Assembly (NCBI GenBank): GCA_035528115.1 | Contig: DATKZF010000001.1 | Coordinates: forward strand, 92,508-156,507 | DNA length: 64,000 nucleotides | Direction of reading: 5' to 3' | Origin: Candidatus Bipolaricaulota bacterium | GTDB lineage: Bacteria > Patescibacteriota > Patescibacteriia > UBA11705 > DATKZF01 | Shown: piece by piece, positions 1 through 64,000 of the stretch | Numbering within the stretch: position 1 is the stretch's first letter | Layout: each line of letters opens with the position of its first letter | Program-made: the position numbers and the translations under genes | Notes under the pieces: model-generated | What the model was told of the DNA's origin: nothing | The model's database searches: none | Seen by the model: the letters and a program-made list of their open reading frames with translations, nothing else

Positions 1-3000
1 AAATTGTCGGATCCTCTGTCAGCGCCAAAACGGACAAAAACGGAGTGGCCACGATCGATACGGGCAAAATTTTAAGCTTAACGGAGATCAAGGAGCAAAG
101 ATTGGAAAATAATTATTTGATGAAAATATCGGCCGATAACAAAGCTGTCATTATCCCATTGAGCGCCGATTATTATTATTTGGGAGAAAATGAGAGCGAT
201 CAATATTGGAATTATTTTTTCAGCGACAGATCGATGTACAAACCGAATGACACCCTTAATTTTTGGGGATTCGCGCAGAGTCGCAATGGCCAGGAAAATA
301 TAGATAAAGTGAAAATTTCTCTTACGGAATTCGATTACAAAAATTATTATTACGAATCAATCGACGTCAATCAGGTTGTCGCCGAGGTTTCCGGAGGCGG
401 CACTTTTTCAGGCAAGATGGATCTGAAAAGCTTGACTCCCGGATATTACAGTTTGGATTTTTATATCAATGATAATTTGGTTTCGCGAAGATCCATCTCG
501 ATCGAAGATTACATTAAGCCGGCATACAGCCTGAACATAGTGCCGGAGAAAAAAGCCATTATCGCCGGCGAGCCCATCAATATTGATGTTAACGCTTCTT
601 TTTTCGAAGGAACCCCGGTGCCTAATCTGGCGCTTAGCTATAATGCCGATAAAGAAGATAAAACAATAAAGACGGACGCGCGAGGCGACGCCAAGATAAC
701 CATCTCGACAAACGCCTCCAAGCTTAATGACGATTGCATCAAAACCGCGAGTTGCCATCTTTACGAAAGCTCATACCGGAATGTTAATATTTCTCAGCTC
801 GATTCCGAAGAAGCGGATATTTACGACACGGTGACAATCAGACTTTATAACGCCGCCATTCAAGCCGGCGCCAGATTCGAGGCCATCGGCAACAATAAGG
901 CCAAAATTGAAACTAGAATAAATAACATTGATTTTGATGAATTGAACGCGGGTGAAGCTTCCATTTACAACGCGCCCGTTTTCGAGGATGAGTCCAAGAC
1001 GGCGGTCGCCAACGCGACATTTCAGGCGGCGGTCACGGAAATCACTTATGTCAAAAACGAAACCGGGGAATATTACGATTTTATCAATAAAGTTGTCAAA
1101 AAAACTTATGATTACGACAGGCAAGAAAATGTGGTTTTGGTTTATGATGGAAAAACCGACGCCAATGGCAAACATATTTTCGAATTGAATATTGACCCCG
1201 AAAAAAGTTATCAGGTGCAAATTTTAACCAAGGATGCGGCCGGAAGACAAACAATCGCCGACGCGTACATGTCGGGCAATTATCAGCCGTCTCTTTTTTC
1301 TCAATACGAACTGAAATTTAAAAATAAAGATGATGATTATTCGGCGACCTTTGATTTGGGAGAAAAAGTTGATGTCTCTTTCAATAAAGATGGTGTGCAA
1401 CTGCCCGCCGGAGGCAAGGATTATCTTTACCTTAATCTTCAAAAAGGCTTGATGAATTACTTTGTTAGCGATGCCGCGGAATACGCTTTCGAGTTTGAAG
1501 AAAAACATATTCCCAACGTGAACGTGAAAGGAGTATTTTTCGATGGGCAGGCGTATCATGAGGCCAATTCGGATTGGTATTTGGGATTTTCTCAAAGTAT
1601 TATCGCCAGATACAACAGTCTGTCCAAAGAATTGAATATCGCGGTCAAAGCTGATAAAGATAAATACGAACCTGGCGAAAAAGTAACATTGGATGTAAAA
1701 GTGTCCGATCGAAACAATAAAGCCAAAAAAACCGACGTAAATTTCAGTCTGGTGGATGAAGCGTTTTTCAGTCTGAGCGACCAGACCGTCATGCCCCTGG
1801 ACACTTTGTACGAGCCGGTTTCCACCGGTTTGATAAGCACCTATAAATCTCACGATTATGTGAAGTTTATGGGAGGAGGAGGCGCTGAAGGCGGCGGTTG
1901 CTTTGCCGCCGGCACCAAGATAACCATGGCTGATGGCTCCAAGAAAAATATTGAAGACGTCAAAGAAGGCGATGAAATTTTAACTTTCGAAAACGAACGA
2001 GCAATAAAAACCGTTTCCGCGAAAGTGGTCGAAACATTCGAGCACACGGTTTCGGGATATTTGTTGATTAATGATTCCTTGCGGGTAACGCCCGAGCACA
2101 GAATGTTCATCAATAGCGGTTGGCAGATGATCGGGGAAGCGAAAGTCAATGATATGTTAATGGACGAATCGGGACAATTGGTCAGAATTGAGAAAATCGC
2201 TTATGAAAGGGAAATCGTCAAAGTTTACAATTTGCATATTGAGAAGTATCACACTTTTTTCGCCAATGGCATTTACGTCCATAATGAAAAAGGCGGCGCT
2301 CGAGTCAATTTTTTGGACGTGGCTTTGTTTCAAACCGTTTCCACGAATGCCAAAGGGGAGGGGCAGGTAAGCTTCACTTTGCCGGACAATTTGACCTCCT
2401 GGCGCGTGACCTGCCAGGCGATCAATCAGGATCTCTTCGCCGGTTCATCAGTCATTAATATCCCGGTCAGTTTGCCGGTTTTCGTGCAACCGAATGTTTC
2501 TTCGGAATATTTATCTAAGGACAAACCGATTATTAAAATGACCGCTTACGGAACGGAGTTGACTTCCAAAGATCCGGTGTCGTTTAATCTGAAATCCGAA
2601 ACGCTCGGTATCAATGAAAAGGGAATTGCCGGAGCGGCGTTTGTTCCGAATTATTATCAAATAGAATCAATGCCGCAAGGACAGCACGAGTTGGAATTGG
2701 GAGTAGAGAGCTCGAAAGGCAATGACGGCATGATAAAGAAAATAACGGTCTTGGCGTCGCGGCTTCGAGAATCCGCGCAAAGATTCTATACTTTGTCAGA
2801 TGATTTGAAGGTCGAAGGCGGCGCTGCGGGCCTGACCAAGCTGACTTTCAGCGATTTGAATCAAGGCAGCTTTTACTGGACATTGCAAAAGATGTCTTGG
2901 ACGGTCGGCGACAGAGTGGATCAAAAGCTTTCCAGAATTATCGGCGATGAATTGCTCCTGAAATATTTCAATGAAAATAAGTACGAGGCCGACGATCTTG

Positions 3001-4181
3001 ACGCGAGTTTGTATCAAGACGCGAAAACCGGCATCAGTTTGTTCCCGTACAGCGGCGGCGATTACGAGTTAACCGCGAAGATAGCGGCGGTGGCGGCCGA
3101 TCATTTCGATAAAAATAATTTGGCCAATTATTTTTACGCAAAATTGAATAGCGATAAATCCACGCGAGAAGAAGTGGCGCTGGCTTTGTTCGGTCTGGCC
3201 GGTTTGGACGAGCCCGTGTTATTGCCCGTTCAAGCTTTCGCGAAAATAGAAGATTTGCCGGTCATTGAAAAGTTGTATATAGGTTTGGCGCTGGAAAAGC
3301 TGGGCGACGGAGAATCGGCCAGGTCCATCTTAAAAGAGCTGTTGGACGATTATGGCGATGAAAAGGCGCCATACGCTTGGTTGAAAGCGGGTTCGGATCA
3401 AGACGATATTTTACGGGCGACATCTTTGGCGGCGGTGCTGGCCGGAGGATTGAATCATGAATCTCACGAAGCTCTTTGGAGATATGTCAGAGACAACAGA
3501 ACCGATGAAGTTTTGGTTAATCTTGAGCAGTTGATGTACACGACGTTTTCGATCGACCAACTCAGACCGGGAGAATCTTCTTTTTCCTATGAATTGAACG
3601 GAGAAGTGAAAAATATTTCGCTGGAAAAGGGATCTTGGCATCAAATCTATCTTTCTCCGGAACAATTGAGCCAAATCAAATTCAGTAACATTTCCGGCAA
3701 AATAGGCGTGGTGAGCGGTTATGAAATCGCGGCCACGGCCGTTAATTCCGAAGAAAACGGCCTTAAAATTTCAAGAGAGTATTATGTCAACGGTAAAAAG
3801 ACCAATACGTTCAAGGATACTGACTTGGTGCAGGTTAGAATTAATTATTCTTTCGACGCGGCCGCCGTGCAAGGCGAATATGAGGTGGTCGATTCTTTGC
3901 CCAGCGGTTTGAGAATCGTTACCAACCCCTTCAGCAGATATCGGGAATTTATTTCCTCGGCTTGCGGTTTGCGATATCCATACGAAATAAGCGGTCAAAG
4001 AGTCAAATTCGGCGTCTGGAAGACGACTTATTCCAATTATTGCAACAACGGGGAATTCACGTATTTCGCCAGAGTGGTCAATCCCGGAGAATATGAAGCT
4101 GAGCCGGTTTTATTGCAATCGATTAAATCAAGCGAATTGAAAAGATATTCGGAAAGCTCGAGGATAACCATTGAAAAATAA
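1..4181 (+). CDS. Large secreted/surface protein, 5'-truncated by the window edge; carries an embedded Hint/BIL domain
   Basis: The frame of the 45..4181 ORF stays open back to nt 3, so the true start lies upstream of the window. The 1378+ aa product is Asn/Asp/Tyr-rich with Ig-like repetitive segments and no obvious catalytic motif apart from the embedded Hint domain. Confidence 0.7.
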   Translation, partial: IVGSSVSAKTDKNGVATIDTGKILSLTEIKEQRLENNYLMKISADNKAVIIPLSADYYYLGENESDQYWNYFFSDRSMYKPNDTLNFWGFAQSRNGQENIDKVKISLTEFDYKNYYYESIDVNQVVAEVSGGGTFSGKMDLKSLTPGYYSLDFYINDNLVSRRSISIEDYIKPAYSLNIVPEKKAIIAGEPINIDVNASFFEGTPVPNLALSYNADKEDKTIKTDARGDAKITISTNASKLNDDCIKTASCHLYESSYRNVNISQLDSEEADIYDTVTIRLYNAAIQAGARFEAIGNNKAKIETRINNIDFDELNAGEASIYNAPVFEDESKTAVANATFQAAVTEITYVKNETGEYYDFINKVVKKTYDYDRQENVVLVYDGKTDANGKHIFELNIDPEKSYQVQILTKDAAGRQTIADAYMSGNYQPSLFSQYELKFKNKDDDYSATFDLGEKVDVSFNKDGVQLPAGGKDYLYLNLQKGLMNYFVSDAAEYAFEFEEKHIPNVNVKGVFFDGQAYHEANSDWYLGFSQSIIARYNSLSKELNIAVKADKDKYEPGEKVTLDVKVSDRNNKAKKTDVNFSLVDEAFFSLSDQTVMPLDTLYEPVSTGLISTYKSHDYVKFMGGGGAEGGGCFAAGTKITMADGSKKNIEDVKEGDEILTFENERAIKTVSAKVVETFEHTVSGYLLINDSLRVTPEHRMFINSGWQMIGEAKVNDMLMDESGQLVRIEKIAYEREIVKVYNLHIEKYHTFFANGIYVHNEKGGARVNFLDVALFQTVSTNAKGEGQVSFTLPDNLTSWRVTCQAINQDLFAGSSVINIPVSLPVFVQPNVSSEYLSKDKPIIKMTAYGTELTSKDPVSFNLKSETLGINEKGIAGAAFVPNYYQIESMPQGQHELELGVESSKGNDGMIKKITVLASRLRESAQRFYTLSDDLKVEGGAAGLTKLTFSDLNQGSFYWTLQKMSWTVGDRVDQKLSRIIGDELLLKYFNENKYEADDLDASLYQDAKTGISLFPYSGGDYELTAKIAAVAADHFDKNNLANYFYAKLNSDKSTREEVALALFGLAGLDEPVLLPVQAFAKIEDLPVIEKLYIGLALEKLGDGESARSILKELLDDYGDEKAPYAWLKAGSDQDDILRATSLAAVLAGGLNHESHEALWRYVRDNRTDEVLVNLEQLMYTTFSIDQLRPGESSFSYELNGEVKNISLEKGSWHQIYLSPEQLSQIKFSNISGKIGVVSGYEIAATAVNSEENGLKISREYYVNGKKTNTFKDTDLVQVRINYSFDAAAVQGEYEVVDSLPSGLRIVTNPFSRYREFISSACGLRYPYEISGQRVKFGVWKTTYSNYCNNGEFTYFARVVNPGEYEAEPVLLQSIKSSELKRYSESSRITIEK
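1899..2285 (+). other. Hint / bacterial intein-like (BIL, type A) domain inside the surface protein
   Basis: 129 aa that begin with Cys (CFAAGTKI), carry a TPEH block B, and end in HTFFANGIYVHN followed by Glu. A Gly-rich linker (GGGGAEGGG) sits immediately N-terminal. Confidence 0.6.
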
Positions 4182-5109
4182 CATGACAATCAGAAAAATA
4201 TTTTTAATTTTTCTCATACCGGCGGCGGTTGCTGCCGGTATGTTTTTTGTTTTTTTAAGCGGGGCTGAAATAAAAAACCATGTTACTGCCGATGAGACTG
4301 AACAACCCGTTCAAGAAATTTTGAGCGGTCAGATAATCAAAGCGGAGTTAAACCCGGATTATTTGTATCCGGCCTTGTTGTTCGCTGAAAGCGTGGAAAT
4401 AAAACAATACGGACTTATCAAAGGGGCAATTGTCACGCATCATGATTTGGCAATAAGGATGACCGCTGAAAATTTGTATAGAATTTCAAGAAATCAAAAA
4501 GTCGACAGATTGATTTTAATTTCGCCGAATCATTCTGACATCGGTTTGTCCCAGGCCATTGGCAGTCTGGCCGAGTATGACACTATATTCGGAAGATTGA
4601 GTCAGGATGAATCGATATTGGAGGATTTAAGGTCGGCCGGCTTGCTGTCTTATGATTATGAAAACATTAAAAATGAACATGGCATAAATTACATCGTGCC
4701 TTTGATAAAATATTATTTTCCGGAAGCCAAAGTCGCCGCGTTAAGTTTGTCTTCGAAACATGATTTAAAGCAGGATCTGAAATTAAGCAATGCGTTGTCG
4801 AAATATTTGGACGAAGCAAACACCGTCTTGATAGCGTCAATAGATTTTTCCCATTACCTTTCCACAAGCAGCGCCAATCAAAATGATTCGAAAACATTGG
4901 AAGCGATCAAGGCGCTTGATTTTGATTTTTTATCCACGTTCAATAATGATTTTTTTGATTCTCCGGCCGCGCTTTCGACCTTGATGAGCAGTCTCGATTT
5001 GGCTAAGGCGACGAATGACATAATTTTAGGTCATGCCAACTCCTCGGATTTTGTAGGCCATGAATTAAACAGCTCCACCGGTTACTTTTCGATTTTATTC
5101 TCAAAATAA
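4171..5109 (+). CDS. Membrane-anchored hypothetical protein
   Basis: ORF with an N-terminal TM helix. It overlaps the upstream gene by 11 nt; an alternative ATG lies at 4183. The His/Asp motifs (VTHHDLA, SPNHSD, IDFSHY) weakly resemble the Memo/LigB superfamily. Confidence 0.5.
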   Translation: MKNNMTIRKIFLIFLIPAAVAAGMFFVFLSGAEIKNHVTADETEQPVQEILSGQIIKAELNPDYLYPALLFAESVEIKQYGLIKGAIVTHHDLAIRMTAENLYRISRNQKVDRLILISPNHSDIGLSQAIGSLAEYDTIFGRLSQDESILEDLRSAGLLSYDYENIKNEHGINYIVPLIKYYFPEAKVAALSLSSKHDLKQDLKLSNALSKYLDEANTVLIASIDFSHYLSTSSANQNDSKTLEAIKALDFDFLSTFNNDFFDSPAALSTLMSSLDLAKATNDIILGHANSSDFVGHELNSSTGYFSILFSK

Positions 5110-5123
5110 AAAAAATAGTCCTA

Positions 5124-5159
5124 AAAAAGCTTGAAAAATAAGCTTTTTTTTGGTACAAT
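5124..5159 (+). promoter_or_regulatory. Terminator hairpin overlapping a sigma70-like promoter
   Basis: Hairpin AAAGCTT-gaaaaat-AAGCTTT followed by a T-run. TTGAAA (5131-5136) and TACAAT (5154-5159) are separated by a 17-bp spacer. The -10 ends about 8 nt before the ATG at 5168, so the downstream GT2 gene may be leaderless. Confidence 0.45.
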
Positions 5160-5167
5160 CAATTTAT

Positions 5168-6229
5168 ATGGAAAAAATCGCCATAATCATGATAAATTAT
5201 AAGGACTACGCCAAGCGGTTTTTAAAAGAAAGCGCGGAGTCTTTATCAAAAATAAATTATCCCAACGAAAATTGGCGGTTATACGTGGTGGACAATGAAA
5301 GCTCTCCTGAAACGGTGGCGAGCATAAAGGAATTGGCGCCGGAGGCCGTCATCGTGCCTTCCGGAGGCAATGGTTGGGGACATGGCAATAATGTCGGCGT
5401 TAAAAAGGCAATGGAGGACGGGTTTGACGATTATTTCTTTTTCGTCAATATGGACACGATTTTCGATCCGAAGTTTATCAATGAGGCCTTGAGCGTTTAT
5501 AAAAGCGATGATAAAATCGGCATTGTCCAATCAAAATTGCTTTTGCATCCGCCCCAAAACGGGCAATACTATCTGAATTCGGGCGGCAACGCCTTGACGT
5601 TTCTGGGCTTCGGCTATTGCGCCGGCGACGGCAAGGTTGACGATATTTCCATGGAGACGACGGATATTATTTCCGCGGCCGGAGCCGGACTTTTAATTTC
5701 AAAAGAAAAATTCATGGAGATCGGTCAATGCGATGAGACTTATTTCATGTACCATGATGATATTGAATTGAGCCAAAAAATAAAATTGGCCGGATACAGG
5801 TTGGTTTTGGCGCCAAAGTCAGTAATTTATCATAAACATGAATTCGGCCGATCAATTCGTCAAGTGTATTTCATGGAGAGAAACAGGTTAAGATTTTTAT
5901 TGGAATTTTTGCGCTGGCCGACTTTGATTATCATTTTCCCCGCCTTTGTTTTGATGGAAATCGGCATGTTGCCTTTTGAAATAATGAATAAATGGTTTGG
6001 CGCCAAATTGAAAGCTTATGGATATTTTTTCAGCTTGAAAAATTTGAAATTGATTTTTCAAAAAAGGAGAGCAATTCAGCGTTTGAGAAAAATCAAAGAC
6101 AGGGAATTTACGAAAAAATTCGTGGGCAAAATAGAATATCAGCAGATTGAAAATCCATTGCTCAAATACGTTGCCAATCCGCTGTTTAATTTGTATTGGA
6201 AAATAACGAAATATCTAATTTTTTGGTAA
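5168..6229 (+). CDS. Glycosyltransferase family 2
   Basis: N-terminus IAIIMINYKDY...VVDNESS matches the GT2 Rossmann start. DxD-like motifs are present and there is a C-terminal TM region. The ORF-track start at 5150 is a TTG; the ATG at 5168 is preferred. Confidence 0.8.
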   Translation: MEKIAIIMINYKDYAKRFLKESAESLSKINYPNENWRLYVVDNESSPETVASIKELAPEAVIVPSGGNGWGHGNNVGVKKAMEDGFDDYFFFVNMDTIFDPKFINEALSVYKSDDKIGIVQSKLLLHPPQNGQYYLNSGGNALTFLGFGYCAGDGKVDDISMETTDIISAAGAGLLISKEKFMEIGQCDETYFMYHDDIELSQKIKLAGYRLVLAPKSVIYHKHEFGRSIRQVYFMERNRLRFLLEFLRWPTLIIIFPAFVLMEIGMLPFEIMNKWFGAKLKAYGYFFSLKNLKLIFQKRRAIQRLRKIKDREFTKKFVGKIEYQQIENPLLKYVANPLFNLYWKITKYLIFW

Positions 6230-6232
6230 TAT

Positions 6233-7393
6233 ATGAGCGCTAAAGACAAGTCAAATTTGAAAATCGCGCAAGTAGTGTGCGTGGTGCCTCCGTACGGAGG
6301 CGGCATCGGAGTGGTGGCGCATTGTTATGCGTCCGAATTGTCGCGTTTGGGTCATCAAGTCGATGTTTTCGTGCCCAGATTCGATGTCGATCCGGATTAT
6401 AAACGCAATTACAATCTGCGATTATTAAGGCCGCTTATTCGTTCCGGCAACGCCTCCTTGGTCCCCAACTTGTATTGGCGATTGAAAAACAAATACGACA
6501 TTGTGCATTTGCATTATCCTTTTATCGGCGGCACAGAGGTGATTAACAGTTTGCGCAAGAAAAGATTTATAAAGAAGTTGGTGGTGAGCTATCACATGGA
6601 TTTCGTGGGTGAAGGAGTAAAAGGCAAATTATTGAAATATTACGCCAGTTGGCAGACGCCCAGAATCATTAAAACCGCGGACAAGGTGGTTGTTTCCTCC
6701 ATCGATTACATGATGGATAGCTCTATCAGGAAATTTTATTTGAAAGATAAGGCCAAGTTTTTGGAATTGCCGTTTGGCGTGAAAAGAACTTATCGAGTCA
6801 GACCCAAAGATCCGTATTTGCTGAAAAGGTTCAAAATAAAACCTGAGGACAAAATACTTTTGTTTGTCGGCGGTCTGGACGCGGCTCATTATTTCAAAGG
6901 CGTGAATTATTTGATTGACGCCATGAAGTATTTGGACGCAAATTACAAATTGATCGTCGTCGGGGAAGGGGATTTGAAAAAGACATATATCGAGCAAGCC
7001 AAATCGATCGGCCAAGAAAACAGAATATTTTTCACCGGCTATATTGAGAGCGACCAATTGCCGGATTATTACGCGCTGTGCGATTTATTCGTTTTGCCAT
7101 CCGTTGATAAATCGGAAGCTTTCGGCATTGTTTTAGTGGAAGCGCTCGCTTCCGGCAAGCCCGTGATAGCCTCAAATTTGAAAGGTGTCAGAACAGTGGT
7201 CGATTCCGGCAGAAACGGCCTTTTGTTTGAGCCAAAAAACTCAAAGGATATTTCGGATAAGGCTAAAATTATTTTGCAGAATACCAGATTATACGCGCAA
7301 TTTTCAGAAAACGCGACCAAGGTGGCGAATATGAAGTATCGTTGGCCTCAAATCGTGAAAAAACTGGAAGAAGCATATTTGGAGATATTATGA
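6233..7393 (+). CDS. Glycosyltransferase family 4 (GT-B)
   Basis: C-terminal EAFGIVLVEALASGKPVIAS motif (the EX7E region). Confidence 0.85.
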   Translation: MSAKDKSNLKIAQVVCVVPPYGGGIGVVAHCYASELSRLGHQVDVFVPRFDVDPDYKRNYNLRLLRPLIRSGNASLVPNLYWRLKNKYDIVHLHYPFIGGTEVINSLRKKRFIKKLVVSYHMDFVGEGVKGKLLKYYASWQTPRIIKTADKVVVSSIDYMMDSSIRKFYLKDKAKFLELPFGVKRTYRVRPKDPYLLKRFKIKPEDKILLFVGGLDAAHYFKGVNYLIDAMKYLDANYKLIVVGEGDLKKTYIEQAKSIGQENRIFFTGYIESDQLPDYYALCDLFVLPSVDKSEAFGIVLVEALASGKPVIASNLKGVRTVVDSGRNGLLFEPKNSKDISDKAKIILQNTRLYAQFSENATKVANMKYRWPQIVKKLEEAYLEIL

Positions 7394-8556
7394 AGATCGC
7401 CATTATCAGTAATTTATTCGCTCCTTATCAGCGTGGCGGCGCGGAAAAAATCGCCAAAGCGCAAGCGGAATTTCTGGTGAAAAATCATGAGGTTTTTGTG
7501 ATTTCTTCAAAGCCTGACGGCTCTGAAATTTCAGTGGAGCAAAAAAACGAATTAAAAATTTATCGTCTTTCTTCGGCCAACATATATTATTATCTCGACG
7601 ATTTTAGGCATGGCGTTTTGGCCAGACTGATTTGGCATTATTTAGATCAAATCAATTTGGTCAATTTTTTCAGGGTCAGGAAAATCCTAAAAAAAGAAAA
7701 ACCGGATTTGGTTGTCTCGCACAATTTAATGGGCTTGGGGTTTTTAATTCCGCTGGTTTTGAAAAAATACCAATGGACTCATGTTTTGCACGATGTTCAG
7801 CTGGCCGCGCCGAGTGGTTTGATTATCAAGGGCGAGGAAAATACTTTTTCAGTGGCGGGCTGGCCGGTAAAAATATATTCTTGGTTGAATAAGAGGCTTT
7901 TCAATTCGCCGACCAAAGTCGTGTCGCCATCAAATTGGCTGCTTGATTTTTATTTGGTCAAAGGATTTTTTAAAAAATCCAAAACGCAGGTTTTGCCCAA
8001 TCCGATTTTATTTGAAATTAAAAATTCTACGAAAGAAAAATCGTCATCTTTGAAATTGCTTTTTGTCGGACAAATCGAGGAGCACAAAGGCATATTATTT
8101 TTAATAAACGCTTTGAAGGAATCAAAACGAAATTTTATTTTAAGCATAGCCGGTTCCGGTTCGAAAGAATCCGAGGTTAAGTCTCTGCTCGGCGGAGATG
8201 AAAGATTTAAGTATTTGGGAAAGTTGGCTCCGATGGAAATCAAAGACTTGATAGCGACGTCTGATTTTTTGGTCGTTCCGTCTCTTTGTTATGAAAATTC
8301 TCCGACCGTGATTTATGAAGCGTTCAGTCAAGGAATGCCGGTTATCGCCTCGAAGATCGGCGGCATTGGAGAATTGGTGAAAGAAGGGGAGACGGGTTTT
8401 GTGTTTGAAGCGGGTGATCGAGACCAGCTTATTCTGGCGGTTCAAAAAGCCATGGCAACGCAAAATTACGGCCAACTCTCCCAAAATTGTCTGAGCACGG
8501 TAGGTGATTTTAATTCGAAACAATATTTGGAGAAATTATTGGACGTGTTTCAATAA
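7390..8556 (+). CDS. Glycosyltransferase family 4 (GT-B)
   Basis: ENSPTVIYEAFSQGMPVIASKIGG motif. The ATG at 7390 overlaps the upstream stop in an ATGA arrangement, and the product starts MKIAIISNLF. Confidence 0.85.
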   Translation: MKIAIISNLFAPYQRGGAEKIAKAQAEFLVKNHEVFVISSKPDGSEISVEQKNELKIYRLSSANIYYYLDDFRHGVLARLIWHYLDQINLVNFFRVRKILKKEKPDLVVSHNLMGLGFLIPLVLKKYQWTHVLHDVQLAAPSGLIIKGEENTFSVAGWPVKIYSWLNKRLFNSPTKVVSPSNWLLDFYLVKGFFKKSKTQVLPNPILFEIKNSTKEKSSSLKLLFVGQIEEHKGILFLINALKESKRNFILSIAGSGSKESEVKSLLGGDERFKYLGKLAPMEIKDLIATSDFLVVPSLCYENSPTVIYEAFSQGMPVIASKIGGIGELVKEGETGFVFEAGDRDQLILAVQKAMATQNYGQLSQNCLSTVGDFNSKQYLEKLLDVFQ

Positions 8557-8639
8557 TAGTAATAGACAGCCGGCTGGGAGCCAGCATCGCATAAAAACAT
8601 ACCACCTAACCCGGCAGAGAGCTTGACTCTCTGCTCTTA

Positions 8640-8672
8640 AGTTGTCATATTTCAATAATAATGATATAATCA
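8640..8672 (+). promoter_or_regulatory. Putative promoter of tRNA-Trp
   Basis: TTGTCA followed by TGATATAAT (an extended -10), about 20 nt upstream of the tRNA. Confidence 0.4.
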
Positions 8673-8693
8673 TAACGATTTCGATTTGATTAC

Positions 8694-8767
8694 GGGGGCG
8701 TCGTATAGTGGTAGTACAACGGTCTCCAAAACCGTTTGCGTGGGTTCGATTCCTACCGCCCCTGCCA
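8694..8767 (+). tRNA. trnW: tRNA-Trp (anticodon CCA)
   Basis: Cloverleaf: acceptor GGGGGCG/CGCCCCT, anticodon loop CTCCAAA, T-arm GTGGGTTCGATTCCTAC, with an encoded 3' CCA. Confidence 0.85.
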
Positions 8768-8802
8768 CGTCGCTCGCCACAGTCGTTCGTGAACGACGTG
8801 GC
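8764..8802 (+). terminator. Hairpin overlapping the tRNA 3' end (processing or termination structure)
   Basis: GCCACGTCG...CGACGTGGC, a 9-10 bp stem with an inner GTCGTT/GAACGAC sub-palindrome. No T-run follows. Confidence 0.35.
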
Positions 8803-8915
8803 TCGCGAGCAATATTTCAGCCAAATGCTGATTTTTTTTGTTTATCAACAAATTGGTTCGTTTGTTGCAAGGAGCGTGTTATAATAGCAATGATTTTAAT
8901 TAATTTTCAAATATT

Positions 8916-9887
8916 ATGAAAAAATCCAATCTAAAATGGATCTTGCTCGCGGTCGCGGTTATCATCGCCGCCGCCTTGATTTATTTTTTGGCGATCAAGG
9001 GAGTTTATAAAAAAGAAATTTACGAAAATTCGCGCTATCAGTACAGCTTGAATTATCCCGCGGATTGGACTTTGGGAGCGGAGGAGACAAATAACGCGGG
9101 CAGGGAAATATTTTCACCGGATAAAAAGGTTTATTGCTATGTTTACGGTTTTGAAAATGCGTTGGTAAACGACAACGGCGAGCCGCAGACGATCGATGAA
9201 TTTTCTGATTGGCTGGTCACGGCTTCCAAAGAGTTATCGACCGAGGAAGAGCCGATAAATCTGTTGACCAGAGAAGCGACAAAGCTCGACGGTTGGCCGG
9301 CAATGAAAATGTCGTTTGACGAAGGCGCGATTGTCAGAGAGGCTGTTTATACTCTGGGCAAAAGCACCGGATTGGGATTCTTTTGCGTCTATCCGACCCG
9401 AGATGATCAAACGCAATACGGAAAAGATTTCGAAAAGATGTATAAAAGTATTGCTATCAAATCAGATTTGGACGGCGCGGGAACAAACGCCATCAGCTGC
9501 GCCAATCTGCTCGGCGGCGCGACCACCCCGTTAAAGGGCAAGGAAGTTTTTTACGATACCGCCTACACCGAGGTTACCATGACCGGCCGCGAGGACTGGG
9601 ATCAAGATCGTTTGCCCTTGCAGGTGGTACAGCTGGAGCCGGCCGGATATGAGTGTTATCCGATGCCGTTTGAATTCTCGGATTCTTCGCCGGACGACGT
9701 GAACGCCCAGCCCGAAGTCACCAAAGTGGAATGGACGTGTGAATTGCCGTATGAGGAGTGGGGATACGTGGCGTTCGATGATGAAAATGAAAAAGCCGCG
9801 CAGGAGAAAGAAGGACTTGTTTGCAAGCAAGACAACTGCATGGATGAAAATTCCGCGCTGACGTCAATTTGGTTTTGTTCCAAATAA
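8916..9887 (+). CDS. Hypothetical secreted/membrane-anchored protein
   Basis: Signal-anchor N-terminus, Cys-rich C-terminal region, no recognisable motif. Confidence 0.6.
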   Translation: MKKSNLKWILLAVAVIIAAALIYFLAIKGVYKKEIYENSRYQYSLNYPADWTLGAEETNNAGREIFSPDKKVYCYVYGFENALVNDNGEPQTIDEFSDWLVTASKELSTEEEPINLLTREATKLDGWPAMKMSFDEGAIVREAVYTLGKSTGLGFFCVYPTRDDQTQYGKDFEKMYKSIAIKSDLDGAGTNAISCANLLGGATTPLKGKEVFYDTAYTEVTMTGREDWDQDRLPLQVVQLEPAGYECYPMPFEFSDSSPDDVNAQPEVTKVEWTCELPYEEWGYVAFDDENEKAAQEKEGLVCKQDNCMDENSALTSIWFCSK

Positions 9888-9890
9888 AAT

Positions 9891-9950
9891 GTTACGAATT
9901 ACAATATTCTTAAGCATAAAGCTACAAATGGATGTAATTTGTAAGAATAT
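9891..9950 (+). repeat. MITE-like repeat, short form (R1)
   Basis: GTTACGAATTACAA, then attcttaagcataaagctacaa, then gatgtaatttgtaagaatat. Lies between two convergent genes. Confidence 0.6.
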
Positions 9951-10973
<1,023 letters not shown>

Positions 10974-11022
10974 AAACCAAATTGTAACATTAAATTGTTT
11001 TTCGGTCAATTGAGGCGAGATT

Positions 11023-11050
11023 TGAGTTTTGGGAGGGGAAAGGGTAAAAT
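11023..11050. repeat. 28-bp direct repeat, left copy (tgagttttgggaggggaaagggtaaaat)
   Basis: Perfect 28/28 match to 16178..16205. The flanking bases differ. Confidence 0.8.
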
Positions 11051-11230
11051 ATGGTTGTGCGAGATACATGTTTTACTTTTGGGGCTATCGTCAGAGCTTT
11101 TAAAAGAAAGTGGATTTTTTTCTTTTTTATAGAGGGGATATAAGGAATTTTCACGCTACGCTCCAAAACTTTATTTTATAATTAGAGCTAAGGCGCTATA
11201 ATACAACAGAAATAAATTCGAAATACGCTT

Positions 11231-12895
11231 ATGCCTACATTAAATTGGATTGGAAAAGACGCAGTAATAAACCACGACAAAGAGGTTCCTTTTCGATTAC
11301 TCAAAAAAGTTAAGTCCGCTTCCGTAGGCAATTCTCAAAATCTCATTTTGCATGGCGACAATCTACATGCCTTGAAGGCTTTAATGCCATATTACACAGG
11401 TAAAATTGAGTGTATATATATTGATCCACCGTACAACACTGGGTCTGAAAAGTGGGTTTATAATGATAAAGTAAATTCACCCAAAATTAGAAGGTGGTTA
11501 AAAAAGATAGTAGATAGAGATGATCTTTGCAAACACGACAAATGGCTTTGCATGTTGTATCCAAGGTTGAAGCTTCTAAAAGATTTACTAAGTCAAGACG
11601 GTATTATTTTTATTAGCATTGACGATAATGAGTTCGCTCAACTTAAATTACTTTGTGATGAAATTTTTGGAGAATCAAATTTTATTTCGATGTTATCAAT
11701 TGAAAACAATCCTAAAGGTAGAAAAAATTCGGCTTTTATTTCTGTCAGTAATGAATATTGTTTAATATATGCCAAGGATAAAAATATTAGCTATTTTGTA
11801 GAAAATATTCCTAAAGGAGCAAAAGATTTAGCGCTTGATGAAAATGGAGTTTATGTACACAACAGTGGGAAAAGAGTGCTTGTAGGAGAAAACAAATTTA
11901 ATCCCGTTGTTGAAAATTTTGAATCGAGTAAACACTATAGCGTCTATTACAACAAATCCAAAAATGAAATAATCACCGTGAAAGAGAGATCTATTCATGA
12001 TAAAAATACAGATTTACTAAATAAAGGTTACAAAAGATATTATTCATATTTTGAAGATAAATTTGTTTTAAATACCTATACAGCGTCAAAAATTAAGCAA
12101 CTTTTTGAAAATGATGCTCTGGATTTTAAAAACGGAAAAATATATGAAAAGAACTTTAGTACAAAAATTAGGATTAAAAGCCTAGTTACCAATAGTAAAT
12201 ATGTAGCAGTTATAGACAACGAAAAAAAGGAATACCAAATAGATGTTAAAACTACTTCGGCAGGTACTGAATTAAAAAATCTTTTTGGCGCTAAAAAAAT
12301 CCCCTTCGATAACCCAAAAAATATAGGCCTGATTAAACTATTAGTTACTTTGTTTGAAAGAAAGGACATAACAATCCTTGATTCTTTTGCTGGCTCCGGC
12401 ACAACAGGTCACGCCGTTTTGGACTTAAACAAAGAAGATGAAGGAAATCGCAAATTCATCCTCGTTGAAATGGAGGACAATGTTGCCAAAGATATTACGG
12501 CGGAACGAGTAAAACGAGCGATCAAAAAATACGATTATAAAGACGGCTTCGAATATTGCGAACTCAGCAAACCACTTTTTGATGAAGAAGGCCAAATTGA
12601 GGACACTTGCGACTTTGACCAATTCGCAACCTACATTTACTTTACTGAAACGCAAACCAACATAGACCCTGCCAATGTATCGGGAAATTTTATCGGCGAA
12701 TACGCAGAAACCGAGTATTATTTGATATACAAAGAGAAGGGCGAAAATGTATTGAGTAAATCTTTTCTGAAAAAATTACGAAAAACCGACGGTACAAAAA
12801 TAATTTACGCCGACAAATGCTTGCTTGATGAGGCAACACTTGAGAGCCACAACATCATCTTCAAACAAATTCCTTACGAAGTTAAAGTTTACTAA
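11231..12895 (+). CDS. mod: Type III restriction-modification methyltransferase (Mod, N6-adenine, beta-class)
   Basis: DPPYNTG (motif IV) lies upstream of FAGSGTTGHAV (motif I). A large target-recognition region sits between them. Confidence 0.9.
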   Translation: MPTLNWIGKDAVINHDKEVPFRLLKKVKSASVGNSQNLILHGDNLHALKALMPYYTGKIECIYIDPPYNTGSEKWVYNDKVNSPKIRRWLKKIVDRDDLCKHDKWLCMLYPRLKLLKDLLSQDGIIFISIDDNEFAQLKLLCDEIFGESNFISMLSIENNPKGRKNSAFISVSNEYCLIYAKDKNISYFVENIPKGAKDLALDENGVYVHNSGKRVLVGENKFNPVVENFESSKHYSVYYNKSKNEIITVKERSIHDKNTDLLNKGYKRYYSYFEDKFVLNTYTASKIKQLFENDALDFKNGKIYEKNFSTKIRIKSLVTNSKYVAVIDNEKKEYQIDVKTTSAGTELKNLFGAKKIPFDNPKNIGLIKLLVTLFERKDITILDSFAGSGTTGHAVLDLNKEDEGNRKFILVEMEDNVAKDITAERVKRAIKKYDYKDGFEYCELSKPLFDEEGQIEDTCDFDQFATYIYFTETQTNIDPANVSGNFIGEYAETEYYLIYKEKGENVLSKSFLKKLRKTDGTKIIYADKCLLDEATLESHNIIFKQIPYEVKVY

Positions 12896-12897
12896 TT

Positions 12898-15168
12898 ATG
12901 GAACTCAAAAAATATCAACAATCAGCGCTAGACAAGCTCAAAGCCTACCTCAAAGGCATAGAGGCCGTCGGGCCAAAATATGCTTTCATGGGTGAAACCG
13001 ACCGACCGTATCACGGCGACTTTTTCGGTGATGTGCCTTTCGTTTGTGTAAAAATCCCGACTGGCGGAGGAAAAACGCTTGTCGGCTGTCATGCTATCAA
13101 CGAAATCATGCGCTCTTTCCTCAAGCACAAAATGGATAGAGGAATTGTGATGTGGTTTGTGCCGTCCGAGGCTATCAAATCCCAAACACTCAAAAAATTT
13201 AAAGACCGCAACGACTGGCACAGGCAGGTTTTGGACGAGGCATTTCAAAACAGCGTGCGTATTTTTTCAAACGAGGAAGCATTGCGAATCAGAAAAGAGG
13301 ATGTTCAGGACAATCTTTGCATTATCATTTCCAGTTTGGAGGCTTTCCGAAAAGAAAAAACGCTCCAAAAGAAATACAAGGTTTATCAAGAAAATGGCGC
13401 ACTATTGAGCCATTTTGAAAATCTTGATGACCGAGACGACCTAGAAAAAGACGAGGAAGGCACAATTATTAATTCCCTCGCAAATGTCGTCCGCATGAGC
13501 AACCCGCTTGTGGTGATTGATGAAGGTCACAAAACAAAGACCGAGCTTTCAATGGATTTTCTCAATAGTCTGAATCCAAGTTTTATAATTGAATACACTG
13601 CAACACCACGCTCCGGCAGTAATATTTTAGTGGATATTTCCCCCGCTGAACTCAAAGACGAGCAGATGGTGAAAATTCCACTTGTACTTGAAAGCTCCGC
13701 CCAATGGCAAAACGCCGTTGCCCGCGGTCTTGAGAAGCGAGCCGAAATTGAAAAAGAAGGTAAGAAAAATACAGGCGAATATATCCGTCCAATTGCCCTA
13801 ATCCAAGCCCAGCCAAAAAGCAAAACGCAAAACAACGTAACTGTTGATCAAATCAAGGAATATTTACTTTCCGCCAAAATTTCCGAAGAAGAAATTGCGA
13901 TCAAAACATCCGACCGAAACGATTTAGAGGGCGTTGATTTATTTAGCAAGAAATGTAAAATCCGCTACATAATAACCGTTAGTGCGCTCGCCGAAGGATG
14001 GGACTGTTCTTTTGCCTATGTTCTCATTTCCGTTGCCAATGTCGGCGCAAAAATAGCCGTTGAACAGATCATCGGACGCATTATCCGTATGCCGTATGCC
14101 AAACGAAAGAAAAACGAGGCATTAAACCGCTCTTACATTTTCGCCTCCGCCAAAAACTTCAATGAGGCAGCCAGCAACATCATTTCAGGACTAGAAAGAA
14201 ACGGCTACAGCAAACTGGACTTGATCGGCGCTTCATCAAACGGCGATACCGCAAAAGACCCGAAAGAAGTAAACCGAGCCGTGAAAAAGAATTTTGCCGT
14301 TCCGATGATGAGCTTGGAGGATGAAAAACTGACCTTTGAAGAACTGATCGGCGAAGATTTTGAGCTGGCCAAACAAAACGCTGAGTTTGATTTTGAAATT
14401 CATTATGATAATGACGGCAGAGCGATTATCGATATTCAAGCCGACAAATGGATTAAGGGCGCTCAACAATTCTTAAAGCTCACCTATAAAGATAAAAACT
14501 TCTCAAAAAAGGAACTAGTGCAATGGTTAGACAAAAAGCTACGCTACACCCTCCTGGCTCAACCTGATAAAGTAAATTTTATTGATAACGCTTTGGAATA
14601 TCAACTAAAGAAAAAATCATTGATTGAATTGTCAGTTAATCGCTATGTTTTACTTAATAAGCTCGGCGAGGTAATAGATGGCATTTTGGAAGCACACAGT
14701 AAAACTCAGTTTGATAAAGCATTGTCTGCCAAAAAAATTACTGTTAAACCGTTTGATAAATATCCCGAGACAATTATTTTGGATCAGGAAATGCCTCAAG
14801 AATTCAACAAATCATACTATGAAAAAGTTGGTAAATTGAATAAAGAAGAATTGAATTTGATTGACCGGCTGGATTTAGAGACTTTACCGAACATTGATTT
14901 TTGGATACGCAATAGAGAAAAGACTGATCCGTTCTATATTATTGGTTGGAAGAAAAATAAATTTTATCCCGATTTTGTCGTCTATACAAAAAAAGGCAAT
15001 ATTATTGCGTTAGAGTGGAAAGGCGAAGATCGGGTTAGCAACAAGGATACAGAATACAAAGTTGATATTAGTAACAAATGGGCAGCACTCGCTAAGGGCA
15101 AACTGCATTTCTTCTTGGTTCATATTGGGAATATTGAAGATGTGTTGAACAGCCTAAGAGGACTTTAA
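12898..15168 (+). CDS. res: Type III restriction endonuclease Res subunit (SF2 helicase plus C-terminal PD-(D/E)xK)
   Basis: KIPTGGGKT Walker A and VIDEGHK (DEGH) helicase motifs. The C-terminal YPDFVV...IIALEWK is PD-ExK-like. The gene starts 3 nt after mod. Confidence 0.9.
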   Translation: MELKKYQQSALDKLKAYLKGIEAVGPKYAFMGETDRPYHGDFFGDVPFVCVKIPTGGGKTLVGCHAINEIMRSFLKHKMDRGIVMWFVPSEAIKSQTLKKFKDRNDWHRQVLDEAFQNSVRIFSNEEALRIRKEDVQDNLCIIISSLEAFRKEKTLQKKYKVYQENGALLSHFENLDDRDDLEKDEEGTIINSLANVVRMSNPLVVIDEGHKTKTELSMDFLNSLNPSFIIEYTATPRSGSNILVDISPAELKDEQMVKIPLVLESSAQWQNAVARGLEKRAEIEKEGKKNTGEYIRPIALIQAQPKSKTQNNVTVDQIKEYLLSAKISEEEIAIKTSDRNDLEGVDLFSKKCKIRYIITVSALAEGWDCSFAYVLISVANVGAKIAVEQIIGRIIRMPYAKRKKNEALNRSYIFASAKNFNEAASNIISGLERNGYSKLDLIGASSNGDTAKDPKEVNRAVKKNFAVPMMSLEDEKLTFEELIGEDFELAKQNAEFDFEIHYDNDGRAIIDIQADKWIKGAQQFLKLTYKDKNFSKKELVQWLDKKLRYTLLAQPDKVNFIDNALEYQLKKKSLIELSVNRYVLLNKLGEVIDGILEAHSKTQFDKALSAKKITVKPFDKYPETIILDQEMPQEFNKSYYEKVGKLNKEELNLIDRLDLETLPNIDFWIRNREKTDPFYIIGWKKNKFYPDFVVYTKKGNIIALEWKGEDRVSNKDTEYKVDISNKWAALAKGKLHFFLVHIGNIEDVLNSLRGL

Positions 15169-15214
15169 AATATTTAAGTAGCATTAAAAATGACGGAAAA
15201 TAATATAAATTAAA

Positions 15215-16114
15215 ATGAGTGAAGAATTTACTAAAATAACTATAGACGAATTAATCGGCCCACCTATAGATATTTCTAAACTTGATGTGAGTTCTAAGTC
15301 AGCTTTATCAAAAGCCGCATTTGATTTATATAGAGAAACTGCAATGGTTGCTGTATTGGCATCCCATTTATATGAGTCTTATCAGCCAGAAAGAAGTGCA
15401 TTACCACGTGATCAGGCAATAGGTATTGGCCTAATCGTGAGGATATCAAAATTTATGTCATCGGTTTTAGCACTTTTGTGTGACAAAGAAAGAGAGCACG
15501 GCGAAGTCATAATGAGTTTGAATAGGTGTATTATTGAATCAGCAATAAACTTAAAATTTTTTTGCGAAGAAGCATTAGAACTGGATTTTGAAGAATTTGT
15601 TAAATCAAGTCTTAAACCAGAAAAGGAGGCATATGATTCAATTCAGAAAAATATTAGCAAAAGAGGATCGACATTACCAATTGAAAAAAGAATGCTCAAC
15701 TCAATTAACCTAACCTTTCGTACTTCTGGGATAAAAGAAGTAAGCGAGCTTACATCGATTCCCAAAAGGAAGAATTACAAAGATATTCTTACTATAATGG
15801 GGATGGAGTCATTCTATCCGTTTTTCCAAGGAATTCCATCCCACGCTATACATGGCACTTGGGTGGATCTTATACTTCACCACTTAGAAAAAACAGATGA
15901 CGGTTTTAGGCCTAAACCAGAGCCTACTGTTACAGACGCACGTTTACTGTGTCCCATTAACCTCATAATTCTAACGGCCATACAATCTTATATCAAAAAA
16001 TATTTTATACATGATAGTGAAGTGTTTGTGGCTCTCGTGGATAGAATTAGTGGACTACTAGAACTTAATAATAAAGTTGATACTGCTCACGAAGAGAGCA
16101 TTTCCAATAAATAA
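15215..16114 (+). CDS. Hypothetical protein attached to the Type III R-M pair
   Basis: 299 aa, same AT-rich composition as mod/res. No motif I recognise; it sits inside the repeat-bounded island. Confidence 0.6.
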   Translation: MSEEFTKITIDELIGPPIDISKLDVSSKSALSKAAFDLYRETAMVAVLASHLYESYQPERSALPRDQAIGIGLIVRISKFMSSVLALLCDKEREHGEVIMSLNRCIIESAINLKFFCEEALELDFEEFVKSSLKPEKEAYDSIQKNISKRGSTLPIEKRMLNSINLTFRTSGIKEVSELTSIPKRKNYKDILTIMGMESFYPFFQGIPSHAIHGTWVDLILHHLEKTDDGFRPKPEPTVTDARLLCPINLIILTAIQSYIKKYFIHDSEVFVALVDRISGLLELNNKVDTAHEESISNK

Positions 16115-16122
16115 ATGGCTAC

Positions 16123-16146
16123 AGGGGGCATTCACCCCTTTTATTC
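16123..16146 (+). terminator. Weak intrinsic terminator
   Basis: GGGGG-cattca-CCCC followed by TTTTATT. Confidence 0.35.
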
Positions 16147-16177
16147 CCCTCTGCCCTCCGCCCAAAAGCTAAAAAAA

Positions 16178-16205
16178 TGAGTTTTGGGAGGGGAAAGGGT
16201 AAAAT
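16178..16205. repeat. 28-bp direct repeat, right copy
   Basis: Identical to 11023..11050. Confidence 0.8.
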
Positions 16206-16237
16206 GCAGTTAGCTGAAATTCCAAAATTTCAATAAT

Positions 16238-16579
16238 ATGCTCATAAAAAAAACAGAAGCTAAAAAATTTGAAAATTCCAAAGACTGCGCGGTTTGGGAA
16301 TATGAATTTCCAAGTAAAGATTTCAGCTATGCGACCGCTTTGATCAATGGTCGCTATCCGGAACGGAAAAGAGTAACAAATTTGGAATGTGAAGAAATAT
16401 ATTTTGCTATCTCCGGTTCCGGAATCATTCATTCTGAAAAAGGAGATTTTAAAATTAATGAAGGCGATTTATACTTCTTTGAAAAAAGCGAAGTTTATTG
16501 GGTGGAAGGAAGTCAATTATTGTTAGCATTGGTAAATGCGCCCAAATGGACGCCTGAACAACATAAGATTGTTGACTAA
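16238..16579 (+). CDS. Cupin-fold small protein
   Basis: 113 aa with a beta-barrel cupin-like composition, immediately upstream of rmlC. Confidence 0.5.
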   Translation: MLIKKTEAKKFENSKDCAVWEYEFPSKDFSYATALINGRYPERKRVTNLECEEIYFAISGSGIIHSEKGDFKINEGDLYFFEKSEVYWVEGSQLLLALVNAPKWTPEQHKIVD

Positions 16580-16653
16580 GTGAGTGACTTGTTTAGGGAT
16601 CATGGAGTTTGAATTTCAGGCGAAAAAAAGGTAAAATGACTATATAAAATAAT

Positions 16654-17214
16654 ATGAAAACCTGCGGCAATTTCAATTTTATCGAAACCGAGCTCAAAGA
16701 CGTTTTTATTATCGAACCTAAAGTTTTCGGAGATGAGAGGGGATTCTTTTTGGAAACGTATAATGAAACCGCTTTTAAGGAATTCGGCCTGGACTTGAGA
16801 TTCGTTCAAGACAACCATTCGAAATCGCAAAAGGGCGTGTTGCGCGGTTTTCATTTTCAAAAAAAACACCCCCAAGGAAAACTGATCAGAGTCACGGCCG
16901 GAGCGGTTTTGGACGCGGCAATTGATATGAGAAAATCGTCTCCGACTTTCGGCCAAGCGCAAGCATTCGAATTATCAGCGGCCAACAAAAAAATGCTGTG
17001 GATTCCCAAGGGATTCGGTCATGCTTTTTTAAGCCTTGAGGATGATACCGGGTTTATGTACAAATGCACTGATTTATATCATGTTGAAGACGAGGGAGGA
17101 ATTATTTGGAATGATCCCAAAGTTAAAATCGATTGGGGCGTTTTGGCGCCGTTGGTTTCGGACAAGGATCAAAAGTGGCCGCGATTTGAAGAATCGGATT
17201 TTTATTTCGAATAA
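16654..17214 (+). CDS. rmlC: dTDP-4-dehydrorhamnose 3,5-epimerase
   Basis: RGFHFQ, GKLIRV and WIPKGFGHAF motifs. Confidence 0.9.
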   Translation: MKTCGNFNFIETELKDVFIIEPKVFGDERGFFLETYNETAFKEFGLDLRFVQDNHSKSQKGVLRGFHFQKKHPQGKLIRVTAGAVLDAAIDMRKSSPTFGQAQAFELSAANKKMLWIPKGFGHAFLSLEDDTGFMYKCTDLYHVEDEGGIIWNDPKVKIDWGVLAPLVSDKDQKWPRFEESDFYFE

Positions 17215-17226
17215 TTTTAAAAAAAT

Positions 17227-17454
17227 ATGTCGCCATCTGTCTTAAAATGTTCGGTTTGCGGCAGTGATCAACTTTTTATGTCAAAATTGCAAGCCGGATT
17301 CTCGGGCGCGCACGGTTTTTCGCTGGAACCTGACAGAAAAACCTGGAATAAAAAAGGCGTAAAGCCGCAAACGTGGGTGTGCGAAGATTGCGGTCAGGTG
17401 ATTTTTTTCATCGCGCCTCATGAAAAGGACAATATTTTCAGATTTACCAAATGA
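17227..17454 (+). CDS. Zinc-ribbon small protein
   Basis: Two CxxC pairs (CSVCG ... CEDCG). Confidence 0.55.
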   Translation: MSPSVLKCSVCGSDQLFMSKLQAGFSGAHGFSLEPDRKTWNKKGVKPQTWVCEDCGQVIFFIAPHEKDNIFRFTK

Positions 17455-17460
17455 AGCGGA

Positions 17461-17594
17461 GTTACGAATTACAAGATTCTAGTTGGATTTTAGGTAATTT
17501 GTTACTAATTACAAGATTCTTAGGCATAAAGCTATAAGTTCATGTATTTCGTAACAACCGCTTGGAAGCTAAATAGAAGAATGTAATTCGTAAC
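17461..17594 (+). repeat. MITE-like repeat, 134-bp form (R2)
   Basis: GTTACGAATTACAA at the 5' end and AATGTAATTCGTAAC at the 3' end. The internal blocks (attcttaggcataaagctataa, aaccgcttggaagctaa) are shared with R7. Confidence 0.7.
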
Positions 17595-17661
17595 AGTAAT
17601 ATCCACTTTTGAGGACATAAATATTTTTTTATGTCTTTTTTTGTGCTATAATTTTAACAAT

Positions 17662-17787
17662 ATGAAAGAAAAAACCTTTTTAACGATAGTTGTTATCGTG
17701 ATTTTAATTGTTGTTTTTTTTGGTTATTTATATCTAAAAAACGGTTTGAGTAGCGCGGCTTTGGAAATACCCATGCCGAGCAGATAA
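17662..17787 (+). CDS. Possible 41-aa single-TM micropeptide
   Basis: MKEKTFLTIVVIVILIVVFFGYLYLKNGLSSAALEIPMPSR. It follows an extended -10 (TGCTATAAT) and ends 4 nt before the protease gene. Confidence 0.3.
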   Translation: MKEKTFLTIVVIVILIVVFFGYLYLKNGLSSAALEIPMPSR

Positions 17788-17791
17788 AATT

Positions 17792-18628
17792 ATGAGCAAA
17801 ACAAAAAACGGCAAAGCCAAGCTATCGGCTTTGTGGCAGACTTTATTAACCTTTGCCTTGGCGCAAGTGGTGTCTCTTGTTACAGCCATTGTTATTTGGC
17901 AAGAACAAGACTTCACTCCAATAACCATGCCCGTTCCTTGGTACACTTTCGTTTTGTCTTTTTCGATTGCCACACTTTTCGTGCTTTTGGCCATAAAATA
18001 CCTTAAAGGCGGCAGGTTCTTCATCTTGTTTTTTTACTTACTGGTGGCCATCGGAGCCATGGAAGTTTTTAGCTCCTTTTTGATTTCCGAATTGGCTTTG
18101 CTGTGCGTTTTAATAATTTTGATAATCAGATTGTCAGCCCCCAGCATTTGGATTCATAATCTCGCCATTATTGTGGGCTTGGCCGGAATTTCAGCTTCGA
18201 TCGGCAAGGATTTGACGCCAATGGGAGTCATCGTGATTTTGATTGTCTTATCGGTTTACGATTACATCGCCGTATATAAAACTAAAACGATGGTAAAAAT
18301 GTTCAAAGGGCTTTTATCCAGAGGCGTGATATTTTCAATTATCATTCCCGAGCATGTTAAAAATTGGACAGTGCCCTTGCAGAAGGTCAGGCAAGGTGAA
18401 GGCTTTATGTTTTTGGGCACCGGAGATATTGCTTTGCCCATGATTTTCGCGGCCAGCGTCTTGCCGGAAGGCCTGATAGCTTCCTTGGGCGTGATCATCG
18501 GTTCGCTTGTCGGAGTTTTGTGCATCCACTTGATTTTCAACATACAAAAGAAACGCGCGCCCATGCCAGCTCTGCCTCCGATAGCGTTCTTTTCGATTTT
18601 GGGATATCTAATTTCCATGTTTATATAA
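17792..18628 (+). CDS. Presenilin / signal-peptide-peptidase-like intramembrane aspartyl protease (A22 family)
   Basis: Polytopic membrane protein with YD (SVYDYIAV), GxGD (FLGTGDIALP) and PAL (MPALPP) motifs in the canonical order and spacing. Confidence 0.6.
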   Translation: MSKTKNGKAKLSALWQTLLTFALAQVVSLVTAIVIWQEQDFTPITMPVPWYTFVLSFSIATLFVLLAIKYLKGGRFFILFFYLLVAIGAMEVFSSFLISELALLCVLIILIIRLSAPSIWIHNLAIIVGLAGISASIGKDLTPMGVIVILIVLSVYDYIAVYKTKTMVKMFKGLLSRGVIFSIIIPEHVKNWTVPLQKVRQGEGFMFLGTGDIALPMIFAASVLPEGLIASLGVIIGSLVGVLCIHLIFNIQKKRAPMPALPPIAFFSILGYLISMFI

Positions 18629-18631
18629 CTT

Positions 18632-19522
18632 ATGTGGGTATTTTTAGCGATACTTGGTTATTTGTTTTTTTCGATCGGAAATATTATAGATAAACTTGTT
18701 TTGACAAAGATAAAGAGAGCCACGGAATACGCTTTGTCGGTGGGAGTTTTCGGCAGTCTCGGCCTGTTGTTTGTTTTTTTCGGATTTGTTTGGCCGAGCG
18801 AACCCATAATTTTACTGGGTATTTTGGTCGGAGCCTTATACATTTTCGCGTTAATACCTTATTACAAAGCGATTCAACTGGGCCAGGCCAGCAGGGTGGC
18901 CTCGTTCATCGGCGGCTTGATACCGGTGGTTGTTTTAATCTTAACTACGCTGAGCGGCCTTGAACTTCTGACAACCAGGCAGTATTTCGCCTTTTTCTTG
19001 ATTTTGGGAGGCAGTTTCTTGATCTTTTACCATTTGCCGCGAGGCAAAAAATCCAAAACTTCGATTCTGTGGGCGCTGCTTAGCGCGACGGCTCTTGGTT
19101 GCTTTTATTTTTTGTCCAAATTTATTTTTCTTGAAACGGGGTTTGTTTCGGGCTTTGTGATCATGAGAGTCGGAGGAATATTGGCCAGCGTGTCGCTAAT
19201 GTTCTTTCCGCATGTGTTGTCCGATATTTTAAAGGATTATAAAAACAGAAGACGTGAGACCACCAAAGACAAAGCCTTTCTGGTTTTATTGGCGCAATCT
19301 TTGGCCGCGGCCGGATTCGTTTCGGTCAGTTATGCCGTAGCCATCGGCAAGGTCGCCTTGGTTAATGCCATGGCCGGAGCGCAATATGTGTTTTTGTTGA
19401 TCTTGGCGGTTTTATTGGCTAAAAAATTCCCGCAATTAAAAGAACAGGTCGGCAAGGAAGTCGTTATTCAAAAAATAATCGCCATAGTCATAATCATTAC
19501 CGGATTGATTCTAATCATTTGA
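18632..19522 (+). CDS. EamA/DMT-superfamily-like membrane transporter
   Basis: About 10 TM segments with two-repeat architecture. Translationally coupled to its neighbours. Confidence 0.5.
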   Translation: MWVFLAILGYLFFSIGNIIDKLVLTKIKRATEYALSVGVFGSLGLLFVFFGFVWPSEPIILLGILVGALYIFALIPYYKAIQLGQASRVASFIGGLIPVVVLILTTLSGLELLTTRQYFAFFLILGGSFLIFYHLPRGKKSKTSILWALLSATALGCFYFLSKFIFLETGFVSGFVIMRVGGILASVSLMFFPHVLSDILKDYKNRRRETTKDKAFLVLLAQSLAAAGFVSVSYAVAIGKVALVNAMAGAQYVFLLILAVLLAKKFPQLKEQVGKEVVIQKIIAIVIIITGLILII

Positions 19523-19523
19523 T

Positions 19524-20555
19524 ATGGAAAATTCGCAAATCGAACAAAAAAAAGGCCATGGAAAAATAAAATGCGTTTTTATCGTTATCTTAATGCTGGC
19601 GGCTTTGTTGGCCGGCGTGTTGTTTTTTCTTTACACCTTGATTCCGCCAAAGTCCGCCAATGACAACCCTGCTTGGGGCGTGACATATTCTCCCAGATTC
19701 GCCAGAGAACTGGGACTTGATTGGCAAAAAACCTATCTTGATATTTTGGACAATTTGAATTTCAAAAACATCAGACTGGCCGCTTATTGGGATGAAATCG
19801 AACCTGATATCGATGATTATGATTTTAATGATCTGGATTGGATGATTGATGAAGCGTCAAAAAGAAACGTTGACGTGATTTTGGTTTTCGGCAAAAAAGT
19901 TTTGCGTTGGCCCGAGTGTTATGAGCCTCGATGGACCAATACGATCAGCAATGATGAGAAAACGGTCCAGCTTTTGGAAATGGTAGATTTGATTGTAAAT
20001 CGCTACAAAGACAATGAACATATTATCATGTGGCAGGTGGAAAACGAGGTTTTCTTTCCTTTCGGCACTTGTCAAAAGCCTCAGCCAAATGTTTTCGAAA
20101 AAGAAATAGCTTTGGTGAAATCATTGGACGATCGGCCGATAATGCTGACCGATTCCGGGGAATTGAGCACTTGGAGAAAAATTTGCTCACGCGCCGATGT
20201 TTTGGGAATTACCATGTACAGAGATGTCGCCACGCCCATGACCGGCGATTTTCATTGGCCTCTGCCGCCCGAATGGTATTCGAAGCGAGCTTGGTTGGCT
20301 GAAAAAAAAGTCGATAAGGTTATAGTGGCTGAAATGCAAATGGAGCCTTGGTTTAATGTGCCGTTTAACAGCGTGTCCGTATCCGAACAAAGAAATAAAT
20401 TTGATGTGGAATTGTTTAACGATAATATCGATTTTGCCATGAAAGCGGGTTTTGAATCTTATTATTTATGGGGAGTGGAGTGGTGGTATTATATGAATGA
20501 GTACGGGTATTCCGAATATCTTGAAGCGGCGAAAAAGCTTACTCCGTTAAATTGA
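19524..20555 (+). CDS. Membrane-anchored glycoside hydrolase, TIM-barrel (GH5/GH113-like)
   Basis: An N-terminal TM segment, then WQVENEVFFPFG with a candidate catalytic Glu in the NE context. Confidence 0.5.
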   Translation: MENSQIEQKKGHGKIKCVFIVILMLAALLAGVLFFLYTLIPPKSANDNPAWGVTYSPRFARELGLDWQKTYLDILDNLNFKNIRLAAYWDEIEPDIDDYDFNDLDWMIDEASKRNVDVILVFGKKVLRWPECYEPRWTNTISNDEKTVQLLEMVDLIVNRYKDNEHIIMWQVENEVFFPFGTCQKPQPNVFEKEIALVKSLDDRPIMLTDSGELSTWRKICSRADVLGITMYRDVATPMTGDFHWPLPPEWYSKRAWLAEKKVDKVIVAEMQMEPWFNVPFNSVSVSEQRNKFDVELFNDNIDFAMKAGFESYYLWGVEWWYYMNEYGYSEYLEAAKKLTPLN

Positions 20556-20563
20556 TTTTTTGG

Positions 20564-20592
20564 TTGACAAAGATGAAAAGATATCTTAATAT
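20564..20592 (+). promoter_or_regulatory. Sigma70-like promoter TTGACA-N17-TAATAT
   Basis: TTGACA at 20564-20569 and TAATAT at 20587-20592, separated by a 17-bp spacer. Confidence 0.5.
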
Positions 20593-20616
20593 ATTACAAT
20601 AATCAACCGATTTTCT

Positions 20617-20772
20617 ATGAATATTTCATCAAAGAAATGCGCGGTTTGCGGCAAAGAAAGTAATAATCTCATTGAAAAACATGAGCAGGTTTTTTGCGGT
20701 CAGGAATGTTTGAATAAATTCGAAGAGCAACTCAAAGAGCTGGAAGGCATGTCGCTTGACGATTGCTGTTAA
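20617..20772 (+). CDS. 51-aa zinc-binding small protein
   Basis: MNISSKKCAVCGKESNN...FCGQEC...DDCC. Below the ORF-track length cutoff. Confidence 0.5.
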   Translation: MNISSKKCAVCGKESNNLIEKHEQVFCGQECLNKFEEQLKELEGMSLDDCC

Positions 20773-20807
20773 TTAAAAAATCCGGTCAGCGTGGCTGAAA
20801 CCGGATT
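20773..20807. terminator. Bidirectional intrinsic terminator
   Basis: AATCCGGT-cagcgtggctgaa-ACCGGATT with an A-run on the + side and a T-run on the - side. Confidence 0.6.
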
Positions 20808-20825
20808 CGTGGCGGCTATCGAGCC

Positions 20826-21029
20826 TCAGTGGAAATTGGTTTCCCTGATGATTTCTTGCCACTGCTCGAGAGTGGCAAAGGCTCGAGCGGTACGGTCTCT
20901 CCTTCCTCCCGGTCCATCGATGAAGTATCCGACGGACACGCGCAACTTGCTTACGGGAACCTTGTCTCCGCGCAAGCGTCCCAACACCACCTGTTTGTGC
21001 TGTTCGAAGGGATCATTCGGATTGGCCAT
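20826..21029 (-). CDS. GC-rich 67-aa hypothetical protein (MANPNDPFEQHKQ...)
   Basis: Preceded on the minus strand by AGGAGG and a TTGACA-N17-TAATAT promoter (21080..21108). Composition is strongly GC-rich relative to its neighbours. Confidence 0.4.
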   Translation of the reverse strand: MANPNDPFEQHKQVVLGRLRGDKVPVSKLRVSVGYFIDGPGGRRDRTARAFATLEQWQEIIRETNFH

Positions 21030-21079
21030 CCCCGCTTCCTCCTGTTGTCTCACACCAATAAAGGCAATTAGACAAAAAA

Positions 21080-21108
21080 ATATTAACATTAGAAAATCAG
21101 TTTGTCAA
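21080..21108 (-). promoter_or_regulatory. Consensus sigma70 promoter on the minus strand
   Basis: Reverse complement reads TTGACA aactgattttctaatgt TAATAT. Confidence 0.45.
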
Positions 21109-21123
21109 ACATAGTTTTGCTTT

Positions 21124-21588
21124 ATGGATCTAAAAATCCCAATCAATAATTGGCAAAGTGAAGACTCAACCGGAAAACCGTTTGATTTTTTTGATTGGCA
21201 AGGCGATGATTTCGCTCTTATAGTATTTTTTCGGGGCAAATTCTGCGGGTTGTGCCGAAAGTTTTTAATGAAATTAGGCGATGAGCGCGAATTTTTTAAA
21301 AAACACAAGGTAAAGATAACTGCGGTTTCTCCGGATTCCAGATTGGCCGCGGCCGTGCTTAAAACTTTTTTGCGGCTTGATTTCCCCAATTTAATCGACC
21401 CTGATTTTAAGGTGTCCGAGCTGTTCGGCGTTCCCAAAGAAGAAAAGAATCAAGCGAAATATTTAATCCCTTCGGTATTTTTAATCAATCCCAAGCATGA
21501 AATCGTCTGGGCGAAAAAAGGCGATAATTATGACGATTTTATCGAAATGAATGAAATGATGGCTAAAATAAAAGAAAATTTGGATTAA
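21124..21588 (+). CDS. Thioredoxin-fold redoxin (AhpC/TSA-like)
   Basis: FCGLC CxxC motif in a redoxin context. Confidence 0.65.
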   Translation: MDLKIPINNWQSEDSTGKPFDFFDWQGDDFALIVFFRGKFCGLCRKFLMKLGDEREFFKKHKVKITAVSPDSRLAAAVLKTFLRLDFPNLIDPDFKVSELFGVPKEEKNQAKYLIPSVFLINPKHEIVWAKKGDNYDDFIEMNEMMAKIKENLD

Positions 21589-22620
21589 ATGACTATGAGG
21601 GTGATCGATTTTAATTTCAATTTGCCTAAAAATCTTATCGCTCAAAAACCGGCCACGCCTCGAGACAGCTCGAGGCTGCTTGTTTATGCTAGAAAAACAA
21701 AAGCATTGTCGCATGAAAAATTTCATAATTTGGATAAATATTTGAACAAAGGAGATCTTTTGGTTTTTAACAATACCAAAGTGTTTCCGGCCAGGCTTTT
21801 GGGGAAAAAAGAAACAGGAGGAGCCATGGAAGTTTTTTTGCTCGAAGAAAAGAAAAAAAACGTTTGGCAGGCCTTGGTAAAAGGTAAAAATAAAAAGGCC
21901 GGGCAAAAAATCATTTTTGACAAAGTTTTAATCGCGGTTCTAAGCAAACAAATCAATGATTTCGAATGGTTGGTGAAATTTGAATACAAAGGAGATTTGC
22001 GCAAAAAATTGGAAAAAATCGGGCAAGTGCCATTGCCTCCATATATAAAATCCTCGGAGAGTCAAAGTAATCTTAAAAAGCAATATCAAACCATTTACGC
22101 AAAAAAACAGGGGTCTGTGGCCGCGCCCACGGCCGGATTTCATTTCACTGAGCAAGTTCTAAAAAAATTAAAAGCCAAAGGCGTGAAATTCGCTTATGTG
22201 ACTTTGCATGTTGGTTTGGGCACTTTCGGCCCGTTACGCCAGGCCAAAGTAGAGGATAACAAGCTTCATTATGAAAAAGTGGAAATCAATCAAACGAATT
22301 TCAACAAAATAAATAAAGCCAAAGAAGCCGGCCGCAGAGTAATTACGGTGGGCACGACCACGGCCAGAACGCTGGAAGGCGCAATGGGGGCAAAGGCCGT
22401 TAAAAAAGCTTGGAGCGGAGAATTGAATACTTTTATATATCCTGGTTATAAATTCAAAATAATCGATGGTTTGATCACTAATTTTCACTTGCCGCAAAGC
22501 TCTCTCATGATGCTCGTGGCCGCTTTAATAGGCCGAACAAATATTTTAAACGCCTATAAAACCGCGGTTAAGGAGGAATATCGATTTTACAGTTTCGGAG
22601 ACGCAATGTTGATACTCTAG
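21589..22620 (+). CDS. queA: S-adenosylmethionine:tRNA ribosyltransferase-isomerase
   Basis: The N-terminus (FNLPKNLIAQKPATPRDSSRLLV) matches the QueA N-terminal consensus I recall. Length 343 aa. Confidence 0.9.
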   Translation: MTMRVIDFNFNLPKNLIAQKPATPRDSSRLLVYARKTKALSHEKFHNLDKYLNKGDLLVFNNTKVFPARLLGKKETGGAMEVFLLEEKKKNVWQALVKGKNKKAGQKIIFDKVLIAVLSKQINDFEWLVKFEYKGDLRKKLEKIGQVPLPPYIKSSESQSNLKKQYQTIYAKKQGSVAAPTAGFHFTEQVLKKLKAKGVKFAYVTLHVGLGTFGPLRQAKVEDNKLHYEKVEINQTNFNKINKAKEAGRRVITVGTTTARTLEGAMGAKAVKKAWSGELNTFIYPGYKFKIIDGLITNFHLPQSSLMMLVAALIGRTNILNAYKTAVKEEYRFYSFGDAMLIL

Positions 22621-22667
22621 GTGGTAGCTTGTAGCTTATTAGGTTATTAGGTGGAGACGCAGGATAT

Positions 22668-23129
22668 ATGAAAAAAATTGTTTTAATTCTACCCAACATC
22701 AGAAGCGCGTTTAATGTCGGTTCGATTTTCAGAACCGCTGACGCGGCCGGCATTGAAAAAATCTATCTGTGCGGCTATACTCCGCGACCCGATAAGGATG
22801 AAAAGAAAATCGCCAAAACCGCCCTAGGCGCTGAAAATAAAGTAGCCTGGGAATATAAGAAACAGGCCGGCAGACTTATTGATGACTTGAAAAAACAAGG
22901 TTATCAAATTATTGCACTGGAAAAAACAAAAAAGAGCCTTAATTATTTGAAATTTAAACCGAAATTTTCGGCGGCTATTATTTTGGGTAATGAGGTAAAA
23001 GGCGTGTCCGCAGCGTTGCTCGAAAAATCGGATAAAACCGTTCATCTGCCCATGATGGGAGAAAAAGAATCCCTAAACGTGTCCGTGGCCTGTGGGATTT
23101 TCGCGTATTATCTCAAATTCAATGTATAA
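22668..23129 (+). CDS. SpoU/TrmH-family (SPOUT) RNA 2'-O-methyltransferase, TrmL-like
   Basis: ILGNEVKGVS and LNVSVACGI motifs in 153 aa. Confidence 0.8.
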   Translation: MKKIVLILPNIRSAFNVGSIFRTADAAGIEKIYLCGYTPRPDKDEKKIAKTALGAENKVAWEYKKQAGRLIDDLKKQGYQIIALEKTKKSLNYLKFKPKFSAAIILGNEVKGVSAALLEKSDKTVHLPMMGEKESLNVSVACGIFAYYLKFNV

Positions 23130-23173
23130 ATCGGGTGTGGTAAAAACTCGATTTTTTTAGTATAATGTAATAT

Positions 23174-23725
23174 ATGTTTTCGTTATCGGATTTTGAAAAA
23201 AAAGAACTGTTGAAACTGGCCAAAGCCGCCATTGAAGCTCAATTGGAAGGCGCGGATTTTAATCCGGAAACGCAAAATCCCGTTTTATTGGAAAATCACG
23301 GAGTTTTCGTCACTCTCTATAAAAACGGTGAATTAAGAGGTTGTATCGGCTACATCGAACCCGTTTCGACGATTTGGCAAGCTGTGATAAATAACGCGGT
23401 CAGCGCGGCTTTTGAAGATCCCAGATTTATGCCCTTGCAAAAGCAGGAATTGACGGACATTAAGCTTGAGATTTCCGTTTTGAGCGTTCCGCAAAAAACA
23501 AATATTAATCACGTCAAACAGGGGATCAATGGCGTGGTAATCCGTCGAGGAGGCAGGAAAGCGACTTACTTGCCGGATGTTTGGAAACATTTTAAAAACA
23601 AAGAGGACTTTTACGCCAGTCTTTGCGTCAAAGCGGGGCTCGAAGAAGGCGCTTGGAAAAAAAATGATGTTGATATTTACGTATATGAGACGGAGACGTT
23701 TGGACATGGATCATGTAACACATAA
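23174..23725 (+). CDS. AMMECR1-domain protein (AmmeMemoRadiSam system protein A)
   Basis: GELRGCIGYIEP core motif in 183 aa. Confidence 0.85.
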   Translation: MFSLSDFEKKELLKLAKAAIEAQLEGADFNPETQNPVLLENHGVFVTLYKNGELRGCIGYIEPVSTIWQAVINNAVSAAFEDPRFMPLQKQELTDIKLEISVLSVPQKTNINHVKQGINGVVIRRGGRKATYLPDVWKHFKNKEDFYASLCVKAGLEEGAWKKNDVDIYVYETETFGHGSCNT

Positions 23726-23743
23726 CATGAATCATGGAGTATT

Positions 23744-23997
23744 GTTACGAATTACAATAATCCGTTAGGCCGATTAATATATTTTACAAATTACATTCAC
23801 CTATAGCTTTAAGCCTGAGAATCTTGTAATTCGTAACAGATAACCTAAAAGCTTAATAGAATATTGTAATTAGTAACAAATTACTCATTACTATTTACTG
23901 ATCACTGAATTTATAAATTTGTAACCATTAGTAACGATTTATTAAACCAAAAATTAAGGCTAGTATAATAGCCGCAATAATTCGTAACGTGTAACGT
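23744..23997 (+). repeat. MITE-like repeat, composite (R3)
   Basis: A 94-bp unit (23744-23837) with perfect 14-bp TIRs GTTACGAATTACAA/TTGTAATTCGTAAC, followed by degenerate half-sites. It abuts the ATG at 23998. Confidence 0.7.
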
Positions 23998-24975
23998 ATG
24001 AAAATAAACTTCGTGGAAAATTTGGAGTTGGGACAAAAATTATCAGGTGAATCTTTTTTCGTAAAAAGCGTTAATAAATCGAAAACTCAAGCCGGCAAAG
24101 AATATTGGAATTTGCTTTTGGGTGATAAAACGGGCCAGGTCAGCGCCAAGGTCTGGGCGGATCATTTAAGCGATTGCCATGAAGCGCAAACCGGTCAAAT
24201 CGTATCCGTTTCAGGCTCTGTGCAGGAATTTAAGGGGAATAAGCAAATAATTGTGGAGTCGTTAAGCATCGCTCAAGACTATGATGAATCCGACTTCATG
24301 GGTAAATCAAAAAAGAACATTGATGATCTATATAAAATTGTGGAAAAAAATATTTTTTCGATAAAAAACGAATATCTGAAAAAATTGATTGACGGATTTT
24401 TCGGTGATTCTAATTTCGAGGAAAAATTCAAAAAAGCTCCTGGCGCCGAACGAATTCATCACGCTTATTTGGGAGGTTTGCTCGAACACGTGACAGAGAT
24501 GCTCAATCTCGCCTCGTTAATCGCCGAGGATTATCCGGTAGTCGATCATGATTTATTGATTTGCGGTGTTTTGTTGCATGATATCGGTAAAATGGAAGAG
24601 CTCGAAATAAACGGCGGCATTAAAAGAACGATCGGCGGCAAGCTCGTCGGGCATTTGCCATTGGGATTTTTAACCGTTGCCAAAAAAATTGATTCGATTA
24701 AAAATTTTCCCGATAATTTAAAATACAAACTGCACAATTTAATATTGAGCCATCATGGCAAGCGCGAATTCGGCAGTCCGATGTTGCCCATGTCGCTGGA
24801 AGCGGTGATTTTGTACCGCATAGATGAATTATCATCAAAGGCTAATGTGGCCGCCGAGGAATATGAACGCGGAGTCGAGGCCTCAAGCGTATTTTCCGAA
24901 AAAATATTCGCATTGGATAACACTGAGTTGTACATCGGCGATGATCGAGGCCCGGAACAAACTTCACTGATATAA
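23998..24975 (+). CDS. OB-fold plus HD-domain 3'-5' exoribonuclease (YhaM-like)
   Basis: An N-terminal OB fold, then HD motifs (HHAYLGGLLEH, LLHDIGK, SHHGKREFGSP). Confidence 0.75.
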   Translation: MKINFVENLELGQKLSGESFFVKSVNKSKTQAGKEYWNLLLGDKTGQVSAKVWADHLSDCHEAQTGQIVSVSGSVQEFKGNKQIIVESLSIAQDYDESDFMGKSKKNIDDLYKIVEKNIFSIKNEYLKKLIDGFFGDSNFEEKFKKAPGAERIHHAYLGGLLEHVTEMLNLASLIAEDYPVVDHDLLICGVLLHDIGKMEELEINGGIKRTIGGKLVGHLPLGFLTVAKKIDSIKNFPDNLKYKLHNLILSHHGKREFGSPMLPMSLEAVILYRIDELSSKANVAAEEYERGVEASSVFSEKIFALDNTELYIGDDRGPEQTSLI

Positions 24976-24998
24976 GGTTTAAATTTAGTAAAAAATAA

Positions 24999-26198
24999 AT
25001 GAACGTCACTTCTCGAATCAATATTTTGATGTTTAATATGTCTCCATATAGCGATTGGAGGCAAGGCATTTTTAATCGCAATTATTTTATTTTGCAAAAC
25101 CTGCAAAAAGATCCGAGAATCGGAAAAATTCTGGCGATTGATTTTTTGCCGCTCAAACTCTCCCAAGCTCCAAAATATTATTTTAAAAATTTAATGGCCA
25201 AATCAAAAAACAAAAATTTGATTTTCGGAGATTTAACCTCGATGTGCTACCGCGAATCCGACAAAATCTACGTGTACTCATCCATTGACTCGCTGATTTC
25301 GCCGAATATCGTCCTGCGGGAAATAAGCGGACTGCTCGGCAAGCTCGCCATGACTAAAAATTTGGTAGTCTGGTCGTATAACCCGATGTTCATGCAATTT
25401 GAAACCAAGATCAAAAGAGATCTCTTTGTTTTTGACACCGTGGACAATTGGACGGAACACAAAGGTTATCTGAAATTGATGAGCAAGAAAAAATTGATAA
25501 AAAATTACGAACGAGTGGCCGCCAAAGCCGACAGCATTTTTACCGTTTCCAAAGAATTGATCGATTTTTATAAAAAAATGGGCAGAGACGATAACCTTAC
25601 GCAGATAGCGAACGGGGTCGATGCCGAATTTTTCGATAATTTCAATTTATCGGAAAACTTGCCGGAAATCAAGGAAGGAAATAAAAAAATCATCGGTTAT
25701 AGCGGCACGATCCAAAACAGGTTCGATGTTGATTTGGCGGCTTATTTGGCGAAAAAAAATCCTGATAAAATTTTGGTTTTACTCGGACCGATTTGGCGGG
25801 AGAAAAAAGGCGAGATAAAGAAAAAATTGGGTAATTTGTCCAATGTGAAATTGCTCGGCCGGATTAAATACACTGACTTGCCCGCATATTTGAATCAATA
25901 CGATGTCTGCATTATTCCTCATAAAATCGATAATTTTATCAAATCAACGGATCCCATGAAATTATATGACTATTTGGCGGCCGGAAAACCGGTGGTAACG
26001 ACTCGCGGCGCGGGCGTTGAAGTTTATAAAAATGATATTTACATCGCCGACGATTTTGAACAATTCAACAAATTTGTTAATGAGGCCTTAAAAGAGGACT
26101 CCGCCGAAATGGCGGAAAAAAGAAAAAATATTGCGCGAAAGCAAGATTGGAAATTTAAAGTCGGCAAAATGATTGATATTGTCGAGAACAAATTATGA
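24999..26198 (+). CDS. Glycosyltransferase (GT-B, GT1/GT4-like)
   Basis: C-terminal Rossmann half (GYSGTI..., DYLAAGKPVV). Confidence 0.6.
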   Translation: MNVTSRINILMFNMSPYSDWRQGIFNRNYFILQNLQKDPRIGKILAIDFLPLKLSQAPKYYFKNLMAKSKNKNLIFGDLTSMCYRESDKIYVYSSIDSLISPNIVLREISGLLGKLAMTKNLVVWSYNPMFMQFETKIKRDLFVFDTVDNWTEHKGYLKLMSKKKLIKNYERVAAKADSIFTVSKELIDFYKKMGRDDNLTQIANGVDAEFFDNFNLSENLPEIKEGNKKIIGYSGTIQNRFDVDLAAYLAKKNPDKILVLLGPIWREKKGEIKKKLGNLSNVKLLGRIKYTDLPAYLNQYDVCIIPHKIDNFIKSTDPMKLYDYLAAGKPVVTTRGAGVEVYKNDIYIADDFEQFNKFVNEALKEDSAEMAEKRKNIARKQDWKFKVGKMIDIVENKL

Positions 26199-27085
26199 AA
26201 AAATTATCCATAATCACGGTTTCCTGGAATGTTAAAATCTTATTGATCGATTTTCTAAAATCGATTTTTTCTAATTTGGCGGATATTAATTTTGAAGTTA
26301 TTGTTGTCGATAATGCCTCGAAAGACGGCTCGGTTGAAGCGATAAAACACGAATATCAAAATGAAATCGCGGGCAGCCGGCTCAAAATTTTGGCGGAAAA
26401 AGAAAATCATGGGTTCTCCAAGGGCAATAATCTCGGTTGGCAAGCTTCAAGCGGAGAATATGTTTGGTTTTTAAATCCGGATATGAGATTTTTGGAAGAT
26501 TCCGCTGAAAAAATGTTGAATTTCATGAAAGCTCAAGAAAATGTCGGGGCCGTTGGCTGTCGATTGATTTATGCGGATGAAACGATCCAGCCGAGCGTTA
26601 AGAATTTCCCCAAGGTTTGGGATCAAAGTTTGATTTTGCTGAAATTGCATCATGTTTTCAAAACCAAAAGTTTGAAAAGATATTTGGCCAAGGGCTTTGA
26701 TTACAATCGGCAAGCCGAAGTCGAGCAATTGATGGGCGCTTGCATTCTGATCAAACGCGACGTTTTTGAAAAAATCGGCGGCTGGGACGAAGATTATTGG
26801 TTGTCTTGGGAAGATGTTGATTTGTGCGAAAAATTAAAATCCGCGGGCTTGAAAAATATTTATACGCCAATCACTTCAATCATTCATTTTGAGGGCAAGT
26901 CTTTTGAGCAAGTGCCCAGTTTATCAAAGCAAAAAAGGTTTAATAAGGGAATGCGAACCTATTTCAAAAAGCACGAAAGCTTTTTATCTTATTCCATTTT
27001 GTTGATATTGTCGCCATTTAGTTTGTTTTTAGCTTGGTTGACACAAATATTCAAGGTAAAGCAAAGGACTCAGTCTAAAATATAA
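26195..27085 (+). CDS. Glycosyltransferase family 2
   Basis: IITVSWN ... VVDNASKDGS ... FSKGNNLGW motifs and a C-terminal TM segment. Confidence 0.8.
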   Translation: MKKLSIITVSWNVKILLIDFLKSIFSNLADINFEVIVVDNASKDGSVEAIKHEYQNEIAGSRLKILAEKENHGFSKGNNLGWQASSGEYVWFLNPDMRFLEDSAEKMLNFMKAQENVGAVGCRLIYADETIQPSVKNFPKVWDQSLILLKLHHVFKTKSLKRYLAKGFDYNRQAEVEQLMGACILIKRDVFEKIGGWDEDYWLSWEDVDLCEKLKSAGLKNIYTPITSIIHFEGKSFEQVPSLSKQKRFNKGMRTYFKKHESFLSYSILLILSPFSLFLAWLTQIFKVKQRTQSKI

Positions 27086-27222
27086 GTTTAAAAACCATTT
27101 TGTCTCGGGACAAACTGAAGCGAGCGTCGCTAACGAAATAGAGAAATCCATTCCAGTCCGTTTGGAGAAGATCTCTCGACTGCGCTCGAGATGACAAAAA
27201 ACAATACGATTCACAAACAAAT

Positions 27223-28731
27223 ATGCCAAAACTATTCGATAAAACATTCTACATCGCCCTGGGAATATTCATTCTTACTGAAATTTTGTCGATTATTGGG
27301 TTTTTCAACGTCTTCATGGAAAAGCCCTTGTTCATTTTAATATTGCTTTTAACCGCTGTTTTGGGCTGTATAAAATATGAGTTCAGTGTAATTGTATTGA
27401 TTTCCGAATTGATTATCGGCTCAAAAGGTTATTTATTTTCCTGGCCGATAACTCAAGAAAGTGGCATTTCAATTCGGCTTGGTATTTTCCTAATTGTTTT
27501 CTTGATCGGTTTGATTAAAATTATTAGGGATTGTTTGAAAAAAGAGGGGAGATTCATCTTCTGGTATTCCAAATTAAGAAATTATTATTTTCTTATTTTT
27601 ATTGTTATTTTTTGGGGAGTCATTTGGGCCTTGATTAGAAAAATAAGCCCCGGTGATATTTTCTTTGACTCAAACGCCTATTTGTATTTAGGTTTGGCGC
27701 CGATTTTATATCAATTAATCACCTCAAAAGCTCAAATTTTGAATTTATTGAGAGTTTTTCTGGCGGCCACTGCCCATGTTTGTCTCAAATGTTTCGTTTT
27801 ACTTTATATCTTCTCGCATGGCCTGAGCTTTGCCGAACCGCTTTATCACTGGGTCAGGGACACCGGCTTTGGAGAAATCACTTTATTATCGGGCAATTTT
27901 TTCCGCGTTTTCTCACAAGCTCAGATTTACTCCTTAATCGGTTTTTTTATCGCTTTTGCATTACTGATTTCCTTGAAAAATTTAAGAACTAAGAATGCGA
28001 TCGGGCTGTTTATTATTTCCGCCTCGGCGCTATCAAATGTGATTTTCAGCTTGTCTCGAAGCTTTTGGGTGGCCGCGGCCGGAACTTTTATTATATTGAT
28101 CGGGGTAATGTTTTTTAAATATCGCCTAAAAATCAAAGAAGTGAGCAAAATAAAAGCTTGGTTTTTCAGCGCTTTGACAATCAGCGTTCTTTTGATCATC
28201 GCGGTGGTCAAATTTCCGATACCGCCGGTAAAAGTTGACCTTGACGCTTTGCGGCACAGGTTTCAAATCAGCGACGAAGCCGCGGTTTCCAGTCGTTGGA
28301 GCCAACTGCCCGAGCTCGGTCTGGCCATTGCCGGACATCCAATCATCGGCTCGGGCTTCGGTCAAACAGTCACTTACATTACTTCGGATCCCAGGCTTTT
28401 GTCCGAATTTCCGGATGGCAAATACACGACTTTCGCTTTTGAATGGGGCTACCTTGATCAAATCTTGAAATTCGGTCTGGCCGGATTGGTCATTTATCTG
28501 CTTTATATTTATAAAATATGGCGATTGGGTTGGTTTGCCGCTAAAAACGCGGTGAAGGAATTTGAGCGGCCGCTGATTTTGGGCTTGATCTTCGGCCTAC
28601 TGGCTCTGATGGCAACGCATATGTTCAGTCCATACCTTAACCATCCTCTTGGAATCGGGTATTTAATTTTGATTGGGATTTGGTTTGAAATTTTACCAAT
28701 ACCTGTCGTTTCAACCTCATCACAAAAATAA
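27223..28731 (+). CDS. O-antigen ligase/polymerase-like polytopic membrane protein
   Basis: More than 10 TM segments with a large periplasmic loop, in a glycosylation gene context. Confidence 0.5.
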   Translation: MPKLFDKTFYIALGIFILTEILSIIGFFNVFMEKPLFILILLLTAVLGCIKYEFSVIVLISELIIGSKGYLFSWPITQESGISIRLGIFLIVFLIGLIKIIRDCLKKEGRFIFWYSKLRNYYFLIFIVIFWGVIWALIRKISPGDIFFDSNAYLYLGLAPILYQLITSKAQILNLLRVFLAATAHVCLKCFVLLYIFSHGLSFAEPLYHWVRDTGFGEITLLSGNFFRVFSQAQIYSLIGFFIAFALLISLKNLRTKNAIGLFIISASALSNVIFSLSRSFWVAAAGTFIILIGVMFFKYRLKIKEVSKIKAWFFSALTISVLLIIAVVKFPIPPVKVDLDALRHRFQISDEAAVSSRWSQLPELGLAIAGHPIIGSGFGQTVTYITSDPRLLSEFPDGKYTTFAFEWGYLDQILKFGLAGLVIYLLYIYKIWRLGWFAAKNAVKEFERPLILGLIFGLLALMATHMFSPYLNHPLGIGYLILIGIWFEILPIPVVSTSSQK

Positions 28732-28802
28732 TCGCTGTCTCTCTATCCCGGCATCGGGGTCGTGAGGAAATAAGAGGGGAATCACTTATTCCTCTTTTAA
28801 TA

Positions 28803-28831
28803 TTGACAATTTCATTCAAAATGCTATATTT
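28803..28831 (+). promoter_or_regulatory. Sigma70-like promoter TTGACA-N16/17-TATATT
   Basis: First signal in the GC-rich islet. A strong SD (AAGGAGG) lies 7 nt before the ATG. Confidence 0.5.
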
Positions 28832-28861
28832 AATCTCCGATCGCAAAAAAGGAGGTGTCAC

Positions 28862-29086
28862 ATGTGGGACATTGATCCGTCGGGAACCGCGCTCAACAGA
28901 GAAGGCATGCTGGTGGCCATTGCGCTGGCCATCTTCGTTGTCGTCATCTACCTCGTCGTGAGAGGAGTCCTGATTCGACGAGAACTGCGGTACCTGGAGG
29001 AGCTCAGAAGAAACAGCGACCCACCCAGTACTGATGAACCGACTCCAATCACGGAATTGGGGGGAGACGGGGAGAAAAATGCTTGA
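28862..29086 (+). CDS. 74-aa single-TM peptide (P1)
   Basis: GC-rich ORF with a hydrophobic core (VAIALAIFVVVIYLVV) and an acidic/Pro C-tail. Strong SD. Confidence 0.4.
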   Translation: MWDIDPSGTALNREGMLVAIALAIFVVVIYLVVRGVLIRRELRYLEELRRNSDPPSTDEPTPITELGGDGEKNA

Positions 29087-29225
29087 TATCCTTTGGTTTC
29101 TCAATGACAAGCAGGCCGCGCTCCTCGTGGGCTTCGGCGGCTTGATCATCGCGTACTGCTGCATCTACTTTCTGTTTGCGACTGGAGCGAAAAAAAGCAC
29201 CTCGCAAGGTTGTCCGAGAAAGTGA
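29079..29225 (+). CDS. 48-aa single-TM peptide (P2)
   Basis: MLDILWFLNDKQAALLVGFGGLIIAYCCIYFLF... Its ATG overlaps the P1 stop, and a GGGGAG SD precedes it. Confidence 0.35.
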   Translation: MLDILWFLNDKQAALLVGFGGLIIAYCCIYFLFATGAKKSTSQGCPRK

Positions 29226-29268
29226 ATATCCCAAGCGCGGACTGAATCTGGTTCGCGTTTTTGAATTC

Positions 29269-29297
29269 TTGACAGCGAGCTAAGGCTTGTGTATATT
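29269..29297 (+). promoter_or_regulatory. Consensus sigma70 promoter TTGACA-N17-TATATT
   Basis: ttgacagcgagctaaggcttgtgtatatt, followed by a GAGGAG SD 8 nt before the ATG. Confidence 0.55.
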
Positions 29298-29337
29298 TAG
29301 GGGAGGAGGAACCCCTTCGCGGTGAGGAGCTAGTGCC

Positions 29338-29460
29338 ATGAAAGCTATGCCCGAAAACAGTCCTAAGGCGTACCGGTACTTCCCAGTGTTCCTGATCACT
29401 TTGTTGATCATCTTGGTGATCATCGAACTCCTCACTAAAACTTTATCCACGTGGCGCTGA
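29338..29460 (+). CDS. 40-aa single-TM peptide (P3)
   Basis: MKAMPENSPKAYRYFPVFLITLLIILVIIELLTKTLSTWR. It has its own promoter and SD. Confidence 0.4.
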   Translation: MKAMPENSPKAYRYFPVFLITLLIILVIIELLTKTLSTWR

Positions 29461-29526
29461 TCACGCCCCAAAGAGTCCGCCTGCCATAAAGGCGCGACAA
29501 ACGTGAAGTGAATCTACTTCGCGTTT

Positions 29527-30456
29527 TTATTGTAATTTTAATCCTATGAATTCCGGATGTCCGTTGATAAAATCATTGGCACCTACTTCTTTTTTCCCTT
29601 CCAACTTAACTTTTTTGATTTCCAAGCACCCGTTTTCGCATTGAACCAAAATCCTATCGTCATGTTTAAAAACCGAGCCGACCGGTTTAGCTTCACCGCA
29701 TTCGGCGACATCAGCCGACAATATATCCAATTTTTTATCGTTAAAAAAAGTAAAAGCGCCCGGCCAGGGAGTAAACGCTCTAATTTGATTAAAAATATGC
29801 TCGGCGGAACTTTGCCAGACAATACGGCCTTGGCCTTTGGTGATGGTGGGAAAGTAAGAAGCCGCCGAATCATCTTGTTTTTGCGGATTGATTTGACCTG
29901 ACAGATAATTAGAAATGGTTTTAGACATGAGTTCGGCGCCGAGCACGGACAAGCGGTCATGAAGCGTTTGAAAATTATCGCTCTTTTTGATTTGCGATTT
30001 GTTCTGAGAAATAATATCTCCCGTATCCAGACCGGCGTCCATTTTCATAATAGTAACCCCTGTTTCCTTGTCTCCGTTGAGCAAAGCGGCCTGAATGGGC
30101 GCGGCGCCGCGGTATTTGGGGAGTAGGGAAGCGTGAATATTCAAACAGCCATGTTTTGGCAGATCCAAAATTTCCTTGGGTAAAATTTTGCCGAAAGCCA
30201 CCACCACGCCGAGATCGGGTTGTATTTTTTTCAATTCATCAATGAAATTTTTATCCAACTTTTCCGGCTGTAAAATTAAAAAATCACGCGCTTGCGCGTA
30301 TTCTTTGATCGGCGAAGCCGATAATATTTTATTTCTGCCCTTTGGTTTATCAGGTTGCGTAACGACCGCTTCGATTGAGAAATTCTCAGCCAGCGCTCGA
30401 AGAGTCGGGATGGCAAAATCGGGCGTGCCGAAGAAAATTACTTTTATGTTGTTCAT
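29527..30456 (-). CDS. fmt: Methionyl-tRNA formyltransferase
   Basis: N-terminal IFFGTPDFA motif, SLLPKYRGAAPI, and a C-terminal domain. Confidence 0.9.
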   Translation of the reverse strand: MNNIKVIFFGTPDFAIPTLRALAENFSIEAVVTQPDKPKGRNKILSASPIKEYAQARDFLILQPEKLDKNFIDELKKIQPDLGVVVAFGKILPKEILDLPKHGCLNIHASLLPKYRGAAPIQAALLNGDKETGVTIMKMDAGLDTGDIISQNKSQIKKSDNFQTLHDRLSVLGAELMSKTISNYLSGQINPQKQDDSAASYFPTITKGQGRIVWQSSAEHIFNQIRAFTPWPGAFTFFNDKKLDILSADVAECGEAKPVGSVFKHDDRILVQCENGCLEIKKVKLEGKKEVGANDFINGHPEFIGLKLQ

Positions 30457-30482
30457 ACTTCCATTATACTCTTAAATTAGCT

Positions 30483-30530
30483 GTTACGAATTACAATCTT
30501 CTCAGGCTATGAAAATATTGGATAGCCAAA
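30483..30530 (+). repeat. MITE-like repeat, short form (R4)
   Basis: GTTACGAATTACAA, then tcttctcaggctatgaaaatattggatagcc (a 6-bp-stem hairpin). Lies between fmt and def. Confidence 0.6.
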
Positions 30531-30549
30531 CCTATATTCTTGCATCCTC

Positions 30550-30999
30550 TTATTTAACCATTTTATCAATAAACAAAATGCCATTTAAATGATCCACCTC
30601 ATGCTGAATCACTCTGGCGAACATGCCCTCGGCGTTAATTTCAAGCGGCTCGCCTTTCAAGGTCAATGTTTTGACTTTTATTTGTTTATGCCTCTTAACT
30701 TTCCCGAAAACGCCCGGAATGCTAAGGCATCCCTCTTCGTCAATTGATTTTCGAAAACTTCTTTTGATTATTTTGGGATTTATCAAAACCAAAACACCAT
30801 CCTCGGTATTGATCAAACAAACTTGAATGTTTTTGCCTATTTGCGGAGCGGCCAACCCAACACCATCTCGTTTCAACATAGTTTCTTTCATATCTGAAAT
30901 AAGCCGGTGAAATTCATCGGTTTTTATAAATTCAGGGCTGATCTCCTCATTTTTCGCCCTTAATATGTCGTTTGGATGTTTGACTATATATAGTATCAT
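30550..30999 (-). CDS. def: Peptide deformylase
   Basis: GVGLAAPQIG, EGCLSIPG and HEVDHLNG motifs. Confidence 0.9.
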   Translation of the reverse strand: MILYIVKHPNDILRAKNEEISPEFIKTDEFHRLISDMKETMLKRDGVGLAAPQIGKNIQVCLINTEDGVLVLINPKIIKRSFRKSIDEEGCLSIPGVFGKVKRHKQIKVKTLTLKGEPLEINAEGMFARVIQHEVDHLNGILFIDKMVK

Positions 31000-31079
31000 A
31001 AAATATACGAGGTAAATATTGGTGAGTTAATCTGTATAATCTGGTATATTCATCTGTAATCTTGTAAATTCAAATTATA

Positions 31080-32924
31080 TTATAACAGATTCAAAGGGTT
31101 TTTGTCAATTATAACATCATCGCTCAAATTGGAGATAAATTCGTTTTCGGCTTCATTTTTCAATAACTTCACAGCCATTTGCCATACGTAATAATCCCTG
31201 ATTTTTTTGGTATAAGCGGGATAGGGGGGAGAAATTTCAAGGCCCGCGATTTCTTTGATTTTTTCGTAAATATCATCGGCTTTTTTTTGTGCGGCAATTT
31301 CTGATTTATCCCGAACAATAATTTTGAACAGCGAAAAATAAGGGGGATATTTGAACTGTTTTCTTACAAATAATTCCTTTTTGTAAAATTCGATCGGGGA
31401 TAATAAAAAATCGCAGACCGCGAAATTATTCAAAAAATTGCTCTGAATCAAAAATTTCAAATTATTATTTTGTGAATAAAGCATGGCCACCGTTTTTCGA
31501 AGATCCCCGAAAATTTTCCCTGAATATGAAAAATCGGGCAAATAAAACAAACTGTCAAAATAGGCCAAAGCGGCTCGATCATATATTCTATCATCATCAA
31601 TCAACGAGGGCAGCCCGACGGTAATATCCGGGTAAGCGTATTTCTTTTTTATGAATTCGCTGAATCCGGCTTCGCCGATGCCAGAGGAGAAAAGATTCAC
31701 CCCGCCGCAATTAGAGCAATTTACCGGCATTTCAAAATATTTCAAACAATGATGGCAAAATAATTTATTTCCCGGATAAACGGTCAGGGGCAATTTGCAG
31801 TTTTCGCATTCAATGATTTTTTCGCAATCTTTGCAAATAAGCGAGCCGGCCACTCCTCTCTTGTTGACCAAAAGTAAGATCTTTTCTTTTTTTTCAATAC
31901 CTTTTTTAATGAATTGATCCAAGTTGTCCGTCAAATAATAATTTTCCCCGCCGCTTGAAAAAACCACGCGCTGTATATTTTTTTCAGGCATTGTTTGGCC
32001 TATTGATATCATTTTGAATTTTTCTTGCGCGCAGCGATAATAATCCTCAACTTTGGGCGCGAAACCGGACACAATCAGCTTGGCCGGCAAAAACTCTGCG
32101 AGCTTAAACGCGAGCTCGCTCGCTTGATATCTGGGACTTTGATCCCATTGCTTGTAATCATCCGCTTCGGCGCGATCAATCACTATTTCCGCAACGTTTT
32201 TCAGGTTAAAAAACAAGGCGGAGCGCGTGCCGATAAGCACTTTGAATTGGTTATCCGCGACCAACCGATAATATTCCAAATATTTGTTTTTACTGGTTTT
32301 GTAGGCCTTGCTGTCTAAAATCACCGCGACTTTTTTAACCTCCGGAGGCAAGAGATCGTAAAACTTGGAAATTTCAGCCACGGTCGGAAAAAGAAACAAT
32401 ATCTGACGCTTGGATTTGGTTCGCAGCGCGGCCAGATCGGCGTAAAACTCGGTCATCAGACGCGTATTGTTATTTATCAGTAAACAGCCCTTTTCTTTCC
32501 CCGAAAATATCGTTTTGGCCAAGTTCAAAGACTTGCCGGTCGATTCGATCTTTTTTCCGGTTTCCAAACCTTCCTTTTTTCCGTATTCTCCTCGTTTTTT
32601 CGGAAAATCCGGCAAAATCAATTTAACGGACGAAGCCAAAGAATAATGATAGTATTCGCTGAACCATTTTATGAATTTTATCTGATATTCGGAGATCAAC
32701 TCAGAGTCCTCAATCGCTAACACTTCCTTTAATTTGTATTTTGAAGGGCCGCGCTGATCAAACACTTCGGCGACCAAACCCAGCATCTTGCTGTTTTTGA
32801 ATATTATGGAAACAATGGCGCCGGGATTACAGACCGAAATCAAATTTTCAGGCACAATATAATCAAAAGCCTCCAGTTTTCTGGGTAATTTTTTCAGCGG
32901 TATAATTTTAGCTGTTTTGTTCAT
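31080..32924 (-). CDS. priA: Primosomal protein N' (PriA)-like, with degenerate Walker A/B
   Basis: PriA Cys-rich zinc region (CKDCEKIIECENCKLPLTVY...CHHCLKY...CSNCGG) and helicase-core homology. The GxxGSGKT position reads FSGKEKGC and the DEEH position reads DRAE. Confidence 0.5.
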   Translation of the reverse strand: MNKTAKIIPLKKLPRKLEAFDYIVPENLISVCNPGAIVSIIFKNSKMLGLVAEVFDQRGPSKYKLKEVLAIEDSELISEYQIKFIKWFSEYYHYSLASSVKLILPDFPKKRGEYGKKEGLETGKKIESTGKSLNLAKTIFSGKEKGCLLINNNTRLMTEFYADLAALRTKSKRQILFLFPTVAEISKFYDLLPPEVKKVAVILDSKAYKTSKNKYLEYYRLVADNQFKVLIGTRSALFFNLKNVAEIVIDRAEADDYKQWDQSPRYQASELAFKLAEFLPAKLIVSGFAPKVEDYYRCAQEKFKMISIGQTMPEKNIQRVVFSSGGENYYLTDNLDQFIKKGIEKKEKILLLVNKRGVAGSLICKDCEKIIECENCKLPLTVYPGNKLFCHHCLKYFEMPVNCSNCGGVNLFSSGIGEAGFSEFIKKKYAYPDITVGLPSLIDDDRIYDRAALAYFDSLFYLPDFSYSGKIFGDLRKTVAMLYSQNNNLKFLIQSNFLNNFAVCDFLLSPIEFYKKELFVRKQFKYPPYFSLFKIIVRDKSEIAAQKKADDIYEKIKEIAGLEISPPYPAYTKKIRDYYVWQMAVKLLKNEAENEFISNLSDDVIIDKNPLNLL

Positions 32925-33086
32925 ACCCGTATTTTATCAAGGAACGGATAAAATAAACAGGGCGCGGATTGCTCGCGTTCACGCGCGTAGAGGCGGAATA
33001 ATATTTCACCCCCCGCAATGGCAACGTCGTTATCCGCTGCCGACAAAAAAAACGCCGCGGCAGCGACGATTTGATGTTATTGGAAA

Positions 33087-33878
33087 TTATTTAAAGACAA
33101 ATTGTCCAACCAAATACCCGACGCCAAAAGGCGCTTCATATGATAAGACTTCGAATTCATAATTCATATTTTTCACCACTCCCAGCAAAATCAAAATTGA
33201 TCTCAAGCCGCATTCTCCGGCTTCCTCGATCAAATCTTTATCCATATTGACAATGTTTTCCGGTTTTTGGGCTTTGAGCAATTGGATCAACTTTTTATCG
33301 AATTCCTTGCCGCGTTTGGAAAAGCCCGCCGGAGCGTCTTTACTCAATCGATGAGACAAATCTCCGGACGCCACGATAGCGATTCTTTTATCCGAATTGA
33401 ATATGGCTTCTTTTAACGCTTTGCCGAATTCAATGTGACGCTGATAACTCAAAAGGCAATAATTAATCGGCACTATTTTTACTTTTTCAAGTCCGGCCGC
33501 CAAATAATAAAGAGGTACCGAACTGCCATGATCCAAATTCTGATGTTGACTTAGGAAAATAGGCAAATCCGTTTCCACCTGTTCTTTGAAACGATTGATG
33601 AATTCTAAGTCGGGTTTATACTTGAATTTGGTTTGAAAGTCGCCAAACTGCTCAAAATCAGCCGAGTATTCGGCGTTGGTATTGATATTGAAAGCGTCAG
33701 CGAAAAATTCTCCGTGCGGTGATATGACAATAATGATTTCCGGGTTCGCCGCGATCAAATCCTTATTCAGTTCTTTAAGCGAAACGATTGTTTTTTCCAC
33801 CTTATTAATATTATCCTTGCCGATGCTGGGAATAATAATCGGCGGATGGGGGACGATTGAAGCGAAAACTAATGGCAT
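33087..33878 (-). CDS. Memo-like / LigB-type extradiol-dioxygenase-superfamily protein (candidate AmmeMemoRadiSam protein B)
   Basis: VPHPPII, ISPHGEF, DHGSSVPL and ASGDLSHRL motifs in 263 aa. Confidence 0.6.
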   Translation of the reverse strand: MPLVFASIVPHPPIIIPSIGKDNINKVEKTIVSLKELNKDLIAANPEIIIVISPHGEFFADAFNINTNAEYSADFEQFGDFQTKFKYKPDLEFINRFKEQVETDLPIFLSQHQNLDHGSSVPLYYLAAGLEKVKIVPINYCLLSYQRHIEFGKALKEAIFNSDKRIAIVASGDLSHRLSKDAPAGFSKRGKEFDKKLIQLLKAQKPENIVNMDKDLIEEAGECGLRSILILLGVVKNMNYEFEVLSYEAPFGVGYLVGQFVFK

Positions 33879-33884
33879 AATGTT

Positions 33885-35261
33885 TTATTCGGTTTCCGTG
33901 TAATTTAAAGTGATTTCGGCGCCGTTCTCTATATTTACAATAGTAGATGGATCAATGACTTTAATGTTTGTCCATTTGTAGCCGATGGCGTCAAAAACCT
34001 GCTCGTTATCAATTAAGCACTTTTTGCCGTTGGAAATGACATAAACATTGGGAGCGTCGTAGGATTTAATCAAAGCACCGTCGCGCATCGAAATGGGCTC
34101 GCCTCTGGTGTATTTGGCCAATTCGTCCGAGGTTACTTGCCTCAACGATTGCCCCGCGTAATTGATTTCCAGTAAATATTTATTGATGATCGGATATTTA
34201 ATGCCGTTTTGAACGAAATATACTCCTCCGGTCTGATTGTCCTGCAACAGGGCTCCGGCCGGATAGGCCGTGTTCATGGTGATGGGTTCGCCGGCCGGAT
34301 AGGATTCGGCTTCAGCTTTTGTTATTTCAATGATTTCTTCCAAATTGAAACCTATGGTTTTGAAAACATCTTTGCTTTCGACTTTTCTGAGCTTATCGTC
34401 GGACAAAAGATAAATAGTTCCATCAGGATCGGACAAAAGCGAGTATTGAGCGTATTTTATCACTGCGCCGGCGGGATACTGACTCAAAGAATTTTTATCA
34501 ACGATTAAAATATTTTCCGGATTATATCTTGAAACTAAGGCGCCCCAAGAATCAAATGGTTTTTTCTCGCCGTTTCGGATCAGCCATACGCCTTTTTCGC
34601 CGTCAGCTCGCACAATTGATCCGTCCGGATATTTTTGAATAAAATATCTATTCCATAACTTCCAAAAATTATAATTGCCGTGCAGGTGCGGCGTGTAAAT
34701 ATAGAGATTGGCCGTCGCCTGATTGTAAATGGTGACATCTTCATCGTCGATTTGATAAGTGCCGCCTTTTTGAAACAAAAATTTGTGGGAATTTTCCGTG
34801 TAATATTTCATGGCGCCGGCCGCGCAATCGACTTGTTTGGCAAATCCTTTGAATTTTTGAATGGCCGGATCGTCTTTGGAACATGAATCGCAAACCGCAT
34901 ATCCTGTCGCCCAAGCCAATTGATTTTCCGACGGATCCGGATCTTCCAACAAACTTTGTTCTTTTTGCAAAACAACCATCAAATACTTCGGATTCACTCC
35001 GTATCTTTTGGCCGCCAAATAGATGATTTGCGCCGCATCCTTGACCTCGCCATCAATGTCTTCAAAAATCATGTCTTTTAATTTGCCCGGCTGAGACATC
35101 AAAAACAATCTGACGTTTTTCTCGTCCATGGCCGAATCATTAAAAAGCTCGAAATCCGAAATAATCAGTCCCGGATCGAATTCCGCCGCCTTGGCAACAC
35201 CAAAAGCGGGGGATAATAATAAACCGCAAACAGCGACATAAAACAAGATTTTTTTGGCCAT
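33885..35261 (-). CDS. Secreted protein with four C-terminal roughly 45-aa repeats (putative cell-wall-associated)
   Basis: The preferred start is MAKKILFYVAV at 35261, the signal anchor. The repeats are GVWLIRNGEKKPF, GTIYLLSDDKLRKV, GGVYFVQNGIKYPI and PNVYVISNGKKCLI. Confidence 0.6.
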   Translation of the reverse strand: MAKKILFYVAVCGLLLSPAFGVAKAAEFDPGLIISDFELFNDSAMDEKNVRLFLMSQPGKLKDMIFEDIDGEVKDAAQIIYLAAKRYGVNPKYLMVVLQKEQSLLEDPDPSENQLAWATGYAVCDSCSKDDPAIQKFKGFAKQVDCAAGAMKYYTENSHKFLFQKGGTYQIDDEDVTIYNQATANLYIYTPHLHGNYNFWKLWNRYFIQKYPDGSIVRADGEKGVWLIRNGEKKPFDSWGALVSRYNPENILIVDKNSLSQYPAGAVIKYAQYSLLSDPDGTIYLLSDDKLRKVESKDVFKTIGFNLEEIIEITKAEAESYPAGEPITMNTAYPAGALLQDNQTGGVYFVQNGIKYPIINKYLLEINYAGQSLRQVTSDELAKYTRGEPISMRDGALIKSYDAPNVYVISNGKKCLIDNEQVFDAIGYKWTNIKVIDPSTIVNIENGAEITLNYTETE

Positions 35262-35395
35262 ATTTATTTTGATGAAGTTATTTGTCATATTTAACATTAT
35301 AGTGGATAGCTTGCGATAATGCAAAGCGTATAAAGATGAAGACGCCGACCATTATCAATAATTACAAAAACCGCGGTCGGCGACATCGTCGCCGG

Positions 35396-35446
35396 CGTAG
35401 GAACAATTGCCCTGTTCCTACGCGCGCGAACGCGCGACCACGGTTT
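35396..35446. terminator. GC-rich multi-hairpin bidirectional terminator
   Basis: CGGCGAC-atc-GTCGCCG, TAGGAACA-attgccc-TGTTCCTA and CGCGCG-aa-CGCGCG, enclosed by AAAAACCGCGGTC...GACCACGGTTTTT. Confidence 0.5.
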
Positions 35447-38077
35447 TTATGAAAAATTGATTTTGCCATCGCTAAAATCAGCCGTAACGGTTTTTTGTTC
35501 ATTGATTTTATTGGTAACAATGCGCATGGCCAATTCATCCAAAATCTCATTTTGAATAACTCTTTTAAGCGGTCGAGCTCCATAAGCGGGATCAAAACCT
35601 TTTCGTGTCAAAAACTCCTTTAATTTATTCGTAAATTCTATAATGATCTGTTTTTTGGCCAATCTTTCCTTTATTTTAACCAACTGAAGTTCAACGATCG
35701 ATGCCAAATCGCTTTTAGATAAGCTTTCAAAGACAATAATATCATCAACTCTATTTAAAAATTCCGGTTTGAATCTTTCTTTCAGTAAATCCAATACTTT
35801 ATTTTTCATATTATCTCTCGATGAGGCTTTGTTATTCGCTTCGGCAAAGCCTATTTCTCCGCGCTGCGCCATTTGCAAAATCAAATCACTGCCGATATTT
35901 GAAGTCATTATAATAACCGTATTTTTAAAATTAACCACTCGACCTCGAGAATCGGTCAATCTGCCGTCATCTAACAATTGCAAAAGGGAATTGAACACTT
36001 CCGGATGAGCTTTCTCGATTTCGTCGAACAAAACCACGGAATACGGTTTTCTTCTGACCGCTTCGGTCAATTGTCCGCCTTCCTCGTGTCCGACATAGCC
36101 CGGAGGGGAGCCGATGAATTTGGCCACCGAGTGCCGCTCCATGTATTCGGACATATCGATTCTGATCATGGCGTTTTCGTCATTGAACATGAATTCCGCC
36201 AAAGCCTTGGCCAATTCGGTTTTACCCACGCCCGTCGGACCCAAAAAGATGAACGAGCCTATTGGTCGAGACTCTTCGGACAAGCCGGCTCGCGAACGTC
36301 GCAAGGCGTTGGCTACGGCGCCCACGGCTTTTGTTTGCCCGATAACTCTTTTTTGCAATTCCATTTCCGCATCCGCCAATTTTTCTATTTCGGATTGAAG
36401 CATTTTGGTAACGGGAATGCCGGTCCATTTCGAAACCACCGCGGCAATATCCTCGGCAGTGACCTCTTCTTTCAATATTTGCTTGCCGCCGGGGCCGGTC
36501 TGGAATTTAGCCAACGCTTCTTTTTGAGCCAAGATTTCCTTTTCGAGTTCGGGTATTTTGCCGTATCTGATCTCGGCCACCTTGTCGTATTCGGACTTTC
36601 TTTCCAAAATCTCCGCTTCTTGTTTTAATTTTTCAATTTCTTTGCTGGCTTCCTGAATTTTGGAAATGATTTCCTTTTCTTTTTTCCAATGAATTTCCAG
36701 CTGATTGGAAGATTCCTTCAATCCCGCCAATTGCTTTTCAAGTTCAGCCAATTTGGCAACGGAGTCTTCGTTTTTTTCCTTGCTTAAAGCCTGCTTTTCG
36801 ATCTCCAAGGTTTTAATCTTTCTTTGCAATTGATCCAATTCGTCAGGCATGCTGTTAATTTCAATTCTAAGCGCGGAAGTGGCTTCGTCAATCAAATCAA
36901 TGGCCTTATCAGGCAAAAATCTGTCTGAAATGTATCGTTGAGACAAGGCCACGGCCGAAACAATGGCGTCGTCAGTGATTCGCACGCCGTGATGGACTTC
37001 ATATTTTTCTTTGATGCCTCTTAAAATGGAGATGGCGTCTTCGCTCGACGGCTCGGAAACCAAGACGGGCTGAAATCTTCTTTCCAGCGCCGCGTCTTTT
37101 TCAATATATTTTCGATATTCTTTGATGGTCGTGGCGCCGACGCAGCGCAATTCGCCTCTGGCCAAGGCGGGCTTTAGCAAATTTGAAGCGTCCATGGCTC
37201 CTTCCGTGGCTCCGGCGCCGACAATGGTGTGGAGTTCATCGATAAAAACGATGAATTTATCTTTATTATTGTGAATTTCTTTCAAAACCGCTTTCAACCG
37301 GTCTTCGAATTCGCCGCGAAATTTGGAACCCGCGATCAAACTGCCCAAGTCAAGAGCGATGAGTTCTTTATTGGCCAAATTTTCCGGCACATCGCCTGAG
37401 ACGATTCGTTGAGCCAATCCTTCGGCAATGGCCGTTTTACCCGTGCCGGGCTCGCCGATCAATACCGGATTGTTTTTCGTTCTTCTGGATAAAACTTGCA
37501 GCACTCGTCTGATTTCGTCATTTCTGCCGATAACCGGATCCAATTTTTCTTCTCTCGCCAGCTGAGTTAAATTAACGGTGTATTTTTCCAAAGCTTGGTA
37601 TTTATTTTCCGGTTCTTGATCAGTGACCTTTTGCTTGCCCCGCACCTCGGATAATATTTTCAATACTTGCTCGTATGAAATTTCATTTTCAAACAATATT
37701 TTTTGCGCGTCGCTATCCACGTTGATCAGTGTCAAAAACAAATGCTCGGTGCTGATGAATTCATCACCCAGACTTTCCGCCATCTTTTCCGAATTGCCCA
37801 GAACGTAATTGAAAGCGGGGGAGACCAGCAATTGCCCGGCTTCGTTCGCCGTTTGGCCTTTCGGCAGGGCCCTGAGCGCGTTTTCGGTCGAAGCGATGAT
37901 GGCGTTAACGTTTTTATCCAATTTTTTTATGACCGTCAAAACAATACTGTCGTTTTGCTTAAGTAAAGCATACAAAAGATGCAGGACGTCCAATTGAGGA
38001 TTCTTGTATTCGAAAGCCGCATTTTGGGCGTTTTGAAGCGCCTCCTGAGATTTTATGGTGAATTTGTTGATATTCAT
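35447..38077 (-). CDS. clpB: ATP-dependent chaperone ClpB
   Basis: Two AAA+ modules (GEPGTGKT and GPTGVGKT) with a coiled-coil middle domain. 876 aa. Confidence 0.95.
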
Positions 38078-38127
38078 AAGGTTACAAATAATTATTTCGA
38101 GTAGGACAAGCTTGGTTGTGGTTTTTC

Positions 38128-38146
38128 GTTACGAATGGTTACAAAT
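38128..38146 (+). repeat. Degenerate MITE-like half-site (R5)
   Basis: GTTACGAAT-ggtt-ACAAAT, upstream of clpB. Confidence 0.35.
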
Positions 38147-38223
38147 AGTATGCGATCGTCGATTTTGTCACAAATTATATAGTATTTAGCACTCTTGATA
38201 CATGACTGCTAATATATTGTACC

Positions 38224-38250
38224 AAATAAAAAATGCCTGTCAAGGCATGC
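38224..38250 (-). terminator. Intrinsic terminator
   Basis: Reverse complement reads GCCTTGACAGGC followed by TTTTTT. Serves the radical-SAM gene. Confidence 0.5.
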
Positions 38251-38303
38251 GTCACATAACACGTAACATGAATCATCAAACATGGGGAGACCGATACTTC
38301 TTT

Positions 38304-39311
38304 TTATAAAACAAACGGCAGTTCTATCCCGCATTTTGGACAAACTTTGTTATTTCGATACTTTTCTTCAATAATATACCCGCGGCGCAAAATCAAAAGC
38401 TCTCCGCATTCGGTGCAATAAGTGTCTTCGTATTTTGAAGTTTTTAAATTGCCCGCATAAACAAAACTCAAATCATTATCCTTGGCGATGCGAATGGCGT
38501 TTTCGATCGAGCTTTCCGGCGTCGGTGGCAATGAATCCAATTTGTATTCCGGACAAAAAGCGGTCAGGTGCCAAGGGGTGTCACTGCCCAAATCAAAACG
38601 GATGAATTTGGCCATCTTGGAAACCTCTTCGTCCGAGTCGTTTAAGCCAGGGATGAGCAAAGTGGTAACTTCCAAATGAACTTTGGATTTGGACACTCTG
38701 ATCAGCGAGTCTTTGACATGTTTGAACTTGGCTCCGCAGATTTTGTTATAATTATCTTCCGTAAAAAATTTCAAATCAATGTTTATGGCGTCCAAATACG
38801 GTTCAATCAATTCAAACGTTTCCTTGGTGAAATACCCGTTTGATACCCAAACATTGAACAGTCCCTCTTTTTTGGCTTGTTTCATAACTTCCAGCGCGTA
38901 CTCGACGTAAATCGTCGGCTCGGTGTAAGTGTAAGCGATGCTTTTACAATTCAGGCTTTTTGCGGAATTGACCACTTGCCAAGGAGCCACGTCTTCTCCG
39001 GGAATTTCATCGAGCGGAGAAACTTGAGATATTGAATAATTTTGACAATGCAGACATCTAAAATTACAGCCCACGCTGGCTATCGAGTAAGAGAGAGATC
39101 CGGGCAAAAAATGAAACAGCGGCTTTTTCTCTATAGGATCAACATTTTGCGAAATCAATTTGCCGTAATTCAAACTGAAAAGAATGCCGTCAATATTTTG
39201 CCTGACCTGACACAAGCCTTTTTGGCCAGGATTGATTAAACAACCTTGCAAGCAATTGAAACATTTTATGGAGTGTTCTTTTGAGTTCTCCCAATTAATG
39301 GCTTCCTTCAT
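38304..39311 (-). CDS. AmmeMemoRadiSam-system radical SAM enzyme (PflA-like activase family)
   Basis: N-terminal Cys cluster (KCFNCLQGC...GLCQVRQN) plus SVGCNFRCLHCQNY (CxxxCxxC). Confidence 0.8.
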   Translation of the reverse strand: MKEAINWENSKEHSIKCFNCLQGCLINPGQKGLCQVRQNIDGILFSLNYGKLISQNVDPIEKKPLFHFLPGSLSYSIASVGCNFRCLHCQNYSISQVSPLDEIPGEDVAPWQVVNSAKSLNCKSIAYTYTEPTIYVEYALEVMKQAKKEGLFNVWVSNGYFTKETFELIEPYLDAINIDLKFFTEDNYNKICGAKFKHVKDSLIRVSKSKVHLEVTTLLIPGLNDSDEEVSKMAKFIRFDLGSDTPWHLTAFCPEYKLDSLPPTPESSIENAIRIAKDNDLSFVYAGNLKTSKYEDTYCTECGELLILRRGYIIEEKYRNNKVCPKCGIELPFVL

Positions 39312-39325
39312 AAATTATAAAGACG

Positions 39326-39366
39326 TTACGAATTACAATATTCACAAACATCGTAATTTTACTTAT
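39326..39366 (+). repeat. MITE-like repeat, short form (R6)
   Basis: GTTACGAATTACAA, then tattcacaaacatcgtaatttta. Upstream of ligT. Confidence 0.55.
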
Positions 39367-39447
39367 ATTTACACTGGCGCTGATTTAGGATATAATTAAA
39401 TACAATAATATTATATCAAAATTGAGATATAATTGAAATAGACGAAT

Positions 39448-39987
39448 ATGCGTTGCTTCTTGGCGATTGAAATACCTCAAAATGTAAAAAATCAAATTTT
39501 CGCCATGGTGAAGGAATTAAAGTCTTTGAATACTGAAAACCGGATAAAATGGACATCGCCCGACAATATGCATCTGACCATGCAATTTATCGGCGAAGTG
39601 GAGTATGATCGACTTGAAGCGGTCAAACAATCTTTGAGCAACATAAAATTCGCGCCGTTTGATATTGAATTTGACTTCAGGCCGAGCTATTTCCCGAATA
39701 AGACCAATCCTAACATTATTAAATTATCAATCATAAAAGGCGACCATGAACTTAAAAAAATCAATGAGTCCATCAAGGCCGGGCTGGACAAAGAGGGGAT
39801 TGAGTATGAAAAAAAGGATTTTTCTCCCCACCTTACATTAGGCCGAATAAAATATTTGAACGGGGAGTTTAAGGAAATAACTATTAGTAAAATTAACGGG
39901 TTTACTGTTCGGAATTTCAATTTATATTGCAGCGATTTGACCGAAGAAGGCCCCATTCACACCAAGCTGGCACAATTTAATTTATGA
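39448..39987 (+). CDS. RNA 2',3'-cyclic phosphodiesterase / 2'-5' RNA ligase (LigT/ThpR, 2H family)
   Basis: Two HxT motifs (HLTMQF and HLTLGR). Confidence 0.8.
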   Translation: MRCFLAIEIPQNVKNQIFAMVKELKSLNTENRIKWTSPDNMHLTMQFIGEVEYDRLEAVKQSLSNIKFAPFDIEFDFRPSYFPNKTNPNIIKLSIIKGDHELKKINESIKAGLDKEGIEYEKKDFSPHLTLGRIKYLNGEFKEITISKINGFTVRNFNLYCSDLTEEGPIHTKLAQFNL

Positions 39988-41192
39988 AAAAATACGATAA
40001 AAATATTTCCACGATTTTGGGCGTAAATATTTCCCTCGATAATAAAAGCGAAATATTATTTAAGATCGGAGAATTTTTAAAATCAAAGACCGGGCATAAA
40101 ATTTATACACCTAATCCGGAAATCTGCTTGCTGGCGAACAGAGATCATAAATTCAAAAAATTGTTGAATTTTGCAGACATCAATATCGCGGATGGCTTCG
40201 GCCTTAAGGTTGGCGCGGCCATTTTGGGTCAAAAAATTCCCAATCGCCTGACCGGCGTGGATTTAACTTGGGATATCTTAAACATAGCCAGTCAAAACGG
40301 TTATCGAGTTATGCTGCTCGGCGGAGCCGGCAAGGTGGCCAAAACAGCGGCGAAAAACATTAAACAGCAACTGCCAAACATCAACATCGTGGGCGCGGGC
40401 GAGGGGATTGAAATAAAATATCAGCGCGGAAGCATTGCTTATGATATCAATAAAAACAATAAAGTCTTGGATTTTATAAATAAGGCTCAAGCAGATATTG
40501 TTTTCGTGGCTTTTGACGCGGCCAAGCAAGTTTATTGGATCGATCAAAATTTATTGAAGCTCAAAACCGTCAAACTGGCCATGGGAGTGGGTGGAACATT
40601 TGACTTTATGGCCGCCAAAGTAAAAAGGTCTCCAAGCTGGCTGAGAAAAATCGGTCTGGAATGGCTTTTCAGATTGCTGAAACAGCCCAAACGAATCAAA
40701 AGAATTCTAAACGCCGTAATTGTTTTTCCACTGATCTGCTTAAAATGGAGAATAGGCTGGCTCTGCAAATATAGACCGAATCTGCTCAACATTATCTACA
40801 ATAAAAACAATGAAATTTTATTGATGCTTAATCCCAGATTCAATTACTGGACATTGCCTCAAGGCGGGGTGGAAAAAAACGAGGATTTGCGCTCAGCGGG
40901 CAAAAGAGAATTGAATGAAGAATTGGGTTTGCCCGAAGATAAAATCGAATTGATAAAAATCCTGCCCGATGAATACAAGTATGACTGGCCCGACTGGGCG
41001 AGATTAAAACAGCCATACAAAGGCCAGAAACAAAAATTCGCGCAATGGAGATTTATGGGCGAGGAAAATGATTTCAAATTCAGGCGCTCGGATGAAGCTC
41101 AGAAAATACAGTGGGTCAAGAAAGAAAATATTTTCAAGGTGCTGGCCAAAGTGAGGCAAGAAACGATTAAAAAAATCTTTGATAAAATTTAA
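39984..41192 (+). CDS. Fusion protein: WecB/TagA/CpsF (GT26) glycosyltransferase plus C-terminal Nudix hydrolase
   Basis: N-terminal GT26-like domain. The C-terminus carries the Nudix box GGVEKNEDLRSAGKRELNEELGL. Confidence 0.7.
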   Translation: MKKYDKNISTILGVNISLDNKSEILFKIGEFLKSKTGHKIYTPNPEICLLANRDHKFKKLLNFADINIADGFGLKVGAAILGQKIPNRLTGVDLTWDILNIASQNGYRVMLLGGAGKVAKTAAKNIKQQLPNINIVGAGEGIEIKYQRGSIAYDINKNNKVLDFINKAQADIVFVAFDAAKQVYWIDQNLLKLKTVKLAMGVGGTFDFMAAKVKRSPSWLRKIGLEWLFRLLKQPKRIKRILNAVIVFPLICLKWRIGWLCKYRPNLLNIIYNKNNEILLMLNPRFNYWTLPQGGVEKNEDLRSAGKRELNEELGLPEDKIELIKILPDEYKYDWPDWARLKQPYKGQKQKFAQWRFMGEENDFKFRRSDEAQKIQWVKKENIFKVLAKVRQETIKKIFDKI

Positions 41193-41197
41193 AATTC

Positions 41198-41331
41198 GTT
41201 ACGAATTACAGTCATCTTTTAGGCTTTCAGGTTATTTGTTACAAATTACAATCTTCTCAGGCATAAAGCTATAAATGAACGTACTTCGCAACAACCGCAT
41301 AGAAGCTAACCGGAAGAATGTAATTTGTAAC
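41198..41331 (+). repeat. MITE-like repeat, 134-bp form (R7)
   Basis: GTTACGAATTACA at the 5' end and AATGTAATTTGTAAC at the 3' end, collinear with R2. It abuts the GC-rich islet. Confidence 0.7.
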
Positions 41332-41348
41332 TTTTTTAAAATACTGAA

Positions 41349-41378
41349 CCCGCGAAGAATGACCTCGCGGGTTTTTGG
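41349..41378. terminator. Bidirectional terminator
   Basis: ACCCGCGA-agaatgacc-TCGCGGGT followed by TTTTT. Confidence 0.5.
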
Positions 41379-41413
41379 GTAGGATTTGGGGGTGGGTGAG
41401 TTACCGGTGGGAA

Positions 41414-42733
41414 CTACTTGCCGCCGTTCACGAGCTTCAGGCGCACGCGGACGGAGCCGGAAGCGACCTCGGAAGCCGCGCGCTGGAGCTTTCGCTCGTT
41501 CGCGCGCTGGAAGCGATTCCACAGCCAGCTCAGCGTGGTGCTGAGAGGCTGAGCCTCCGCCTCAACCTCGATCCTGCTTCCATCGCGGAAGCGAGAATCC
41601 TTGAGGCCGGACTTTCTGGCCAGCGCCACGGCCATGGAGGCCTCGCTCGAGTGGAGGAGAACGACCCGATCCTTGTCCTTGACCTTGAAGGTCATGACGA
41701 GAATCGGGCAGACGTCCATGCCCGCAATGGCGTCCGGGTGAGGGCCGAAACCGGTCGGGAACAAGCCGCTTTCGACGCAGAAGGCAACGATCTCCTTCCA
41801 GTCGAACACCGGCCATTCCACCCGATCGCTCGGGTGTGCGAACCTCTCGGTCTCCGAGTTTTCGAAGACCTCCTTGAGCCGCCGCATGAGCTCGAACGGC
41901 TCGAAGTTCAGCGGGTCGCTCGACTCGAGGCGAGCGACCACCTTCGCCGTCTTCTCCTGACGCTTCTTGTCGCGGCCGGCCATGTGCTTGGCCAGCCGGA
42001 ACAGATCGGCCGCTCCGTCCTCGAGGCGGTCGAAGACCAGATCCTTTCGGACCTGGCAGATCGCCACCGCGTTCAAGCGGCCGAGGATGGCGAATCCGGG
42101 CCGTCCGGTCGCCCGCGACACGAGAGCGAAGTCGCGCTCGCTCTTGTCGAGCGCGAGCGCTTTGGCGCGCTCGGCCAACCTTTCGGGGTTGAGCTTGCCC
42201 TTGCCGACGATGTCGTCGCCGAGAGCCTCGGTCATGGCTTCGGCCGAGAGGAACTTCCCCTCGCCGGAAATAGCCGCCTTGACCTGCTCCTGCCGAGCGG
42301 CCCAGGCCAGAGGGTTGATGAGCGGTACGATCTGCCGCTGATCGATCTTGGCCTGACGGCTAATGCCCAGCCGTCGCGCCTCTTCCTTGTCGCGCGCGGC
42401 CAGCACCGCGGCCGCGCACTTGCGGTGGTAGATGTCGCCCTCGCCCTTGACAACGAAGGCTTCTGACACGGAGATGACACCTGTCATTTCCGCCTTCCGG
42501 CACACTCTGCAGTGCACCTTCAGCTTGTCTAGGGGGAGCGAGACCTTGCGGTCATCAACTCCCGACTTTATTAGGTGGGTGATCTGGTCCGGGCCGGAAA
42601 TGGTCGTCTTGCCTTCCTCGCCGATGAAGGTCACCGGCAGGATCTCGTTGTTCCCGTTCTTGACCGCCACGGTCGTGCCGTGGAATGCGATCACCTGGGC
42701 CACAGTCTTCAATTCCTTAGTCGCCATGATCAT
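41414..42733 (-). CDS. GC-rich 439-aa hypothetical protein (foreign-looking)
   Basis: Marked GC enrichment across 41340-42830 between AT-rich flanks. Composition is protein-like (K/E/A/R-rich), and AAGGAGC precedes an ATGATCATG start. The antisense ORF 41375..42466 looks like a GC-shadow ORF. Confidence 0.55.
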   Translation of the reverse strand: MIMATKELKTVAQVIAFHGTTVAVKNGNNEILPVTFIGEEGKTTISGPDQITHLIKSGVDDRKVSLPLDKLKVHCRVCRKAEMTGVISVSEAFVVKGEGDIYHRKCAAAVLAARDKEEARRLGISRQAKIDQRQIVPLINPLAWAARQEQVKAAISGEGKFLSAEAMTEALGDDIVGKGKLNPERLAERAKALALDKSERDFALVSRATGRPGFAILGRLNAVAICQVRKDLVFDRLEDGAADLFRLAKHMAGRDKKRQEKTAKVVARLESSDPLNFEPFELMRRLKEVFENSETERFAHPSDRVEWPVFDWKEIVAFCVESGLFPTGFGPHPDAIAGMDVCPILVMTFKVKDKDRVVLLHSSEASMAVALARKSGLKDSRFRDGSRIEVEAEAQPLSTTLSWLWNRFQRANERKLQRAASEVASGSVRVRLKLVNGGK

Positions 42734-42989
42734 GCTCCTTGCCCGACCTCGCGGGCTTTTCTGGGTGTTCTCGAATCTGGCCGATCTTGCGATCGGATTA
42801 CTCGCGCTTTAATGCTTGCTTAGCGGAACTTTTTGGCAATATACTAAATAATCGTTCGGCTTTTTCGCCGAATCGAACATTAAATAATATCACATTTTAC
42901 TCAAAAAGTCAATATAGTGCTTATTTTTAAGCTAATTTTAGCGAATTTTAAAAACATTTCATTTAATCAACCGATTTTAACAGCTAAAA

Positions 42990-43018
42990 TTGACAGCGGG
43001 GGATAGCTGGCTTATAAT
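42990..43018 (+). promoter_or_regulatory. Consensus sigma70 promoter TTGACA-N17-TATAAT for gltX
   Basis: ttgacagcgggggatagctggcttataat. Confidence 0.55.
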
Positions 43019-43046
43019 TATAAACAAGTGTTTATAGCTTAAAATT

Positions 43047-44576
43047 ATGGAAAACAAACCCTATTCAAAGGTAAGGGTGCGCATAGCGCCAAGTCCGACA
43101 GGATTCGTGCATATCGGCAATTTACGGACAATTTTATATAATTACCTGTTCGCCAAACATTATGACGGCGATTTTTTGGTTAGAATCGAAGATACGGATC
43201 AATCAAGATACGTGGAAGGCGCGGTGGAAAATTTACTGAATGTTTTGAATTGGACAGATATAGAATACGATGAAGGGCCTTTTTTGACTGAAGGAAAGAT
43301 AGCTCAAAAAGGGGAGAGCGGACCGTATTTTCAATCCGAGCGTTTGGATATTTACAAAGAACATATCGCGCATTTGATTGACAGCGGCAAAGCCTATTAT
43401 TGTTTTTGCGACAAAATCCGTTTGGACAATTTGCGGGAAGAGCAAGCAAAAAATAACCTGCCGCCAAAATACGACAATCATTGCCGTCATTTAAGCAGGG
43501 AGGAAATTGAAAAAAAATTAAACAACAAAGCGCCTCATGTGATCCGTTTCAAAATGCCGGAGGAAAAAGATATTGTAATCAATGATGAAATTCACGGGAC
43601 AATAACGGTCAACACAAAGGATTTGGACGACTATGTTTTAATCAAATCCGACGGTTTCCCGACCTATCATTTCGCCAATGTCATTGACGATCATTTGATG
43701 AAAATAACGCATGTTCTACGCGGAGACGAATGGATCCCCAGCACGCCCAAGCATGTGTTGCTTTATGAAGCTTTCGGTTGGCAGCCTCCGATATTCGCTC
43801 ATTTGCCGCCACTGGTCAATAAACAAAAAAAGAAGTTGAGCAAAAGGGAAGCGTCGGCTTCTGTCCATGATTTTATGGACAAAGGTTATTTGCCCGAAGC
43901 ATTGATTAATTTCATCGCTCTTTTAGGCTGGAATTCCGGGTCGGATCAGGAAATTTTCACCATGCACGAATTAATCAAACAGTTTAATCTGGACAGAGTG
44001 CATAAAAGCGCGGCGGTTTTGGACGTGGACAAATTGGACTGGATGAACGGCTATTACCTGAAACAACTCACGGTTGAAAAATTCATGGCCATGGCTCTGC
44101 CTGTTTTGGAAAAAGCCGAATTGATCGCTTTGACCAAAAAGGAGTACAAGGTTCTCGAAACCAAAGAAAAATTGACATATCCCGTGTTGAAACAAATTAT
44201 AGAATTGGAGAAGAACCGCGTTAAAAAACTTTCGGATTTGCCCGAGGCTTTAAAATATTTCTTTGTGGCGGATATTGATTATGATGTAAAAAGCCTTTTA
44301 TGGAAAAAGAACACCAAGGATTCCACTGAAAAACATTTGAGCGCCTTGCTTAACTTTCTGTCGAAATTGAAAACCGACGACTTTTCCGTAACCCGCTTGG
44401 ATTCGCTGATCAAAAATTTTATTCAGGAAAATAGCTTCGAAAACGGGGATGTTTTGTGGCCGATGAGAGTCGCTCTTTCTGGCAGACAGGCTTCTCCGGG
44501 ACCGTTTGAAATAGCGGCCGCTCTGGGCAAAAAGAAAACCATTGCCAGAATCAAAAAAGCCATTTCCATGCTTTGA
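43047..44576 (+). CDS. gltX: Glutamyl-tRNA synthetase
   Basis: HIGH (PTGFVHIGNLRT) and KLSKR motifs. 509 aa. Confidence 0.95.
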   Translation: MENKPYSKVRVRIAPSPTGFVHIGNLRTILYNYLFAKHYDGDFLVRIEDTDQSRYVEGAVENLLNVLNWTDIEYDEGPFLTEGKIAQKGESGPYFQSERLDIYKEHIAHLIDSGKAYYCFCDKIRLDNLREEQAKNNLPPKYDNHCRHLSREEIEKKLNNKAPHVIRFKMPEEKDIVINDEIHGTITVNTKDLDDYVLIKSDGFPTYHFANVIDDHLMKITHVLRGDEWIPSTPKHVLLYEAFGWQPPIFAHLPPLVNKQKKKLSKREASASVHDFMDKGYLPEALINFIALLGWNSGSDQEIFTMHELIKQFNLDRVHKSAAVLDVDKLDWMNGYYLKQLTVEKFMAMALPVLEKAELIALTKKEYKVLETKEKLTYPVLKQIIELEKNRVKKLSDLPEALKYFFVADIDYDVKSLLWKKNTKDSTEKHLSALLNFLSKLKTDDFSVTRLDSLIKNFIQENSFENGDVLWPMRVALSGRQASPGPFEIAAALGKKKTIARIKKAISML

Positions 44577-44623
44577 GAAATTATGCTATAATATTGTCAG
44601 CGTAATATTCACTCAATTTTGAA

Positions 44624-45898
44624 ATGGAAACAAAAACAAAAGGGTTGATTAAAATTTGCGCGATCGCGGCGATAATCGGTTTATTCGCCAATTTTGGTTT
44701 TGCCAGAGCGGATATAGACAGCGAAATCAATGACATTAATTCCCAAATAAAAGACAAACAAAAAACCCTGGAATCATTGAAAAAACAAGCTGATTCTTAT
44801 CTTGATAATATTAATGCAAAACAAAACGAAACGGTCAGTTTGCAAAATCAATTATCAATACTTGAAAATAAGATCGCCAAGGCGGAAATAGATATTCAAA
44901 CCACGGAAGCCACCATTGAAAAAACCCAGCTTGAAATAAAAGACGTGGCGATTCAAATTTCAAACAGGGAAGCGGATATTCTAAAAAAAGACGACGAACT
45001 CCAAGAATTGGTCAGATTATTGTATAAATCGGATCAACAGGGGACACTGCAAATATTATTGGCCAATGACACCTTGTCCGACTTTTTCGATCAAGTTAAA
45101 CACACCAAATCATTGCAAGGAAACCTGCAGAACTCATTGATTTCCGTCAAATCATACAAAGCTCAATTGGAAAGCAAAAAAGATACTTTGAATAAAAAAA
45201 ATGATGAGTTGGACAAGTTAAGGAAACAAGCTGAGCAGCAAAAAATAGCTTTGCAAGAAGAATTGGATTCCAAAGGATATTTATTGAAAGAAACGAAAAA
45301 TTCCGAAGAAAAGTTTTACAATTTATACTGGCAAACCAAACAGGAACAGCAAAATTCCAGCGCGGAAATTTATTCATTGGAAAAAGAAGCGAGATTAAAA
45401 CTCGAAGAGTTGGAAAACAAAAGAAAAGAAGCCTCCCCATCAAAAACGGAGTCCGGATTTAAGCCTTTGAGCGATTCGACCATAATGTGGCCGATCAAAG
45501 ATATTTCCAGAGGCATTTCTGCCACTTTTCACGACCCGACTTATCCGTTCAGACATTTGTTCGAGCATCCCGGCATCGATGTCAGGGCTTATCAAAGCAC
45601 GGCCATATACGCGGCATCCGATGGTTATGTGATATCAGCCAAGGATAACGGCTATGGCTACAATTATATTTCAATCATGCATGCCAACGGCATTTCCACG
45701 GTTTACGGCCATGTCAGTAAAATTCTGGTCAAACCGGATCAATATGTCATCAAGGGGCAACAAATAGGCCAAACCGGCGGCATGCCCGGCACGCTTGGAG
45801 CGGGCAATCTGTCCACCGGGCCTCATCTTCACTTTGAAGTCAGATTAAACGGTATTCCGGTCAATCCGCTGGATTATCTGCCGGATATGGGATTTTAA
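44624..45898 (+). CDS. M23/LytM-family peptidoglycan metallo-endopeptidase with an N-terminal coiled coil (EnvC-like)
   Basis: Signal peptide, a long coiled coil, then a C-terminal HxxxD...HLHFE M23 domain. Confidence 0.8.
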   Translation: METKTKGLIKICAIAAIIGLFANFGFARADIDSEINDINSQIKDKQKTLESLKKQADSYLDNINAKQNETVSLQNQLSILENKIAKAEIDIQTTEATIEKTQLEIKDVAIQISNREADILKKDDELQELVRLLYKSDQQGTLQILLANDTLSDFFDQVKHTKSLQGNLQNSLISVKSYKAQLESKKDTLNKKNDELDKLRKQAEQQKIALQEELDSKGYLLKETKNSEEKFYNLYWQTKQEQQNSSAEIYSLEKEARLKLEELENKRKEASPSKTESGFKPLSDSTIMWPIKDISRGISATFHDPTYPFRHLFEHPGIDVRAYQSTAIYAASDGYVISAKDNGYGYNYISIMHANGISTVYGHVSKILVKPDQYVIKGQQIGQTGGMPGTLGAGNLSTGPHLHFEVRLNGIPVNPLDYLPDMGF

Positions 45899-45920
45899 TA
45901 AATAGCAAAATAAATAAAAA

Positions 45921-45947
45921 ATCGCCTCAAAAAGGCGTTTTTTCTTT
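45921..45947 (+). terminator. Intrinsic terminator
   Basis: CGCCT-caaaa-AGGCG followed by TTTTTT. Confidence 0.6.
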
Positions 45948-45955
45948 TAAAATGA

Positions 45956-46229
45956 TTCAGCCGTCCACTTGTTAGCAGACGGCTGAAAATGTCGTAGAGT
46001 CCGACCAAGATCTGCCATCACTCGATGGCTTCACTCAGTCGGCGCCGCCGGGTCACTCGGTCAGGTCGCGTCGCGCTGGCCGTCACGATGCCGTCGTCGA
46101 GGCACAGACATTTGGAACCGTATGCCGAAACAGCGACTCACTGGGAACCCTCCATGGCTTTCCTCCTTGCCATGTGAGTTTTAGACACCCTCGCACACCT
46201 TTGTGCAAGAGATCCAAAGAAAAGAACTG
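45956..46229 (-). ncRNA. Candidate structured RNA or leader transcript (unclassified)
   Basis: Bounded by the minus-strand promoter at 46236-46263 and the hairpin TCAGCCGTC...GACGGCTGA (45957-45986). GC-rich with several 6-bp hairpins. No ORF of 60 aa or more. Confidence 0.3.
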
Positions 46230-46235
46230 ACAACA

Positions 46236-46263
46236 TTATAGCAAATATTTATATATTGTCAAT
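46236..46263 (-). promoter_or_regulatory. Consensus sigma70 promoter (TTGACA-N16-TATAAT), near-palindromic and possibly bidirectional
   Basis: Reverse complement reads ttgacaatatataaatatttgctataat. The plus strand reads CTGACA-N17-TATATA. Confidence 0.5.
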
Positions 46264-46338
46264 AGCCAGAAGGCATTATTGATGTTTTTTATCTTATTTT
46301 AGACAAAAAATCAAAATTCATCCATTACATTTAAAATT

Positions 46339-46556
46339 AAAAAACCGTCCGCTCAAGAGCAACGGACGGTCAGGTTGTGGGCGCCACTTGGTGGACGCCG
46401 GTTGCCGGTTTCGGAGCTCTCCCGAGAGACGCTCCAGCCCAACGGACAGGACCAGAACCAGCACATCGAGCTATCTTTCGCTCTTCCAACCTAACGCTAG
46501 TCCATTTTTTTGGCCAACAGCTGAAGCGTTAGGGCGCTTGCGAATTAGCTCGATGG
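46339..46556 (-). ncRNA. Candidate structured RNA of about 215 nt (unclassified)
   Basis: Runs from the minus-strand promoter TTGACG-N17-TATTAT (46561-46590) to the terminator CCGTCCG...CGGACGG plus U-run (46339-46370). Long-range pairing CATCGAGCTA...TAGCTCGATG, and GC-rich hairpins. Confidence 0.35.
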
Positions 46557-46560
46557 CATA

Positions 46561-46590
46561 ATAATATCAAACATCGTAAAACCCGTCAAG
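46561..46590 (-). promoter_or_regulatory. Sigma70-like promoter TTGACG-N17-TATTAT
   Basis: Reverse complement reads ttgacgggttttacgatgtttgatattat. Confidence 0.5.
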
Positions 46591-47229
46591 TATATCAATA
46601 TTTGCATTTCGTGGGTCATAAAACTCAAAAACCATGGGGGATAGCAAAAATTTGTCTATAATTTGAAATGAGCGATATTATTTACAACAAGTTAAGAAGA
46701 AGGAAAACAAGCAGCCGTTGATTTATTATTTATTTAATTGTCTTTGCTTCAAGCTCAGATTTTGAGATTCAGGCGGGGAGAGTAGCGCTCATCGCATTGG
46801 ATTGGAGGATATGAAGCGTCGCACAATATACCTTATGCGACACATTAACCAACTTTCCTTGGGCTATGTGTCGCATAAGGTTCGCATATTTTGCAACGCT
46901 TGCGGTGCAATCTCGCAAAATATGCGTAATAGGCCTTAAAACGCAATTTTGAGCCTCGCTTTTGGTCTATTTTGTGTTAATATTATTGACTTAAACGAAT
47001 CTTCAACAGAAAAAAATTTCAGCTCCTTTAAGACATTTAAAATTTAAAAATCCGGATTTGCCATCCGAACCCTTTTTCCATGATTTATTTTTTATTTTCT
47101 ATTACTTAATACTCGTTACCTATTGCTGGTTTATAAAAACCCATTTCCCCATTATCTTCATCGCTCTCTCCCACTATGCGTCGCAAAACATGATACCAAA
47201 ATTTTAGCAACCGGATTAACTTGAAATAT

Positions 47230-48066
47230 CTATTGATAAAACACTTTCTCCCCGAAACGCAGGTCAATATAGTTCAATCTGTCCAGCTTGTCCGAAAGCC
47301 CCTCTTCCCTAATCAATAGATTCAACCTCTTCAGTTGATCGGTGATGCTCAGCTTTTGGTTGAAGTATATCTCAAACCCTTTTTCGGTCATCACTCGAAG
47401 ATCCGAATTTGAATCGGAAATTTGCTTAAATGTCTTTACCTTGTTGCCTTGGCCTTCCAACTGGTCATTCAATTCAATGATATAGTTTATTTCCTCCGAC
47501 GACAGTACATTGTCTCCCACGCCGACGCTCTTATCCCCTTCAAATCTGATTTGAATAAACTCGGAGCTTCGATCATTGCATTTCTCAACGATATCTCCCT
47601 TAATATCTATATTAAAACAATTTTCCTGCGTGATGTAAGCCAAGGTGGAAACTTTTTCTTGTAAAATTATTGACACATAGGCGGGATGAAAGCTTTTTTG
47701 AATTTCTATCCATTCCAATAAATAAGTTTGAGCTATTTCACTCTGCAGATCATTGATATTGAACAAAAAAACATTATTATGTTTGAATAAAACCCCTCTT
47801 TGCATCTCCTGCTTGACTATGTTATCGAAATCTTCATTTTTAATGTATTTCAACCCAAAAATCTCCACTTGCTCTATTCTAAAATAAGAAGACAGATAAA
47901 AAAAATAAACAAACGCCATGCCTAAAATAATAACCGCGATCAAGGTTATTATCAAATTTTTCTTTTTCAAAACTTTCCCGTCTCTGACCTTTTTCGGATT
48001 TTGATAATTGGACACGACAAAATCCTTTGACAAGTGACTTTTGTTTTGGTCCATTCTCATAATCAT
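47230..48066 (-). CDS. FtsQ/DivIB-like cell-division protein (single TM plus POTRA-like)
   Basis: N-terminal cytoplasmic tail, one TM helix (LIITLIAVIILGMAFVYFFY), and a periplasmic beta-rich domain. Overlaps the alr stop. Confidence 0.5.
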   Translation of the reverse strand: MIMRMDQNKSHLSKDFVVSNYQNPKKVRDGKVLKKKNLIITLIAVIILGMAFVYFFYLSSYFRIEQVEIFGLKYIKNEDFDNIVKQEMQRGVLFKHNNVFLFNINDLQSEIAQTYLLEWIEIQKSFHPAYVSIILQEKVSTLAYITQENCFNIDIKGDIVEKCNDRSSEFIQIRFEGDKSVGVGDNVLSSEEINYIIELNDQLEGQGNKVKTFKQISDSNSDLRVMTEKGFEIYFNQKLSITDQLKRLNLLIREEGLSDKLDRLNYIDLRFGEKVFYQ

Positions 48067-49208
48067 TTGATTTTTCGCCTTATGGAGCTATTTACTCTGA
48101 CCAATATTTCGTATGAAATCGTATTAATCTGTTGGGTGATACTGTCCACGGAATTCAAATCCCGGGGGTGTTCACTGATTATCGTTATTTCATCGCCTAT
48201 TTTCAAATTATGATCCTTCAAGTCAATCGCCGTCAAATTCATGCAGACTCTCCCCACAATGGGTAAAAAATCGTTTTCATATTTGACTTTGCCCAAATTG
48301 CTCAAGCGGCGATCCAAAAACTCATAATATCCCACGGGTAAGATTCCTATTTTTATCGGTTTGTCAGCGCTAAAGGCGCAATTGTAGCTGACCTTTTCGC
48401 CTTCGCTCAGCGATTGAACCGACACAATGGTGCTGATAAGCCGCAAAGCCGGCCTTAGATTGGCATCAAACGGCTTTATGGGATTATAACCGTATAAGCC
48501 GATGCCAAGCCTAATGGCGTTTATTTCAGGGTTTTTAATCCGAAAAGAACCGCCGGTGGCCGAGATATGTCTATATTTGGGATTAAAGCCTTCTTTTTCA
48601 ATAATGGTTAAAGCTTGGCTGAATTTTTGACGCTGACTCTCGGTAAATGATTGGTCCTCATTGTCCGCGTCAGCCAAATGTGAACACACTCCTTCCAGAT
48701 TTATACGTGAATACTTTTTTAGTTCGGCCAAATACAGCGGTAAATCGTCCATGGATATTCCCTCGCGATTCATTCCCGTGTTGATGAACAAATGAATGTT
48801 TATCTTCTTACCCAAATTCCCTATCGCCTTTAAACTCCCTGAATCAAAAATGGCAATCGAGAGATTTTTCCATTTGAAATTTTTATAATTTTCCGGTTTG
48901 GTATAACCGATCAGCAATATTTTTCTATTCGTAACCTCTCTTATCTGAAGAGCTTCATAATAACTGTCAACCACGTAATACTCCACTCCCCTCTTCTCCA
49001 ATATTTGAGTAACTTCTTTTAAGCCATGGCCGTAAGCATTTGATTTTAAAACCGGGAAAATTTTAGCTTGGGGATTTTCTTTTTGAAAATAATCGAAATT
49101 ATGCAAAATATTGGCCGAAAGAATCTCAACCCTGCTTAAAGTTGCCACCTGCCGCTCAAATTTCGATAAATATCTGTTATATAACATTTTAAACATAAAC
49201 AAAATCAA
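48063..49208 (-). CDS. alr: Alanine racemase
   Basis: PLP-lysine motif VLKSNAYGHG. 381 aa. Confidence 0.85.
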   Translation of the reverse strand: MILFMFKMLYNRYLSKFERQVATLSRVEILSANILHNFDYFQKENPQAKIFPVLKSNAYGHGLKEVTQILEKRGVEYYVVDSYYEALQIREVTNRKILLIGYTKPENYKNFKWKNLSIAIFDSGSLKAIGNLGKKINIHLFINTGMNREGISMDDLPLYLAELKKYSRINLEGVCSHLADADNEDQSFTESQRQKFSQALTIIEKEGFNPKYRHISATGGSFRIKNPEINAIRLGIGLYGYNPIKPFDANLRPALRLISTIVSVQSLSEGEKVSYNCAFSADKPIKIGILPVGYYEFLDRRLSNLGKVKYENDFLPIVGRVCMNLTAIDLKDHNLKIGDEITIISEHPRDLNSVDSITQQINTISYEILVRVNSSIRRKIK

Positions 49209-50479
49209 ACTTTTCGCTCAATTCGCTTTTGGCCATCCATGTATGGCCTTAAAACTTCCGGGATTTCCACCGAGCCATCCTGATTTTGATAAATTTCCAG
49301 CAATGGAATTAAAATCCTGGGCGTGGCAATGGCCGTATTATTCAGCGTATGGCAATAATGGACTTTGCCATCCATGTCGCGGTAGCGCATATTGAGTCTC
49401 CTGGATTGAAAATCGTGGAATGTGGTGCAAGAATGAGTTTCACCATAGCCTTTTCTCGATGGCATCCATGTTTCAATATCATTGGCGTAAACCTTACACA
49501 TACCCATGTCTCCTGTGCATAAAACCACCACTCGATAAGGCAGTCGCAATTCCTGCAATATCTCTTTGGCGTTTTGCATCAATTCCTCATGCATGCGCTC
49601 GCTTTCCTTGGAATCGTTTTTGCAAACAATCACTTGTTCGACTTTATTGAATTGATGGACTCGGTACAATCCTCTGGTGTCTTTGCCGTAGGTGCCGGCC
49701 TCTCTGCGAAAACAGCTGGAAACGCCGATAAACTTTTTCGGCAAAGTCTCTTCATTCAAAATTTCATCCGCGTGATATGAAGTCACGGCCACCTCAGAGG
49801 TTCCGGCCAAGTACTTGTCATCTTTTTCCATGAAATATGTTTGTTCTTCAGCTCCGGGGAAATAGCCGGTGCCAACCAGCGCCGCTTGATTAAGCAAAAC
49901 CGGCGCGCTCATTAACGTGTAACCTTTATTTATCAATTTGGACATGGCGAATTGCAAAAGAGCCTGCTCCAATCTGGCTCCATCGCCCACCAAAAAATAT
50001 GACCTCGAACCGGCGATTTTCACGCCTCTGACGGAATCGATAATTCCCAGTTTTTCGCCTAATTCCAAATGATCCTTAATATTGAAAGCAAACTGCGGTA
50101 TTTCTCCCCAACTTTCAATTTCAACATTTTCCGAGTCATCTTTGCCTTCGGGGATCCGAGGATCCATAACCGCCGGCACAAAAAGCATCAAATGTTCGAA
50201 TTCTTCGTATATTTCTTTATGTTTTAATTCCAATTTCTTCTCTTTTTTCGATTGTTTTTTGAGCGATTTCAAAACTTTCTTTTTCTCAGCCTCGGATATG
50301 CCGCTCATTTTTTTGCTGAATTCTTTTTTTTCTGCCTTGATTTTTTCTATTTCCTGTTGCAATTCACGCCTTTTCTCGTCCAATTTCAAAAGCCGCTTCA
50401 AATCCAAATCAATACCTTTCAATTGCGCGGTTTTTTGGATAAGTTTTGGATTTTCTCTGATGAATTTTATATCCAGCAT
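49205..50479 (-). CDS. serS: Seryl-tRNA synthetase
   Basis: N-terminal coiled-coil arm plus class II core. Confidence 0.9.
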   Translation of the reverse strand: MLDIKFIRENPKLIQKTAQLKGIDLDLKRLLKLDEKRRELQQEIEKIKAEKKEFSKKMSGISEAEKKKVLKSLKKQSKKEKKLELKHKEIYEEFEHLMLFVPAVMDPRIPEGKDDSENVEIESWGEIPQFAFNIKDHLELGEKLGIIDSVRGVKIAGSRSYFLVGDGARLEQALLQFAMSKLINKGYTLMSAPVLLNQAALVGTGYFPGAEEQTYFMEKDDKYLAGTSEVAVTSYHADEILNEETLPKKFIGVSSCFRREAGTYGKDTRGLYRVHQFNKVEQVIVCKNDSKESERMHEELMQNAKEILQELRLPYRVVVLCTGDMGMCKVYANDIETWMPSRKGYGETHSCTTFHDFQSRRLNMRYRDMDGKVHYCHTLNNTAIATPRILIPLLEIYQNQDGSVEIPEVLRPYMDGQKRIERKV

Positions 50480-50493
50480 ATTTTACATCAGAT

Positions 50494-50523
50494 CAACGGA
50501 TAACAACGGATGAAACGGACTAA
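50494..50523. promoter_or_regulatory. Three 10-bp-phased direct repeats (caacggataa / caacggatga / aacggactaa) upstream of serS
   Basis: Helical-phase spacing. Lies in the serS 5' region on the minus strand. Confidence 0.3.
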
Positions 50524-50568
50524 ACTAAATTTCAATGTATCGGTTGCCAATCCGTCGATCAGTGTTAA

Positions 50569-52053
50569 TTATTCTTTTGTTTTCATAAGAGGAAAAAAGA
50601 CCACGTCTCTCAAATTCTCCTGCCCCGTTAAAATCGTCATCAATCTGTCAATTCCAATCCCCCAGCCGGAAATGGGAGGCATGCCGTATTCCATGGCCGT
50701 GATAAAATCCTCATCAATCTCAGACGCTTCCTCGTCTCCCGCGGCCCTGTCCTTCATTTGTTGCTCGAATCTTTGTCGCTGATCGATGGGGTCAACCAAT
50801 TCGGAATAAGCCTTGGCCAGCTCCCAAGTATTGATTACCAATTGAAATTGATCGACGACTCTGGGGTCTTTATTGTTTCTGCGAGCCAAAGGCTGGAGCG
50901 ATTCCGGGTAGTAATATAAGAACGTGGGCTGTATTAATTTTGGCCGACTCACTTTTTTATACAGGTTATCTATCAGTGTATACAGGTTCATTTTTTCCAT
51001 GCCCTCAATCTTAATCCCTTTCTTTTTTATATCTTTCAACAATTCTTTGACGTCGGTATAATCCAAAACATCAAGTCCCGTATCCTTTTTTAATAAATCA
51101 ATAAAATTCACTCTTTTAAACGGCGTGCTGAAATCGACTTTTTTCATTTTGCCGTCTCTGTCAGGCACGTCTATTTTTCGATCGAGGCCGAGTTTATCAA
51201 ATAAATAATCAAACATCTTTTCCGTAAAAGCTATATTATCCTCAAAATTCCAATAGGCCGCGTAATGCTCCAAATGCGTATGCTCGGGCAAATGCGATGG
51301 ATCAATCCCTTCGTTTCTGAATGCTTTGCCAAGCTCAAAAATCTTCTCATAACCTCCGACGATCAGCTCCTTGAGCGGCAATTCATGCGAAATCCTCAAA
51401 TATACATCCATATCAAGCGCGTTGTGATGAGTTTTATAAGGTTTTGCATGCGCTCCGGTCGCTTCATGCAGTAAAACGGGGGTTTCAACCTCTTGGAATC
51501 CTTGCTCCCAATAAAACTCGCGCAGGCTTTTAATCAAGCGACTGCGCAAATTAAAAATCTGTCTCGCTTCATCATTCATTATCAAATCCAAATAACGCTG
51601 CCTGTATCTGGTTTCAACATCTTTTAAACCATGCCACTTCTCGGGCAGAGGCCTCAAAGCTTTGCCCAAAAATTCATATTTTTTAACCAAAACCGAAATT
51701 TCTCCTTTTTGGGTGGTAAAAATCTCTCCATTAACTCCCAAAAAGTCCCCAATGTCAAAATTCTTAACAAAAACCTTGTACGCTTCCTTGCCGACCTCAT
51801 CTTGTTTCAAAACAATCTGCATTTTACCGGAAGCGTCCAATAAGTGGCAAAAAGTCAATTTGCCCATGTCGCGCAAAAGCATGATTCTGCCCGCGACGCT
51901 GACTTTTTTGCCTTCAAACAATTTTTTCGCCTGAGCCAAGGTCTGCTTTTTTTCAAATTTCTCAGGATATGGCTCAATACCGGCCGCTCTGATTTTTTCA
52001 AGATTTTGCAATCTCGCTTCTTGCTCTTTGGTTATTTTTTGGTCCATATTCAA
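50569..52053 (-). CDS. lysS: Lysyl-tRNA synthetase (class II)
   Basis: OB-fold N-domain, FRNEG motif, class II motifs. 494 aa. Confidence 0.9.
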   Translation of the reverse strand: MNMDQKITKEQEARLQNLEKIRAAGIEPYPEKFEKKQTLAQAKKLFEGKKVSVAGRIMLLRDMGKLTFCHLLDASGKMQIVLKQDEVGKEAYKVFVKNFDIGDFLGVNGEIFTTQKGEISVLVKKYEFLGKALRPLPEKWHGLKDVETRYRQRYLDLIMNDEARQIFNLRSRLIKSLREFYWEQGFQEVETPVLLHEATGAHAKPYKTHHNALDMDVYLRISHELPLKELIVGGYEKIFELGKAFRNEGIDPSHLPEHTHLEHYAAYWNFEDNIAFTEKMFDYLFDKLGLDRKIDVPDRDGKMKKVDFSTPFKRVNFIDLLKKDTGLDVLDYTDVKELLKDIKKKGIKIEGMEKMNLYTLIDNLYKKVSRPKLIQPTFLYYYPESLQPLARRNNKDPRVVDQFQLVINTWELAKAYSELVDPIDQRQRFEQQMKDRAAGDEEASEIDEDFITAMEYGMPPISGWGIGIDRLMTILTGQENLRDVVFFPLMKTKE

Positions 52054-52267
52054 ATATTACTATTACGAATAATTAAATGTATTAGGATTTAGCTTGGTTT
52101 TCAGCATTTGATTTTAAGTTTTACTGCAAATAGTTGCGAATATCTAATATCTAAATCCAAAAGGACTATTAATGTCTATATTTTACCGCATTCGATTACC
52201 TTTGGCAAATTCAAAAACCGGACAAAAGCCCGGCTTGAAGCGCCAACGAGCCAAGACGTCTGGCTCT

Positions 52268-52723
52268 CTATCTTATCTCTATAATCTCATACGAGATCAC
52301 CCCGGCAGGGACTTCTACTTCCACCACTTGCCCTTTTCTCTTGCCTAAAAACGCGCTGCCCAAAGGAGATTCATTGGAAATAAAACCGGCCGAAGGATTG
52401 GCCTCATTATATCCCACTATTTTGTAAGTTTGTTCGCCGAATTTGGATTTAACCACCACTTCGGATCCTACCCCTACTTCTTCCTTGCTGCCGCTGGCTT
52501 CGGACACCACCGCGCTTTTCAACAAACCTTCAAGCTCCTTTATTCTAGCTTCAACCATGCCTTGTTCGTCTTTGGCCTCATGATATTCCGCGTTTTCAGA
52601 CAAATCGCCCAGTTCCTTGGCTTTTTCTATTTTTTCGCTAATTTCTCTTCTTTTTTTATTCTTTAAATAATCAAGCTCTTTTTTAATCTTTTCCAAACCA
52701 TCTGGAGTTAATACTGGAACCAT
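52268..52723 (-). CDS. greA: Transcription elongation factor GreA
   Basis: N-terminal coiled coil (LT..G...L..EL..L) plus C-terminal FKBP-like domain. 151 aa. Confidence 0.9.
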   Translation of the reverse strand: MVPVLTPDGLEKIKKELDYLKNKKRREISEKIEKAKELGDLSENAEYHEAKDEQGMVEARIKELEGLLKSAVVSEASGSKEEVGVGSEVVVKSKFGEQTYKIVGYNEANPSAGFISNESPLGSAFLGKRKGQVVEVEVPAGVISYEIIEIR

Positions 52724-52801
52724 AAAATATTTTTTTAATTATATTGATAAATACTACAATTTTTTAATTATCGCGTCAAGAAGCTATCCACATGAATGAT
52801 T

Positions 52802-52960
52802 GTTATGAATTACAATCATCTAGTAGGCCGATGAATATATGTTACAAATTACATTCATCCATGGCTTTAAGCCTGAGAATCTTGTAATACGTAACAAATT
52901 ACCTAAAAACTAAATGGACGCTTGTAATTCGTAACACTTTACCCATTACCCTTTACTAAT
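52802..52960 (+). repeat. MITE-like repeat, composite (R9)
   Basis: A 94-bp unit (52802-52895) with GTTATGAATTACAA/TTGTAATACGTAAC, about 85% identical to the R3 unit, plus an extra TIR copy CTTGTAATTCGTAAC at 52921-52935. Confidence 0.7.
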
Positions 52961-54972
52961 TACAACTTCTTATATTCAGCAAAATACCATTTCAAAAAAT
53001 CGTAGGCCACGGGAGCGGCGGTGACGCTGCCTTCTTCTCCCTCTTCAATTAAAACGGTAACCGCTATCTCCGCGTCTTCATACGGAGCGAAAGCCGTAAA
53101 CCAGGCATGCGCGTCCTTATCAGTTCCCCACTGAGCGGTCCCCGTCTTGGCCGCGGAAGTGACCGGCAAGCCGGATAGAATCTTGGCGCTGCCAAAGGTC
53201 ACCGCCTGCCTCATGCCTTGCCTGACGATATTGAGATTGTATGGCGATATGAAATTCTCCCTTTCCACTTCATAATTGACGTTCTTCACTTCTCCCGTAT
53301 CAACGGAAATAAATTTATTCACCAAATGAGGTTTGATAAACTTGCCCTTATTCGCCATGATCGCGGTCATATTGGCTATTTGCAAAGGAGTAACCAGAAA
53401 ATCTCCTTGCCCGATGGCCAAATGATAAGTGTCGCCGATGTACCACTGCTCGCCCTTTACTTCGAATTTCCATTCCGGGGTTGGCAGAAATCCTTGATTT
53501 TCTCCGGCCAAATCAATTCCGGTCGCCTGACCGAAGCCAAACAAGGCCGCGTAATAATTTATTTTCTTTACGCCAAGTCCTTCAAAATTGTTATATCCTC
53601 CGCCGATAATGTAAAAAAATGTATTCACCGAATCCGACAGAGCTTTTTTCACGTCCGTCAATCCGTGGCCTCCCGCTTTCCAGTCAGGAAAAAACCACTC
53701 GCCTATTCGAATGCCACCGGTGCTCAAAAATGAAGTGTTTTCCGTGATTATTTTTTCTTCGAGCGCGGCGCTGGCGATAACCGGTTTAATGGTTGATCCG
53801 GACGGATACTCGCCTTTAATAACGCGATTAAAAAGCGGATTATCTTCATTGTCGATCAATTGCTTGTATTTATCCGCCTTCATGCCTTGAGCGAAATCAT
53901 TATTGTTGTAACTCGGCAAACTTACCATGCCCAAAATCTCACCGTTTTGCGGATTCATCGCTATGGCCACTCCTTTCTTTTTCTCCGCGAGAAGTAGTTC
54001 GTTTCGCAACAATTCTTCAAGTTTTTTCTGAATATCCAAGTCAATGGTCAGCACTACGCCTTGACCTCGTTCGGCGTCTTCTTGCGCGATTATTTTCTTT
54101 TCCTTGCCTTGAGAATCGACTTCTATTTGCTTTTTCCCATGCTTGCCCTTCAATGCTTTTTCATAACTCAATTCTATGCCGCTTTTACCCGTCCGGTCGC
54201 TCAACAAATAGCCCGACTCTTTCCAATCATCGTATTCTTGCTCGGAAATCTTTCCCTCATACCCGATAATATGCGATAAACTGTTATATAAATATTCATT
54301 TGCCGACACTTCTTCAATAAATTCATATTTTCTTTTGGCGTCATACAAAACACCGACTCCGGATAAATTAGACGTGTAAACATCCAACCTCAAAGCGATG
54401 TCGTAAGGAATGTCCTCGCACAAATCAAGCGGCTCGAAATACTCACGTTGGCGCGGAGTAAACTTCCTTATGTCTTCCAGACGATCTCCCAGCGGGTAAC
54501 CCACGATTTTATCCAATTCGGCAATTATTTCATTTTGCTCTTGTTCATCTTTGGGAAAATCAAACGGCGTGATGTACAAATGAAAATTAGGCACATTGGA
54601 AACCAGCGCTCTGCCCGCTCGATCATAAATAATGCCGCGCGGCGCTTTAACATACTGAATTCTGATTCTGTTTTGTTCGGCCGTGGCCAAATATTCATCC
54701 CCTTTAATCACTTGCAAATGCACCGAACGAGCCAAAAGCAAACCCAACCCCAAAAAAACGATAAATAAAAAAATATGAATAACCTTCTGGTTGATCGACA
54801 AGCCGAAATAAATTTTGTCGGATCGGTTTATATCTCTATCCGAATAATTGATATACGCTTCTTCGGTCCAAAACACACGGCTGTTTCTGGATAACGCCTT
54901 GTCTTTTATTTTCGTCAAACTGAAAATATCGGAATTCTCGGATGATTTTTTCTCTTGATCCTTTTTTTCCAT
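52960..54972 (-). CDS. mrdA: Penicillin-binding protein 2 (elongasome transpeptidase)
   Basis: SGSTIKP (SxxK) and KTGTA motifs. The preferred start is MEKKDQEKK at 54972, abutting mreD. Confidence 0.85.
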   Translation of the reverse strand: MEKKDQEKKSSENSDIFSLTKIKDKALSRNSRVFWTEEAYINYSDRDINRSDKIYFGLSINQKVIHIFLFIVFLGLGLLLARSVHLQVIKGDEYLATAEQNRIRIQYVKAPRGIIYDRAGRALVSNVPNFHLYITPFDFPKDEQEQNEIIAELDKIVGYPLGDRLEDIRKFTPRQREYFEPLDLCEDIPYDIALRLDVYTSNLSGVGVLYDAKRKYEFIEEVSANEYLYNSLSHIIGYEGKISEQEYDDWKESGYLLSDRTGKSGIELSYEKALKGKHGKKQIEVDSQGKEKKIIAQEDAERGQGVVLTIDLDIQKKLEELLRNELLLAEKKKGVAIAMNPQNGEILGMVSLPSYNNNDFAQGMKADKYKQLIDNEDNPLFNRVIKGEYPSGSTIKPVIASAALEEKIITENTSFLSTGGIRIGEWFFPDWKAGGHGLTDVKKALSDSVNTFFYIIGGGYNNFEGLGVKKINYYAALFGFGQATGIDLAGENQGFLPTPEWKFEVKGEQWYIGDTYHLAIGQGDFLVTPLQIANMTAIMANKGKFIKPHLVNKFISVDTGEVKNVNYEVERENFISPYNLNIVRQGMRQAVTFGSAKILSGLPVTSAAKTGTAQWGTDKDAHAWFTAFAPYEDAEIAVTVLIEEGEEGSVTAAPVAYDFLKWYFAEYKKL

Positions 54973-54974
54973 AA

Positions 54975-55511
54975 TTATGTTGCGGAATCCAAATAAACCG
55001 TCTTTAATTTTCTGGAAATAAAATTCACCAAGTAAAAAACGATTATGACGAAAATCGAGGACAAGATCAATTGCCAAACAAAACCGCTCGCCAAGAAAGA
55101 CAACCTGACAAAGCCTTCCACTGTTTTATTCACATAAAAATAGTAGGATAAATACAAACTCGCGGAAAGCGACTGATAAATCAGCAAAAATATGAAATTT
55201 AAAAAAATTATAGAATAAAGAGATTTGTTGGTGAAGAATTTGTTATAAATCGCGATTAAAAGGATCGAAGCGAAAGGCACCGAAATCATGACAAAAATAA
55301 ACGGCAAGGAAGATGTTAATGAGATAAATATCGCGAACACGACCGCAAATATCAAAGTGATTTTTTCTCCGTATAAAATCATGATGAAGATCAACATGGG
55401 CAAAAAAATATTAAAAGCGCTGATCGGATAAAAAAAACCCGTAATTAAACTGGTATGAAAAACATACAAGGCCGCCAACGACAAAACGATTTTGAGCCAT
55501 TTAATCAGCAT
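54975..55511 (-). CDS. mreD: Rod shape-determining protein MreD-like
   Basis: Small polytopic membrane protein between mreC and mrdA. Confidence 0.5.
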   Translation of the reverse strand: MLIKWLKIVLSLAALYVFHTSLITGFFYPISAFNIFLPMLIFIMILYGEKITLIFAVVFAIFISLTSSLPFIFVMISVPFASILLIAIYNKFFTNKSLYSIIFLNFIFLLIYQSLSASLYLSYYFYVNKTVEGFVRLSFLASGFVWQLILSSIFVIIVFYLVNFISRKLKTVYLDSAT

Positions 55512-56310
55512 ATTCTATGGTCAAAACATTTACGTAGTGTATTTTGTTAAAATCTATCGGGGATCTCACAAAAGCCGTTTGGAACAATTCTCCCTCGGTG
55601 TAAACGACATTATCTATTTGACCGACCAAAAGACCTCGAGGCACGGCTTCTTCCAGCCCGGAAGAGATGACAAAATCTTCTTCGCTCAATTTTTCAGTTT
55701 GGGGTATCAAATCTATCTTCATGCCCAGACCGAATTCCCCGCTCAAAATGCCGACGGAATTATCGTTGTTGTTCACGGACACAGCCAACTTGGAAAAACT
55801 GTCATTGACAAGCAATGCTTTGGACGTGTATTTGGATACTTCGTAAATCTTCCCTACAATGACATTTTCATTGGTCACCGCGTTGCCGACCTTGATTCCG
55901 TGCTTTTCTCCTTTATCAATTATTAAAAAATTTTGATAATTGTCGTTGCTTTTGCCGATAACGTCGGCGATCACGCCTTTAACATTCCGACTGTTTTGAA
56001 AATCAATTTGTCTTTTATAAAAATCGAGCTGCGATTTCAATTCCTGATTTTCGCTTTCCACAATTTGCATTTGTATCAACTCTTCATGTAATTTGTCGTT
56101 TTCCGCAATCAATTCATTTTGTTTTTTCTGATTGTAGTAAAAGTCATTGATCCTGCCGGACAATCGATAAACCGCTCCGCCGACCGGCTTAACCGCGGCC
56201 ATGAATAAATTTTCAACGGGAGAGAGCGCTCCCGTGTAATGCAAAATCACGATAATTAAAATCGAGGCAAAAGAAACAATACTGATTTTTTTTAGATTAC
56301 CGCTTTGCAT
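55501..56310 (-). CDS. mreC: Rod shape-determining protein MreC
   Basis: N-terminal TM helix, coiled coil, then beta domains. Confidence 0.7.
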   Translation of the reverse strand: MQSGNLKKISIVSFASILIIVILHYTGALSPVENLFMAAVKPVGGAVYRLSGRINDFYYNQKKQNELIAENDKLHEELIQMQIVESENQELKSQLDFYKRQIDFQNSRNVKGVIADVIGKSNDNYQNFLIIDKGEKHGIKVGNAVTNENVIVGKIYEVSKYTSKALLVNDSFSKLAVSVNNNDNSVGILSGEFGLGMKIDLIPQTEKLSEEDFVISSGLEEAVPRGLLVGQIDNVVYTEGELFQTAFVRSPIDFNKIHYVNVLTIEYAD

Positions 56311-56338
56311 ATAAAAAAGGTAGCAAGCTTAAGGCTTG

Positions 56339-57394
56339 CTATCTCACCATTTTTTCTTCATTGGCCGGAGGCAGCACTACCTCATTGAGCAGTTTATGGT
56401 CATCGAGCAAGATACTCAGCCCCCTGATGGTGCAAGTTTGCGGGTCATCAGCCACTCTGACCGGGATCTCAATGCTTGACGAGATGGCGATATCAAGCCC
56501 TTTGAGCAAAGCGCCTCCTCCGGCCAGAACAACTCCGCGCTCATATATGTCCGCCACAAGTTCGGGCGGAGTATTTTCCAGCGTGGCTTTAATATTATCA
56601 ATAATCTGGCTAATCGACCCTTTGATCGCTTCCCTGATCTGATAATCATCCACGATTATTTCTTTCGGCAAACCGGAAACCAAATCTCGTCCGCGCATTT
56701 CTATCGAGGCGGATTCGCCCGTTTGATAAGCCGAGCCAATGGCGATTTTAATATTTTCCGCTATTTTCTCGCCGATCAATAAATTAAAATGATCTCTGGC
56801 GAAATAAACAATATTTTTATTGAGCTCTTCGCCGGCCACGTCCAGTGACTTCCAGGTGACCACCCCGTTGAGCGAGGTGACGGCGATTTCGGTTTTGCCG
56901 CCTCCGACATTGATGATCATGCTGCCCGACGGATCCTGAATCGGCAATCTGGCGCCGATGGCGGCGGCCATAATTTCCTCCACCAAGTAAACCTGGCCGG
57001 CTCCGGCGGACAAAGCGGCGTCTTCAACCGCCTTTTTTTCCACTTCCGTGACGTCCAGCGGAATGCCTATAACCACCATTGGCCTGGCCGAAAGATTAAA
57101 ACTTTCTCTTTGAATTTTATCGATGAAATACTTTAGCATTTTTTCCGTAACTTCAAAATCCGAAATAATCCCATTCACCAATGGTTTGGAAATCGTAATG
57201 AACTTCGGCGTCTTGCCCAACATTTTTTTGGCATCTTCGCCCACGGCGATAATTTGGTCAAATCTGTTATTTACCGCCACAATCGAGGGCTCATTGATAA
57301 TAATCCCCTTTTCTTGAACGCAAATAATGGTATTGGAAGTTCCCAAATCAATACCCAATCTTTTCGAGAATTTATTGAAGAATTTTTTAAACAT
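56339..57394 (-). CDS. mreB: Rod shape-determining actin homologue MreB
   Basis: Actin-fold phosphate motifs (GIDLGTSNT, VGGGKTE). Confidence 0.95.
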   Translation of the reverse strand: MFKKFFNKFSKRLGIDLGTSNTIICVQEKGIIINEPSIVAVNNRFDQIIAVGEDAKKMLGKTPKFITISKPLVNGIISDFEVTEKMLKYFIDKIQRESFNLSARPMVVIGIPLDVTEVEKKAVEDAALSAGAGQVYLVEEIMAAAIGARLPIQDPSGSMIINVGGGKTEIAVTSLNGVVTWKSLDVAGEELNKNIVYFARDHFNLLIGEKIAENIKIAIGSAYQTGESASIEMRGRDLVSGLPKEIIVDDYQIREAIKGSISQIIDNIKATLENTPPELVADIYERGVVLAGGGALLKGLDIAISSSIEIPVRVADDPQTCTIRGLSILLDDHKLLNEVVLPPANEEKMVR

Positions 57395-58649
57395 AATACT
57401 TGATCAACTCTTCATCAAACTTTTTAATCTTTATCAATTCACTTTCCTTCTTATTTCTGTGTTTGATTTCAAAACTGTTTTTTTCCAGGCTCTTCGGACT
57501 GACGATAATCCTCAGCGGCAAACCAAGCAAATCGCTTTCCGCCAATTTTTCTCCGGCGGATTTATCCTCGCGATCGTCAAATAATATTTCATCCGGATGC
57601 TGTTTCGACAAGCGGTCGTAAAGCTCTCGAGCTTGCTTCATCACAACGTCATCTTCCGCTCCTATGGCCACCAAATGAATCTTAAAAGGCGCTATTTCCC
57701 ACGGCCAGATCAGACCGCTTGAATCATGGTGAATCTCGGCCACCGCGCCCATCACTCTGCTCGGACCCAAGCCGTAACAACCCATGATTATCGGCTTTTT
57801 CACTCCTTTTTCATCCGTATAATGAGCCTTCATTTGCTCCGTATACTTGGTCTCCAGCGTAAATATATTACCAACCTCAATCGCTTTGTCAATTTTCAAT
57901 TTTGCTCCGCATTTGGGGCAAAGATCGTTCAACTCTTTCTCCACAATTTCCTTATTCTGAGAAAAATCGCAATCCGTGCAGTGGATGATGGTATCTTCTC
58001 CGCTCGGACAAATCACTTGAAATTCATGAGAATATTTTTCCGTAAAATCTCCGCCGGACGCTTCGGTGATGATCGAATCCAGACCGCATCTTTTGAAAAT
58101 ACTGAGATAAGATTCCTTCACTCGCGCGTAAAATTCATCAAAGTCGTCCATATCTCGATGAAAACCGTACAAATCTTTCATGGAAAATTCCACGCCGCGA
58201 AGCAATCCTGATTTCGCTCTGGGTTCATTTCTGAATTTGTCTTGAATTTGATACAACGCGACGGGTAAATCCTTGTACGAACTTATCTTTTTTCTGATAA
58301 TGTCCGTGATAATTTCTTCATGAGTCCAGCCCAAGCCCATTTTCTTCCCCGAACGTCCTTCAAACTGGAACATAATTTCCTTGCCTTCTTCCCAACGGCC
58401 CGTTTCCTCCCAAATTTCCTTGGGGTGAAGCGCGGGCATCAACAGTTCTTGCGCGTCCAGCTTATTCATTTCATCTCTGACTATGTTTTTAATGTTATTC
58501 AAAACTCTAAATCCGATCGGCAAAAAGGAATAAACACCGGCCATTAATTTATCGATGAAGCCGCCGCGGATCAATAGTTCCGCGTTAATGGACGTTTCGT
58601 CCTTTGGTTTTTCCTTGGTGGTTTTTAAAAAATACTTTGATTGAAGCAT
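57387..58649 (-). CDS. proS: Prolyl-tRNA synthetase (bacterial type, no INS editing domain)
   Basis: The N-terminus (MLQSKYFLKTTKE...LIRGGFIDKLMAGVYSFLPIG) matches the bacterial ProRS start. Class II motifs. 420 aa. Confidence 0.85.
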   Translation of the reverse strand: MLQSKYFLKTTKEKPKDETSINAELLIRGGFIDKLMAGVYSFLPIGFRVLNNIKNIVRDEMNKLDAQELLMPALHPKEIWEETGRWEEGKEIMFQFEGRSGKKMGLGWTHEEIITDIIRKKISSYKDLPVALYQIQDKFRNEPRAKSGLLRGVEFSMKDLYGFHRDMDDFDEFYARVKESYLSIFKRCGLDSIITEASGGDFTEKYSHEFQVICPSGEDTIIHCTDCDFSQNKEIVEKELNDLCPKCGAKLKIDKAIEVGNIFTLETKYTEQMKAHYTDEKGVKKPIIMGCYGLGPSRVMGAVAEIHHDSSGLIWPWEIAPFKIHLVAIGAEDDVVMKQARELYDRLSKQHPDEILFDDREDKSAGEKLAESDLLGLPLRIIVSPKSLEKNSFEIKHRNKKESELIKIKKFDEELIKYYV

Positions 58650-58706
58650 AATTTTTATTTAAGAAAAAAAAACAATTATTGAATTTTTTAATTTTACTTT
58701 TTACGG

Positions 58707-59087
58707 TTATCTGAACTTGCGATAAGAAATTAAGAAAATTTCAATCAGCAACGTAATCGCCAGCAAAATGATGAAGTTCCACCAGGTCAAAAGACGTTGT
58801 GATTGCAAAACCAAAGCGACAATGAAAAGCAATCCCAAAATGATCGACTGCCTGGACGAAATATCAATTTTTTTATAAATCTTTTCATCCTTGTTGAAAA
58901 TCATTCGAAACACGAAGCCAAGCAGCGAAAACGAACCCACGATCGACACGAATAAACTCAGATAAAAGAATGAAAACCCCAACCAACCGGCCGCGTTGGG
59001 ATTTGTGTAATTCACGGCCAAAGCGAAAGTCAACCAGCATAATGCCGTGCAGGCGGTCAAAAAAATTAAATATTTACGTAAGGTCAT
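58707..59087 (-). CDS. Small integral membrane protein
   Basis: Four predicted TM segments, 126 aa. Confidence 0.4.
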   Translation of the reverse strand: MTLRKYLIFLTACTALCWLTFALAVNYTNPNAAGWLGFSFFYLSLFVSIVGSFSLLGFVFRMIFNKDEKIYKKIDISSRQSIILGLLFIVALVLQSQRLLTWWNFIILLAITLLIEIFLISYRKFR

Positions 59088-59148
59088 AATTTACGCTCTC
59101 TGTTTTAATTTTAGCAAAAAATATCGGATTTTGCAAATGAATGGATAG

Positions 59149-59454
59149 CTATTCCGAATTGATAATTATGGCTATTTTTACGGTCATAGACCCCTTCAGT
59201 TTGGCGCCTAATTGAAGAATCAATTCCCTTTCGCGCAATTTAATCTCTTGCGCCACCACGGAGCTGGAACAGCCGATTTTAATCGTTTTATTTTTATAAC
59301 TCACGAATTTCAGGCTTCGATAAATATCAGGACTTAACTTTTCCCGGCACAGCATTTTAAACTTATCCAAAACAATGCTGGCGTAAAGCGGTCTAGCCAG
59401 TTTTGATCTTGCTTTGCCGGAAAGCAAATTTTTCAGTGATTCCAAATCTTTCAT
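59149..59454 (-). CDS. DUF721/DciA-like small protein
   Basis: About 100 aa, basic, with the DUF721-like pattern. Confidence 0.4.
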   Translation of the reverse strand: MKDLESLKNLLSGKARSKLARPLYASIVLDKFKMLCREKLSPDIYRSLKFVSYKNKTIKIGCSSSVVAQEIKLRERELILQLGAKLKGSMTVKIAIIINSE

Positions 59455-59459
59455 AAAAT

Positions 59460-62405
59460 CTATAACTTTTTGTATTCACAAATATCTTTGAAGTCACAAA
59501 AACCGCAGACGTGCGAACCGGGCGTCGGAGCAAAATCCAAATCATGTATCCGGCGGATATCTTCCAATATTTTCTGAACCAATTTCTCCTTGTCTTTTTC
59601 AACTCCTACAAACGGCAATTTTTTATTTCCTTCCAAAAAATAATAAACCAAATTCCCGGCTTGTTTGTTCAATTCTTTTTCCACGGCCAATTGATAAAGC
59701 AAAAGTTGCCGTTTGGAATCGGCGTCAAGGGACTCTTTGGCCTGGCCGGTTTTATAATCAATAATTTCCACTTGGTCGCCGGCGATTTTATCGATTCTGT
59801 CGATTCTGCCGGAAATGGTGTAATCCCCCACTTTCATGGTGAACGGCCGCTCGAGCAACCAGACGTCAGGCCGTGTTTCTTCAAAATCGCGATAAAAATT
59901 TTTCAAAGCGACGCGTCCTTTTTTCCGATATTTCATTTCGGTTTCTTTATCCGGATACCAATCAGAGCTCCAGTTTTTCTCATACATCTCCAGCAAATCT
60001 TTTTCCGACAAAACATCGGCGGATTCTTTGGACTGGGAGCCGAAAAGATCGGCTTGCGGCGAAGCGCCCGCATTGGCGCGAATGGCCAAAAATTGATTCA
60101 AAGTGCGATGAATAACGTCGCCGAAAGTGAACTGAAATTTCCCGGGCACCGGAATTTTTAAAACATTGGCGAATTTATATTTCAGCGGACAGCTCTCGTA
60201 GGCGGTCAGCTGACTGTGGCTGAATCTTTTGGGAATTTCATAAAAAGGTTTTTCATCTTTTTTCTCCTGAGTTCTTTCCATTTCCAAAGCAGGCTCAATC
60301 TCCTTTTTTTCATAACCCATTTCCGCCAAAAACCTGGAAGGTTTTCTGGCGCGGCCGGAACCGAAGTCCTTGGCGGACAGAAAAAACAAACCGTTTTTGG
60401 CTCGCGTGGCCGCCACGTAAAAAAGCCGGCGTTCTTCCTCAATATGAACATCTCCGGACGGCAGTTCAAGGTGCAACAAAGCGTCGGGAATCTCGATCGG
60501 GTCTTTTCGGCGATCCGGCGGAAATTTTCTTTCCACCAAATCAGGGATAAAAACATATTTGAATTCCAAACCTTTGGCTCCGTGTACGGTCATCACCTTC
60601 ACCATGTCCGGCCCGCTGTCAAAATCAATTTCCACGGCGCCGGTTTCCCCTGACGACAATTCCAGAGTCATCAATTCTTTGAAATCCGCCAGCTTGGCGC
60701 CAATGGCTTCTTTTTCGAATTGTTGAATTTTTTTGTAAAAAGTTTGCAAATAAGAGAGGCTGAGTTGATTCTCTTTGTTTTCTTTGGATTTTAAATAATC
60801 AATACAACCGGAATCATACAAAAAGCCGACAAATACTTTAGATATTTGATCTTTTTGCGACAAATTCAAATATTTATCTATCAATTGAATCAAGCCTGAC
60901 GCTTTCGAGTATGTCCGTTCTTCCAAACCTTTGATCGCGTTGATTTGTTTTACGGTCTCATAATATGATTCGTTTTTTCTTTTGGCTTGATAAATGATTT
61001 TAACCACGTCCTTTTCCGGCAAACCCAGCCAAGGACTGATCAAAACGCGATACATGGCCGAGGCCTCATGATAATTGTCCAGTAAATTAAAGAAAGCCAG
61101 CGTGTCCAAAATAACCGGTTTGGAATATAAACCTTTGAGCGATAAAAATTGGTGCGGCACGTCGGCGTCTTCGAGCAGATGATTGAAAAATTCTCCGGAG
61201 TCGTTTGATCTGACCAGGATCGCGAAATCATTCCATTCTGCGTTGACATCGTTTTTTTTCAATTCAATGATTTTTTTGATAATAATATCGGCCTGATCTT
61301 TCTGGCTTTGAGCCAAAAAATATTCGATTTGACAATCTTCGTCTTTTTGAGAAATCAACCGCTTGTTGATGTTCAATTCAACCTCGAGTCTGTTGGGATT
61401 GTTCAGTTTGATGAATTCATAGGCTTTGTCCAAAATTTTCTGGCAAGAACGGTAATTGTTTATCAAAACTATTTCCTTGGCGTCAGGATAATCTTTTTTG
61501 AACTGCATGATATTGCTAACCGAAGCGCCGCGAAACCTGTAAATGGCCTGGTCATCGTCTCCGACCACGGTCAAATTATTCGTTGGCGCGGCCAGCATTT
61601 TAATCAATTCGTATTGAGCCGTGTTGGTGTCCTGAAATTCGTCAACCAGAATGTATTTGAATTGTTTTCTAAAACGACTCAGGATCGCCGGCCTTTTCTT
61701 GAAAAGCTCGATCGCGTAATTTATCAAGTCGCCGAAATCCAAACAATCATTGTCCAGCAACAATTGCTGGTAAACATGATACGCCTCGGCCACCTCGCCG
61801 ACTCTGAGAATTTCCTGCTTGGTCGCCTCTTCCCTTTCCGACGAGGACATGTTTTCCAAATCCAGAGTCTGCACGAAATCAGCGGAATCGGTGTTCAACT
61901 TCAATTCCTCGGCGTATTTTAAATAATCGGCCGGGGAAATCAATTCATCCTTGCAACGCGAAAAATGCCTAAGCAGAGAATGAATGTGTTTATTGGGATT
62001 TCCCAGCGGACGATAATAATCGAGCTTGAATTTGTCGAAATTTTTCTTTACCAAAATCCATTGGCCGGTCTGGTCCAGCAATTTGTAACCAATGGGCAGG
62101 CCCATGTCCGAGCCGTAAAGCCTCAAAATTCTATCCGCGAAAGAATGAAAAGTCAGAATCCAATTATCGAAAGTCCCGTACGGCAACAAGCGATCGACTC
62201 GCTCGGCCATTTCCTCGGACGCTTTTTCGGTAAATGTGACGGCCAAAATTTGATCCGGAGAAATCTTTTTTTCCTCGATCAAATAAGCTATTCTGCTCGT
62301 AATCACCGTTGTTTTGCCCGTGCCCGCGCCTGCCACGATCAAAAGCGGCCCGTCACTATGAACAATAGCCTCTTTTTGCTCTTGATTGAACTTAGATATA
62401 TCCAT
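59460..62405 (-). CDS. UvrD/PcrA-family helicase with C-terminal PD-(D/E)xK nuclease and Cys cluster (AddA/AddB-like)
   Basis: AGAGTGKT Walker A and UvrD motifs. The C-terminus (CGFCDFKDICEYK) is a Cas4/RecB-like nuclease with Cys ligands. Confidence 0.8.
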   Translation of the reverse strand: MDISKFNQEQKEAIVHSDGPLLIVAGAGTGKTTVITSRIAYLIEEKKISPDQILAVTFTEKASEEMAERVDRLLPYGTFDNWILTFHSFADRILRLYGSDMGLPIGYKLLDQTGQWILVKKNFDKFKLDYYRPLGNPNKHIHSLLRHFSRCKDELISPADYLKYAEELKLNTDSADFVQTLDLENMSSSEREEATKQEILRVGEVAEAYHVYQQLLLDNDCLDFGDLINYAIELFKKRPAILSRFRKQFKYILVDEFQDTNTAQYELIKMLAAPTNNLTVVGDDDQAIYRFRGASVSNIMQFKKDYPDAKEIVLINNYRSCQKILDKAYEFIKLNNPNRLEVELNINKRLISQKDEDCQIEYFLAQSQKDQADIIIKKIIELKKNDVNAEWNDFAILVRSNDSGEFFNHLLEDADVPHQFLSLKGLYSKPVILDTLAFFNLLDNYHEASAMYRVLISPWLGLPEKDVVKIIYQAKRKNESYYETVKQINAIKGLEERTYSKASGLIQLIDKYLNLSQKDQISKVFVGFLYDSGCIDYLKSKENKENQLSLSYLQTFYKKIQQFEKEAIGAKLADFKELMTLELSSGETGAVEIDFDSGPDMVKVMTVHGAKGLEFKYVFIPDLVERKFPPDRRKDPIEIPDALLHLELPSGDVHIEEERRLFYVAATRAKNGLFFLSAKDFGSGRARKPSRFLAEMGYEKKEIEPALEMERTQEKKDEKPFYEIPKRFSHSQLTAYESCPLKYKFANVLKIPVPGKFQFTFGDVIHRTLNQFLAIRANAGASPQADLFGSQSKESADVLSEKDLLEMYEKNWSSDWYPDKETEMKYRKKGRVALKNFYRDFEETRPDVWLLERPFTMKVGDYTISGRIDRIDKIAGDQVEIIDYKTGQAKESLDADSKRQLLLYQLAVEKELNKQAGNLVYYFLEGNKKLPFVGVEKDKEKLVQKILEDIRRIHDLDFAPTPGSHVCGFCDFKDICEYKKL

Positions 62406-62440
62406 ATGAGCCTATTTTATCGCAAAAACATTTAAAAATC

Positions 62441-62467
62441 AAAAGGCGCGATCCTCGCGCCTTTTCA
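62441..62467. terminator. Bidirectional intrinsic terminator
   Basis: GGCGCGA-tcc-TCGCGCC flanked by A- and T-runs. Confidence 0.6.
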
Positions 62468-62478
62468 TACCGATTTCA

Positions 62479-63420
62479 TTATTTCAGGGCAACTTCAACG
62501 GCCGAAATAGCCTTGTGCAACGCATTCACTTGAGCCATCAAGTTTTGAACTCTCACGTCAATTTTTTTCTTTTTTACTTCAACTCTTGTTTTGTGCAAAA
62601 ACGAGAACATCAACCATTTTCTGAAAGAAGAGGCCAAACTGCGATTGAGAAGGATCAATTTATTGGTTTCCTCATCAAGCTGTTTTTCCACCATAGACAT
62701 CTGCGACATGAGCTCCTTTTTCGCTCTGACTAATTCTTTTTTCGTGTCTTTATCCGCCGATTGTTCCCCTGTCGTCTTCTCCGCGGCTACCGCTTCCTTG
62801 GCGACTTCGCATTCTTTTGCCGCCACCTCTTTTTCTCCGGATGCTTCCTTTATCTCTTTTTTTCTTTTTTCTATTTTGGTTTTCAATTCTAATGCCCGCA
62901 TTTTCTCTTCAAAAGTCAATTGACTGGTCGGCAAGGCCGCATGCTCCAATATATCTTCATATTCGAACGCGATTTCAATCACCTTGGCCTCCTTGTCCTT
63001 TAACCCGCTGACTTCGCTTTTCTTTTTTGGAATATTAAATTCGTTATCCAAAGCCTTCATTTTTTCCTCAAAAGTCAGCTGACTTGACGGCAAATAAGCG
63101 TATTCAATATTTTTAAATTGTTCGGCTTCTTTTTCAAGCGAGCCCAGCTCTTTTTCAGCTTCCGCCAATCTTCTCGAGGATTCCATTTGAAGCAGGGTAT
63201 CTTTCCAGACCGTAAATTCGGGAGATGAGTTATTAAATTCCACTTTTTCTCCGGCTTCGATTTTTTGTCTTATTTGATCCGCGATTGTCAAAGCTTCTTT
63301 TTTTAATTCTTTATTATCCTTTCCGCCCTCAAGAAGCGTCAAGACAGGTTTTTCACCGGTTTGTTTTTTCCCCCCATCAAACTTATTCGGCGCATAAAAA
63401 TTTCTTTCCGCAAGAACCAT
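62479..63420 (-). CDS. Glu/Lys-rich coiled-coil protein with a duplicated roughly 31-aa repeat
   Basis: The repeats are EYAYLPSSQLTFEEKMKALDNEFNIPKKKSE and EHAALPTSQLTFEEKMRALELKTKIEKRKKE. Confidence 0.6.
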   Translation of the reverse strand: MVLAERNFYAPNKFDGGKKQTGEKPVLTLLEGGKDNKELKKEALTIADQIRQKIEAGEKVEFNNSSPEFTVWKDTLLQMESSRRLAEAEKELGSLEKEAEQFKNIEYAYLPSSQLTFEEKMKALDNEFNIPKKKSEVSGLKDKEAKVIEIAFEYEDILEHAALPTSQLTFEEKMRALELKTKIEKRKKEIKEASGEKEVAAKECEVAKEAVAAEKTTGEQSADKDTKKELVRAKKELMSQMSMVEKQLDEETNKLILLNRSLASSFRKWLMFSFLHKTRVEVKKKKIDVRVQNLMAQVNALHKAISAVEVALK

Positions 63421-63489
63421 AAATTTTCAATTATTTGTTAGAAACAAGTTATATTTTATCAAAAAAATCGACTTATTAACAAATTTTAT

Positions 63490-63522
63490 CCACAATTCAA
63501 AAAGCGTCGCTTGGCGACGCTT
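63490..63522 (-). terminator. Intrinsic terminator
   Basis: AAGCGTCGC-ttg-GCGACGCTT followed by a U-run on the minus strand. Overlaps the stop of the upstream CDS. Confidence 0.55.
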
Positions 63523-64000
63523 ATTCGTAATATTGTCTCTCCCACGCGTCGGGCATGAAATCCCTGTGAGTCCGACTGAAATAATTAAACGCGTAAATGG
63601 CCCCAATCTCGAGCAGAACCCCGCTTGGATTTTGACCCAATCTTGACGAGGGGGAAAGCCCACTCAGCCGTTTGGCCAAACACTCGATCTCCCTCCTCTC
63701 TGTCATTAACTGGCCTTTTGGCTTGTTTGTGTAGTAACTCGGAGACAGGGCTTCACAAAAAGACCTCCACAATGAGCTTCTGGCTCGCTCTTTTTTCAGT
63801 ATGATTTGAAGCCGGTTCTCGGAATCAATCGAAAAAAGTAGCCCGTTATCCTCTCGCGGATACCAAAGACGATATCCGTCTTCCCATTTGGCAACATTGC
63901 CAAAGCCCGAGCTGATTGAGGAAACCGCGTAAAACATACCGATTTCTTGGTAGCTGGGCCTTTCCGCGACTTGAGCGACAAAGCCGAGGCATTTCAACAA
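63521..64000 (-). CDS. Hypothetical protein, 5' end beyond the window
   Basis: The ORF stays open to the window edge. No motif recognised. Confidence 0.45.
   Translation of the reverse strand: MLKCLGFVAQVAERPSYQEIGMFYAVSSISSGFGNVAKWEDGYRLWYPREDNGLLFSIDSENRLQIILKKERARSSLWRSFCEALSPSYYTNKPKGQLMTERREIECLAKRLSGLSPSSRLGQNPSGVLLEIGAIYAFNYFSRTHRDFMPDAWERQYYE

Follow-up and report, generated by a model that had tools for sequence, protein, structure and literature searches.

The stretch of DNA analysed here (the window, 64,000 nucleotides, GC content 41.3%) belongs to a patescibacterial (CPR) bacterium and contains the replication terminus. It carries four GC-rich islets with their own promoters, and the question is whether these are recently delivered, self-expressing mini-cassettes, as an earlier note on this DNA proposed, or resident parts of the genome. 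That they might be mis-assembled or mis-binned, with chimeric joins to GC-rich organisms, is suggested by the MAG label Bipolaricaulota, which disagrees with the patescibacterial genes and hints at imperfect binning or classification. However, Logan assemblies made independently from two SRA runs are 100% identical to the window over positions 17491-52727, which cover every islet boundary and exclude a chimera, islet 2 was confirmed by contigs of other samples in ENA and JGI, and the GC-rich gene of islet 3 has counterparts at the same slot in independently assembled relatives. An artefact is thereby effectively refuted. The units of the islets, and a neighbouring dif-like site, are the following.

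20778..21108, minus strand: islet 1, a 67-aa ORF (MANPND..., 21029-20826) behind the Shine-Dalgarno (SD) sequence AGGAGG, with promoter TTGACA-N17-TAATAT (21108-21080) and an intrinsic terminator at ~20799-20778.
28803..29262, plus strand: islet 2a, overlapping ORFs of 74 aa (28862-29086) and 48 aa (29079-29225), with promoter TTGACA-N16-TATATT (28803-28830), SD AAGGAGGTG and a terminator at ~29236-29262.
29269..29528, plus strand: islet 2b, a 40-aa hydrophobic ORF (29338-29460) behind SD AGGAG, with promoter TTGACA-N17-TATATT (29269-29297) and a terminator at 29499-29526.
41347..42912, minus strand: islet 3, gene X, with a CDS at 42727-41414 (437 aa, or 439 aa if the upstream ATG at 42733 is used), TG-extended promoter TTGACT-N17-TATTAT (42912-42884), a 5' UTR of ~150 nt with a hairpin at its 5' end, SD AAGGAG and a terminator at 41373-41347.
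45956..46262, minus strand: islet 4a, a predicted GC-rich transcript of ~280 nt with SD AAGGAGG and a five-codon ORF (MEGSQ, 46155-46138), TG-extended promoter TTGACA-N16-TATAAT and a 14-bp terminator (45987-45956).
46343..46589, minus strand: islet 4b, a predicted transcript of ~215 nt with no convincing ORF, TG-extended promoter TTGACG-N17-TATTAT and a terminator at 46371-46343.
46816..46843, no strand assigned: dif-like 11-6-11 site, GTGTCGCATAA-GGTATA-TTGTGCGACGC.

With 200-nt windows, the sole strong GC outlier was 41325-42807 (maximum 0.70, z 4.25). Islets 1, 2, 4a and 4b peaked at 0.585-0.63 (z 2.5-3.3), and ordinary genes peaked as high at 9.5 kb, 53.0 kb (PBP2) and 56.9 kb (MreB). The GC-rich patches, which had been described as foreign in composition, are thus real and islet 3 deviates strongly, but parts of MreB or PBP2 are as GC-rich as the other three. 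They are distinct in GC when set beside the remaining intergenic DNA, and their separation from coding GC is weak because AT-richness in the host is moderate (41% GC). The deviation in composition from the host is strong for islet 3 (GC 0.64; GC3 0.85 versus 0.48) and modest elsewhere (GC3 0.63-0.68).

The promoters do not set the islets apart. Five islet promoters had been counted within one mismatch of the consensus, of which we recover three (28803 and 29269, 11/12 each, and 46262, 12/12); three more score 10/12 (21108, 42912 and 46589). Nor can canonical promoters serve as a hallmark of islets, since five of the eight promoters in the 64 kb that score at least 11/12 drive host units.

8642, tRNA-Trp; 31108, Def; 38243, ClpB; 39368, LigT; 42990, GluRS: host promoters scoring at least 11/12.

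As the islets already account for ~24% of the intergenic DNA, consensus promoters are not enriched in them, and islet promoters are AT-rich and host-like, those of host genes being equally canonical. The reported contrast in SD use, for its part, was borne out and proved stronger than claimed: an SD core of at least 5 nt precedes 5/6 islet ORFs versus 1/29 called host genes (Fisher p = 1e-4), and host genes are mostly SD-less or leaderless. Taken as self-contained units with promoter, leader, SD and terminator, with raised GC and GC3 and with orphan-only coding, the islets are supported as a distinguishable set.

Small cargo had been ascribed to all islets, which holds for islets 1, 2 and 4 but not for islet 3, whose 437/439-aa ORF has a clear coding signature (GC1/2/3 = 0.64/0.42/0.85). 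Gene X lies in a slot between WecG and GluRS, and this slot was compared in five relatives with GluRS identities of 60-72%. All five (L006, L008, L010, L016 and L017) hold a GC-rich minus-strand orphan gene there, three of them homologous to X, and not the empty slot expected of a recent import. Across the six genomes, the slot genes have a GC of 0.53-0.67 versus 0.34-0.44 for the host, and a GC3 of 0.58-0.97 versus 0.25-0.50. Among the three homologous relatives blastp gave 1e-11 to 1e-7, and the window protein was linked to them by a single hhalign comparison with a profile of these 3 sequences (E 1.9e-6, probability 90%, 349 collinear columns). The homology is confined to the clade of ~70% GluRS identity; for the slot genes of L016 and L017 no homology was detected to X or to one another, and identities range from 25% down to undetectable homology. 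Four genomes share an orthologous TTGACT-N17-TATAAT promoter, a 5' UTR of 130-150 nt and an SD at the slot gene, and the GC-rich composition starts within the 5' UTR, downstream of the conserved AT-rich promoter. The GC3 of X follows that of the host across genomes (r = 0.88, p = 0.02, slope ~1.1) with an offset of ~+0.3 to +0.5. Searches of 5.8 billion proteins, 1.84 billion representatives, plasmids, phages and viral contigs returned no homologs of X beyond self and orthologous CPR matches. Judged by its sequence and synteny, islet 3 is an old resident gene with a fixed chromosomal position in the relatives, and not recently imported DNA.

The slot genes are also exceptionally rich in local structure. 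Compared with synonymous-codon permutations, their local MFE gave z = -7.6, -7.6, -6.4, -9.3 and -11.3 (-7.6 for X of the window), whereas GluRS, M23 and WecG gave -0.6 to +0.3 in the same test, and eight pSymB genes of equal GC3 had a mean z of -0.9 (range +1.2 to -3.9). The gain in folding, 0.08-0.19 kcal/mol per nt, is far above that of control genes. Hairpins of 6 bp occur at 2-5 times expectation, and the structure is distributed along the CDS, with the first ~180 nt spared. Since the excess is equal on both strands, selection at the level of RNA and at the level of DNA cannot be told apart. A hairpin-dense gene at a conserved slot is new.

Islet 1 is 100% identical in an independent assembly (L015). 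Its ORF has a GC1/2/3 of 0.59/0.43/0.63, and an alternative 87-aa call would start upstream of the predicted TSS. In islet 2 the 74-aa and 48-aa proteins have been deposited (HUT21889.1 and HUT21890.1), and the terminators of 2a and 2b are 81% identical (repeat D20). The 74-, 48- and 40-aa ORFs each contain one long hydrophobic stretch, a predicted helix judged by reading of the sequence, and would thus resemble type I toxins as small proteins with a single hydrophobic helix and a promoter of their own. No matches to islet 2 were found in Pfam, NCBIfam, PADLOC or PHROGs, a promoter scan gave no obvious antisense promoter within it, and the 74-aa and 67-aa proteins had no viral relatives. Contigs of a variant strain (L013 and L014) carry the islet 2 core (28848-29205, ~345 nt) with 100% identity while their flanks have diverged, with a host gene ~90% identical or unalignable sequence, which fits a recent exchange of islet 2 between strains.

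Islet 4 lies at most 230 bp from the dif-like site and is patchy among relatives: L006 and L010 lack 4a and 4b, and their orf128 is missing from the window. Only in L008 does an architectural analogue of 4a occupy the same slot; its micro-ORF, MWWRDT, does not match MEGSQ, and this only candidate homolog could not be convincingly aligned with 4a. Neither islet 4a nor 4b had Rfam matches at gathering or permissive thresholds, and with Rfam and the L008 unit neither covariation-supported structure nor membership of a curated family was found for the small islets. Folding of the small-islet transcripts without their terminators ranged from z = -1.1 to -3.8 versus a host background of -0.09 +/- 0.82. 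Islet 4b (z = -4.6 with and -3.8 without the terminator; MFE and centroid structures almost coincide) and islet 1 (-3.8; transcript body -2.5) fold better than shuffled sequence, and 2a, 2b and 4a are marginal once terminators are removed (-1.1 to -1.4; for 4a -3.3 with and -1.1 without). Islet 4b is the best candidate for a structured sRNA.

The dif-like site is part of the context of islet 4 and not of the islet itself. It is placed in a conserved non-coding element of ~440 bp (46766-47200), is unique in the window, has syntenic copies in L006, L008 and L010, and resembles the E. coli dif core. The cumulative G-C curve peaks at 29.3 kb and declines beyond 47 kb. Genes converge in orientation at the site, which combines the properties of a chromosomal dif (a unique 28-bp 11-6-11 arrangement, a switch of skew and orientation, and conservation). 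No second dif-like site was found at the islet edges, the best other 28-mers reaching at most 15/22 arm matches.

Long GC-rich intergenic regions of AT-rich genomes are an established mark of structured RNAs and of missed short ORFs (PMC6429828). The small islets 1, 2, 4a and 4b correspond to this pattern, being long GC-rich intergenic regions with a promoter and either a folded transcript with terminator or short ORFs, and the same two outcomes, structured RNA and unannotated short ORF, are reported by such screens (PMC6429828, PMC11109978); unlike the families found there, the small islets have no Rfam family or alignable homologs for covariation. Genomic islands share with the islets deviant GC and codon usage, orphan genes, a position close to the terminus and dif, and differing translation signals. 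The islets differ in that neither mobility genes nor boundaries were found for them, that the main islet has syntenic homologs in deeply diverged relatives with a GC3 that follows each host rather than having ameliorated, and that its structural signal is absent from ordinary GC-rich genes. Xer-dependent modules (IMEX, Acinetobacter pdif) and integron cassettes are likewise small self-contained gene units, and islet 4 lies near a dif-like site; in contrast to IMEX and pdif, the 64 kb contain one such site and no islet has a second, bounding one, and neither attC-like structures nor an integrase were found at the islets.

Selection for local mRNA structure acts on bacterial coding regions, and type I toxin (hok-like) transcripts are highly folded, stable mRNAs. 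By analogy, X, with native folds that beat codon-shuffled ones, an open start region and a long leadered SD-dependent mRNA, may resemble such transcripts, and the small hydrophobic peptides of islet 2 may resemble the toxins. On the other hand, the folding effect in each slot gene (z of -6 to -11) is far larger than in control genes, X is 437 aa long, and no antisense RNA partner or toxin-family HMM match was found.

We lean towards the reading that the islets are not one family of delivered cassettes but a heterogeneous group of resident, terminus-proximal units, each transcribed separately. This group would comprise X, an orphan protein gene that is conserved in the clade and evolves very fast; small SD-led proteins, three or four in number and mostly with one hydrophobic helix; and the two sRNA-like transcripts of islet 4. 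Their common thread would be leadered, folded transcripts, set against the AU-rich, leaderless or SD-less ordinary mRNAs of the host, while canonical sigma-70 promoters and intrinsic terminators would be a property of every monocistronic unit here. The reading starts from direct observations (conserved synteny, homology, the common promoter, UTR and SD, the offset in GC3, the excess of hairpins and the contrast in SD use). If selection favours closely spaced local stem-loops, be it at the transcript or at the DNA level, it would drive synonymous sites to G/C and keep GC3 ~0.3-0.5 above the host's mutational equilibrium. We propose that islet genes need a strong SD because a folded leadered mRNA would be unable to use the unstructured or leaderless initiation that is the host's default. 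Both this sequence of causes, from structure through GC3 to the SD, and any biological role of X are inferred.

That the islets are instead recent, self-expressing inserts from GC-rich, SD-using donors into an AT-rich, leaderless-type host would account for the excess GC and GC3 together with the SD dichotomy, the entirely orphan cargo, the identical islet 2 core between diverged flanks, the patchiness of islet 4 and the position close to dif in the terminus zone, which is typical of accessory DNA. An 11-nt direct repeat on both sides of X (13/5000 shuffles) also agrees with insertion, but the 11-mer is absent in the relatives and specific to the window. Moreover, X keeps its slot, strand, promoter, 5' UTR and SD down to 70% GluRS identity; an import of such age should have ameliorated. 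The GC3 of X also tracks that of the host. No integrase or transposase adjoins any islet, no att/dif-like boundaries or shared flanking repeats were found, different islets have no sequence in common, the promoters are as canonical at host genes, the hairpin excess is missing from ordinary GC-rich genes, and donor homologs were not found in the searched databases. We therefore regard such delivery as unlikely; what stands of the earlier note's reading is that the islets form a distinguishable set and that islet 2 was probably exchanged recently between strains, but the largest islet is resident and syntenic, and mobility signatures and donors were not found. It is also improbable that a recombination hot spot exists at the WecG|GluRS slot, and perhaps at the M23|dif gap, where GC-rich genes unrelated to one another would repeatedly come to lie behind a resident promoter, by integron-like capture with no recognisable integrase. 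The non-homologous yet GC-rich, minus-strand and hairpin-dense occupants of L016 and L017, the onset of GC-rich sequence downstream of the conserved promoter, and mosaic identity blocks in the variant strain, which denote active recombination, speak for refilling; however, four occupants are homologous and collinear, attC-like or dif-like sites were not found flanking the slot, a GC3 offset correlated with host GC3 is unexpected from random donors, and extreme hairpin excess in all occupants is unexpected of unrelated imports, normal GC-rich genes having none.

For the small islets, we find it highly doubtful that 1, 2, 4a and 4b are all purely structured RNAs of the GC-IGR type with incidental short ORFs. 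The GC-IGR principle (PMC6429828), the good folding of 4b with no credible ORF and the dissimilar micro-ORFs of 4a and its L008 analogue agree with this, but the ORFs of islets 1 and 2 follow strong SDs at the proper place, have a GC3 above their GC2 and encode predicted hydrophobic helices, folding of 2a and 2b is weak, and Rfam gave no match. A further possibility, which we hold only tentatively and think rather unlikely, is that, whatever the protein, a GC-rich and hairpin-dense transcription unit is required at the WecG|GluRS slot near dif, its function residing in nucleic-acid structure and the ORF being secondary. If so, the unit may act as an RNA of exceptional stability or dual function, or as a DNA element of the terminus such as a fork barrier or topological site. 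More generally, folded transcripts led by an SD could then be a gene class of their own, translated separately in a bacterium that is otherwise leaderless.

A MITE-like repeat had been noted beside one islet. It is real and belongs to the GTTACGAATTACAA family.

41193..41291, no strand assigned: MITE/REP-like repeat of the GTTACGAATTACAA family, abutting islet 3.

The family is present at no fewer than five intergenic sites, and a single copy adjoins an islet; the others are at ~17465-17600, 23742-23882, 30459-30508, 39306-39349 and 38126-38146. Logan contigs end at the 23.8-kb copy.

The GC-rich islets singled out in the earlier note contain the following elements (SD, Shine-Dalgarno-type ribosome-binding site).

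Islet 1, about 20.8 kb, minus strand: promoter, SD, soluble-looking 67-aa ORF, terminator
Islet 2 (2a and 2b), about 28.8 kb, plus strand: two units in tandem with similar -10 regions and terminators, encoding proteins of 74, 48 and 40 aa
Islet 3, about 41.4 kb, minus strand: TTGACT-N17-TATTAT promoter, 5' UTR of ~150 nt, SD AAGGAG, 437-aa ORF, terminator
Islet 4a, about 46 kb, minus strand: ~280 nt, perfect promoter, SD followed by a 5-codon ORF
Islet 4b, about 46 kb, minus strand: ~215 nt, no credible ORF, folding z = -4.6, centroid near the MFE structure

The 437-aa ORF of islet 3, here called X, had been overlooked. Mean GC of the window is 0.413, and only the stretch 41.3-42.8 kb departs from it strongly, with 200-nt windows of up to 0.70 (z 4.25). 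Islets 1, 2, 4a and 4b peak at z 2.5-3.3, a level also reached inside PBP2 and MreB, although they count among the few intergenic patches that are rich in GC. A further short patch of GC-rich (0.50) intergenic DNA (32925-33086, minus strand), absent from the earlier list, separates the Memo terminator from the leaderless start of PriA and could be another small structured element. Chimeric assembly as the source of the islets was checked and excluded, as Logan assemblies of two SRA runs were 100% identical to the window over 17491-52727 and islet 2 was also carried by ENA and JGI contigs.

Five near-perfect promoter pairs had been ascribed to the islets, which proved to be an overstatement. 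Eight sites in the 64 kb match at least 11 of the 12 consensus positions, three of them in islets (28803, 29269 and 46262). Since the other five serve host units (tRNA-Trp, Def, ClpB, LigT and GluRS), canonical promoters are a property of the genome and not of the islets. The MITE-like repeat reported beside an islet is real, but the family, built of GTTACGAATTACAA units that often form inverted pairs, occupies at least five intergenic sites and only one copy adjoins an islet. The Logan contigs end at the 23.8-kb copy.

17465-17600: MITE/REP-like repeat, intergenic
23742-23882: MITE/REP-like repeat, intergenic
30459-30508: MITE/REP-like repeat, intergenic
38126-38146: MITE/REP-like repeat, intergenic
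39306-39349: MITE/REP-like repeat, intergenic
41193-41291: MITE/REP-like repeat, intergenic

The contrast in translation signals between islets and host, on the other hand, turned out to be genuine. An SD core of at least 5 nt precedes five of the six islet ORFs, in each case AGGAGG-type and correctly spaced, compared with one of 29 host genes between 17.6 and 52.7 kb (Fisher p = 1e-4; host gene calls transferred from independent annotations). In the relatives (loci L006 to L017) 6 of 59 host genes have an SD, and in these genomes, as in the 17.6-52.7 kb region, many host genes carry a TATAAT-like box 5-12 nt upstream of the ATG. The scarcity of SDs together with this closely placed box implies that translation in this clade would be largely leaderless or SD-independent. 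L008 contributes four of the six SD-led genes counted in the relatives. In L008, too, a run of small genes without Pfam match, inserted between Alr and SerRS (16357-18897), may be an accessory island. These patterns point to two initiation modes in one small genome, leaderless or SD-less for housekeeping genes and SD-dependent for folded accessory transcripts.

The source MAG was deposited as "Candidatus Bipolaricaulota bacterium" (window proteins HUT21889-HUT21901). However, the nearest sequences to its GluRS are from Patescibacteria/CPR (Falkowbacteria and Kuenenbacteria; best non-self matches 69-72%), and judged by GluRS and gene content the host is a CPR bacterium near these two groups, so the deposited label is probably wrong.

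To place islet 3 in a comparative context, relatives were retrieved via GluRS (60-72% identity), which gave five loci (L006, L008, L010, L016 and L017); the loci added by GluRS scans of GTDB and JGI were all distant or truncated. The neighbourhood WecG/NUDIX - slot - GluRS - M23 is kept in all five, and the slot, the WecG|GluRS interval occupied by X in the window, holds in each a minus-strand gene of 360-565 aa without Pfam match (in L016 the gene caller had picked an antisense shadow frame; the true frame has GC3 0.94-0.97). Slot-gene GC greatly exceeds host GC throughout (0.62/0.44, 0.53/0.34, 0.58/0.36, 0.67/0.44 and 0.57/0.39). The slot proteins of L006, L008 and L010 are homologous among themselves (24-27% identity, E 1e-11 to 1e-7), and their profile aligns with X over 349 collinear columns (hhalign E 1.9e-6, probability 90%). 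Four genomes share a promoter at the slot (TTGACT, a T-rich spacer and TGATATAAT), evidently orthologous by its sequence, followed by a leader of 130-150 nt that opens with a hairpin, and an SD. The GC1/2/3 of X is 0.64/0.42/0.85. Its GC3 rises with that of the host (r = 0.88, p = 0.02, slope ~1.1) at an offset of +0.30 to +0.49, as expected if a resident gene is subject to a steady force of its own, and unlike a series of separate imports from random donors. The strain pairs L006/L007 and L008/L009 are identical, so neither yields a short-term dN/dS.

The X protein has a Cys-containing, beta-rich N-terminal region and a helical middle, and in the relatives a basic C-terminal tail, which gives only hints of nucleic-acid binding; an AlphaFold2 model from a three-sequence alignment reached a pLDDT of 34, too low to be of use. 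An 11-mer, CCCGCGAGGTC (minus strand), is present twice, in the hairpin that immediately precedes the SD of X (42745-42755) and in the X terminator (41363-41373), an arrangement seen in 13 of 5000 shuffles; the two copies could let the 5' and 3' ends pair or be boundary marks, and have no counterpart in the relatives.

The slot genes are densely self-complementary. When local folding energy in 150-nt windows was compared with 40 synonymous-codon permutations, preserving protein and codon usage, the slot genes of the window, L006, L008, L010 and L017 gave z values of -7.6, -7.6, -6.4, -9.3 and -11.3 (excess -0.08 to -0.19 kcal/mol per nt), as against -0.6 to +0.3 and an excess of about 0 for the host genes GluRS, M23 and WecG. 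Eight pSymB genes with GC3 of 0.78-0.84 had a mean z of -0.9 (+1.2 to -3.9) and an excess no stronger than -0.045 kcal/mol per nt. Dinucleotide shuffling of 240-nt pieces agreed with the codon permutations (X mean -3.7, host segments -0.09 +/- 0.82). The signal is distributed over the coding sequence, is missing from its first ~180 nt and is equal on both strands. Short perfect hairpins are 2-5 times more frequent than expected, and enrichment of palindromic hexamers was rejected as the cause, the self-complementarity stemming from many short hairpins and not from a few palindromic motifs. No prior description of a conserved slot gene with persistent GC3 excess and extreme hairpin density was found in the open-access literature.

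The observations in the earlier note are confirmed in part. Its proposal that the islets are horizontally delivered, self-expressing mini-cassettes is likewise supported in part: a distinct class with its own SD usage is real, but recent delivery finds no support in the synteny of the slot or in signs of mobility. For none of the islets did we find an integrase, boundaries, shared sequence or a donor. All islet cargo lacked matches in Pfam, PHROGs, PADLOC, NCBIfam, Rfam and PDB, the last in sequence and profile searches; an exhaustive HMMER match, P0126, was rejected as a repetitive T9SS adhesin scoring through 18 weak repeat matches. Scans of viral contigs with the small islet proteins and tblastn of X against plasmids and phages were negative. 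No relationship emerged when the rest of the window was searched by tblastn with the X family, or when the islets were compared by blastn with one another and with the relatives, and a Xer/pdif module was rejected since a second dif-like site was not found. The slot proteins of L016 and L017 show no detectable homology to X or to each other, either because they have diverged too far for homology to be recognised or because the slot gene was replaced; a landing-pad model of the slot seems to us improbable.

Taken together, the comparative data argue against islet 3, the main islet, being a recently delivered foreign cassette. X is an old resident gene, although it looks foreign on the standard tests (GC, codon usage, SD and orphan status), and selection for nucleic-acid structure accounts better for its deviant composition. 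Most economically, the islets can be read as resident transcription units that are leadered and folded. If stem-loops are selected for, GC would rise, and GC3 above all, and a folded leader would make an SD necessary in a bacterium with leaderless or SD-less initiation by default; by this chain from structure through GC/GC3 to SD, which we infer, the three features described in the earlier note would be linked without transfer. The hairpin density may alternatively have a DNA-level role in the terminus region. Islands of deviant composition are as a rule taken for horizontal transfer, and X is a counterexample; if general, it would mean false positives among GC- and codon-based transfer calls for CPR and other reduced genomes.

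The small islets lean to structure even without their terminators (dinucleotide shuffles: 4b -3.8, islet 1 -2.5, 2a, 2b and 4a -1.1 to -1.4) and fit the established pattern of GC-rich intergenic regions harbouring structured RNAs and missed small ORFs (PMC6429828). Each islet 2 protein, judged from its sequence, has a single hydrophobic helix. In the contigs of a variant strain (L013/L014) islet 2 lies downstream of the same host gene, itself a mosaic of ~85-99% identity to the window. The 5' UTR has diverged with the -35 and -10 hexamers kept, identity is 100% over a block of 345 nt that starts with the SD and takes in both ORFs, and beyond this block the sequences are wholly different. This shows islet 2 to be a real unit, with a core hit by recent recombination or a sweep. 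In L008 the gap between M23 and the dif-like site holds a unit placed and oriented like 4a and built like it, from a promoter, an SD, a 6-codon ORF, a GC-rich body and a terminator, although the two do not align convincingly; L006 and L010 lack it. All three relatives share, after the M23 peptidase gene, a conserved ORF with an HExxH-like motif (LAHE[IL]AHYQ), which is missing from the window, where 4a and 4b take this position.

L006 12969-13355: orf127/128, 127-128 aa
L008 12977-13360: orf127/128, 127-128 aa
L010 5236-5622: orf127/128, 127-128 aa

With both elements so patchily distributed, the content of this gap turns over.

Cumulative G-C skew has its maximum at 29.3 kb and declines past 47 kb, where gene orientation converges. 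A 28-bp dif-like 11-6-11 site, unique in the window, coincides with the switch of skew and orientation.

46816-46843: dif-like site, GTGTCGCATAA-GGTATA-TTGTGCGACGC

Syntenic copies in three relatives (L006 13514-13541, L010 5834-5861, L008 ~13826-13853) are invariant, including the central hexamer, despite diverged flanks. The site resembles a Xer dif site and probably serves the chromosome as its dif, at the replication terminus; skew, converging orientation and dif-like site place islets 2-4 in a terminus-proximal zone. Around it, a non-coding element of ~440 bp (46766-47200) is conserved in the alignment with L006, L008 and L010, with invariant blocks (GAGTAGTG; CTTAAATCGCAATTTTGAGCC; CTCGCCCACTATGCGTCGCAAAA), additional dif half-sites (46868-46878 and 47178-47188) and a long-range inverted repeat GGGCGAG...CTCGCCC, which differs in the window (GGGAGAG...CTCTCCC) by one compensatory change; it had no match in Rfam. 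For this uncultivated lineage the analysis thus supplies a candidate dif site and terminus, along with several candidate sRNAs and small proteins. In L017 the 3' flank of the slot gene (~1860-1950) contains a dif-like half-site, GCGTCGCATCATAATATAC, just past the gene, and the same contig encodes a tyrosine recombinase (13446-14399).

Follow-up and report, generated by a model that had tools for sequence, protein, structure and literature searches.

A probable orphan operon of small single-helix membrane proteins at a variable site in an uncultivated bacterium

Small membrane proteins are under-annotated everywhere and are almost unstudied in uncultivated bacteria with reduced genomes. Several described members, for example MgrB, AcrZ, KdpF, and CydX, modulate larger membrane proteins (reviewed in PMC12648545). 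The locus reported here contains three small ORFs whose predicted products, P1 to P3, are similar to these proteins in size (40 to 74 aa), in the presence of a single transmembrane (TM) helix and no catalytic domain, in the possession of strong expression signals of their own, in a very narrow distribution, and in having been missed or annotated as 'hypothetical'. In contrast to the described members, with which they share no sequence similarity, P1 to P3 display a foreign-looking codon usage, and P1 and P2 are predicted to be translationally coupled, suggesting that they act as a heteromer and not as a single modulator. The small-membrane-protein class is defined by a length of at most ~100 aa, one TM helix, and a genuine gene; the locus agrees with all three, conservation and a dN/dS ratio of ~0.4 pointing to genuine genes in the case of P1 and P2.

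The window, that is the whole 64-kb stretch of DNA that was analyzed, belongs to a metagenome-assembled genome (MAG) labeled Ca. Bipolaricaulota at NCBI. The haplotypes carrying P1-P2 probably form one narrow, Patescibacteria-like lineage. The cassette spans ~0.8 kb (28740–29525) between a Wzy_C/O-antigen-ligase-like gene and the convergent gene fmt, and all the sequence features reported in an earlier note on this DNA were found at the positions it gave. They form two self-contained transcription units, each comprising a promoter, a short leader, a strong Shine-Dalgarno (SD) sequence, one or two small ORFs, and a terminator, as follows.

28771–28799, plus strand: T0, intrinsic terminator ending the Wzy_C/O-antigen-ligase-like gene upstream; 12-bp hairpin with its 3' arm entering the U-tract.
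28803–28830, plus strand: promoter 1, TTGACA-16-TATATT with a TG extended -10, scoring 11/12.
28849–28856, plus strand: SD of P1, AAGGAGGT, 5 nt before the ATG.
28862–29086, plus strand: candidate gene for P1 (74 aa), annotated as hypothetical protein HUT21889.1.
29079–29225, plus strand: candidate gene for P2 (48 aa), annotated as HUT21890.1, with the SD GGGGAG.
29233–29262, plus strand: T1, intrinsic terminator closing unit 1 (P1-P2); 11-bp hairpin, its loop containing GAAUCU, then U5.
29269–29297, plus strand: promoter 2, TTGACA-17-TATATT, scoring 11/12.
29324–29329, plus strand: SD of P3, GAGGAG, 8 nt before the ATG.
29338–29460, plus strand: ORF for P3, a candidate single-TM peptide of 40 aa seen only in this strain.
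29499–29528, plus strand: T2, intrinsic terminator of the P3 unit; 12-bp hairpin, then U5.

The description of this segment as a GC-rich islet is borne out by windowed GC, in a modest form. The GC content of the islet is 50.4% versus 41.3% for the window, a shift of ~2 sd that places it in the top 2.2% of 786-nt windows and makes it only the fourth highest GC peak, the segment at 41.4–42.7 kb reaching 65%. The GC shift is genuine but modest. GC at third codon positions (GC3) is 0.64, 0.69, and 0.70 for P1, P2, and P3, respectively, versus 0.27–0.57 for host genes, a range that leaves out the foreign-composition ORFs at 41.4–42.7 kb (pooled z of ~5). The versions present in the sister haplotype L099 have a GC3 of 0.67–0.78 versus 0.44 for the ligase-like gene of the same haplotype. 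High GC3 in both lineages after a synonymous divergence (dS) of ~0.8 could also mean selection rather than foreign origin.

The sequence comes from a MAG, and long chance ORFs do arise in GC-rich DNA, as illustrated by a 175-aa antisense ORF at 28637–29164. An assembly chimera, or ORFs generated by chance in GC-rich non-coding DNA, would be an artefactual explanation for the islet. However, two independent Logan assemblies carry the same sequence across the locus as the NCBI MAG, with identity extending over 13–15 kb, and homologous versions are found in the same context on three further contigs (ENA, JGI). The chimera that the earlier note had named as a possible source of the GC shift is contradicted by these assemblies. 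In addition, codon-position and dN/dS analyses favor the sense frames, and in L099 only 86 aa of the antisense ORF remain. The artefact explanation, which we regard as having almost no chance of being correct, is effectively refuted. The samples holding the locus are SRR8554643, SRR8554512, ERZ27247128, ERZ27293400, and JGI 3300014656. As a coding candidate in its own right, the 175-aa antisense ORF was rejected: it overlaps the 3' end of the ligase-like gene, T0, and the promoter, and substitutions in P1-P2 are most frequent at the third codon position in the sense frames, corresponding to position 1 of this ORF.

Both promoters are near-consensus sigma70 sites, as the earlier note had claimed, with inferred transcription starts near 28837 and 29304. 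Sites scoring at least 11/12 are rare, only eight being present on both strands of the window versus 2.2 ± 1.4 in shuffled sequences, and the other six are located upstream of genes or of a tRNA. The presence of two such sites within 0.8 kb is therefore not attributed to chance. Each unit is closed by a hairpin. The region of T0 (28732–28802) folds with -25.1 kcal/mol (z = -3.4); in the sister haplotypes, the T0 position is occupied by a different hairpin, belonging to the T1/T2 family. T1 (-14.3 kcal/mol, z = -3.3) is related to the hairpin that terminates the ligase-like gene in L003 and L099 (z = 5–6). T2 adjoins the stop codon of the convergent fmt gene (29527–29529), and the 3'UTR of the P3 unit including T2 folds with -26.2 kcal/mol (z = -5.5). 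T2 is probably bidirectional, since the minus strand also folds (-9.9 kcal/mol, z = -3.4). The similarity of the two tails, reported earlier, amounts to 81% identity between T1 and T2 over 31 nt, both consisting of a hairpin followed by U5; their stems differ yet stay paired. Apart from these two terminators, no notable direct repeat was found at the locus. T1 and T2 were also considered as integron attC sites, a candidate that was rejected because they are plain 28-nt hairpins with U-runs and an integrase is absent.

The neighborhood comprises glycosyltransferase genes, the Wzy_C-like gene, fmt, def, priA, and clpB. No lysin, prophage, mobility (integrase or transposase), exporter, or peptidase gene was detected within ±10 kb, the nearest tRNA lies 20 kb from the islet, and no paralogue of P1 to P3 is encoded elsewhere in the 64-kb window. 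Rfam searches yielded no match at the gathering score in the window and only noise at E ≤ 10 for 28500–29800.

The strong SDs proposed for the three small ORFs were all located, and each ORF encodes one hydrophobic helix, with Kyte-Doolittle values for the single hydrophobic 19-residue segment of 3.08 for P1, 2.33 for P2, and 2.78 for P3. P1 has a conserved N-terminus (MWDxDPSGTxLNREGML) and a predicted TM helix at residues ~15–33, beyond which come a basic helical segment, the motif NSDP, and a disordered acidic tail; its AlphaFold model consists of one long helix (residues 7–52). Trypsin digestion of P1 would generate peptides such as WDIDPSGTALNR and NSDPPSTDEPTPITELGGDGEK. The start of P2 overlaps the stop of P1 (ATGCTTGA). 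The segment DILWxLxDKQAALLVGFGGLIIAY of P2 is conserved and its basic C-tail is variable. In both proteins, basic residues are located on the C-terminal side of the helix. Two export-related signals were considered and rejected: a signal of the type IV pilin or Flp type at REG|ML in P1, which has no Glu at +5 and is followed by a basic tail of the cytoplasmic type, and a double-glycine leader in P2, in which the GG sits in the TM core.

Conservation of P1 and P2 was assessed in two additional haplotypes, L099 and L003/L004, represented by three short contigs of ~1 kb. The peptides turned out to be kept in these relatives, P1-P2 being located directly after the same ligase-like gene. The -35 hexamer, the extended -10, the SD, and the overlapping stop and start codons are retained within intergenic DNA that is otherwise unalignable. 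At promoter 1, L003 and L099 retain the -35 hexamer, the spacing, and the TGn -10 (TTGACA-16-TACAAT), and both retain the core of the P1 SD (AAAGGAGGTGTC). The P1 homologue of L099, P0124, displays 59% protein identity with P1 (E = 4e-12) in the same genomic context and is the only homologue among 1.84 billion representative proteins; a word search of 5.8 billion clusters revealed no homologue of P1. L099 also has a homologous P2 ORF with an overlapping start (ATGCCGGTTGA), in which the frame of the C-tail is shifted by a 10-nt insertion, the ORF then running off the contig; L003 has a variant P2 tail.

Between the window and L099, P1 has a dS of 0.71–0.80, the ligase-like gene having a dS of 0.79, and a dN/dS ratio of 0.36–0.44 (Fisher p = 0.008). 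The synonymous excess extends to P1 and P2 taken together (p = 0.002), and the versions of P1-P2 differ by an in-frame 3-nt indel. These patterns of substitution indicate that purifying selection has acted on P1 and P2 and that their divergence has kept pace with that of the neighboring gene. The claim that the locus encodes genuine, independently transcribed single-TM genes can thus be upheld in part: the comparisons argue firmly that P1 and P2 are genuine genes for small bitopic membrane proteins, whereas the corresponding claim for P3 is plausible only. L003/L004 is uninformative on selection because its P1-P2 is identical to that of the window. The identity covers 321 of 321 nt of the SD-P1-P2 stretch, the ligase-like gene of L003 being 87% identical, and along 0.7 kb L003 resembles first the window, then L099, then the window once more. 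Recombination accounts for this identity, since the ligase-like gene shows the same mosaic and the fold of the P1-P2 mRNA is unremarkable (z = -1.4); a constraint at the RNA level was rejected on the same grounds.

In L099 and L003, the ORF right after P2 (MPIYQCCCDDCGEEFEV...) matches the FmdB-type zinc-ribbon family (Pfam Zn_ribbon_8, TIGR02605; E = 4e-6 and 1e-5, for a 25-aa fragment) and has a high GC3, like the cassette. The window has a terminator, promoter 2, and P3 at this place, and no FmdB-like ORF was detected in it by tblastn. The P3 unit was rejected as a diverged copy of the FmdB-type gene (local alignment score of 19 versus 16 ± 2 for shuffles). In more distant relatives, with 59–75% identical flanking genes, the cassette is absent and other cargo is present between the ligase-like gene and fmt: six other genes in L085/L093-95, a PemK/MazF-like toxin gene in L086 (E = 1.6e-12), a defense island (Abi, type III R-M, helicase, PD-(D/E)XK) in L096, and a VWA-like gene in L098. 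No trace of P1 to P3 was found in any of these loci by tblastn or tblastx. Homologues of the ligase-like gene without P1-P2 are 59–64% identical, and a search of genome contigs with fmt gave nothing nearer than 53% identity among the matches listed. Relics of the genes occupying the gap in relatives (VWA, ECF sigma, and others) were sought in the cassette and rejected, tblastx and blastn giving no match. The differing accessory genes at this site indicate that the gap between the ligase-like gene and fmt is a variable hotspot. The suggestion that the locus is an insertion is in keeping with this comparison, in which the site differs between relatives as expected for an acquired accessory cassette, and with the GC3 contrast. 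Based on its atypical composition and variable site, the cassette was probably acquired horizontally.

Taken as a whole, we consider it probable, with some reserve, that the locus is an orphan operon of small membrane proteins, accessory and non-lethal, in which a P1-P2 heteromer modulates the membrane following horizontal acquisition. P1 and P2 would insert with the N-terminus out and the C-terminus in, according to the positive-inside rule, and would be made in roughly equimolar amounts by translational coupling. The small-residue face of P2 (A13/A14, G18, G20/G21) may mediate packing with P1 into a hetero-oligomer. Much as described small membrane proteins tune larger ones, the resulting complex would play an accessory or modulatory part in the cytoplasmic membrane without being lethal. 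Unit 2 would contribute a third single-TM peptide, P3, which is restricted to this strain and shares the codon bias of the other two. The cassette would have reached the common ancestor of the haplotypes by horizontal transfer, entering at a variable gap that is prone to recombination and separates two convergent operons, and homologous recombination would now exchange it among haplotypes. Of the roles suggested in the earlier note, that of membrane-targeted regulator is the most economical candidate. No conserved partner gene for P1-P2 was found, the adjacent ligase-like gene being set apart by its own terminator. The locus is ordinary in kind, and beyond this uncultivated bacterium its small proteins are confined to a few close relatives; as it stands, the locus leaves the understanding of how small membrane proteins work unchanged. 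It nevertheless offers a clear example in which promoters, SDs, and terminators can be delimited precisely and coding is supported by comparison for two of the three ORFs, and it may be useful as a benchmark for small-ORF calling, P3 having been missed by all pipelines.

The earlier note had also suggested a toxin, a holin, or a bacteriocin-like module. If the cassette were a membrane-acting toxin module, at least one peptide would permeabilize or depolarize the membrane, as a type I toxin, holin, or abortive-infection effector, another peptide or an unseen RNA would neutralize it, and the module would be maintained at a defense and toxin-antitoxin (TA) hotspot through addiction or action against phages. 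In their small size, single TM helix, and basic C-terminus, the peptides resemble the TisB, Hok, and Fst-type toxins (class: PMC12648545), and, like type I toxins (Hok, TisB, Fst, BsrG, DinQ), which are often lineage-restricted and tied to accessory DNA, they are short hydrophobic proteins with charged C-termini. The atypical composition, the occurrence of PemK/MazF and of the defense island at the same site in relatives, and the presence of an identical P1-P2 allele in a diverged background (L003) are consistent with such a module, and strong constitutive signals would be compatible with a toxin neutralized by a co-expressed partner. Type I toxins are usually shorter than 60 aa, a range that accommodates P2 (48 aa) and P3 (40 aa); P1 (74 aa, 40 residues of which form a soluble tail) exceeds it.

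The expression signals of P1-P2 argue against this explanation. The mRNAs of type I toxins are typically translationally inert and under tight translational silencing (PMC12648545). P1-P2 has a leader of ~25 nt, short and unstructured, an exposed consensus SD, and a near-consensus promoter, a combination that is the opposite of silencing and sets the unit apart from type I toxin genes (PMC12648545). In the minimum free energy (MFE) fold of the P3 mRNA, the SD-side segment GGUGAGGAG pairs with CUCCUCACU inside the ORF, forming a 9-bp helix in which a 9-nt anti-SD sequesters the SD. This sequestration was rejected as evidence for a toxin because it is not significant after removal of the terminator hairpins, the ORF region alone folding no better than shuffles (z = -0.5). 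Scans for minus-strand promoters, which weak or atypical promoters escape, revealed no site scoring at least 10/12 and no promoter-like site within 28740–29525, the nearest, in the 3' end of fmt, scoring 9/12; nor does the cassette contain an antisense terminator pair, and thus no convincing antisense or adjacent small RNA unit was found. P1 to P3 matched no toxin, holin, defense, or other model in Pfam, NCBIfam, PHROGs, PADLOC, and the PDB, the best holin match in PHROGs being obtained with P0124 only (E = 0.44). Phage holin/antiholin pairs also consist of small membrane proteins encoded side by side in overlapping frames, but here no endolysin, spanin, or other phage gene is located nearby, and tblastn and pattern searches of phage, plasmid, and viral collections (including 2.9 million viral contigs and 50,697 phage genomes) detected no relative. 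A membrane-acting toxin module is therefore, in our estimation, unlikely.

Two-peptide bacteriocins carry glycine-rich small-residue motifs in their helix. A class IIb-like pair formed by P1 and P2, with P3 as the immunity peptide, would fit a layout in which two small peptides are co-transcribed side by side and another small TM peptide comes next, and the helix of P2 contains the motif GFGG. However, P1 and P2 have no sec signal, P1 has no double-glycine leader, and the GG of P2, inside the helix, is not part of a leader consensus. Within ±10 kb, neither an ABC exporter with a C39 peptidase nor a dedicated immunity gene was found, nor any accessory or regulatory gene, and none of the peptides matched a bacteriocin family. 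The basic residues following the helices point to retained membrane proteins with a cytoplasmic C-terminus, and P3 is missing in the sister haplotypes, where the FmdB-type ORF follows P2 instead. This explanation is very improbable.

A more speculative proposal, which we hold to be quite unlikely, is that P1-P2 together with P3 or the FmdB-type gene constitutes an undescribed addiction, exclusion, or defense module of the membrane among ultra-small Patescibacteria-like bacteria. It is raised because P1-P2 is 100% identical between the window and L003 despite flanks diverged by 13%, because its codons look foreign, and because the site hosts TA and defense genes. If the proposal were true, these three signs would reflect gene-specific spread under selection rather than passive recombination.

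The operon reading that we favor assigns a protein to unit 2, as to P1-P2. Alternatively, unit 2 (29269–29528) might specify a small non-coding or dual-function RNA of ~225 nt, P3 being a chance ORF and P1-P2 the only protein genes. P3 was never called by gene finders, is absent from a 15-billion-protein collection, and has no homologue in any locus compared. The full transcript folds with z = -3.5, and two ORF-less promoter-to-terminator units elsewhere in the window look like structured RNAs, indicating that the genome uses this layout for RNAs. On the other side, the excess structure of the transcript lies wholly in the hairpins of the 3'UTR and terminator, and no Rfam match was obtained. 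An RNA function of unit 2 is accordingly possible, if doubtful. The favored reading, in which P3 is a single-TM gene, is plausible in view of its GAGGAG SD, of the clean hydrophobic helix of ~18–19 residues in its predicted product, and of its codon-position GC of 0.35/0.35/0.70 (Fisher p = 4e-4), a frame-specific bias that matches the codon bias of P1 and P2.

The GC-rich islet located at 28740-29525 comprises two transcription units, P1-P2 and P3, which encode small ORFs and lie between an O-antigen-ligase-like gene and fmt.

Features of the gap and of its borders (window positions; method in brackets).
27223-28731, plus strand: gene for a 502-aa membrane protein (O-antigen-ligase-like), upstream border
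28771-28799, plus strand: T0, terminator of the ligase-like gene, a 12-bp hairpin with a terminal U-run (fold)
28803-28830, plus strand: promoter 1, TTGACA-16-TATATT with a TG extended -10 (consensus scan)
28849-28856, plus strand: Shine-Dalgarno sequence (SD) of P1, AAGGAGGT (direct sequence reading)
28862-29086, plus strand: P1, 74 aa (ORF)
29079-29225, plus strand: P2, 48 aa, start ATG overlapping the P1 stop, ATGCTTGA (ORF and sequence reading)
29233-29262, plus strand: T1, terminator of the P1-P2 unit (fold)
29269-29297, plus strand: promoter 2, TTGACA-17-TATATT (consensus scan)
29324-29329, plus strand: SD of P3, GAGGAG (direct sequence reading)
29338-29460, plus strand: P3, 40 aa (ORF)
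29499-29528, plus strand: T2, terminator of the P3 unit, preceded by a 3'UTR hairpin (fold)
29527-30456, minus strand: fmt, with Formyl_trans_N and Formyl_trans_C domains, downstream border

T2 abuts the stop codon of fmt. The upstream gene is designated O-antigen-ligase-like because a 64%-identical homologue has a Wzy_C match; the 502-aa protein itself had no Pfam match at E ≤ 0.01. Direct reading bore out the description made in the earlier note, including the promoters, the SDs, the three ORFs and their overlap, the similar tails, and the GC-rich composition. Windowed GC was indeed raised in the islet (50.4% versus 41.3% for the window, approximately 2 sd), which places it in the top 2.2% of windows, although three peaks are higher.

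The same sequence, base for base, is present in two independent Logan assemblies across 13-15 kb around the locus, which excludes the assembly chimera envisaged in the earlier note. P1 and P2 correspond to HUT21889.1 and HUT21890.1, both annotated as hypothetical proteins in a MAG that bears the label Candidatus Bipolaricaulota. P3 was not found in a collection of 15 billion proteins, indicating that it has been called by no pipeline. The closest homologues of fmt are 67-75% identical, and the nearest named relative by this gene (67%) is a MAG of Patescibacteria in which the clpB-Memo-priA-def-fmt order is shared; among the matches listed for the GTDB species set, none was above 53% identity. 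Based on the Patescibacteria homologue, the organism looks Patescibacteria-like and its NCBI label doubtful.

Sites matching the sigma-70 consensus at 11 or more of the 12 positions numbered 8 in the window, both strands included, versus 2.2 ± 1.4 in shuffled sequences. The six sites located outside the islet each precede a protein gene or the tRNA-Trp gene, indicating that such sites are canonical promoters used by the organism and that two of them in 0.8 kb are meaningful. T1 and T2 each fold into a clean hairpin followed by U5 and are 81% identical over 31 nt, their stems differing yet remaining paired. Their 19-nt tail had no other copy in the window, where a lone site with 3 mismatches was within chance expectation. 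Beyond the islet, a perfect 12/12 promoter (TTGACA-18-TATAAT, minus strand, 31108->31079) overlaps the 3' end of priA and extends slightly past its stop, approximately 80 nt upstream of def, suggesting that def-fmt probably carry their own promoter.

P1-P2 could be compared with three contigs of approximately 1 kb, each harboring a related version at the corresponding site 3' of the ligase-like gene. P1 and P2 are therefore conserved in relatives, a point on which the proposal of a genuine cassette depended. Two contigs, L003 and L004, represent one haplotype, present in one ENA assembly and one JGI assembly. The 3' end of their ligase gene is 87% identical to that of the window, with differences mainly at third codon positions, and their intergenic DNA is unalignable to that of the window. 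Their promoter has the same -35 hexamer with the same 16-nt spacing to a TGn-TACAAT -10, and the SD is also kept. Identity is 100% (321/321 nt) over a stretch that starts at the SD, covers P1, and extends to codon 41 of P2; P2 then diverges into a different, longer tail. The third contig, L099, represents another haplotype with a terminator, promoter, and leader of the L003 type. It encodes P0124, a diverged P1 (59% protein identity, E = 4e-12) and the sole credible P1 homologue among 1.84 billion representative proteins, followed by a P2 homologue whose ATG again overlaps the P1 stop (ATGCCGGTTGA). P1 and P2 may be more widespread, among uncalled small ORFs.

The terminator located 3' of the ligase gene in the sister haplotypes (L099 283-308 and its L003 equivalent; GCGAAGTGATTTAACTTCGCGTTTTT) belongs to the T1/T2 sequence family (alignment z = 5-8), to which T0 is unrelated. 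TTGACA is found within 4-5 nt downstream of every hairpin of this family, and the pair resembles a module that recurs at terminator-promoter junctions. After P2, an ORF beginning with MPIY (QCCCDDCGEEFEV...) and matching FmdB-type zinc ribbons starts in L003 and L099. This ORF (MPIYQCCCDDCGEEFEV...; L099 743-817, L003 1076-1092) directly follows P2 with the same high GC3, and the contigs end inside it; the window has T1, promoter 2, and P3 at this site instead.

Between the window and L099, P1 displayed a dS of 0.71-0.80, on a par with the ligase gene (0.79), and a dN/dS of 0.36-0.44, with a synonymous excess for P1 (p = 0.008) and for P1+P2 (p = 0.002). Substitutions were commonest at the third codon position of the sense frame, and one indel was in frame. 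P1 was nearly invariant over its 17 N-terminal residues (MWDxDPSGTxLNREGML), as was P2 over residues 3-26. Based on the conserved position, the expression signals, the dN/dS, and the substitution pattern, we conclude that P1 and P2 are real protein genes, which were present at this site already in the common ancestor of the haplotypes and evolve fast under constraint. A 42-nt block of P2 (29115-29156; GCCGCGCTCC...ATCGCGTAC) is the same in the window and L099, though the adjoining P1 is only 70% identical in DNA. The segment 29175-29188 (TGCGACTGGAGCGA) is kept in L099 but read in another frame owing to a 10-nt insertion, indicating that the P2 tail is not conserved as protein. The P2 frame of L099 reaches the contig end with no stop codon, and an assembly indel is possible.

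Compared over window positions 28207-29225, the L003/L004 haplotype is a fine-scale mosaic: 28507-28631 is window-like (124/125), the DNA from 28632 on, leader included, is L099-like, and SD-P1-P2 is again identical to the window (321/321). This pattern speaks for frequent homologous recombination between lineages that occur together. Constraint at the RNA level was rejected as the cause of the latter identity, which recombination explains, since the P1-P2 mRNA had no unusual structure (z = -1.4).

A single strongly hydrophobic segment is present in each of P1, P2, and P3. P1 and P2 have acidic residues before the helix and a basic cluster after it, a distribution that predicts an N-out/C-in topology. 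AlphaFold modeled P1 as a single helix (residues 7-52; high confidence at 11-40) with a disordered acidic tail. The P2 helix has small-residue motifs (A13/A14, G18, G20/G21). The stop/start overlap, kept in L099, points to translational coupling and production of P1 and P2 in roughly equimolar amounts, and a P1-P2 heteromer would be a reasonable inference. Searches of P1 to P3 against Pfam, NCBIfam, PHROGs, PADLOC, and the PDB returned no family match.

Composition sets the cassette apart, with a GC3 of 0.64 for P1, 0.69 for P2, and 0.70 for P3, versus 0.27-0.57 for the long ORFs of the window, except two overlapping ORFs of obviously foreign composition at 41.4-42.7 kb. Likewise, GC3 was 0.67-0.78 for the L099 versions of P1 and P2 and the FmdB-type fragment, versus 0.44 for the L099 ligase gene. 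The suspicion that the cassette is an insertion was strengthened by more distant relatives, in which the flanking genes are 59-75% identical, the cassette is missing, and other cargo is present.

Cargo in contigs of more distant relatives.
L085 and L093-95 (L093 7039-12250): ligase-like gene and fmt separated by six genes, which encode a 173-aa protein, an ECF sigma factor, a VWA protein, a pentapeptide protein, and two others
L086 (2456-2875): ligase-like gene followed by a PemK/MazF toxin
L096 (6990-12930): island after fmt with PD-(D/E)XK, helicase, Abi (Abi_C), and type III R-M genes
L098: VWA-like gene

No traces of these genes were found in the gap of the window, no mobility genes were found near the islet, and the only flanking repeats were the terminators. 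Judging from its differing content, the gap between the ligase-like operon and the convergent priA-def-fmt operon is a variable cargo hotspot, the cassette being one cargo among several alternatives. Its likeliest origin would be horizontal acquisition by the ancestor of the haplotypes.

For P3, the sister contigs end before the corresponding site and have another gene after P2. An SD located 8 nt from the ATG, a clean helix, and a GC content by codon position of 0.35/0.35/0.70 (p = 4e-4), with the GC3 bias of P1 and P2, argue for a protein. The unit could alternatively specify an RNA, as its full transcript folds with z = -3.5, but this excess stems from the 3'UTR and terminator hairpins, the ORF part having a z of -0.5. 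The minimum free energy structure includes a 9-bp SD/ORF pairing devoid of statistical support. We put the chances that P3 is coding at even or slightly better.

The most economical reading is that P1 and P2 form an orphan operon of two co-translated small membrane proteins, whose role in the membrane would be accessory or modulatory, followed by P3 as a strain-specific third unit. The toxin, holin, and bacteriocin functions suggested in the earlier note fared poorly: neither a lysin or phage context nor an antisense RNA unit was found at the islet, and no exporter or leader peptide was found for its peptides. Type I toxin transcripts are typically held translationally inert (PMC12648545), whereas the P1-P2 mRNA has strong expression signals and no silencing leader was found on it. 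A toxin-type module is unlikely, though the defence and toxin-antitoxin character of the hotspot in relatives speaks for it. As an orphan operon, P1-P2 would be a new and unsurprising family within a well-known, very common kind of gene, at a locus that is well delimited and fit for experiments.

Elsewhere in the window, 41375-42800 is a far stronger compositional island (62-67% GC versus 41%), probably the one meant by the summary GC finding of the earlier note. It contains a 439-aa ORF (41414-42733, minus strand, GC3 0.85; no match in Pfam or PHROG) overlapped by a 363-aa plus-strand ORF, and represents either foreign DNA or a fragment that is mis-binned or chimeric. Finally, a 1.3-kb gap devoid of long ORFs harbors two promoter-to-terminator units on the minus strand (45915-46600). 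The first has a perfect 12/12 promoter (TTGACA-16-TATAAT, 46262->46235), approximately 314 nt, a fold z of -5.0, and two hairpin and T-run terminators at its end. The second starts near 46552, spans approximately 218 nt (z = -4.1), and ends with ACCGUCCGUUGCUCUUGAGCGGACGGUUUUUU. With no Rfam match even at E ≤ 1, both are candidates for unknown structured RNAs.

Follow-up and report, generated by a model that had tools for sequence, protein, structure and literature searches.

A GC-rich gene of ancient insertion upstream of gltX in one Patescibacteria clade, with composition and base-pairing that are probably actively maintained

Results

A GC-rich gene lies between WecG-NUDIX and gltX

The window (the whole stretch of DNA analyzed here, 64 kb in length) changes composition sharply between a WecG-NUDIX gene and gltX. 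GC content is 62–67% at positions 41380–42820, as compared to 41% for the whole window. In 300-nt windows it rises from 0.36 (41100–41399) to 0.62–0.67 (41400–42600) and falls again to 0.35 (42750–43049), while outside the islet it is at most 0.475 in every 1-kb window of the 64 kb. The minus-strand ORF at 41414–42733 (439 aa), referred to here as gene A, has a GC content of 0.636 (GC1/2/3 = 0.636/0.423/0.848). The 45 other window ORFs of at least 150 aa have a mean GC of 0.410 (sd 0.029, maximum 0.487) and a mean GC3 of 0.464 (sd 0.052), placing the GC3 of gene A (0.85) more than 7 sd away. These values bear out the first-pass annotation, which had noted an abrupt GC-rich switch unlike other genes of the window; the GC-rich run that it quoted, ggcgcacgcggacggagccgg, is located at 41440–41460. 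The parts of the locus are as follows.

41198..41331, plus strand: R7, a dispersed intergenic repeat and host element, recognized from its other copies in the window; contains an internal 19-nt inverted repeat
41347..41373, no strand assigned: terminator-like hairpin AACCCGCGAGG...TCGCGGGTT, 11 pairs of which 7 are G-C (scan)
41361..41376, plus strand: direct repeat of 16 nt, left copy GACCTCGCGGGTTTTT; its right copy is GACCTCGCGGGCTTTT at 42745-42760
41375..42466, plus strand: 363-aa shadow ORF antisense to gene A, not regarded as a gene
41414..42733, minus strand: gene A (HUT21900.1), GC-rich and protein-coding, stop codon at 41414-41416 (from the ORF list, the sequence and the relatives' profile)
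42733 and 42727, minus strand: alternative ATG starts of gene A, giving 439 aa (NCBI call) and 437 aa (Logan call), respectively
42735..42740, minus strand: Shine-Dalgarno sequence AAGGAG of gene A, read from the sequence
42741..42872, minus strand: gene A 5' leader, moderately GC-rich, with three hairpins (sequence and terminator-like scan)
42756-42741, minus strand: leader hairpin 1, GCCCGCGAGGTCGGGC
42797-42782, minus strand: leader hairpin 2, CCGATC-GCAA-GATCGG, with a GNRA loop
42872-42855, minus strand: leader hairpin 3, terminator-like, TTCGGC-GAAAAA-GCCGAA
42884..42912, minus strand: promoter-like site for gene A, TTGACT-17 nt-TATTAT with TG before the -10 element, a consensus match only (10/12); predicted TSS near 42877
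42990-43018: promoter-like site of gltX, TTGACA-17-TATAAT (12/12 consensus match)

Both borders agree with the earlier description of the islet, in which R7 and a terminator formed the left boundary and the gltX promoter lay on the right. The terminator-like hairpin at 41347–41373 is common to gene A and the convergent WecG-NUDIX gene. R7 has at least six further copies or fragments within the window; it is an ordinary dispersed repeat of the host, and no role for it at the islet could be demonstrated. It sits where most relatives have a partner gene, gene B, described below. The 11-nt exact core of the direct repeat beats 200 shuffles of the flanks. We nevertheless do not regard it as a scar of insertion or a conserved border of the islet, because it is absent from 13 relatives and occurs in this genome only. 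Upstream of the gene A start, GC content is 0.54 in the first 100 nt and 0.29 in the next 100. Of the two candidate start codons, the ATG at 42727 appears likelier, being placed 7 nt from the Shine-Dalgarno sequence; GGAGG or AAGGAG is found 5–8 nt upstream of the ATG in 14 of 14 family members.

The plus-strand ORF at 41375–42466 is a codon-aligned mirror of gene A (GC1/2/3 = 0.84/0.44/0.66). Depletion of CTA, TCA, and TTA codons in gene A (OR 0.33) matches that in 37 ordinary GC-rich genes (OR 0.35), and a run-length permutation of the antisense frame on gene A was not significant. Since gene A avoids stops in the antisense frame no more strongly than ordinary GC-rich genes do, we rejected an overlapping antisense gene, and the initial reading, a genuine gene on the minus strand with a shadow ORF on the plus strand, was correct.

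The abrupt change in composition at both ends of the islet could reflect a chimeric assembly or binning artefact, in which a GC-rich fragment was joined into a Patescibacteria contig. However, both junctions are reproduced in at least three independent assemblies. Logan assemblies of SRR8554643 and SRR8554512 show 100% identity to window positions 36001–48000, both junctions included, and the NCBI/JGI/ENA record, in which the junctions are also base-for-base equal, carries an identical gene A protein (HUT21900.1) on a 266,694-bp contig. In addition, the arrangement recurs in 14 other genomes and one partial locus from unrelated studies, and the ORF is flanked directly by promoter, Shine-Dalgarno, and terminator elements of host type. 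The chance of an artefact is practically negligible.

Gene A and a partner gene were inserted once in an ancestor of the clade

The gene order LigT, WecG-NUDIX(+), [A(-)], gltX(+), M23(+) is conserved. Loci from relatives were found by an alignment-based genome scan for WecG-NUDIX (a scan with the single WecG-NUDIX protein gave none), and scanning metagenomes with gltX contributed a single further clade member, L092. The carrier clade comprises 15 genomes and one partial locus, each with an unannotated minus-strand ORF between WecG-NUDIX and gltX. Among the carriers are relatives with gltX proteins only 59–73% and WecG-NUDIX proteins only 37–60% identical to those of the window, with gene A in the same position, on the same strand, and usually with the same downstream gene B. 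An insert of 1.6–3.3 kb is present at every examined locus whose gltX shows 59% identity or more, whereas WecG-NUDIX and gltX are only 0–114 bp apart in about 25 outgroup Patescibacteria (gltX 43–49% identical). Absence of gene A is confined to outgroups with gltX at most 49% identical, and no GC-rich islet was found directly upstream of gltX in any of 65 non-clade control loci. The islet is thus an insertion, as had been proposed, relative to distant relatives, while it is present in the close ones.

Gene B encodes a protein of about 200 aa on the same strand as gene A and is present in 11 of 14 relatives but absent from the window genome. It is homologous across eight genomes (1e-5 to 1e-43; jackhmmer recruited zero decoys), the A proteins of which are mostly unrecognizable to each other. 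Given that B is homologous in genomes whose A proteins are unrecognizable, the A+B module has been inherited as a whole. A single insertion brought the A+B segment into the ancestor of a Patescibacteria lineage, some genomes of which are labelled Falkowbacteria or Kuenenbacteria, and inheritance has been vertical since then. The window lineage has lost gene B.

The A protein diverges extremely fast

A BLASTP-type check had been suggested with the expectation of homologues in high-GC taxa or phages. The window protein matched only itself, both in a word-index search and in an exhaustive phmmer search of 1.84 billion representatives. We discarded one phmmer match, P0002, as spurious; it sums a weak 31-residue similarity over 18 tandem adhesin repeats. 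The A proteins of relatives L005, L008, and L010 are mutually significant (1e-12 to 1e-14), and a profile built from these three matched the window protein at 16.6 bits, whereas the highest score among 5,000 shuffles was 8.9. This match is collinear, pairing profile positions 313–421 with window residues 309–417. Where similarity between A proteins is detectable, it follows gltX clades and host phylogeny.

Sequence comparison does not prove homology across all A subfamilies. A profile-profile comparison (hhalign) of the two demonstrable A subfamilies aligned a C-terminal hairpin motif that had also been recognized by eye, but at E = 0.56, and we rejected homology by this test as non-significant. 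L014, L027, and L092 are tied to the family by position and composition only, and the neighbouring ORF of L092 was rejected as an A paralogue, being without statistical support. A word-index search with the family profile returned query members only, and no relatives outside the clade were found for any A member in the searches run. The window gene itself belongs to the family by position, strand, a GC excess of 0.23 over the locus median, a fold z of −4.9 (see below), and the 16.6-bit profile match.

Despite this extremely fast divergence of the protein sequence, codon periodicity, a Shine-Dalgarno sequence with ATG, and higher conservation of codon positions 1 and 2 indicate that gene A is translated. 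The pattern GC1>GC2<GC3 holds in every A member, identity between A orthologues is 0.45–0.63 at codon positions 1 and 2 versus 0.25–0.48 at position 3, and intact ORFs of 286–569 codons are retained even in members at 50–53% GC. Values of dN/dS came from blocks picked by amino-acid identity and are therefore biased.

GC richness outlasts synonymous saturation

Gene A has a GC content of 0.636 against a locus median of 0.410 in the window, and of 0.497–0.695 against 0.327–0.467 in the 14 further genomes, an excess over its own host of +0.11 to +0.34 in every carrier (host GC 0.33–0.47). All 13 genomes compared show a higher four-fold-site GC in gene A than in its neighbour gltX; genes neighbouring A range from 0.15 to 0.71 at these sites. 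The elevation in gene B is mild (+0.01 to +0.18). Along gene A, GC3 forms a plateau with quintile means of 0.76–0.82, dropping abruptly outside the CDS, with no gradient into B.

Synonymous sites between A orthologues are saturated, with pS values of 0.52–0.78. Position-3 identity between the window gene and that of L005 is 0.25, and the chance expectation calculated from position-3 base frequencies is about 0.28. GC3 nevertheless remains at 0.58–0.95 in each lineage, which is not the pattern of a decaying donor signature. Because GC is still high while synonymous sites are saturated between orthologues, the GC richness has been maintained and is not an un-ameliorated relic. The first-pass annotation had held that relatives carrying the same gene with host-like composition would refute a recent acquisition; relatives do carry the gene, but its GC content is far above that of the host in all of them.

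Gene A folds more strongly than its codons require

We compared the summed MFE of 150-nt windows with that of synonymous-codon shuffles. The z-scores of A genes range from −0.9 to −6.7 (mean −4.2) and are negative in 14 of 14 genes (p ~1e-6), with a value of −4.9 for the window gene. Mean z was about −0.4 for six neighbouring gltX genes, −0.6 for twelve ordinary GC-rich genes, −0.6 for ten host genes of the window, and −1.4 for gene B. The A transcript thus gives the strongest codon-independent folding signal among all genes tested. The excess is spread over the CDS and is missing from the first 120–180 nt in all four A genes examined. The antisense strand shows an excess of the same strength (mean z −4.1), so that the signal amounts to self-complementarity of the DNA and does not prove that selection acts on the sense RNA. 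In the fold data, the only hint specific to one strand is the relaxed 5' end.

What is constant in gene A is its nucleic-acid character: a GC excess of 11–34 points that is flat over the CDS, and local pairing beyond that of synonymous shuffles except in the first ~150 nt.

Features of the A protein

The window A protein contains a CxxC (C75, C78) and an HxxC (H102, C105), confirming the CxxC...HxxC cluster that had been noted near the N-terminus. Reading of the sequences revealed a comparable C...C...C-x2-H cluster in the nearest relatives and in L033, and C75 is invariant in alignment A1. All A members have approximately 30% charged residues, and 14 of 15 have a basic, Lys/Arg/Gly-rich C-terminal tail with 7–13 K/R among the last 30 residues. 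An extension in L033 gives a helix-hairpin-helix match (E = 0.0065) that falls short of Pfam's cut-off. In contrast, the segment LGISRQAKID, originally described as HTH-like, could not be confirmed as such: no HTH family matched at E up to 1, structure models of A proteins are too poor for a fold call (pLDDT 33 and 37), and winged-helix matches of an A model in Foldseek all have E >1. Pfam, NCBIfam, PHROGs, and PADLOC gave no match for A or B, and PADLOC detected no defence or toxin-antitoxin system for the window protein, five more A proteins, and four B proteins.

The three-relative profile matched a RadC homologue (PDB 2qlc_A) over ~105 residues at E = 0.0039 (19 bits). The corresponding region of the AF2 model, itself poor, is predicted with the best confidence and has a beta-beta-alpha-beta-alpha order resembling that of RadC-like JAB/MPN proteins. 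However, opposite the catalytic HNHPSG/HxHPSG...S..D motif of RadC (2qlc), the A profile reads 'EEeFak', and the JAMM metal-binding motif (E ... HxH ... S..D) is thus not conserved in this alignment. No A member reaches the Pfam or NCBIfam thresholds for RadC, and a fold search gave no result. With a similarity that is marginal and a core that looks degenerate, the RadC likeness is a lead and not a sign of membership. The A protein is probably a nucleic-acid-binding factor, a suggestion drawn weakly from sub-threshold hints: the zinc-ribbon-like Cys/His cluster of the window's subfamily, the basic tail, the helix-hairpin-helix, and the RadC/JAB-like core.

Discussion

We consider it probable that gene A was inserted anciently and inherited vertically, and that active maintenance, probably at the transcript level, preserves its nucleotide composition and base-pairing. 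A directional force specific to gene A would hold its composition against the AT-biased background of the host. The most likely such force is selection on the transcript for a GC-rich, heavily base-paired mRNA, from which biased mutation or repair is not formally separated. In an AT-rich cell, an mRNA of this kind would last long, resist nucleases, or be translated slowly. The rise of GC in gene B, which is probably co-transcribed, is only mild, and a transcript-wide constraint alone does not predict this.

The first-pass annotation had favored recent horizontal acquisition. Sharp GC edges, the codon usage of a high-GC organism, the lack of a database homologue, and a direct repeat of 11–16 nt at both ends are what would be expected if gene A had come recently from a high-GC donor (a phage, a plasmid, or a host bacterium) and had not yet ameliorated. 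This explanation is very improbable: the same position, strand, and composition recur in 14 further genomes and the partial locus, between flanking genes that are 37–82% identical; the profile of the nearest relatives matches the window protein; orthologues retain high GC3 at saturated synonymous sites; and none of the relatives has the direct repeat. The more specific idea of a phage or plasmid regulatory protein fares no better, as phage blastn, phage and plasmid tblastn, viral-contig scans, and domain searches yielded no phage, plasmid, or viral link. A quite unlikely possibility is that the interval between WecG-NUDIX and gltX is an integration hot spot at which unrelated or distantly related GC-rich foreign genes are repeatedly inserted or swapped in, lineage by lineage, so that each A is comparatively young and owes its GC to a donor. 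Such turnover would account for A proteins that are mostly mutually unrecognizable, the non-significant comparison of the two subfamily profiles, an L092 ORF that matches no other member, and A GC contents (0.50–0.70) that, by inspection, bear no obvious relation to those of the hosts (0.33–0.47). It does not fit the detectable A similarity, which follows host phylogeny, or a gene B that is homologous across genomes with unrecognizable A proteins. Members also share strand, Shine-Dalgarno sequence with ATG, the proportion of charged residues, the basic tail (14/15), and a fold excess that is missing from ordinary GC-rich genes. Furthermore, searches in Pfam, PHROGs, NCBIfam, and PADLOC revealed no integrase or transposase families, flanking or att-like repeats are not conserved, and the searches run gave no relatives outside the clade.

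Two further explanations dispense with foreign DNA or with the protein. In the first, alleles of a gene under diversifying selection are frequently exchanged at a recombination hot spot, and GC-biased gene conversion would jointly explain fast evolution, synonymous-site GC, and an enrichment of GARP amino acids, and the mildly GC-elevated gene B lies next to A. The mouse gene Fxy, which lies in the pseudoautosomal region, is such a case. Yet the GC3 profile is box-shaped, being flat in A, dropping within ~100 nt outside the CDS, and showing no gradient across B, and conversion tracts are not expected to stop at CDS ends in 14 genomes. Nor does conversion predict self-complementarity in excess of synonymous shuffles. 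No allelic diversity was seen: independent assemblies from each of four populations, a thin sampling, are 100% identical across A, which speaks against short-term hypervariability, and a search within A gave no long repeat resembling a template. We regard conversion as improbable. Distinctly improbable is a product that is a large structured RNA or a hairpin-rich DNA element, with an ORF that is incidental to high GC. Structured RNA genes (rRNA, tRNA, large ncRNAs) are classic GC-rich features of AT-rich genomes, and in the clade GC, fold excess (z ~−4, strand-symmetric), and position are conserved while protein sequence is not. Like such genes, A exceeds its genome in GC and has extra base-pairing that is kept while the primary sequence drifts. 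Unlike them, it is a translated ORF that shows codon periodicity and has a ribosome-binding site: GC1>GC2<GC3 persists in every member after sequence turnover, the Shine-Dalgarno sequence with ATG is found in all, the ORFs are intact with positions 1 and 2 more conserved than position 3, and, as in translated mRNAs, the fold excess is relaxed where the CDS begins. Rfam gave only chance-level matches in window 40900–43300 (E 0.05–0.09, far under the gathering score) and nothing at the gathering threshold in seven relatives.

A maintained, translated gene A also departs from known systems that it resembles. It has the GC discontinuity, single ORFan, intergenic setting beside a terminator and a repeat, and outgroup absence of a classical genomic islet. 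In contrast to such islets, it is neither recent nor strain-specific, is inherited with a partner gene, retains its atypical composition beyond synonymous saturation, and lacks a mobility gene and a conserved att site or TSD. Codon-shuffling and GC-selection studies reportedly find weak genome-wide selection for local mRNA structure or higher GC in bacterial coding sequences. The signal in A is of the same type, which is weak in the ordinary genes analyzed (mean z ~−0.6); in A it is far stronger (mean z −4.2), is limited to one gene per genome, and is coupled to an excess of 11–34 GC points. The 'large G+C-rich genes' (lgr) of Protochlamydia amoebophila are likewise lineage-specific and more GC-rich than their AT-rich symbiont genome, at 41–43% versus 34.7% (~6–8 points above), and were interpreted as foreign (PMC2216083). 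The lgr genes are recent paralogues with LRR domains and a codon usage near that of most genes of their own genome (PMC2216083), whereas A has a larger excess, a codon usage far from that of its host, a single copy, and no domain match. We rejected GC-rich ORFans of Mycoplasmataceae as an analogy, as the paper in question reports ORFans with 3% lower GC and a GC3 equal to that of other genes. Our literature searches turned up no description of such a persistently GC-rich gene.

A bolder form of transcript-level maintenance, which we put forward tentatively and consider unlikely, is that selection mainly preserves the nucleic acid itself and not the protein sequence, as a GC-rich, heavily paired, and translated dual-function or 'armoured' mRNA of 1–1.7 kb kept far from mutational equilibrium. 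If this were so, a loosely constrained protein would explain the divergence while GC, structure, position, and frame persist, and the mRNA might have to persist or act when AU-rich RNA is degraded or silent, as in dormancy, nuclease attack, or contact with host cells.

Compositional methods would call recent transfer in every carrier genome, and would be wrong each time. The determinants of bacterial GC content (mutation bias, selection, and biased gene conversion) are a long-standing question that is usually addressed genome-wide, where these forces are confounded. Gene A provides a natural within-genome experiment, in which one CDS has a composition opposite to that of its surroundings although both share one population and one set of replication and repair machinery. 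Together, A and B constitute an uncharacterized two-gene module specific to one Patescibacteria clade, unnamed by any tool applied.

The GC-rich islet and its boundaries

Between about 41380 and 42820, GC content in 300-nt windows rises from 0.36 to 0.62–0.67 and falls back to 0.35, and every other 1-kb window in the 64 kb is at or below 0.475. Both the GC and the GC3 of the minus-strand ORF located here, gene A, lie far above those of the 45 other long ORFs (mean GC 0.410, s.d. 0.029; mean GC3 0.464, s.d. 0.052). The abrupt compositional switch described in the first-pass annotation is thus real and extreme, and the repeat and terminator placed on its left and the gltX promoter placed on its right were also recovered.

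Features of the islet
41414-42733, minus: gene A, 439 aa; GC 0.636; GC1/2/3 0.636/0.423/0.848
Plus strand: 363-aa ORF, codon-aligned mirror of gene A; GC1/2/3 0.84/0.44/0.66
41198-41331: copy of R7, a dispersed host repeat; left boundary
41347-41373: terminator-like hairpin; left boundary
42912-42884, minus: promoter-like site for gene A; right side
42990-43018: putative gltX promoter, perfect sigma-70-like match
42740-42735, minus: Shine-Dalgarno AAGGAG of gene A; spacing 1 nt to the first ATG, 7 nt to the second ATG at 42727

A misassembled islet is, for all practical purposes, ruled out. Across both junctions, 12 kb of the window is matched with 100% identity by two Logan assemblies made from separate runs, a comparison that answers the initial concern about a chimera. 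The NCBI/JGI/ENA record, a contig of 266,694 bp, likewise includes the protein (HUT21900.1). Because the Shine-Dalgarno sequence lies 7 nt from the second ATG and only 1 nt from the first, a 437-aa product, as called in the Logan assemblies, is likelier than one of 439 aa.

Several local features were observed in addition. Directly after the predicted gene A promoter lies a terminator-like hairpin (TTCGGC-GAAAAA-GCCGAA, then a U-rich stretch; 42855-42872, minus), and a GNRA-tetraloop hairpin (CCGATC-GCAA-GATCGG; 42782-42797, minus) lies further down the leader; neither matched Rfam, and they could represent predicted attenuator-type control. A 16-nt direct repeat (41361-41376 and 42745-42760, 15/16 identical) contributes one copy to the 3' terminator hairpin and the other to a hairpin just upstream of the gene A Shine-Dalgarno sequence; it is significant relative to shuffled flanks and absent in 13/13 relatives. 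R7 belongs to a family of AT-rich, intergenic, dispersed repeats of up to 134 nt, the longer copies 77–82% identical, containing a 19-nt inverted repeat (GTTACAAATTACAATCTTC). The family resembles a MITE or REP element, and no association with a transposase was seen. At least six further copies or fragments are present:

17461-17594
23789-23882, minus
52840-52935, minus
9890-9947
30482-30507
39314-39346

On a larger scale, gene orientation changes from plus (1–28.7 kb) to minus (29.5 kb onward), with a cumulative GC skew peak at ~28.7–29.5 kb, a convergent layout as at a replication terminus or inversion boundary. Skew is positive at 39.4–45.9 kb, where the genes return to the plus strand; transcription of gene A therefore runs opposite to that of its neighbours.

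Gene A occupies the same locus across a clade

The WecG/TagA glycosyltransferase-NUDIX fusion beside the islet (39984-41192) has many homologues in Patescibacteria, where it is common (866 proteins at E ≤ 1e-30), and the order WecG-NUDIX, gltX, M23 peptidase (43047-45898 on the far side of the islet) is kept across very distant Patescibacteria (loci L012–L091). In its three closest relatives (52–60% identical), the order is LigT, WecG-NUDIX (+), X (-), gltX (+), M23 (+), where X is an unannotated minus-strand ORF of 467–547 aa. The GC content of X is 0.53, 0.62 and 0.55, compared with 0.34, 0.44 and 0.38 for the respective genomes, each with GC1>GC2<GC3.

Relatives were gathered by scanning a genome collection with a WecG-NUDIX alignment, followed by an islet scan and a metagenome scan. 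A GC-rich ORF was found at this locus in 15 genomes and one partial locus, with GC of 0.497–0.695 against locus medians of 0.327–0.467, an excess of 0.11 to 0.34; the highest GC3, 0.95, belongs to locus L033, whose genome has 36% GC. Of the two things the first-pass annotation had proposed to look for in relatives, the gene is therefore present and a host-like composition is not. Named members belong to Falkowbacteria and Kuenenbacteria (Patescibacteria/Parcubacteria group). Every locus whose gltX is at least 59% identical to that of the window carries an insert of 1.6–3.3 kb, while in ~25 outgroup genomes (gltX 43–49% identical) the gap between WecG-NUDIX and gltX is 0–114 bp. None of 65 further non-clade loci had a GC-rich islet immediately upstream of gltX. 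The simplest history is one insertion event in the clade ancestor.

The source MAG of HUT21899.1/HUT21900.1 is labelled 'Candidatus Bipolaricaulota bacterium' at NCBI. All named close WecG-NUDIX homologues and all syntenic relatives carry Patescibacteria or Falkowbacteria/Kuenenbacteria labels, or else generic or implausible ones, and the Bipolaricaulota label is probably wrong. In the Falkowbacteria locus L021 (RIFOXYC2_FULL_36_12; 11951-14650), the GC-rich zone runs 2.7 kb to the contig end and includes, besides A, a LexA-like HTH fragment broken by masked Ns and a PgpA gene of GC 0.59 (Pfam E = 1e-41); this may reflect either an extended GC-rich segment or an artefact of the contig end. A Kuenenbacteria locus (L016 1334-2902, minus) has a 522-aa ORF of GC 0.52 versus 0.40 with no Pfam match. 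A non-clade metagenome contig (L120 3601-4500) has a 0.9-kb stretch of GC 0.54 versus 0.39, lacking a long ORF and ~1.5 kb upstream of gltX, that is possibly an RNA gene.

Gene A diverges rapidly and is inherited with a partner gene

The A proteins of L005, L008 and L010 match one another significantly (1e-12 to 1e-14). Compared pairwise, the window protein and that of L008 give a collinear but marginal match (E = 0.11). A profile of the three, built with the window protein left out, scored this protein at 16.6 bits, versus a maximum of 8.9 in 5,000 shuffles, aligning profile 313-421 with residues 309-417. L015, L016 and L023 make up a second subfamily with significant matches among themselves, and all other members are singletons. 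Profile-profile comparison of the subfamilies aligns a C-terminal hairpin motif also seen by eye, at a non-significant E = 0.56. Where detectable, A similarity follows gltX clades.

In 11/14 loci, the next gene after A on the same strand is gene B (~200 aa, N-terminal 'FWxxFF' motif).

Positions of gene B (all minus)
L005 9248-9826; L010 3116-3661; L015 11373-12020; L016 11230-11955
L019 11259-11873; L023 10821-11492; L033 11210-11827; L021 11257-11865
L087 11349-11948; L026 11205-11885; L014 11237-11923

B is homologous in eight genomes whose A proteins are mostly mutually unrecognisable (1e-5 to 1e-43, no decoys recruited), indicating that the module is inherited as a unit and that A diverges much faster than B. 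Its GC is only mildly raised (+0.01 to +0.18), and Pfam, PHROGs, PADLOC, NCBIfam and PDB yielded no match. B has been lost from the window, L008 and L027; in the window, R7 sits where most relatives carry it. From position, strand, partner and shared properties, rather than sequence proof, we infer common descent of all A genes. A 341-aa ORF adjoining the GC-rich ORF of clade member L092 (590-1615, minus; GC 0.46 versus 0.40, more host-like) has, by eye, an 'LFHR' motif and a beta-hairpin-like stretch in common with gene A; having no statistical similarity to any member, it was not accepted as akin to A.

Gene A is translated and probably encodes a nucleic-acid-binding protein

Every A member displays three-base GC periodicity and GGAGG/AAGGAG 5–8 nt before its ATG. 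Trimmed coding sequences extend over 286–569 codons, even where GC is only 50–53%, and in aligned blocks, picked by amino-acid identity, identity is 0.45–0.63 at codon positions 1–2 versus 0.25–0.48 at position 3. A is a translated gene, as the early description of a protein-like ORF had suggested. The plus-strand ORF is likewise the GC shadow it was taken for: depletion of CTA/TCA/TTA in A (OR 0.33, p = 3e-7) equals the depletion found in 37 ordinary GC-rich controls (OR 0.35), and separate selection on the antisense ORF was rejected.

The A protein had no match in Pfam, NCBIfam, PHROGs or PADLOC. A word-index search of 5.8 billion clusters returned only itself, and exhaustive phmmer of 1.84 billion representatives added a single hit, rejected as an artefact: an adhesin in which a faint 31-residue similarity is added up across 18 tandem repeats. 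The matches in high-GC taxa or phages that the first-pass annotation expected did not appear, and with phage, plasmid and viral-contig searches also empty, its suggestion of a phage or plasmid regulator found no support.

The CxxC...HxxC cluster reported for the window protein is present, with a comparable C...C...C-x2-H in its subfamily and in L033. Members contain ~30% charged residues, 14/15 have 7–13 Lys/Arg among the last 30 residues, and L033 has a sub-threshold N-terminal helix-hairpin-helix. The protein is probably nucleic-acid-binding. A profile match to the RadC homologue 2qlc_A was marginal (E = 0.0039) and the JAMM catalytic motif is not conserved, so RadC membership was not adopted. 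Two AlphaFold models were poor (pLDDT 33 and 37) and gave no Foldseek match; their best stretch, residues ~150-260 (pLDDT 53–72), is beta-beta-alpha-beta-alpha and corresponds to the RadC-matching region.

Gene A keeps a high GC content and shows excess base-pairing

Between A orthologues, pS is 0.52–0.78, and position-3 identity between the window and L005 is 0.25, against ~0.28 expected by chance, as calculated from position-3 base frequencies. Synonymous sites have thus been completely rewritten, and GC3 is nonetheless high in all lineages (0.58–0.95), indicating that GC richness is maintained rather than passively inherited. At four-fold sites, GC is higher in A than in the neighbouring gltX in 13/13 genomes (0.57–0.95 versus 0.15–0.71), and the GARP amino-acid fraction is 0.22–0.34 versus 0.16–0.21. 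GC3 is flat along the CDS (quintile means 0.76–0.82). Upstream of the start, GC is 0.27–0.54 in the first 100 nt and, at 11/14 loci, 0.17–0.37 in the next 100 nt; no gradient runs through B. That this box coincides with a single CDS in 14 genomes favours gene-specific constraint over a regional recombination effect.

Minimum free energy was summed over 150-nt windows and set against synonymous-codon shuffles, in which the protein and the gene's own codon usage stay unchanged. Each of the 14 A genes was more stable than its shuffles (z -0.9 to -6.7, mean -4.2, p ~1e-6). Mean z was ~-0.4 for six adjacent gltX genes, -0.6 for twelve ordinary GC-rich genes (GC 0.51–0.70), -0.6 for ten window host genes and -1.4 for B. 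The excess is spread over the CDS (59–82% of 120-nt windows with z < -1) and disappears in the first 120–180 nt of 4/4 A genes examined, as expected for translated mRNA. The antisense strand shows the excess to the same degree (mean -4.1); strictly, therefore, self-complementarity of the DNA sequence is demonstrated and the strand inferred. No Rfam family matched the locus in the window or in seven relatives.

Discussion

We favour, with moderate confidence, the view that A is a translated gene inserted once, long ago, and then passed on vertically, whose nucleotide composition and base-pairing would be held by a directional force specific to it, most likely selection on the transcript. The recent horizontal acquisition originally proposed is contradicted by the shared locus across the clade, the orthologue profile match, translation from a Shine-Dalgarno site and a high GC3 that outlasted synonymous rewriting. 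Repeated replacement at a hot spot could be invoked for the singleton members, but is disfavoured by co-inheritance with B, congruence with host clades and a fold excess common to A genes and missing in ordinary GC-rich genes. GC-biased gene conversion explains part of the pattern, accounting for fast evolution, GC and GARP enrichment, but leaves the box shape and self-complementarity unaccounted for. Three-base periodicity, ribosome-binding sites and a 5' end with relaxed folding all contradict a non-coding RNA or DNA element.

In its composition the locus acts as an islet, but the hallmarks of a recently gained island are missing: relatives carry the gene, its signature is not decaying and no mobility genes were found. 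Like structured RNA genes of AT-rich genomes, it is GC-rich and over-paired, but unlike them it is an mRNA. Selection for mRNA structure and for GC leaves weak signals across whole genomes, and A would be an extreme single-gene version of these. The lgr genes of Protochlamydia are far milder, with GC 6–8 points above the genome and host-like codon usage (PMC2216083). We found no description in the literature of a clade-wide, syntenic gene with this behaviour. At gene A, what maintains GC content can be tested cleanly within a single genome, and in every genome of the clade, methods that rely on composition will mistake this gene for a recent transfer.
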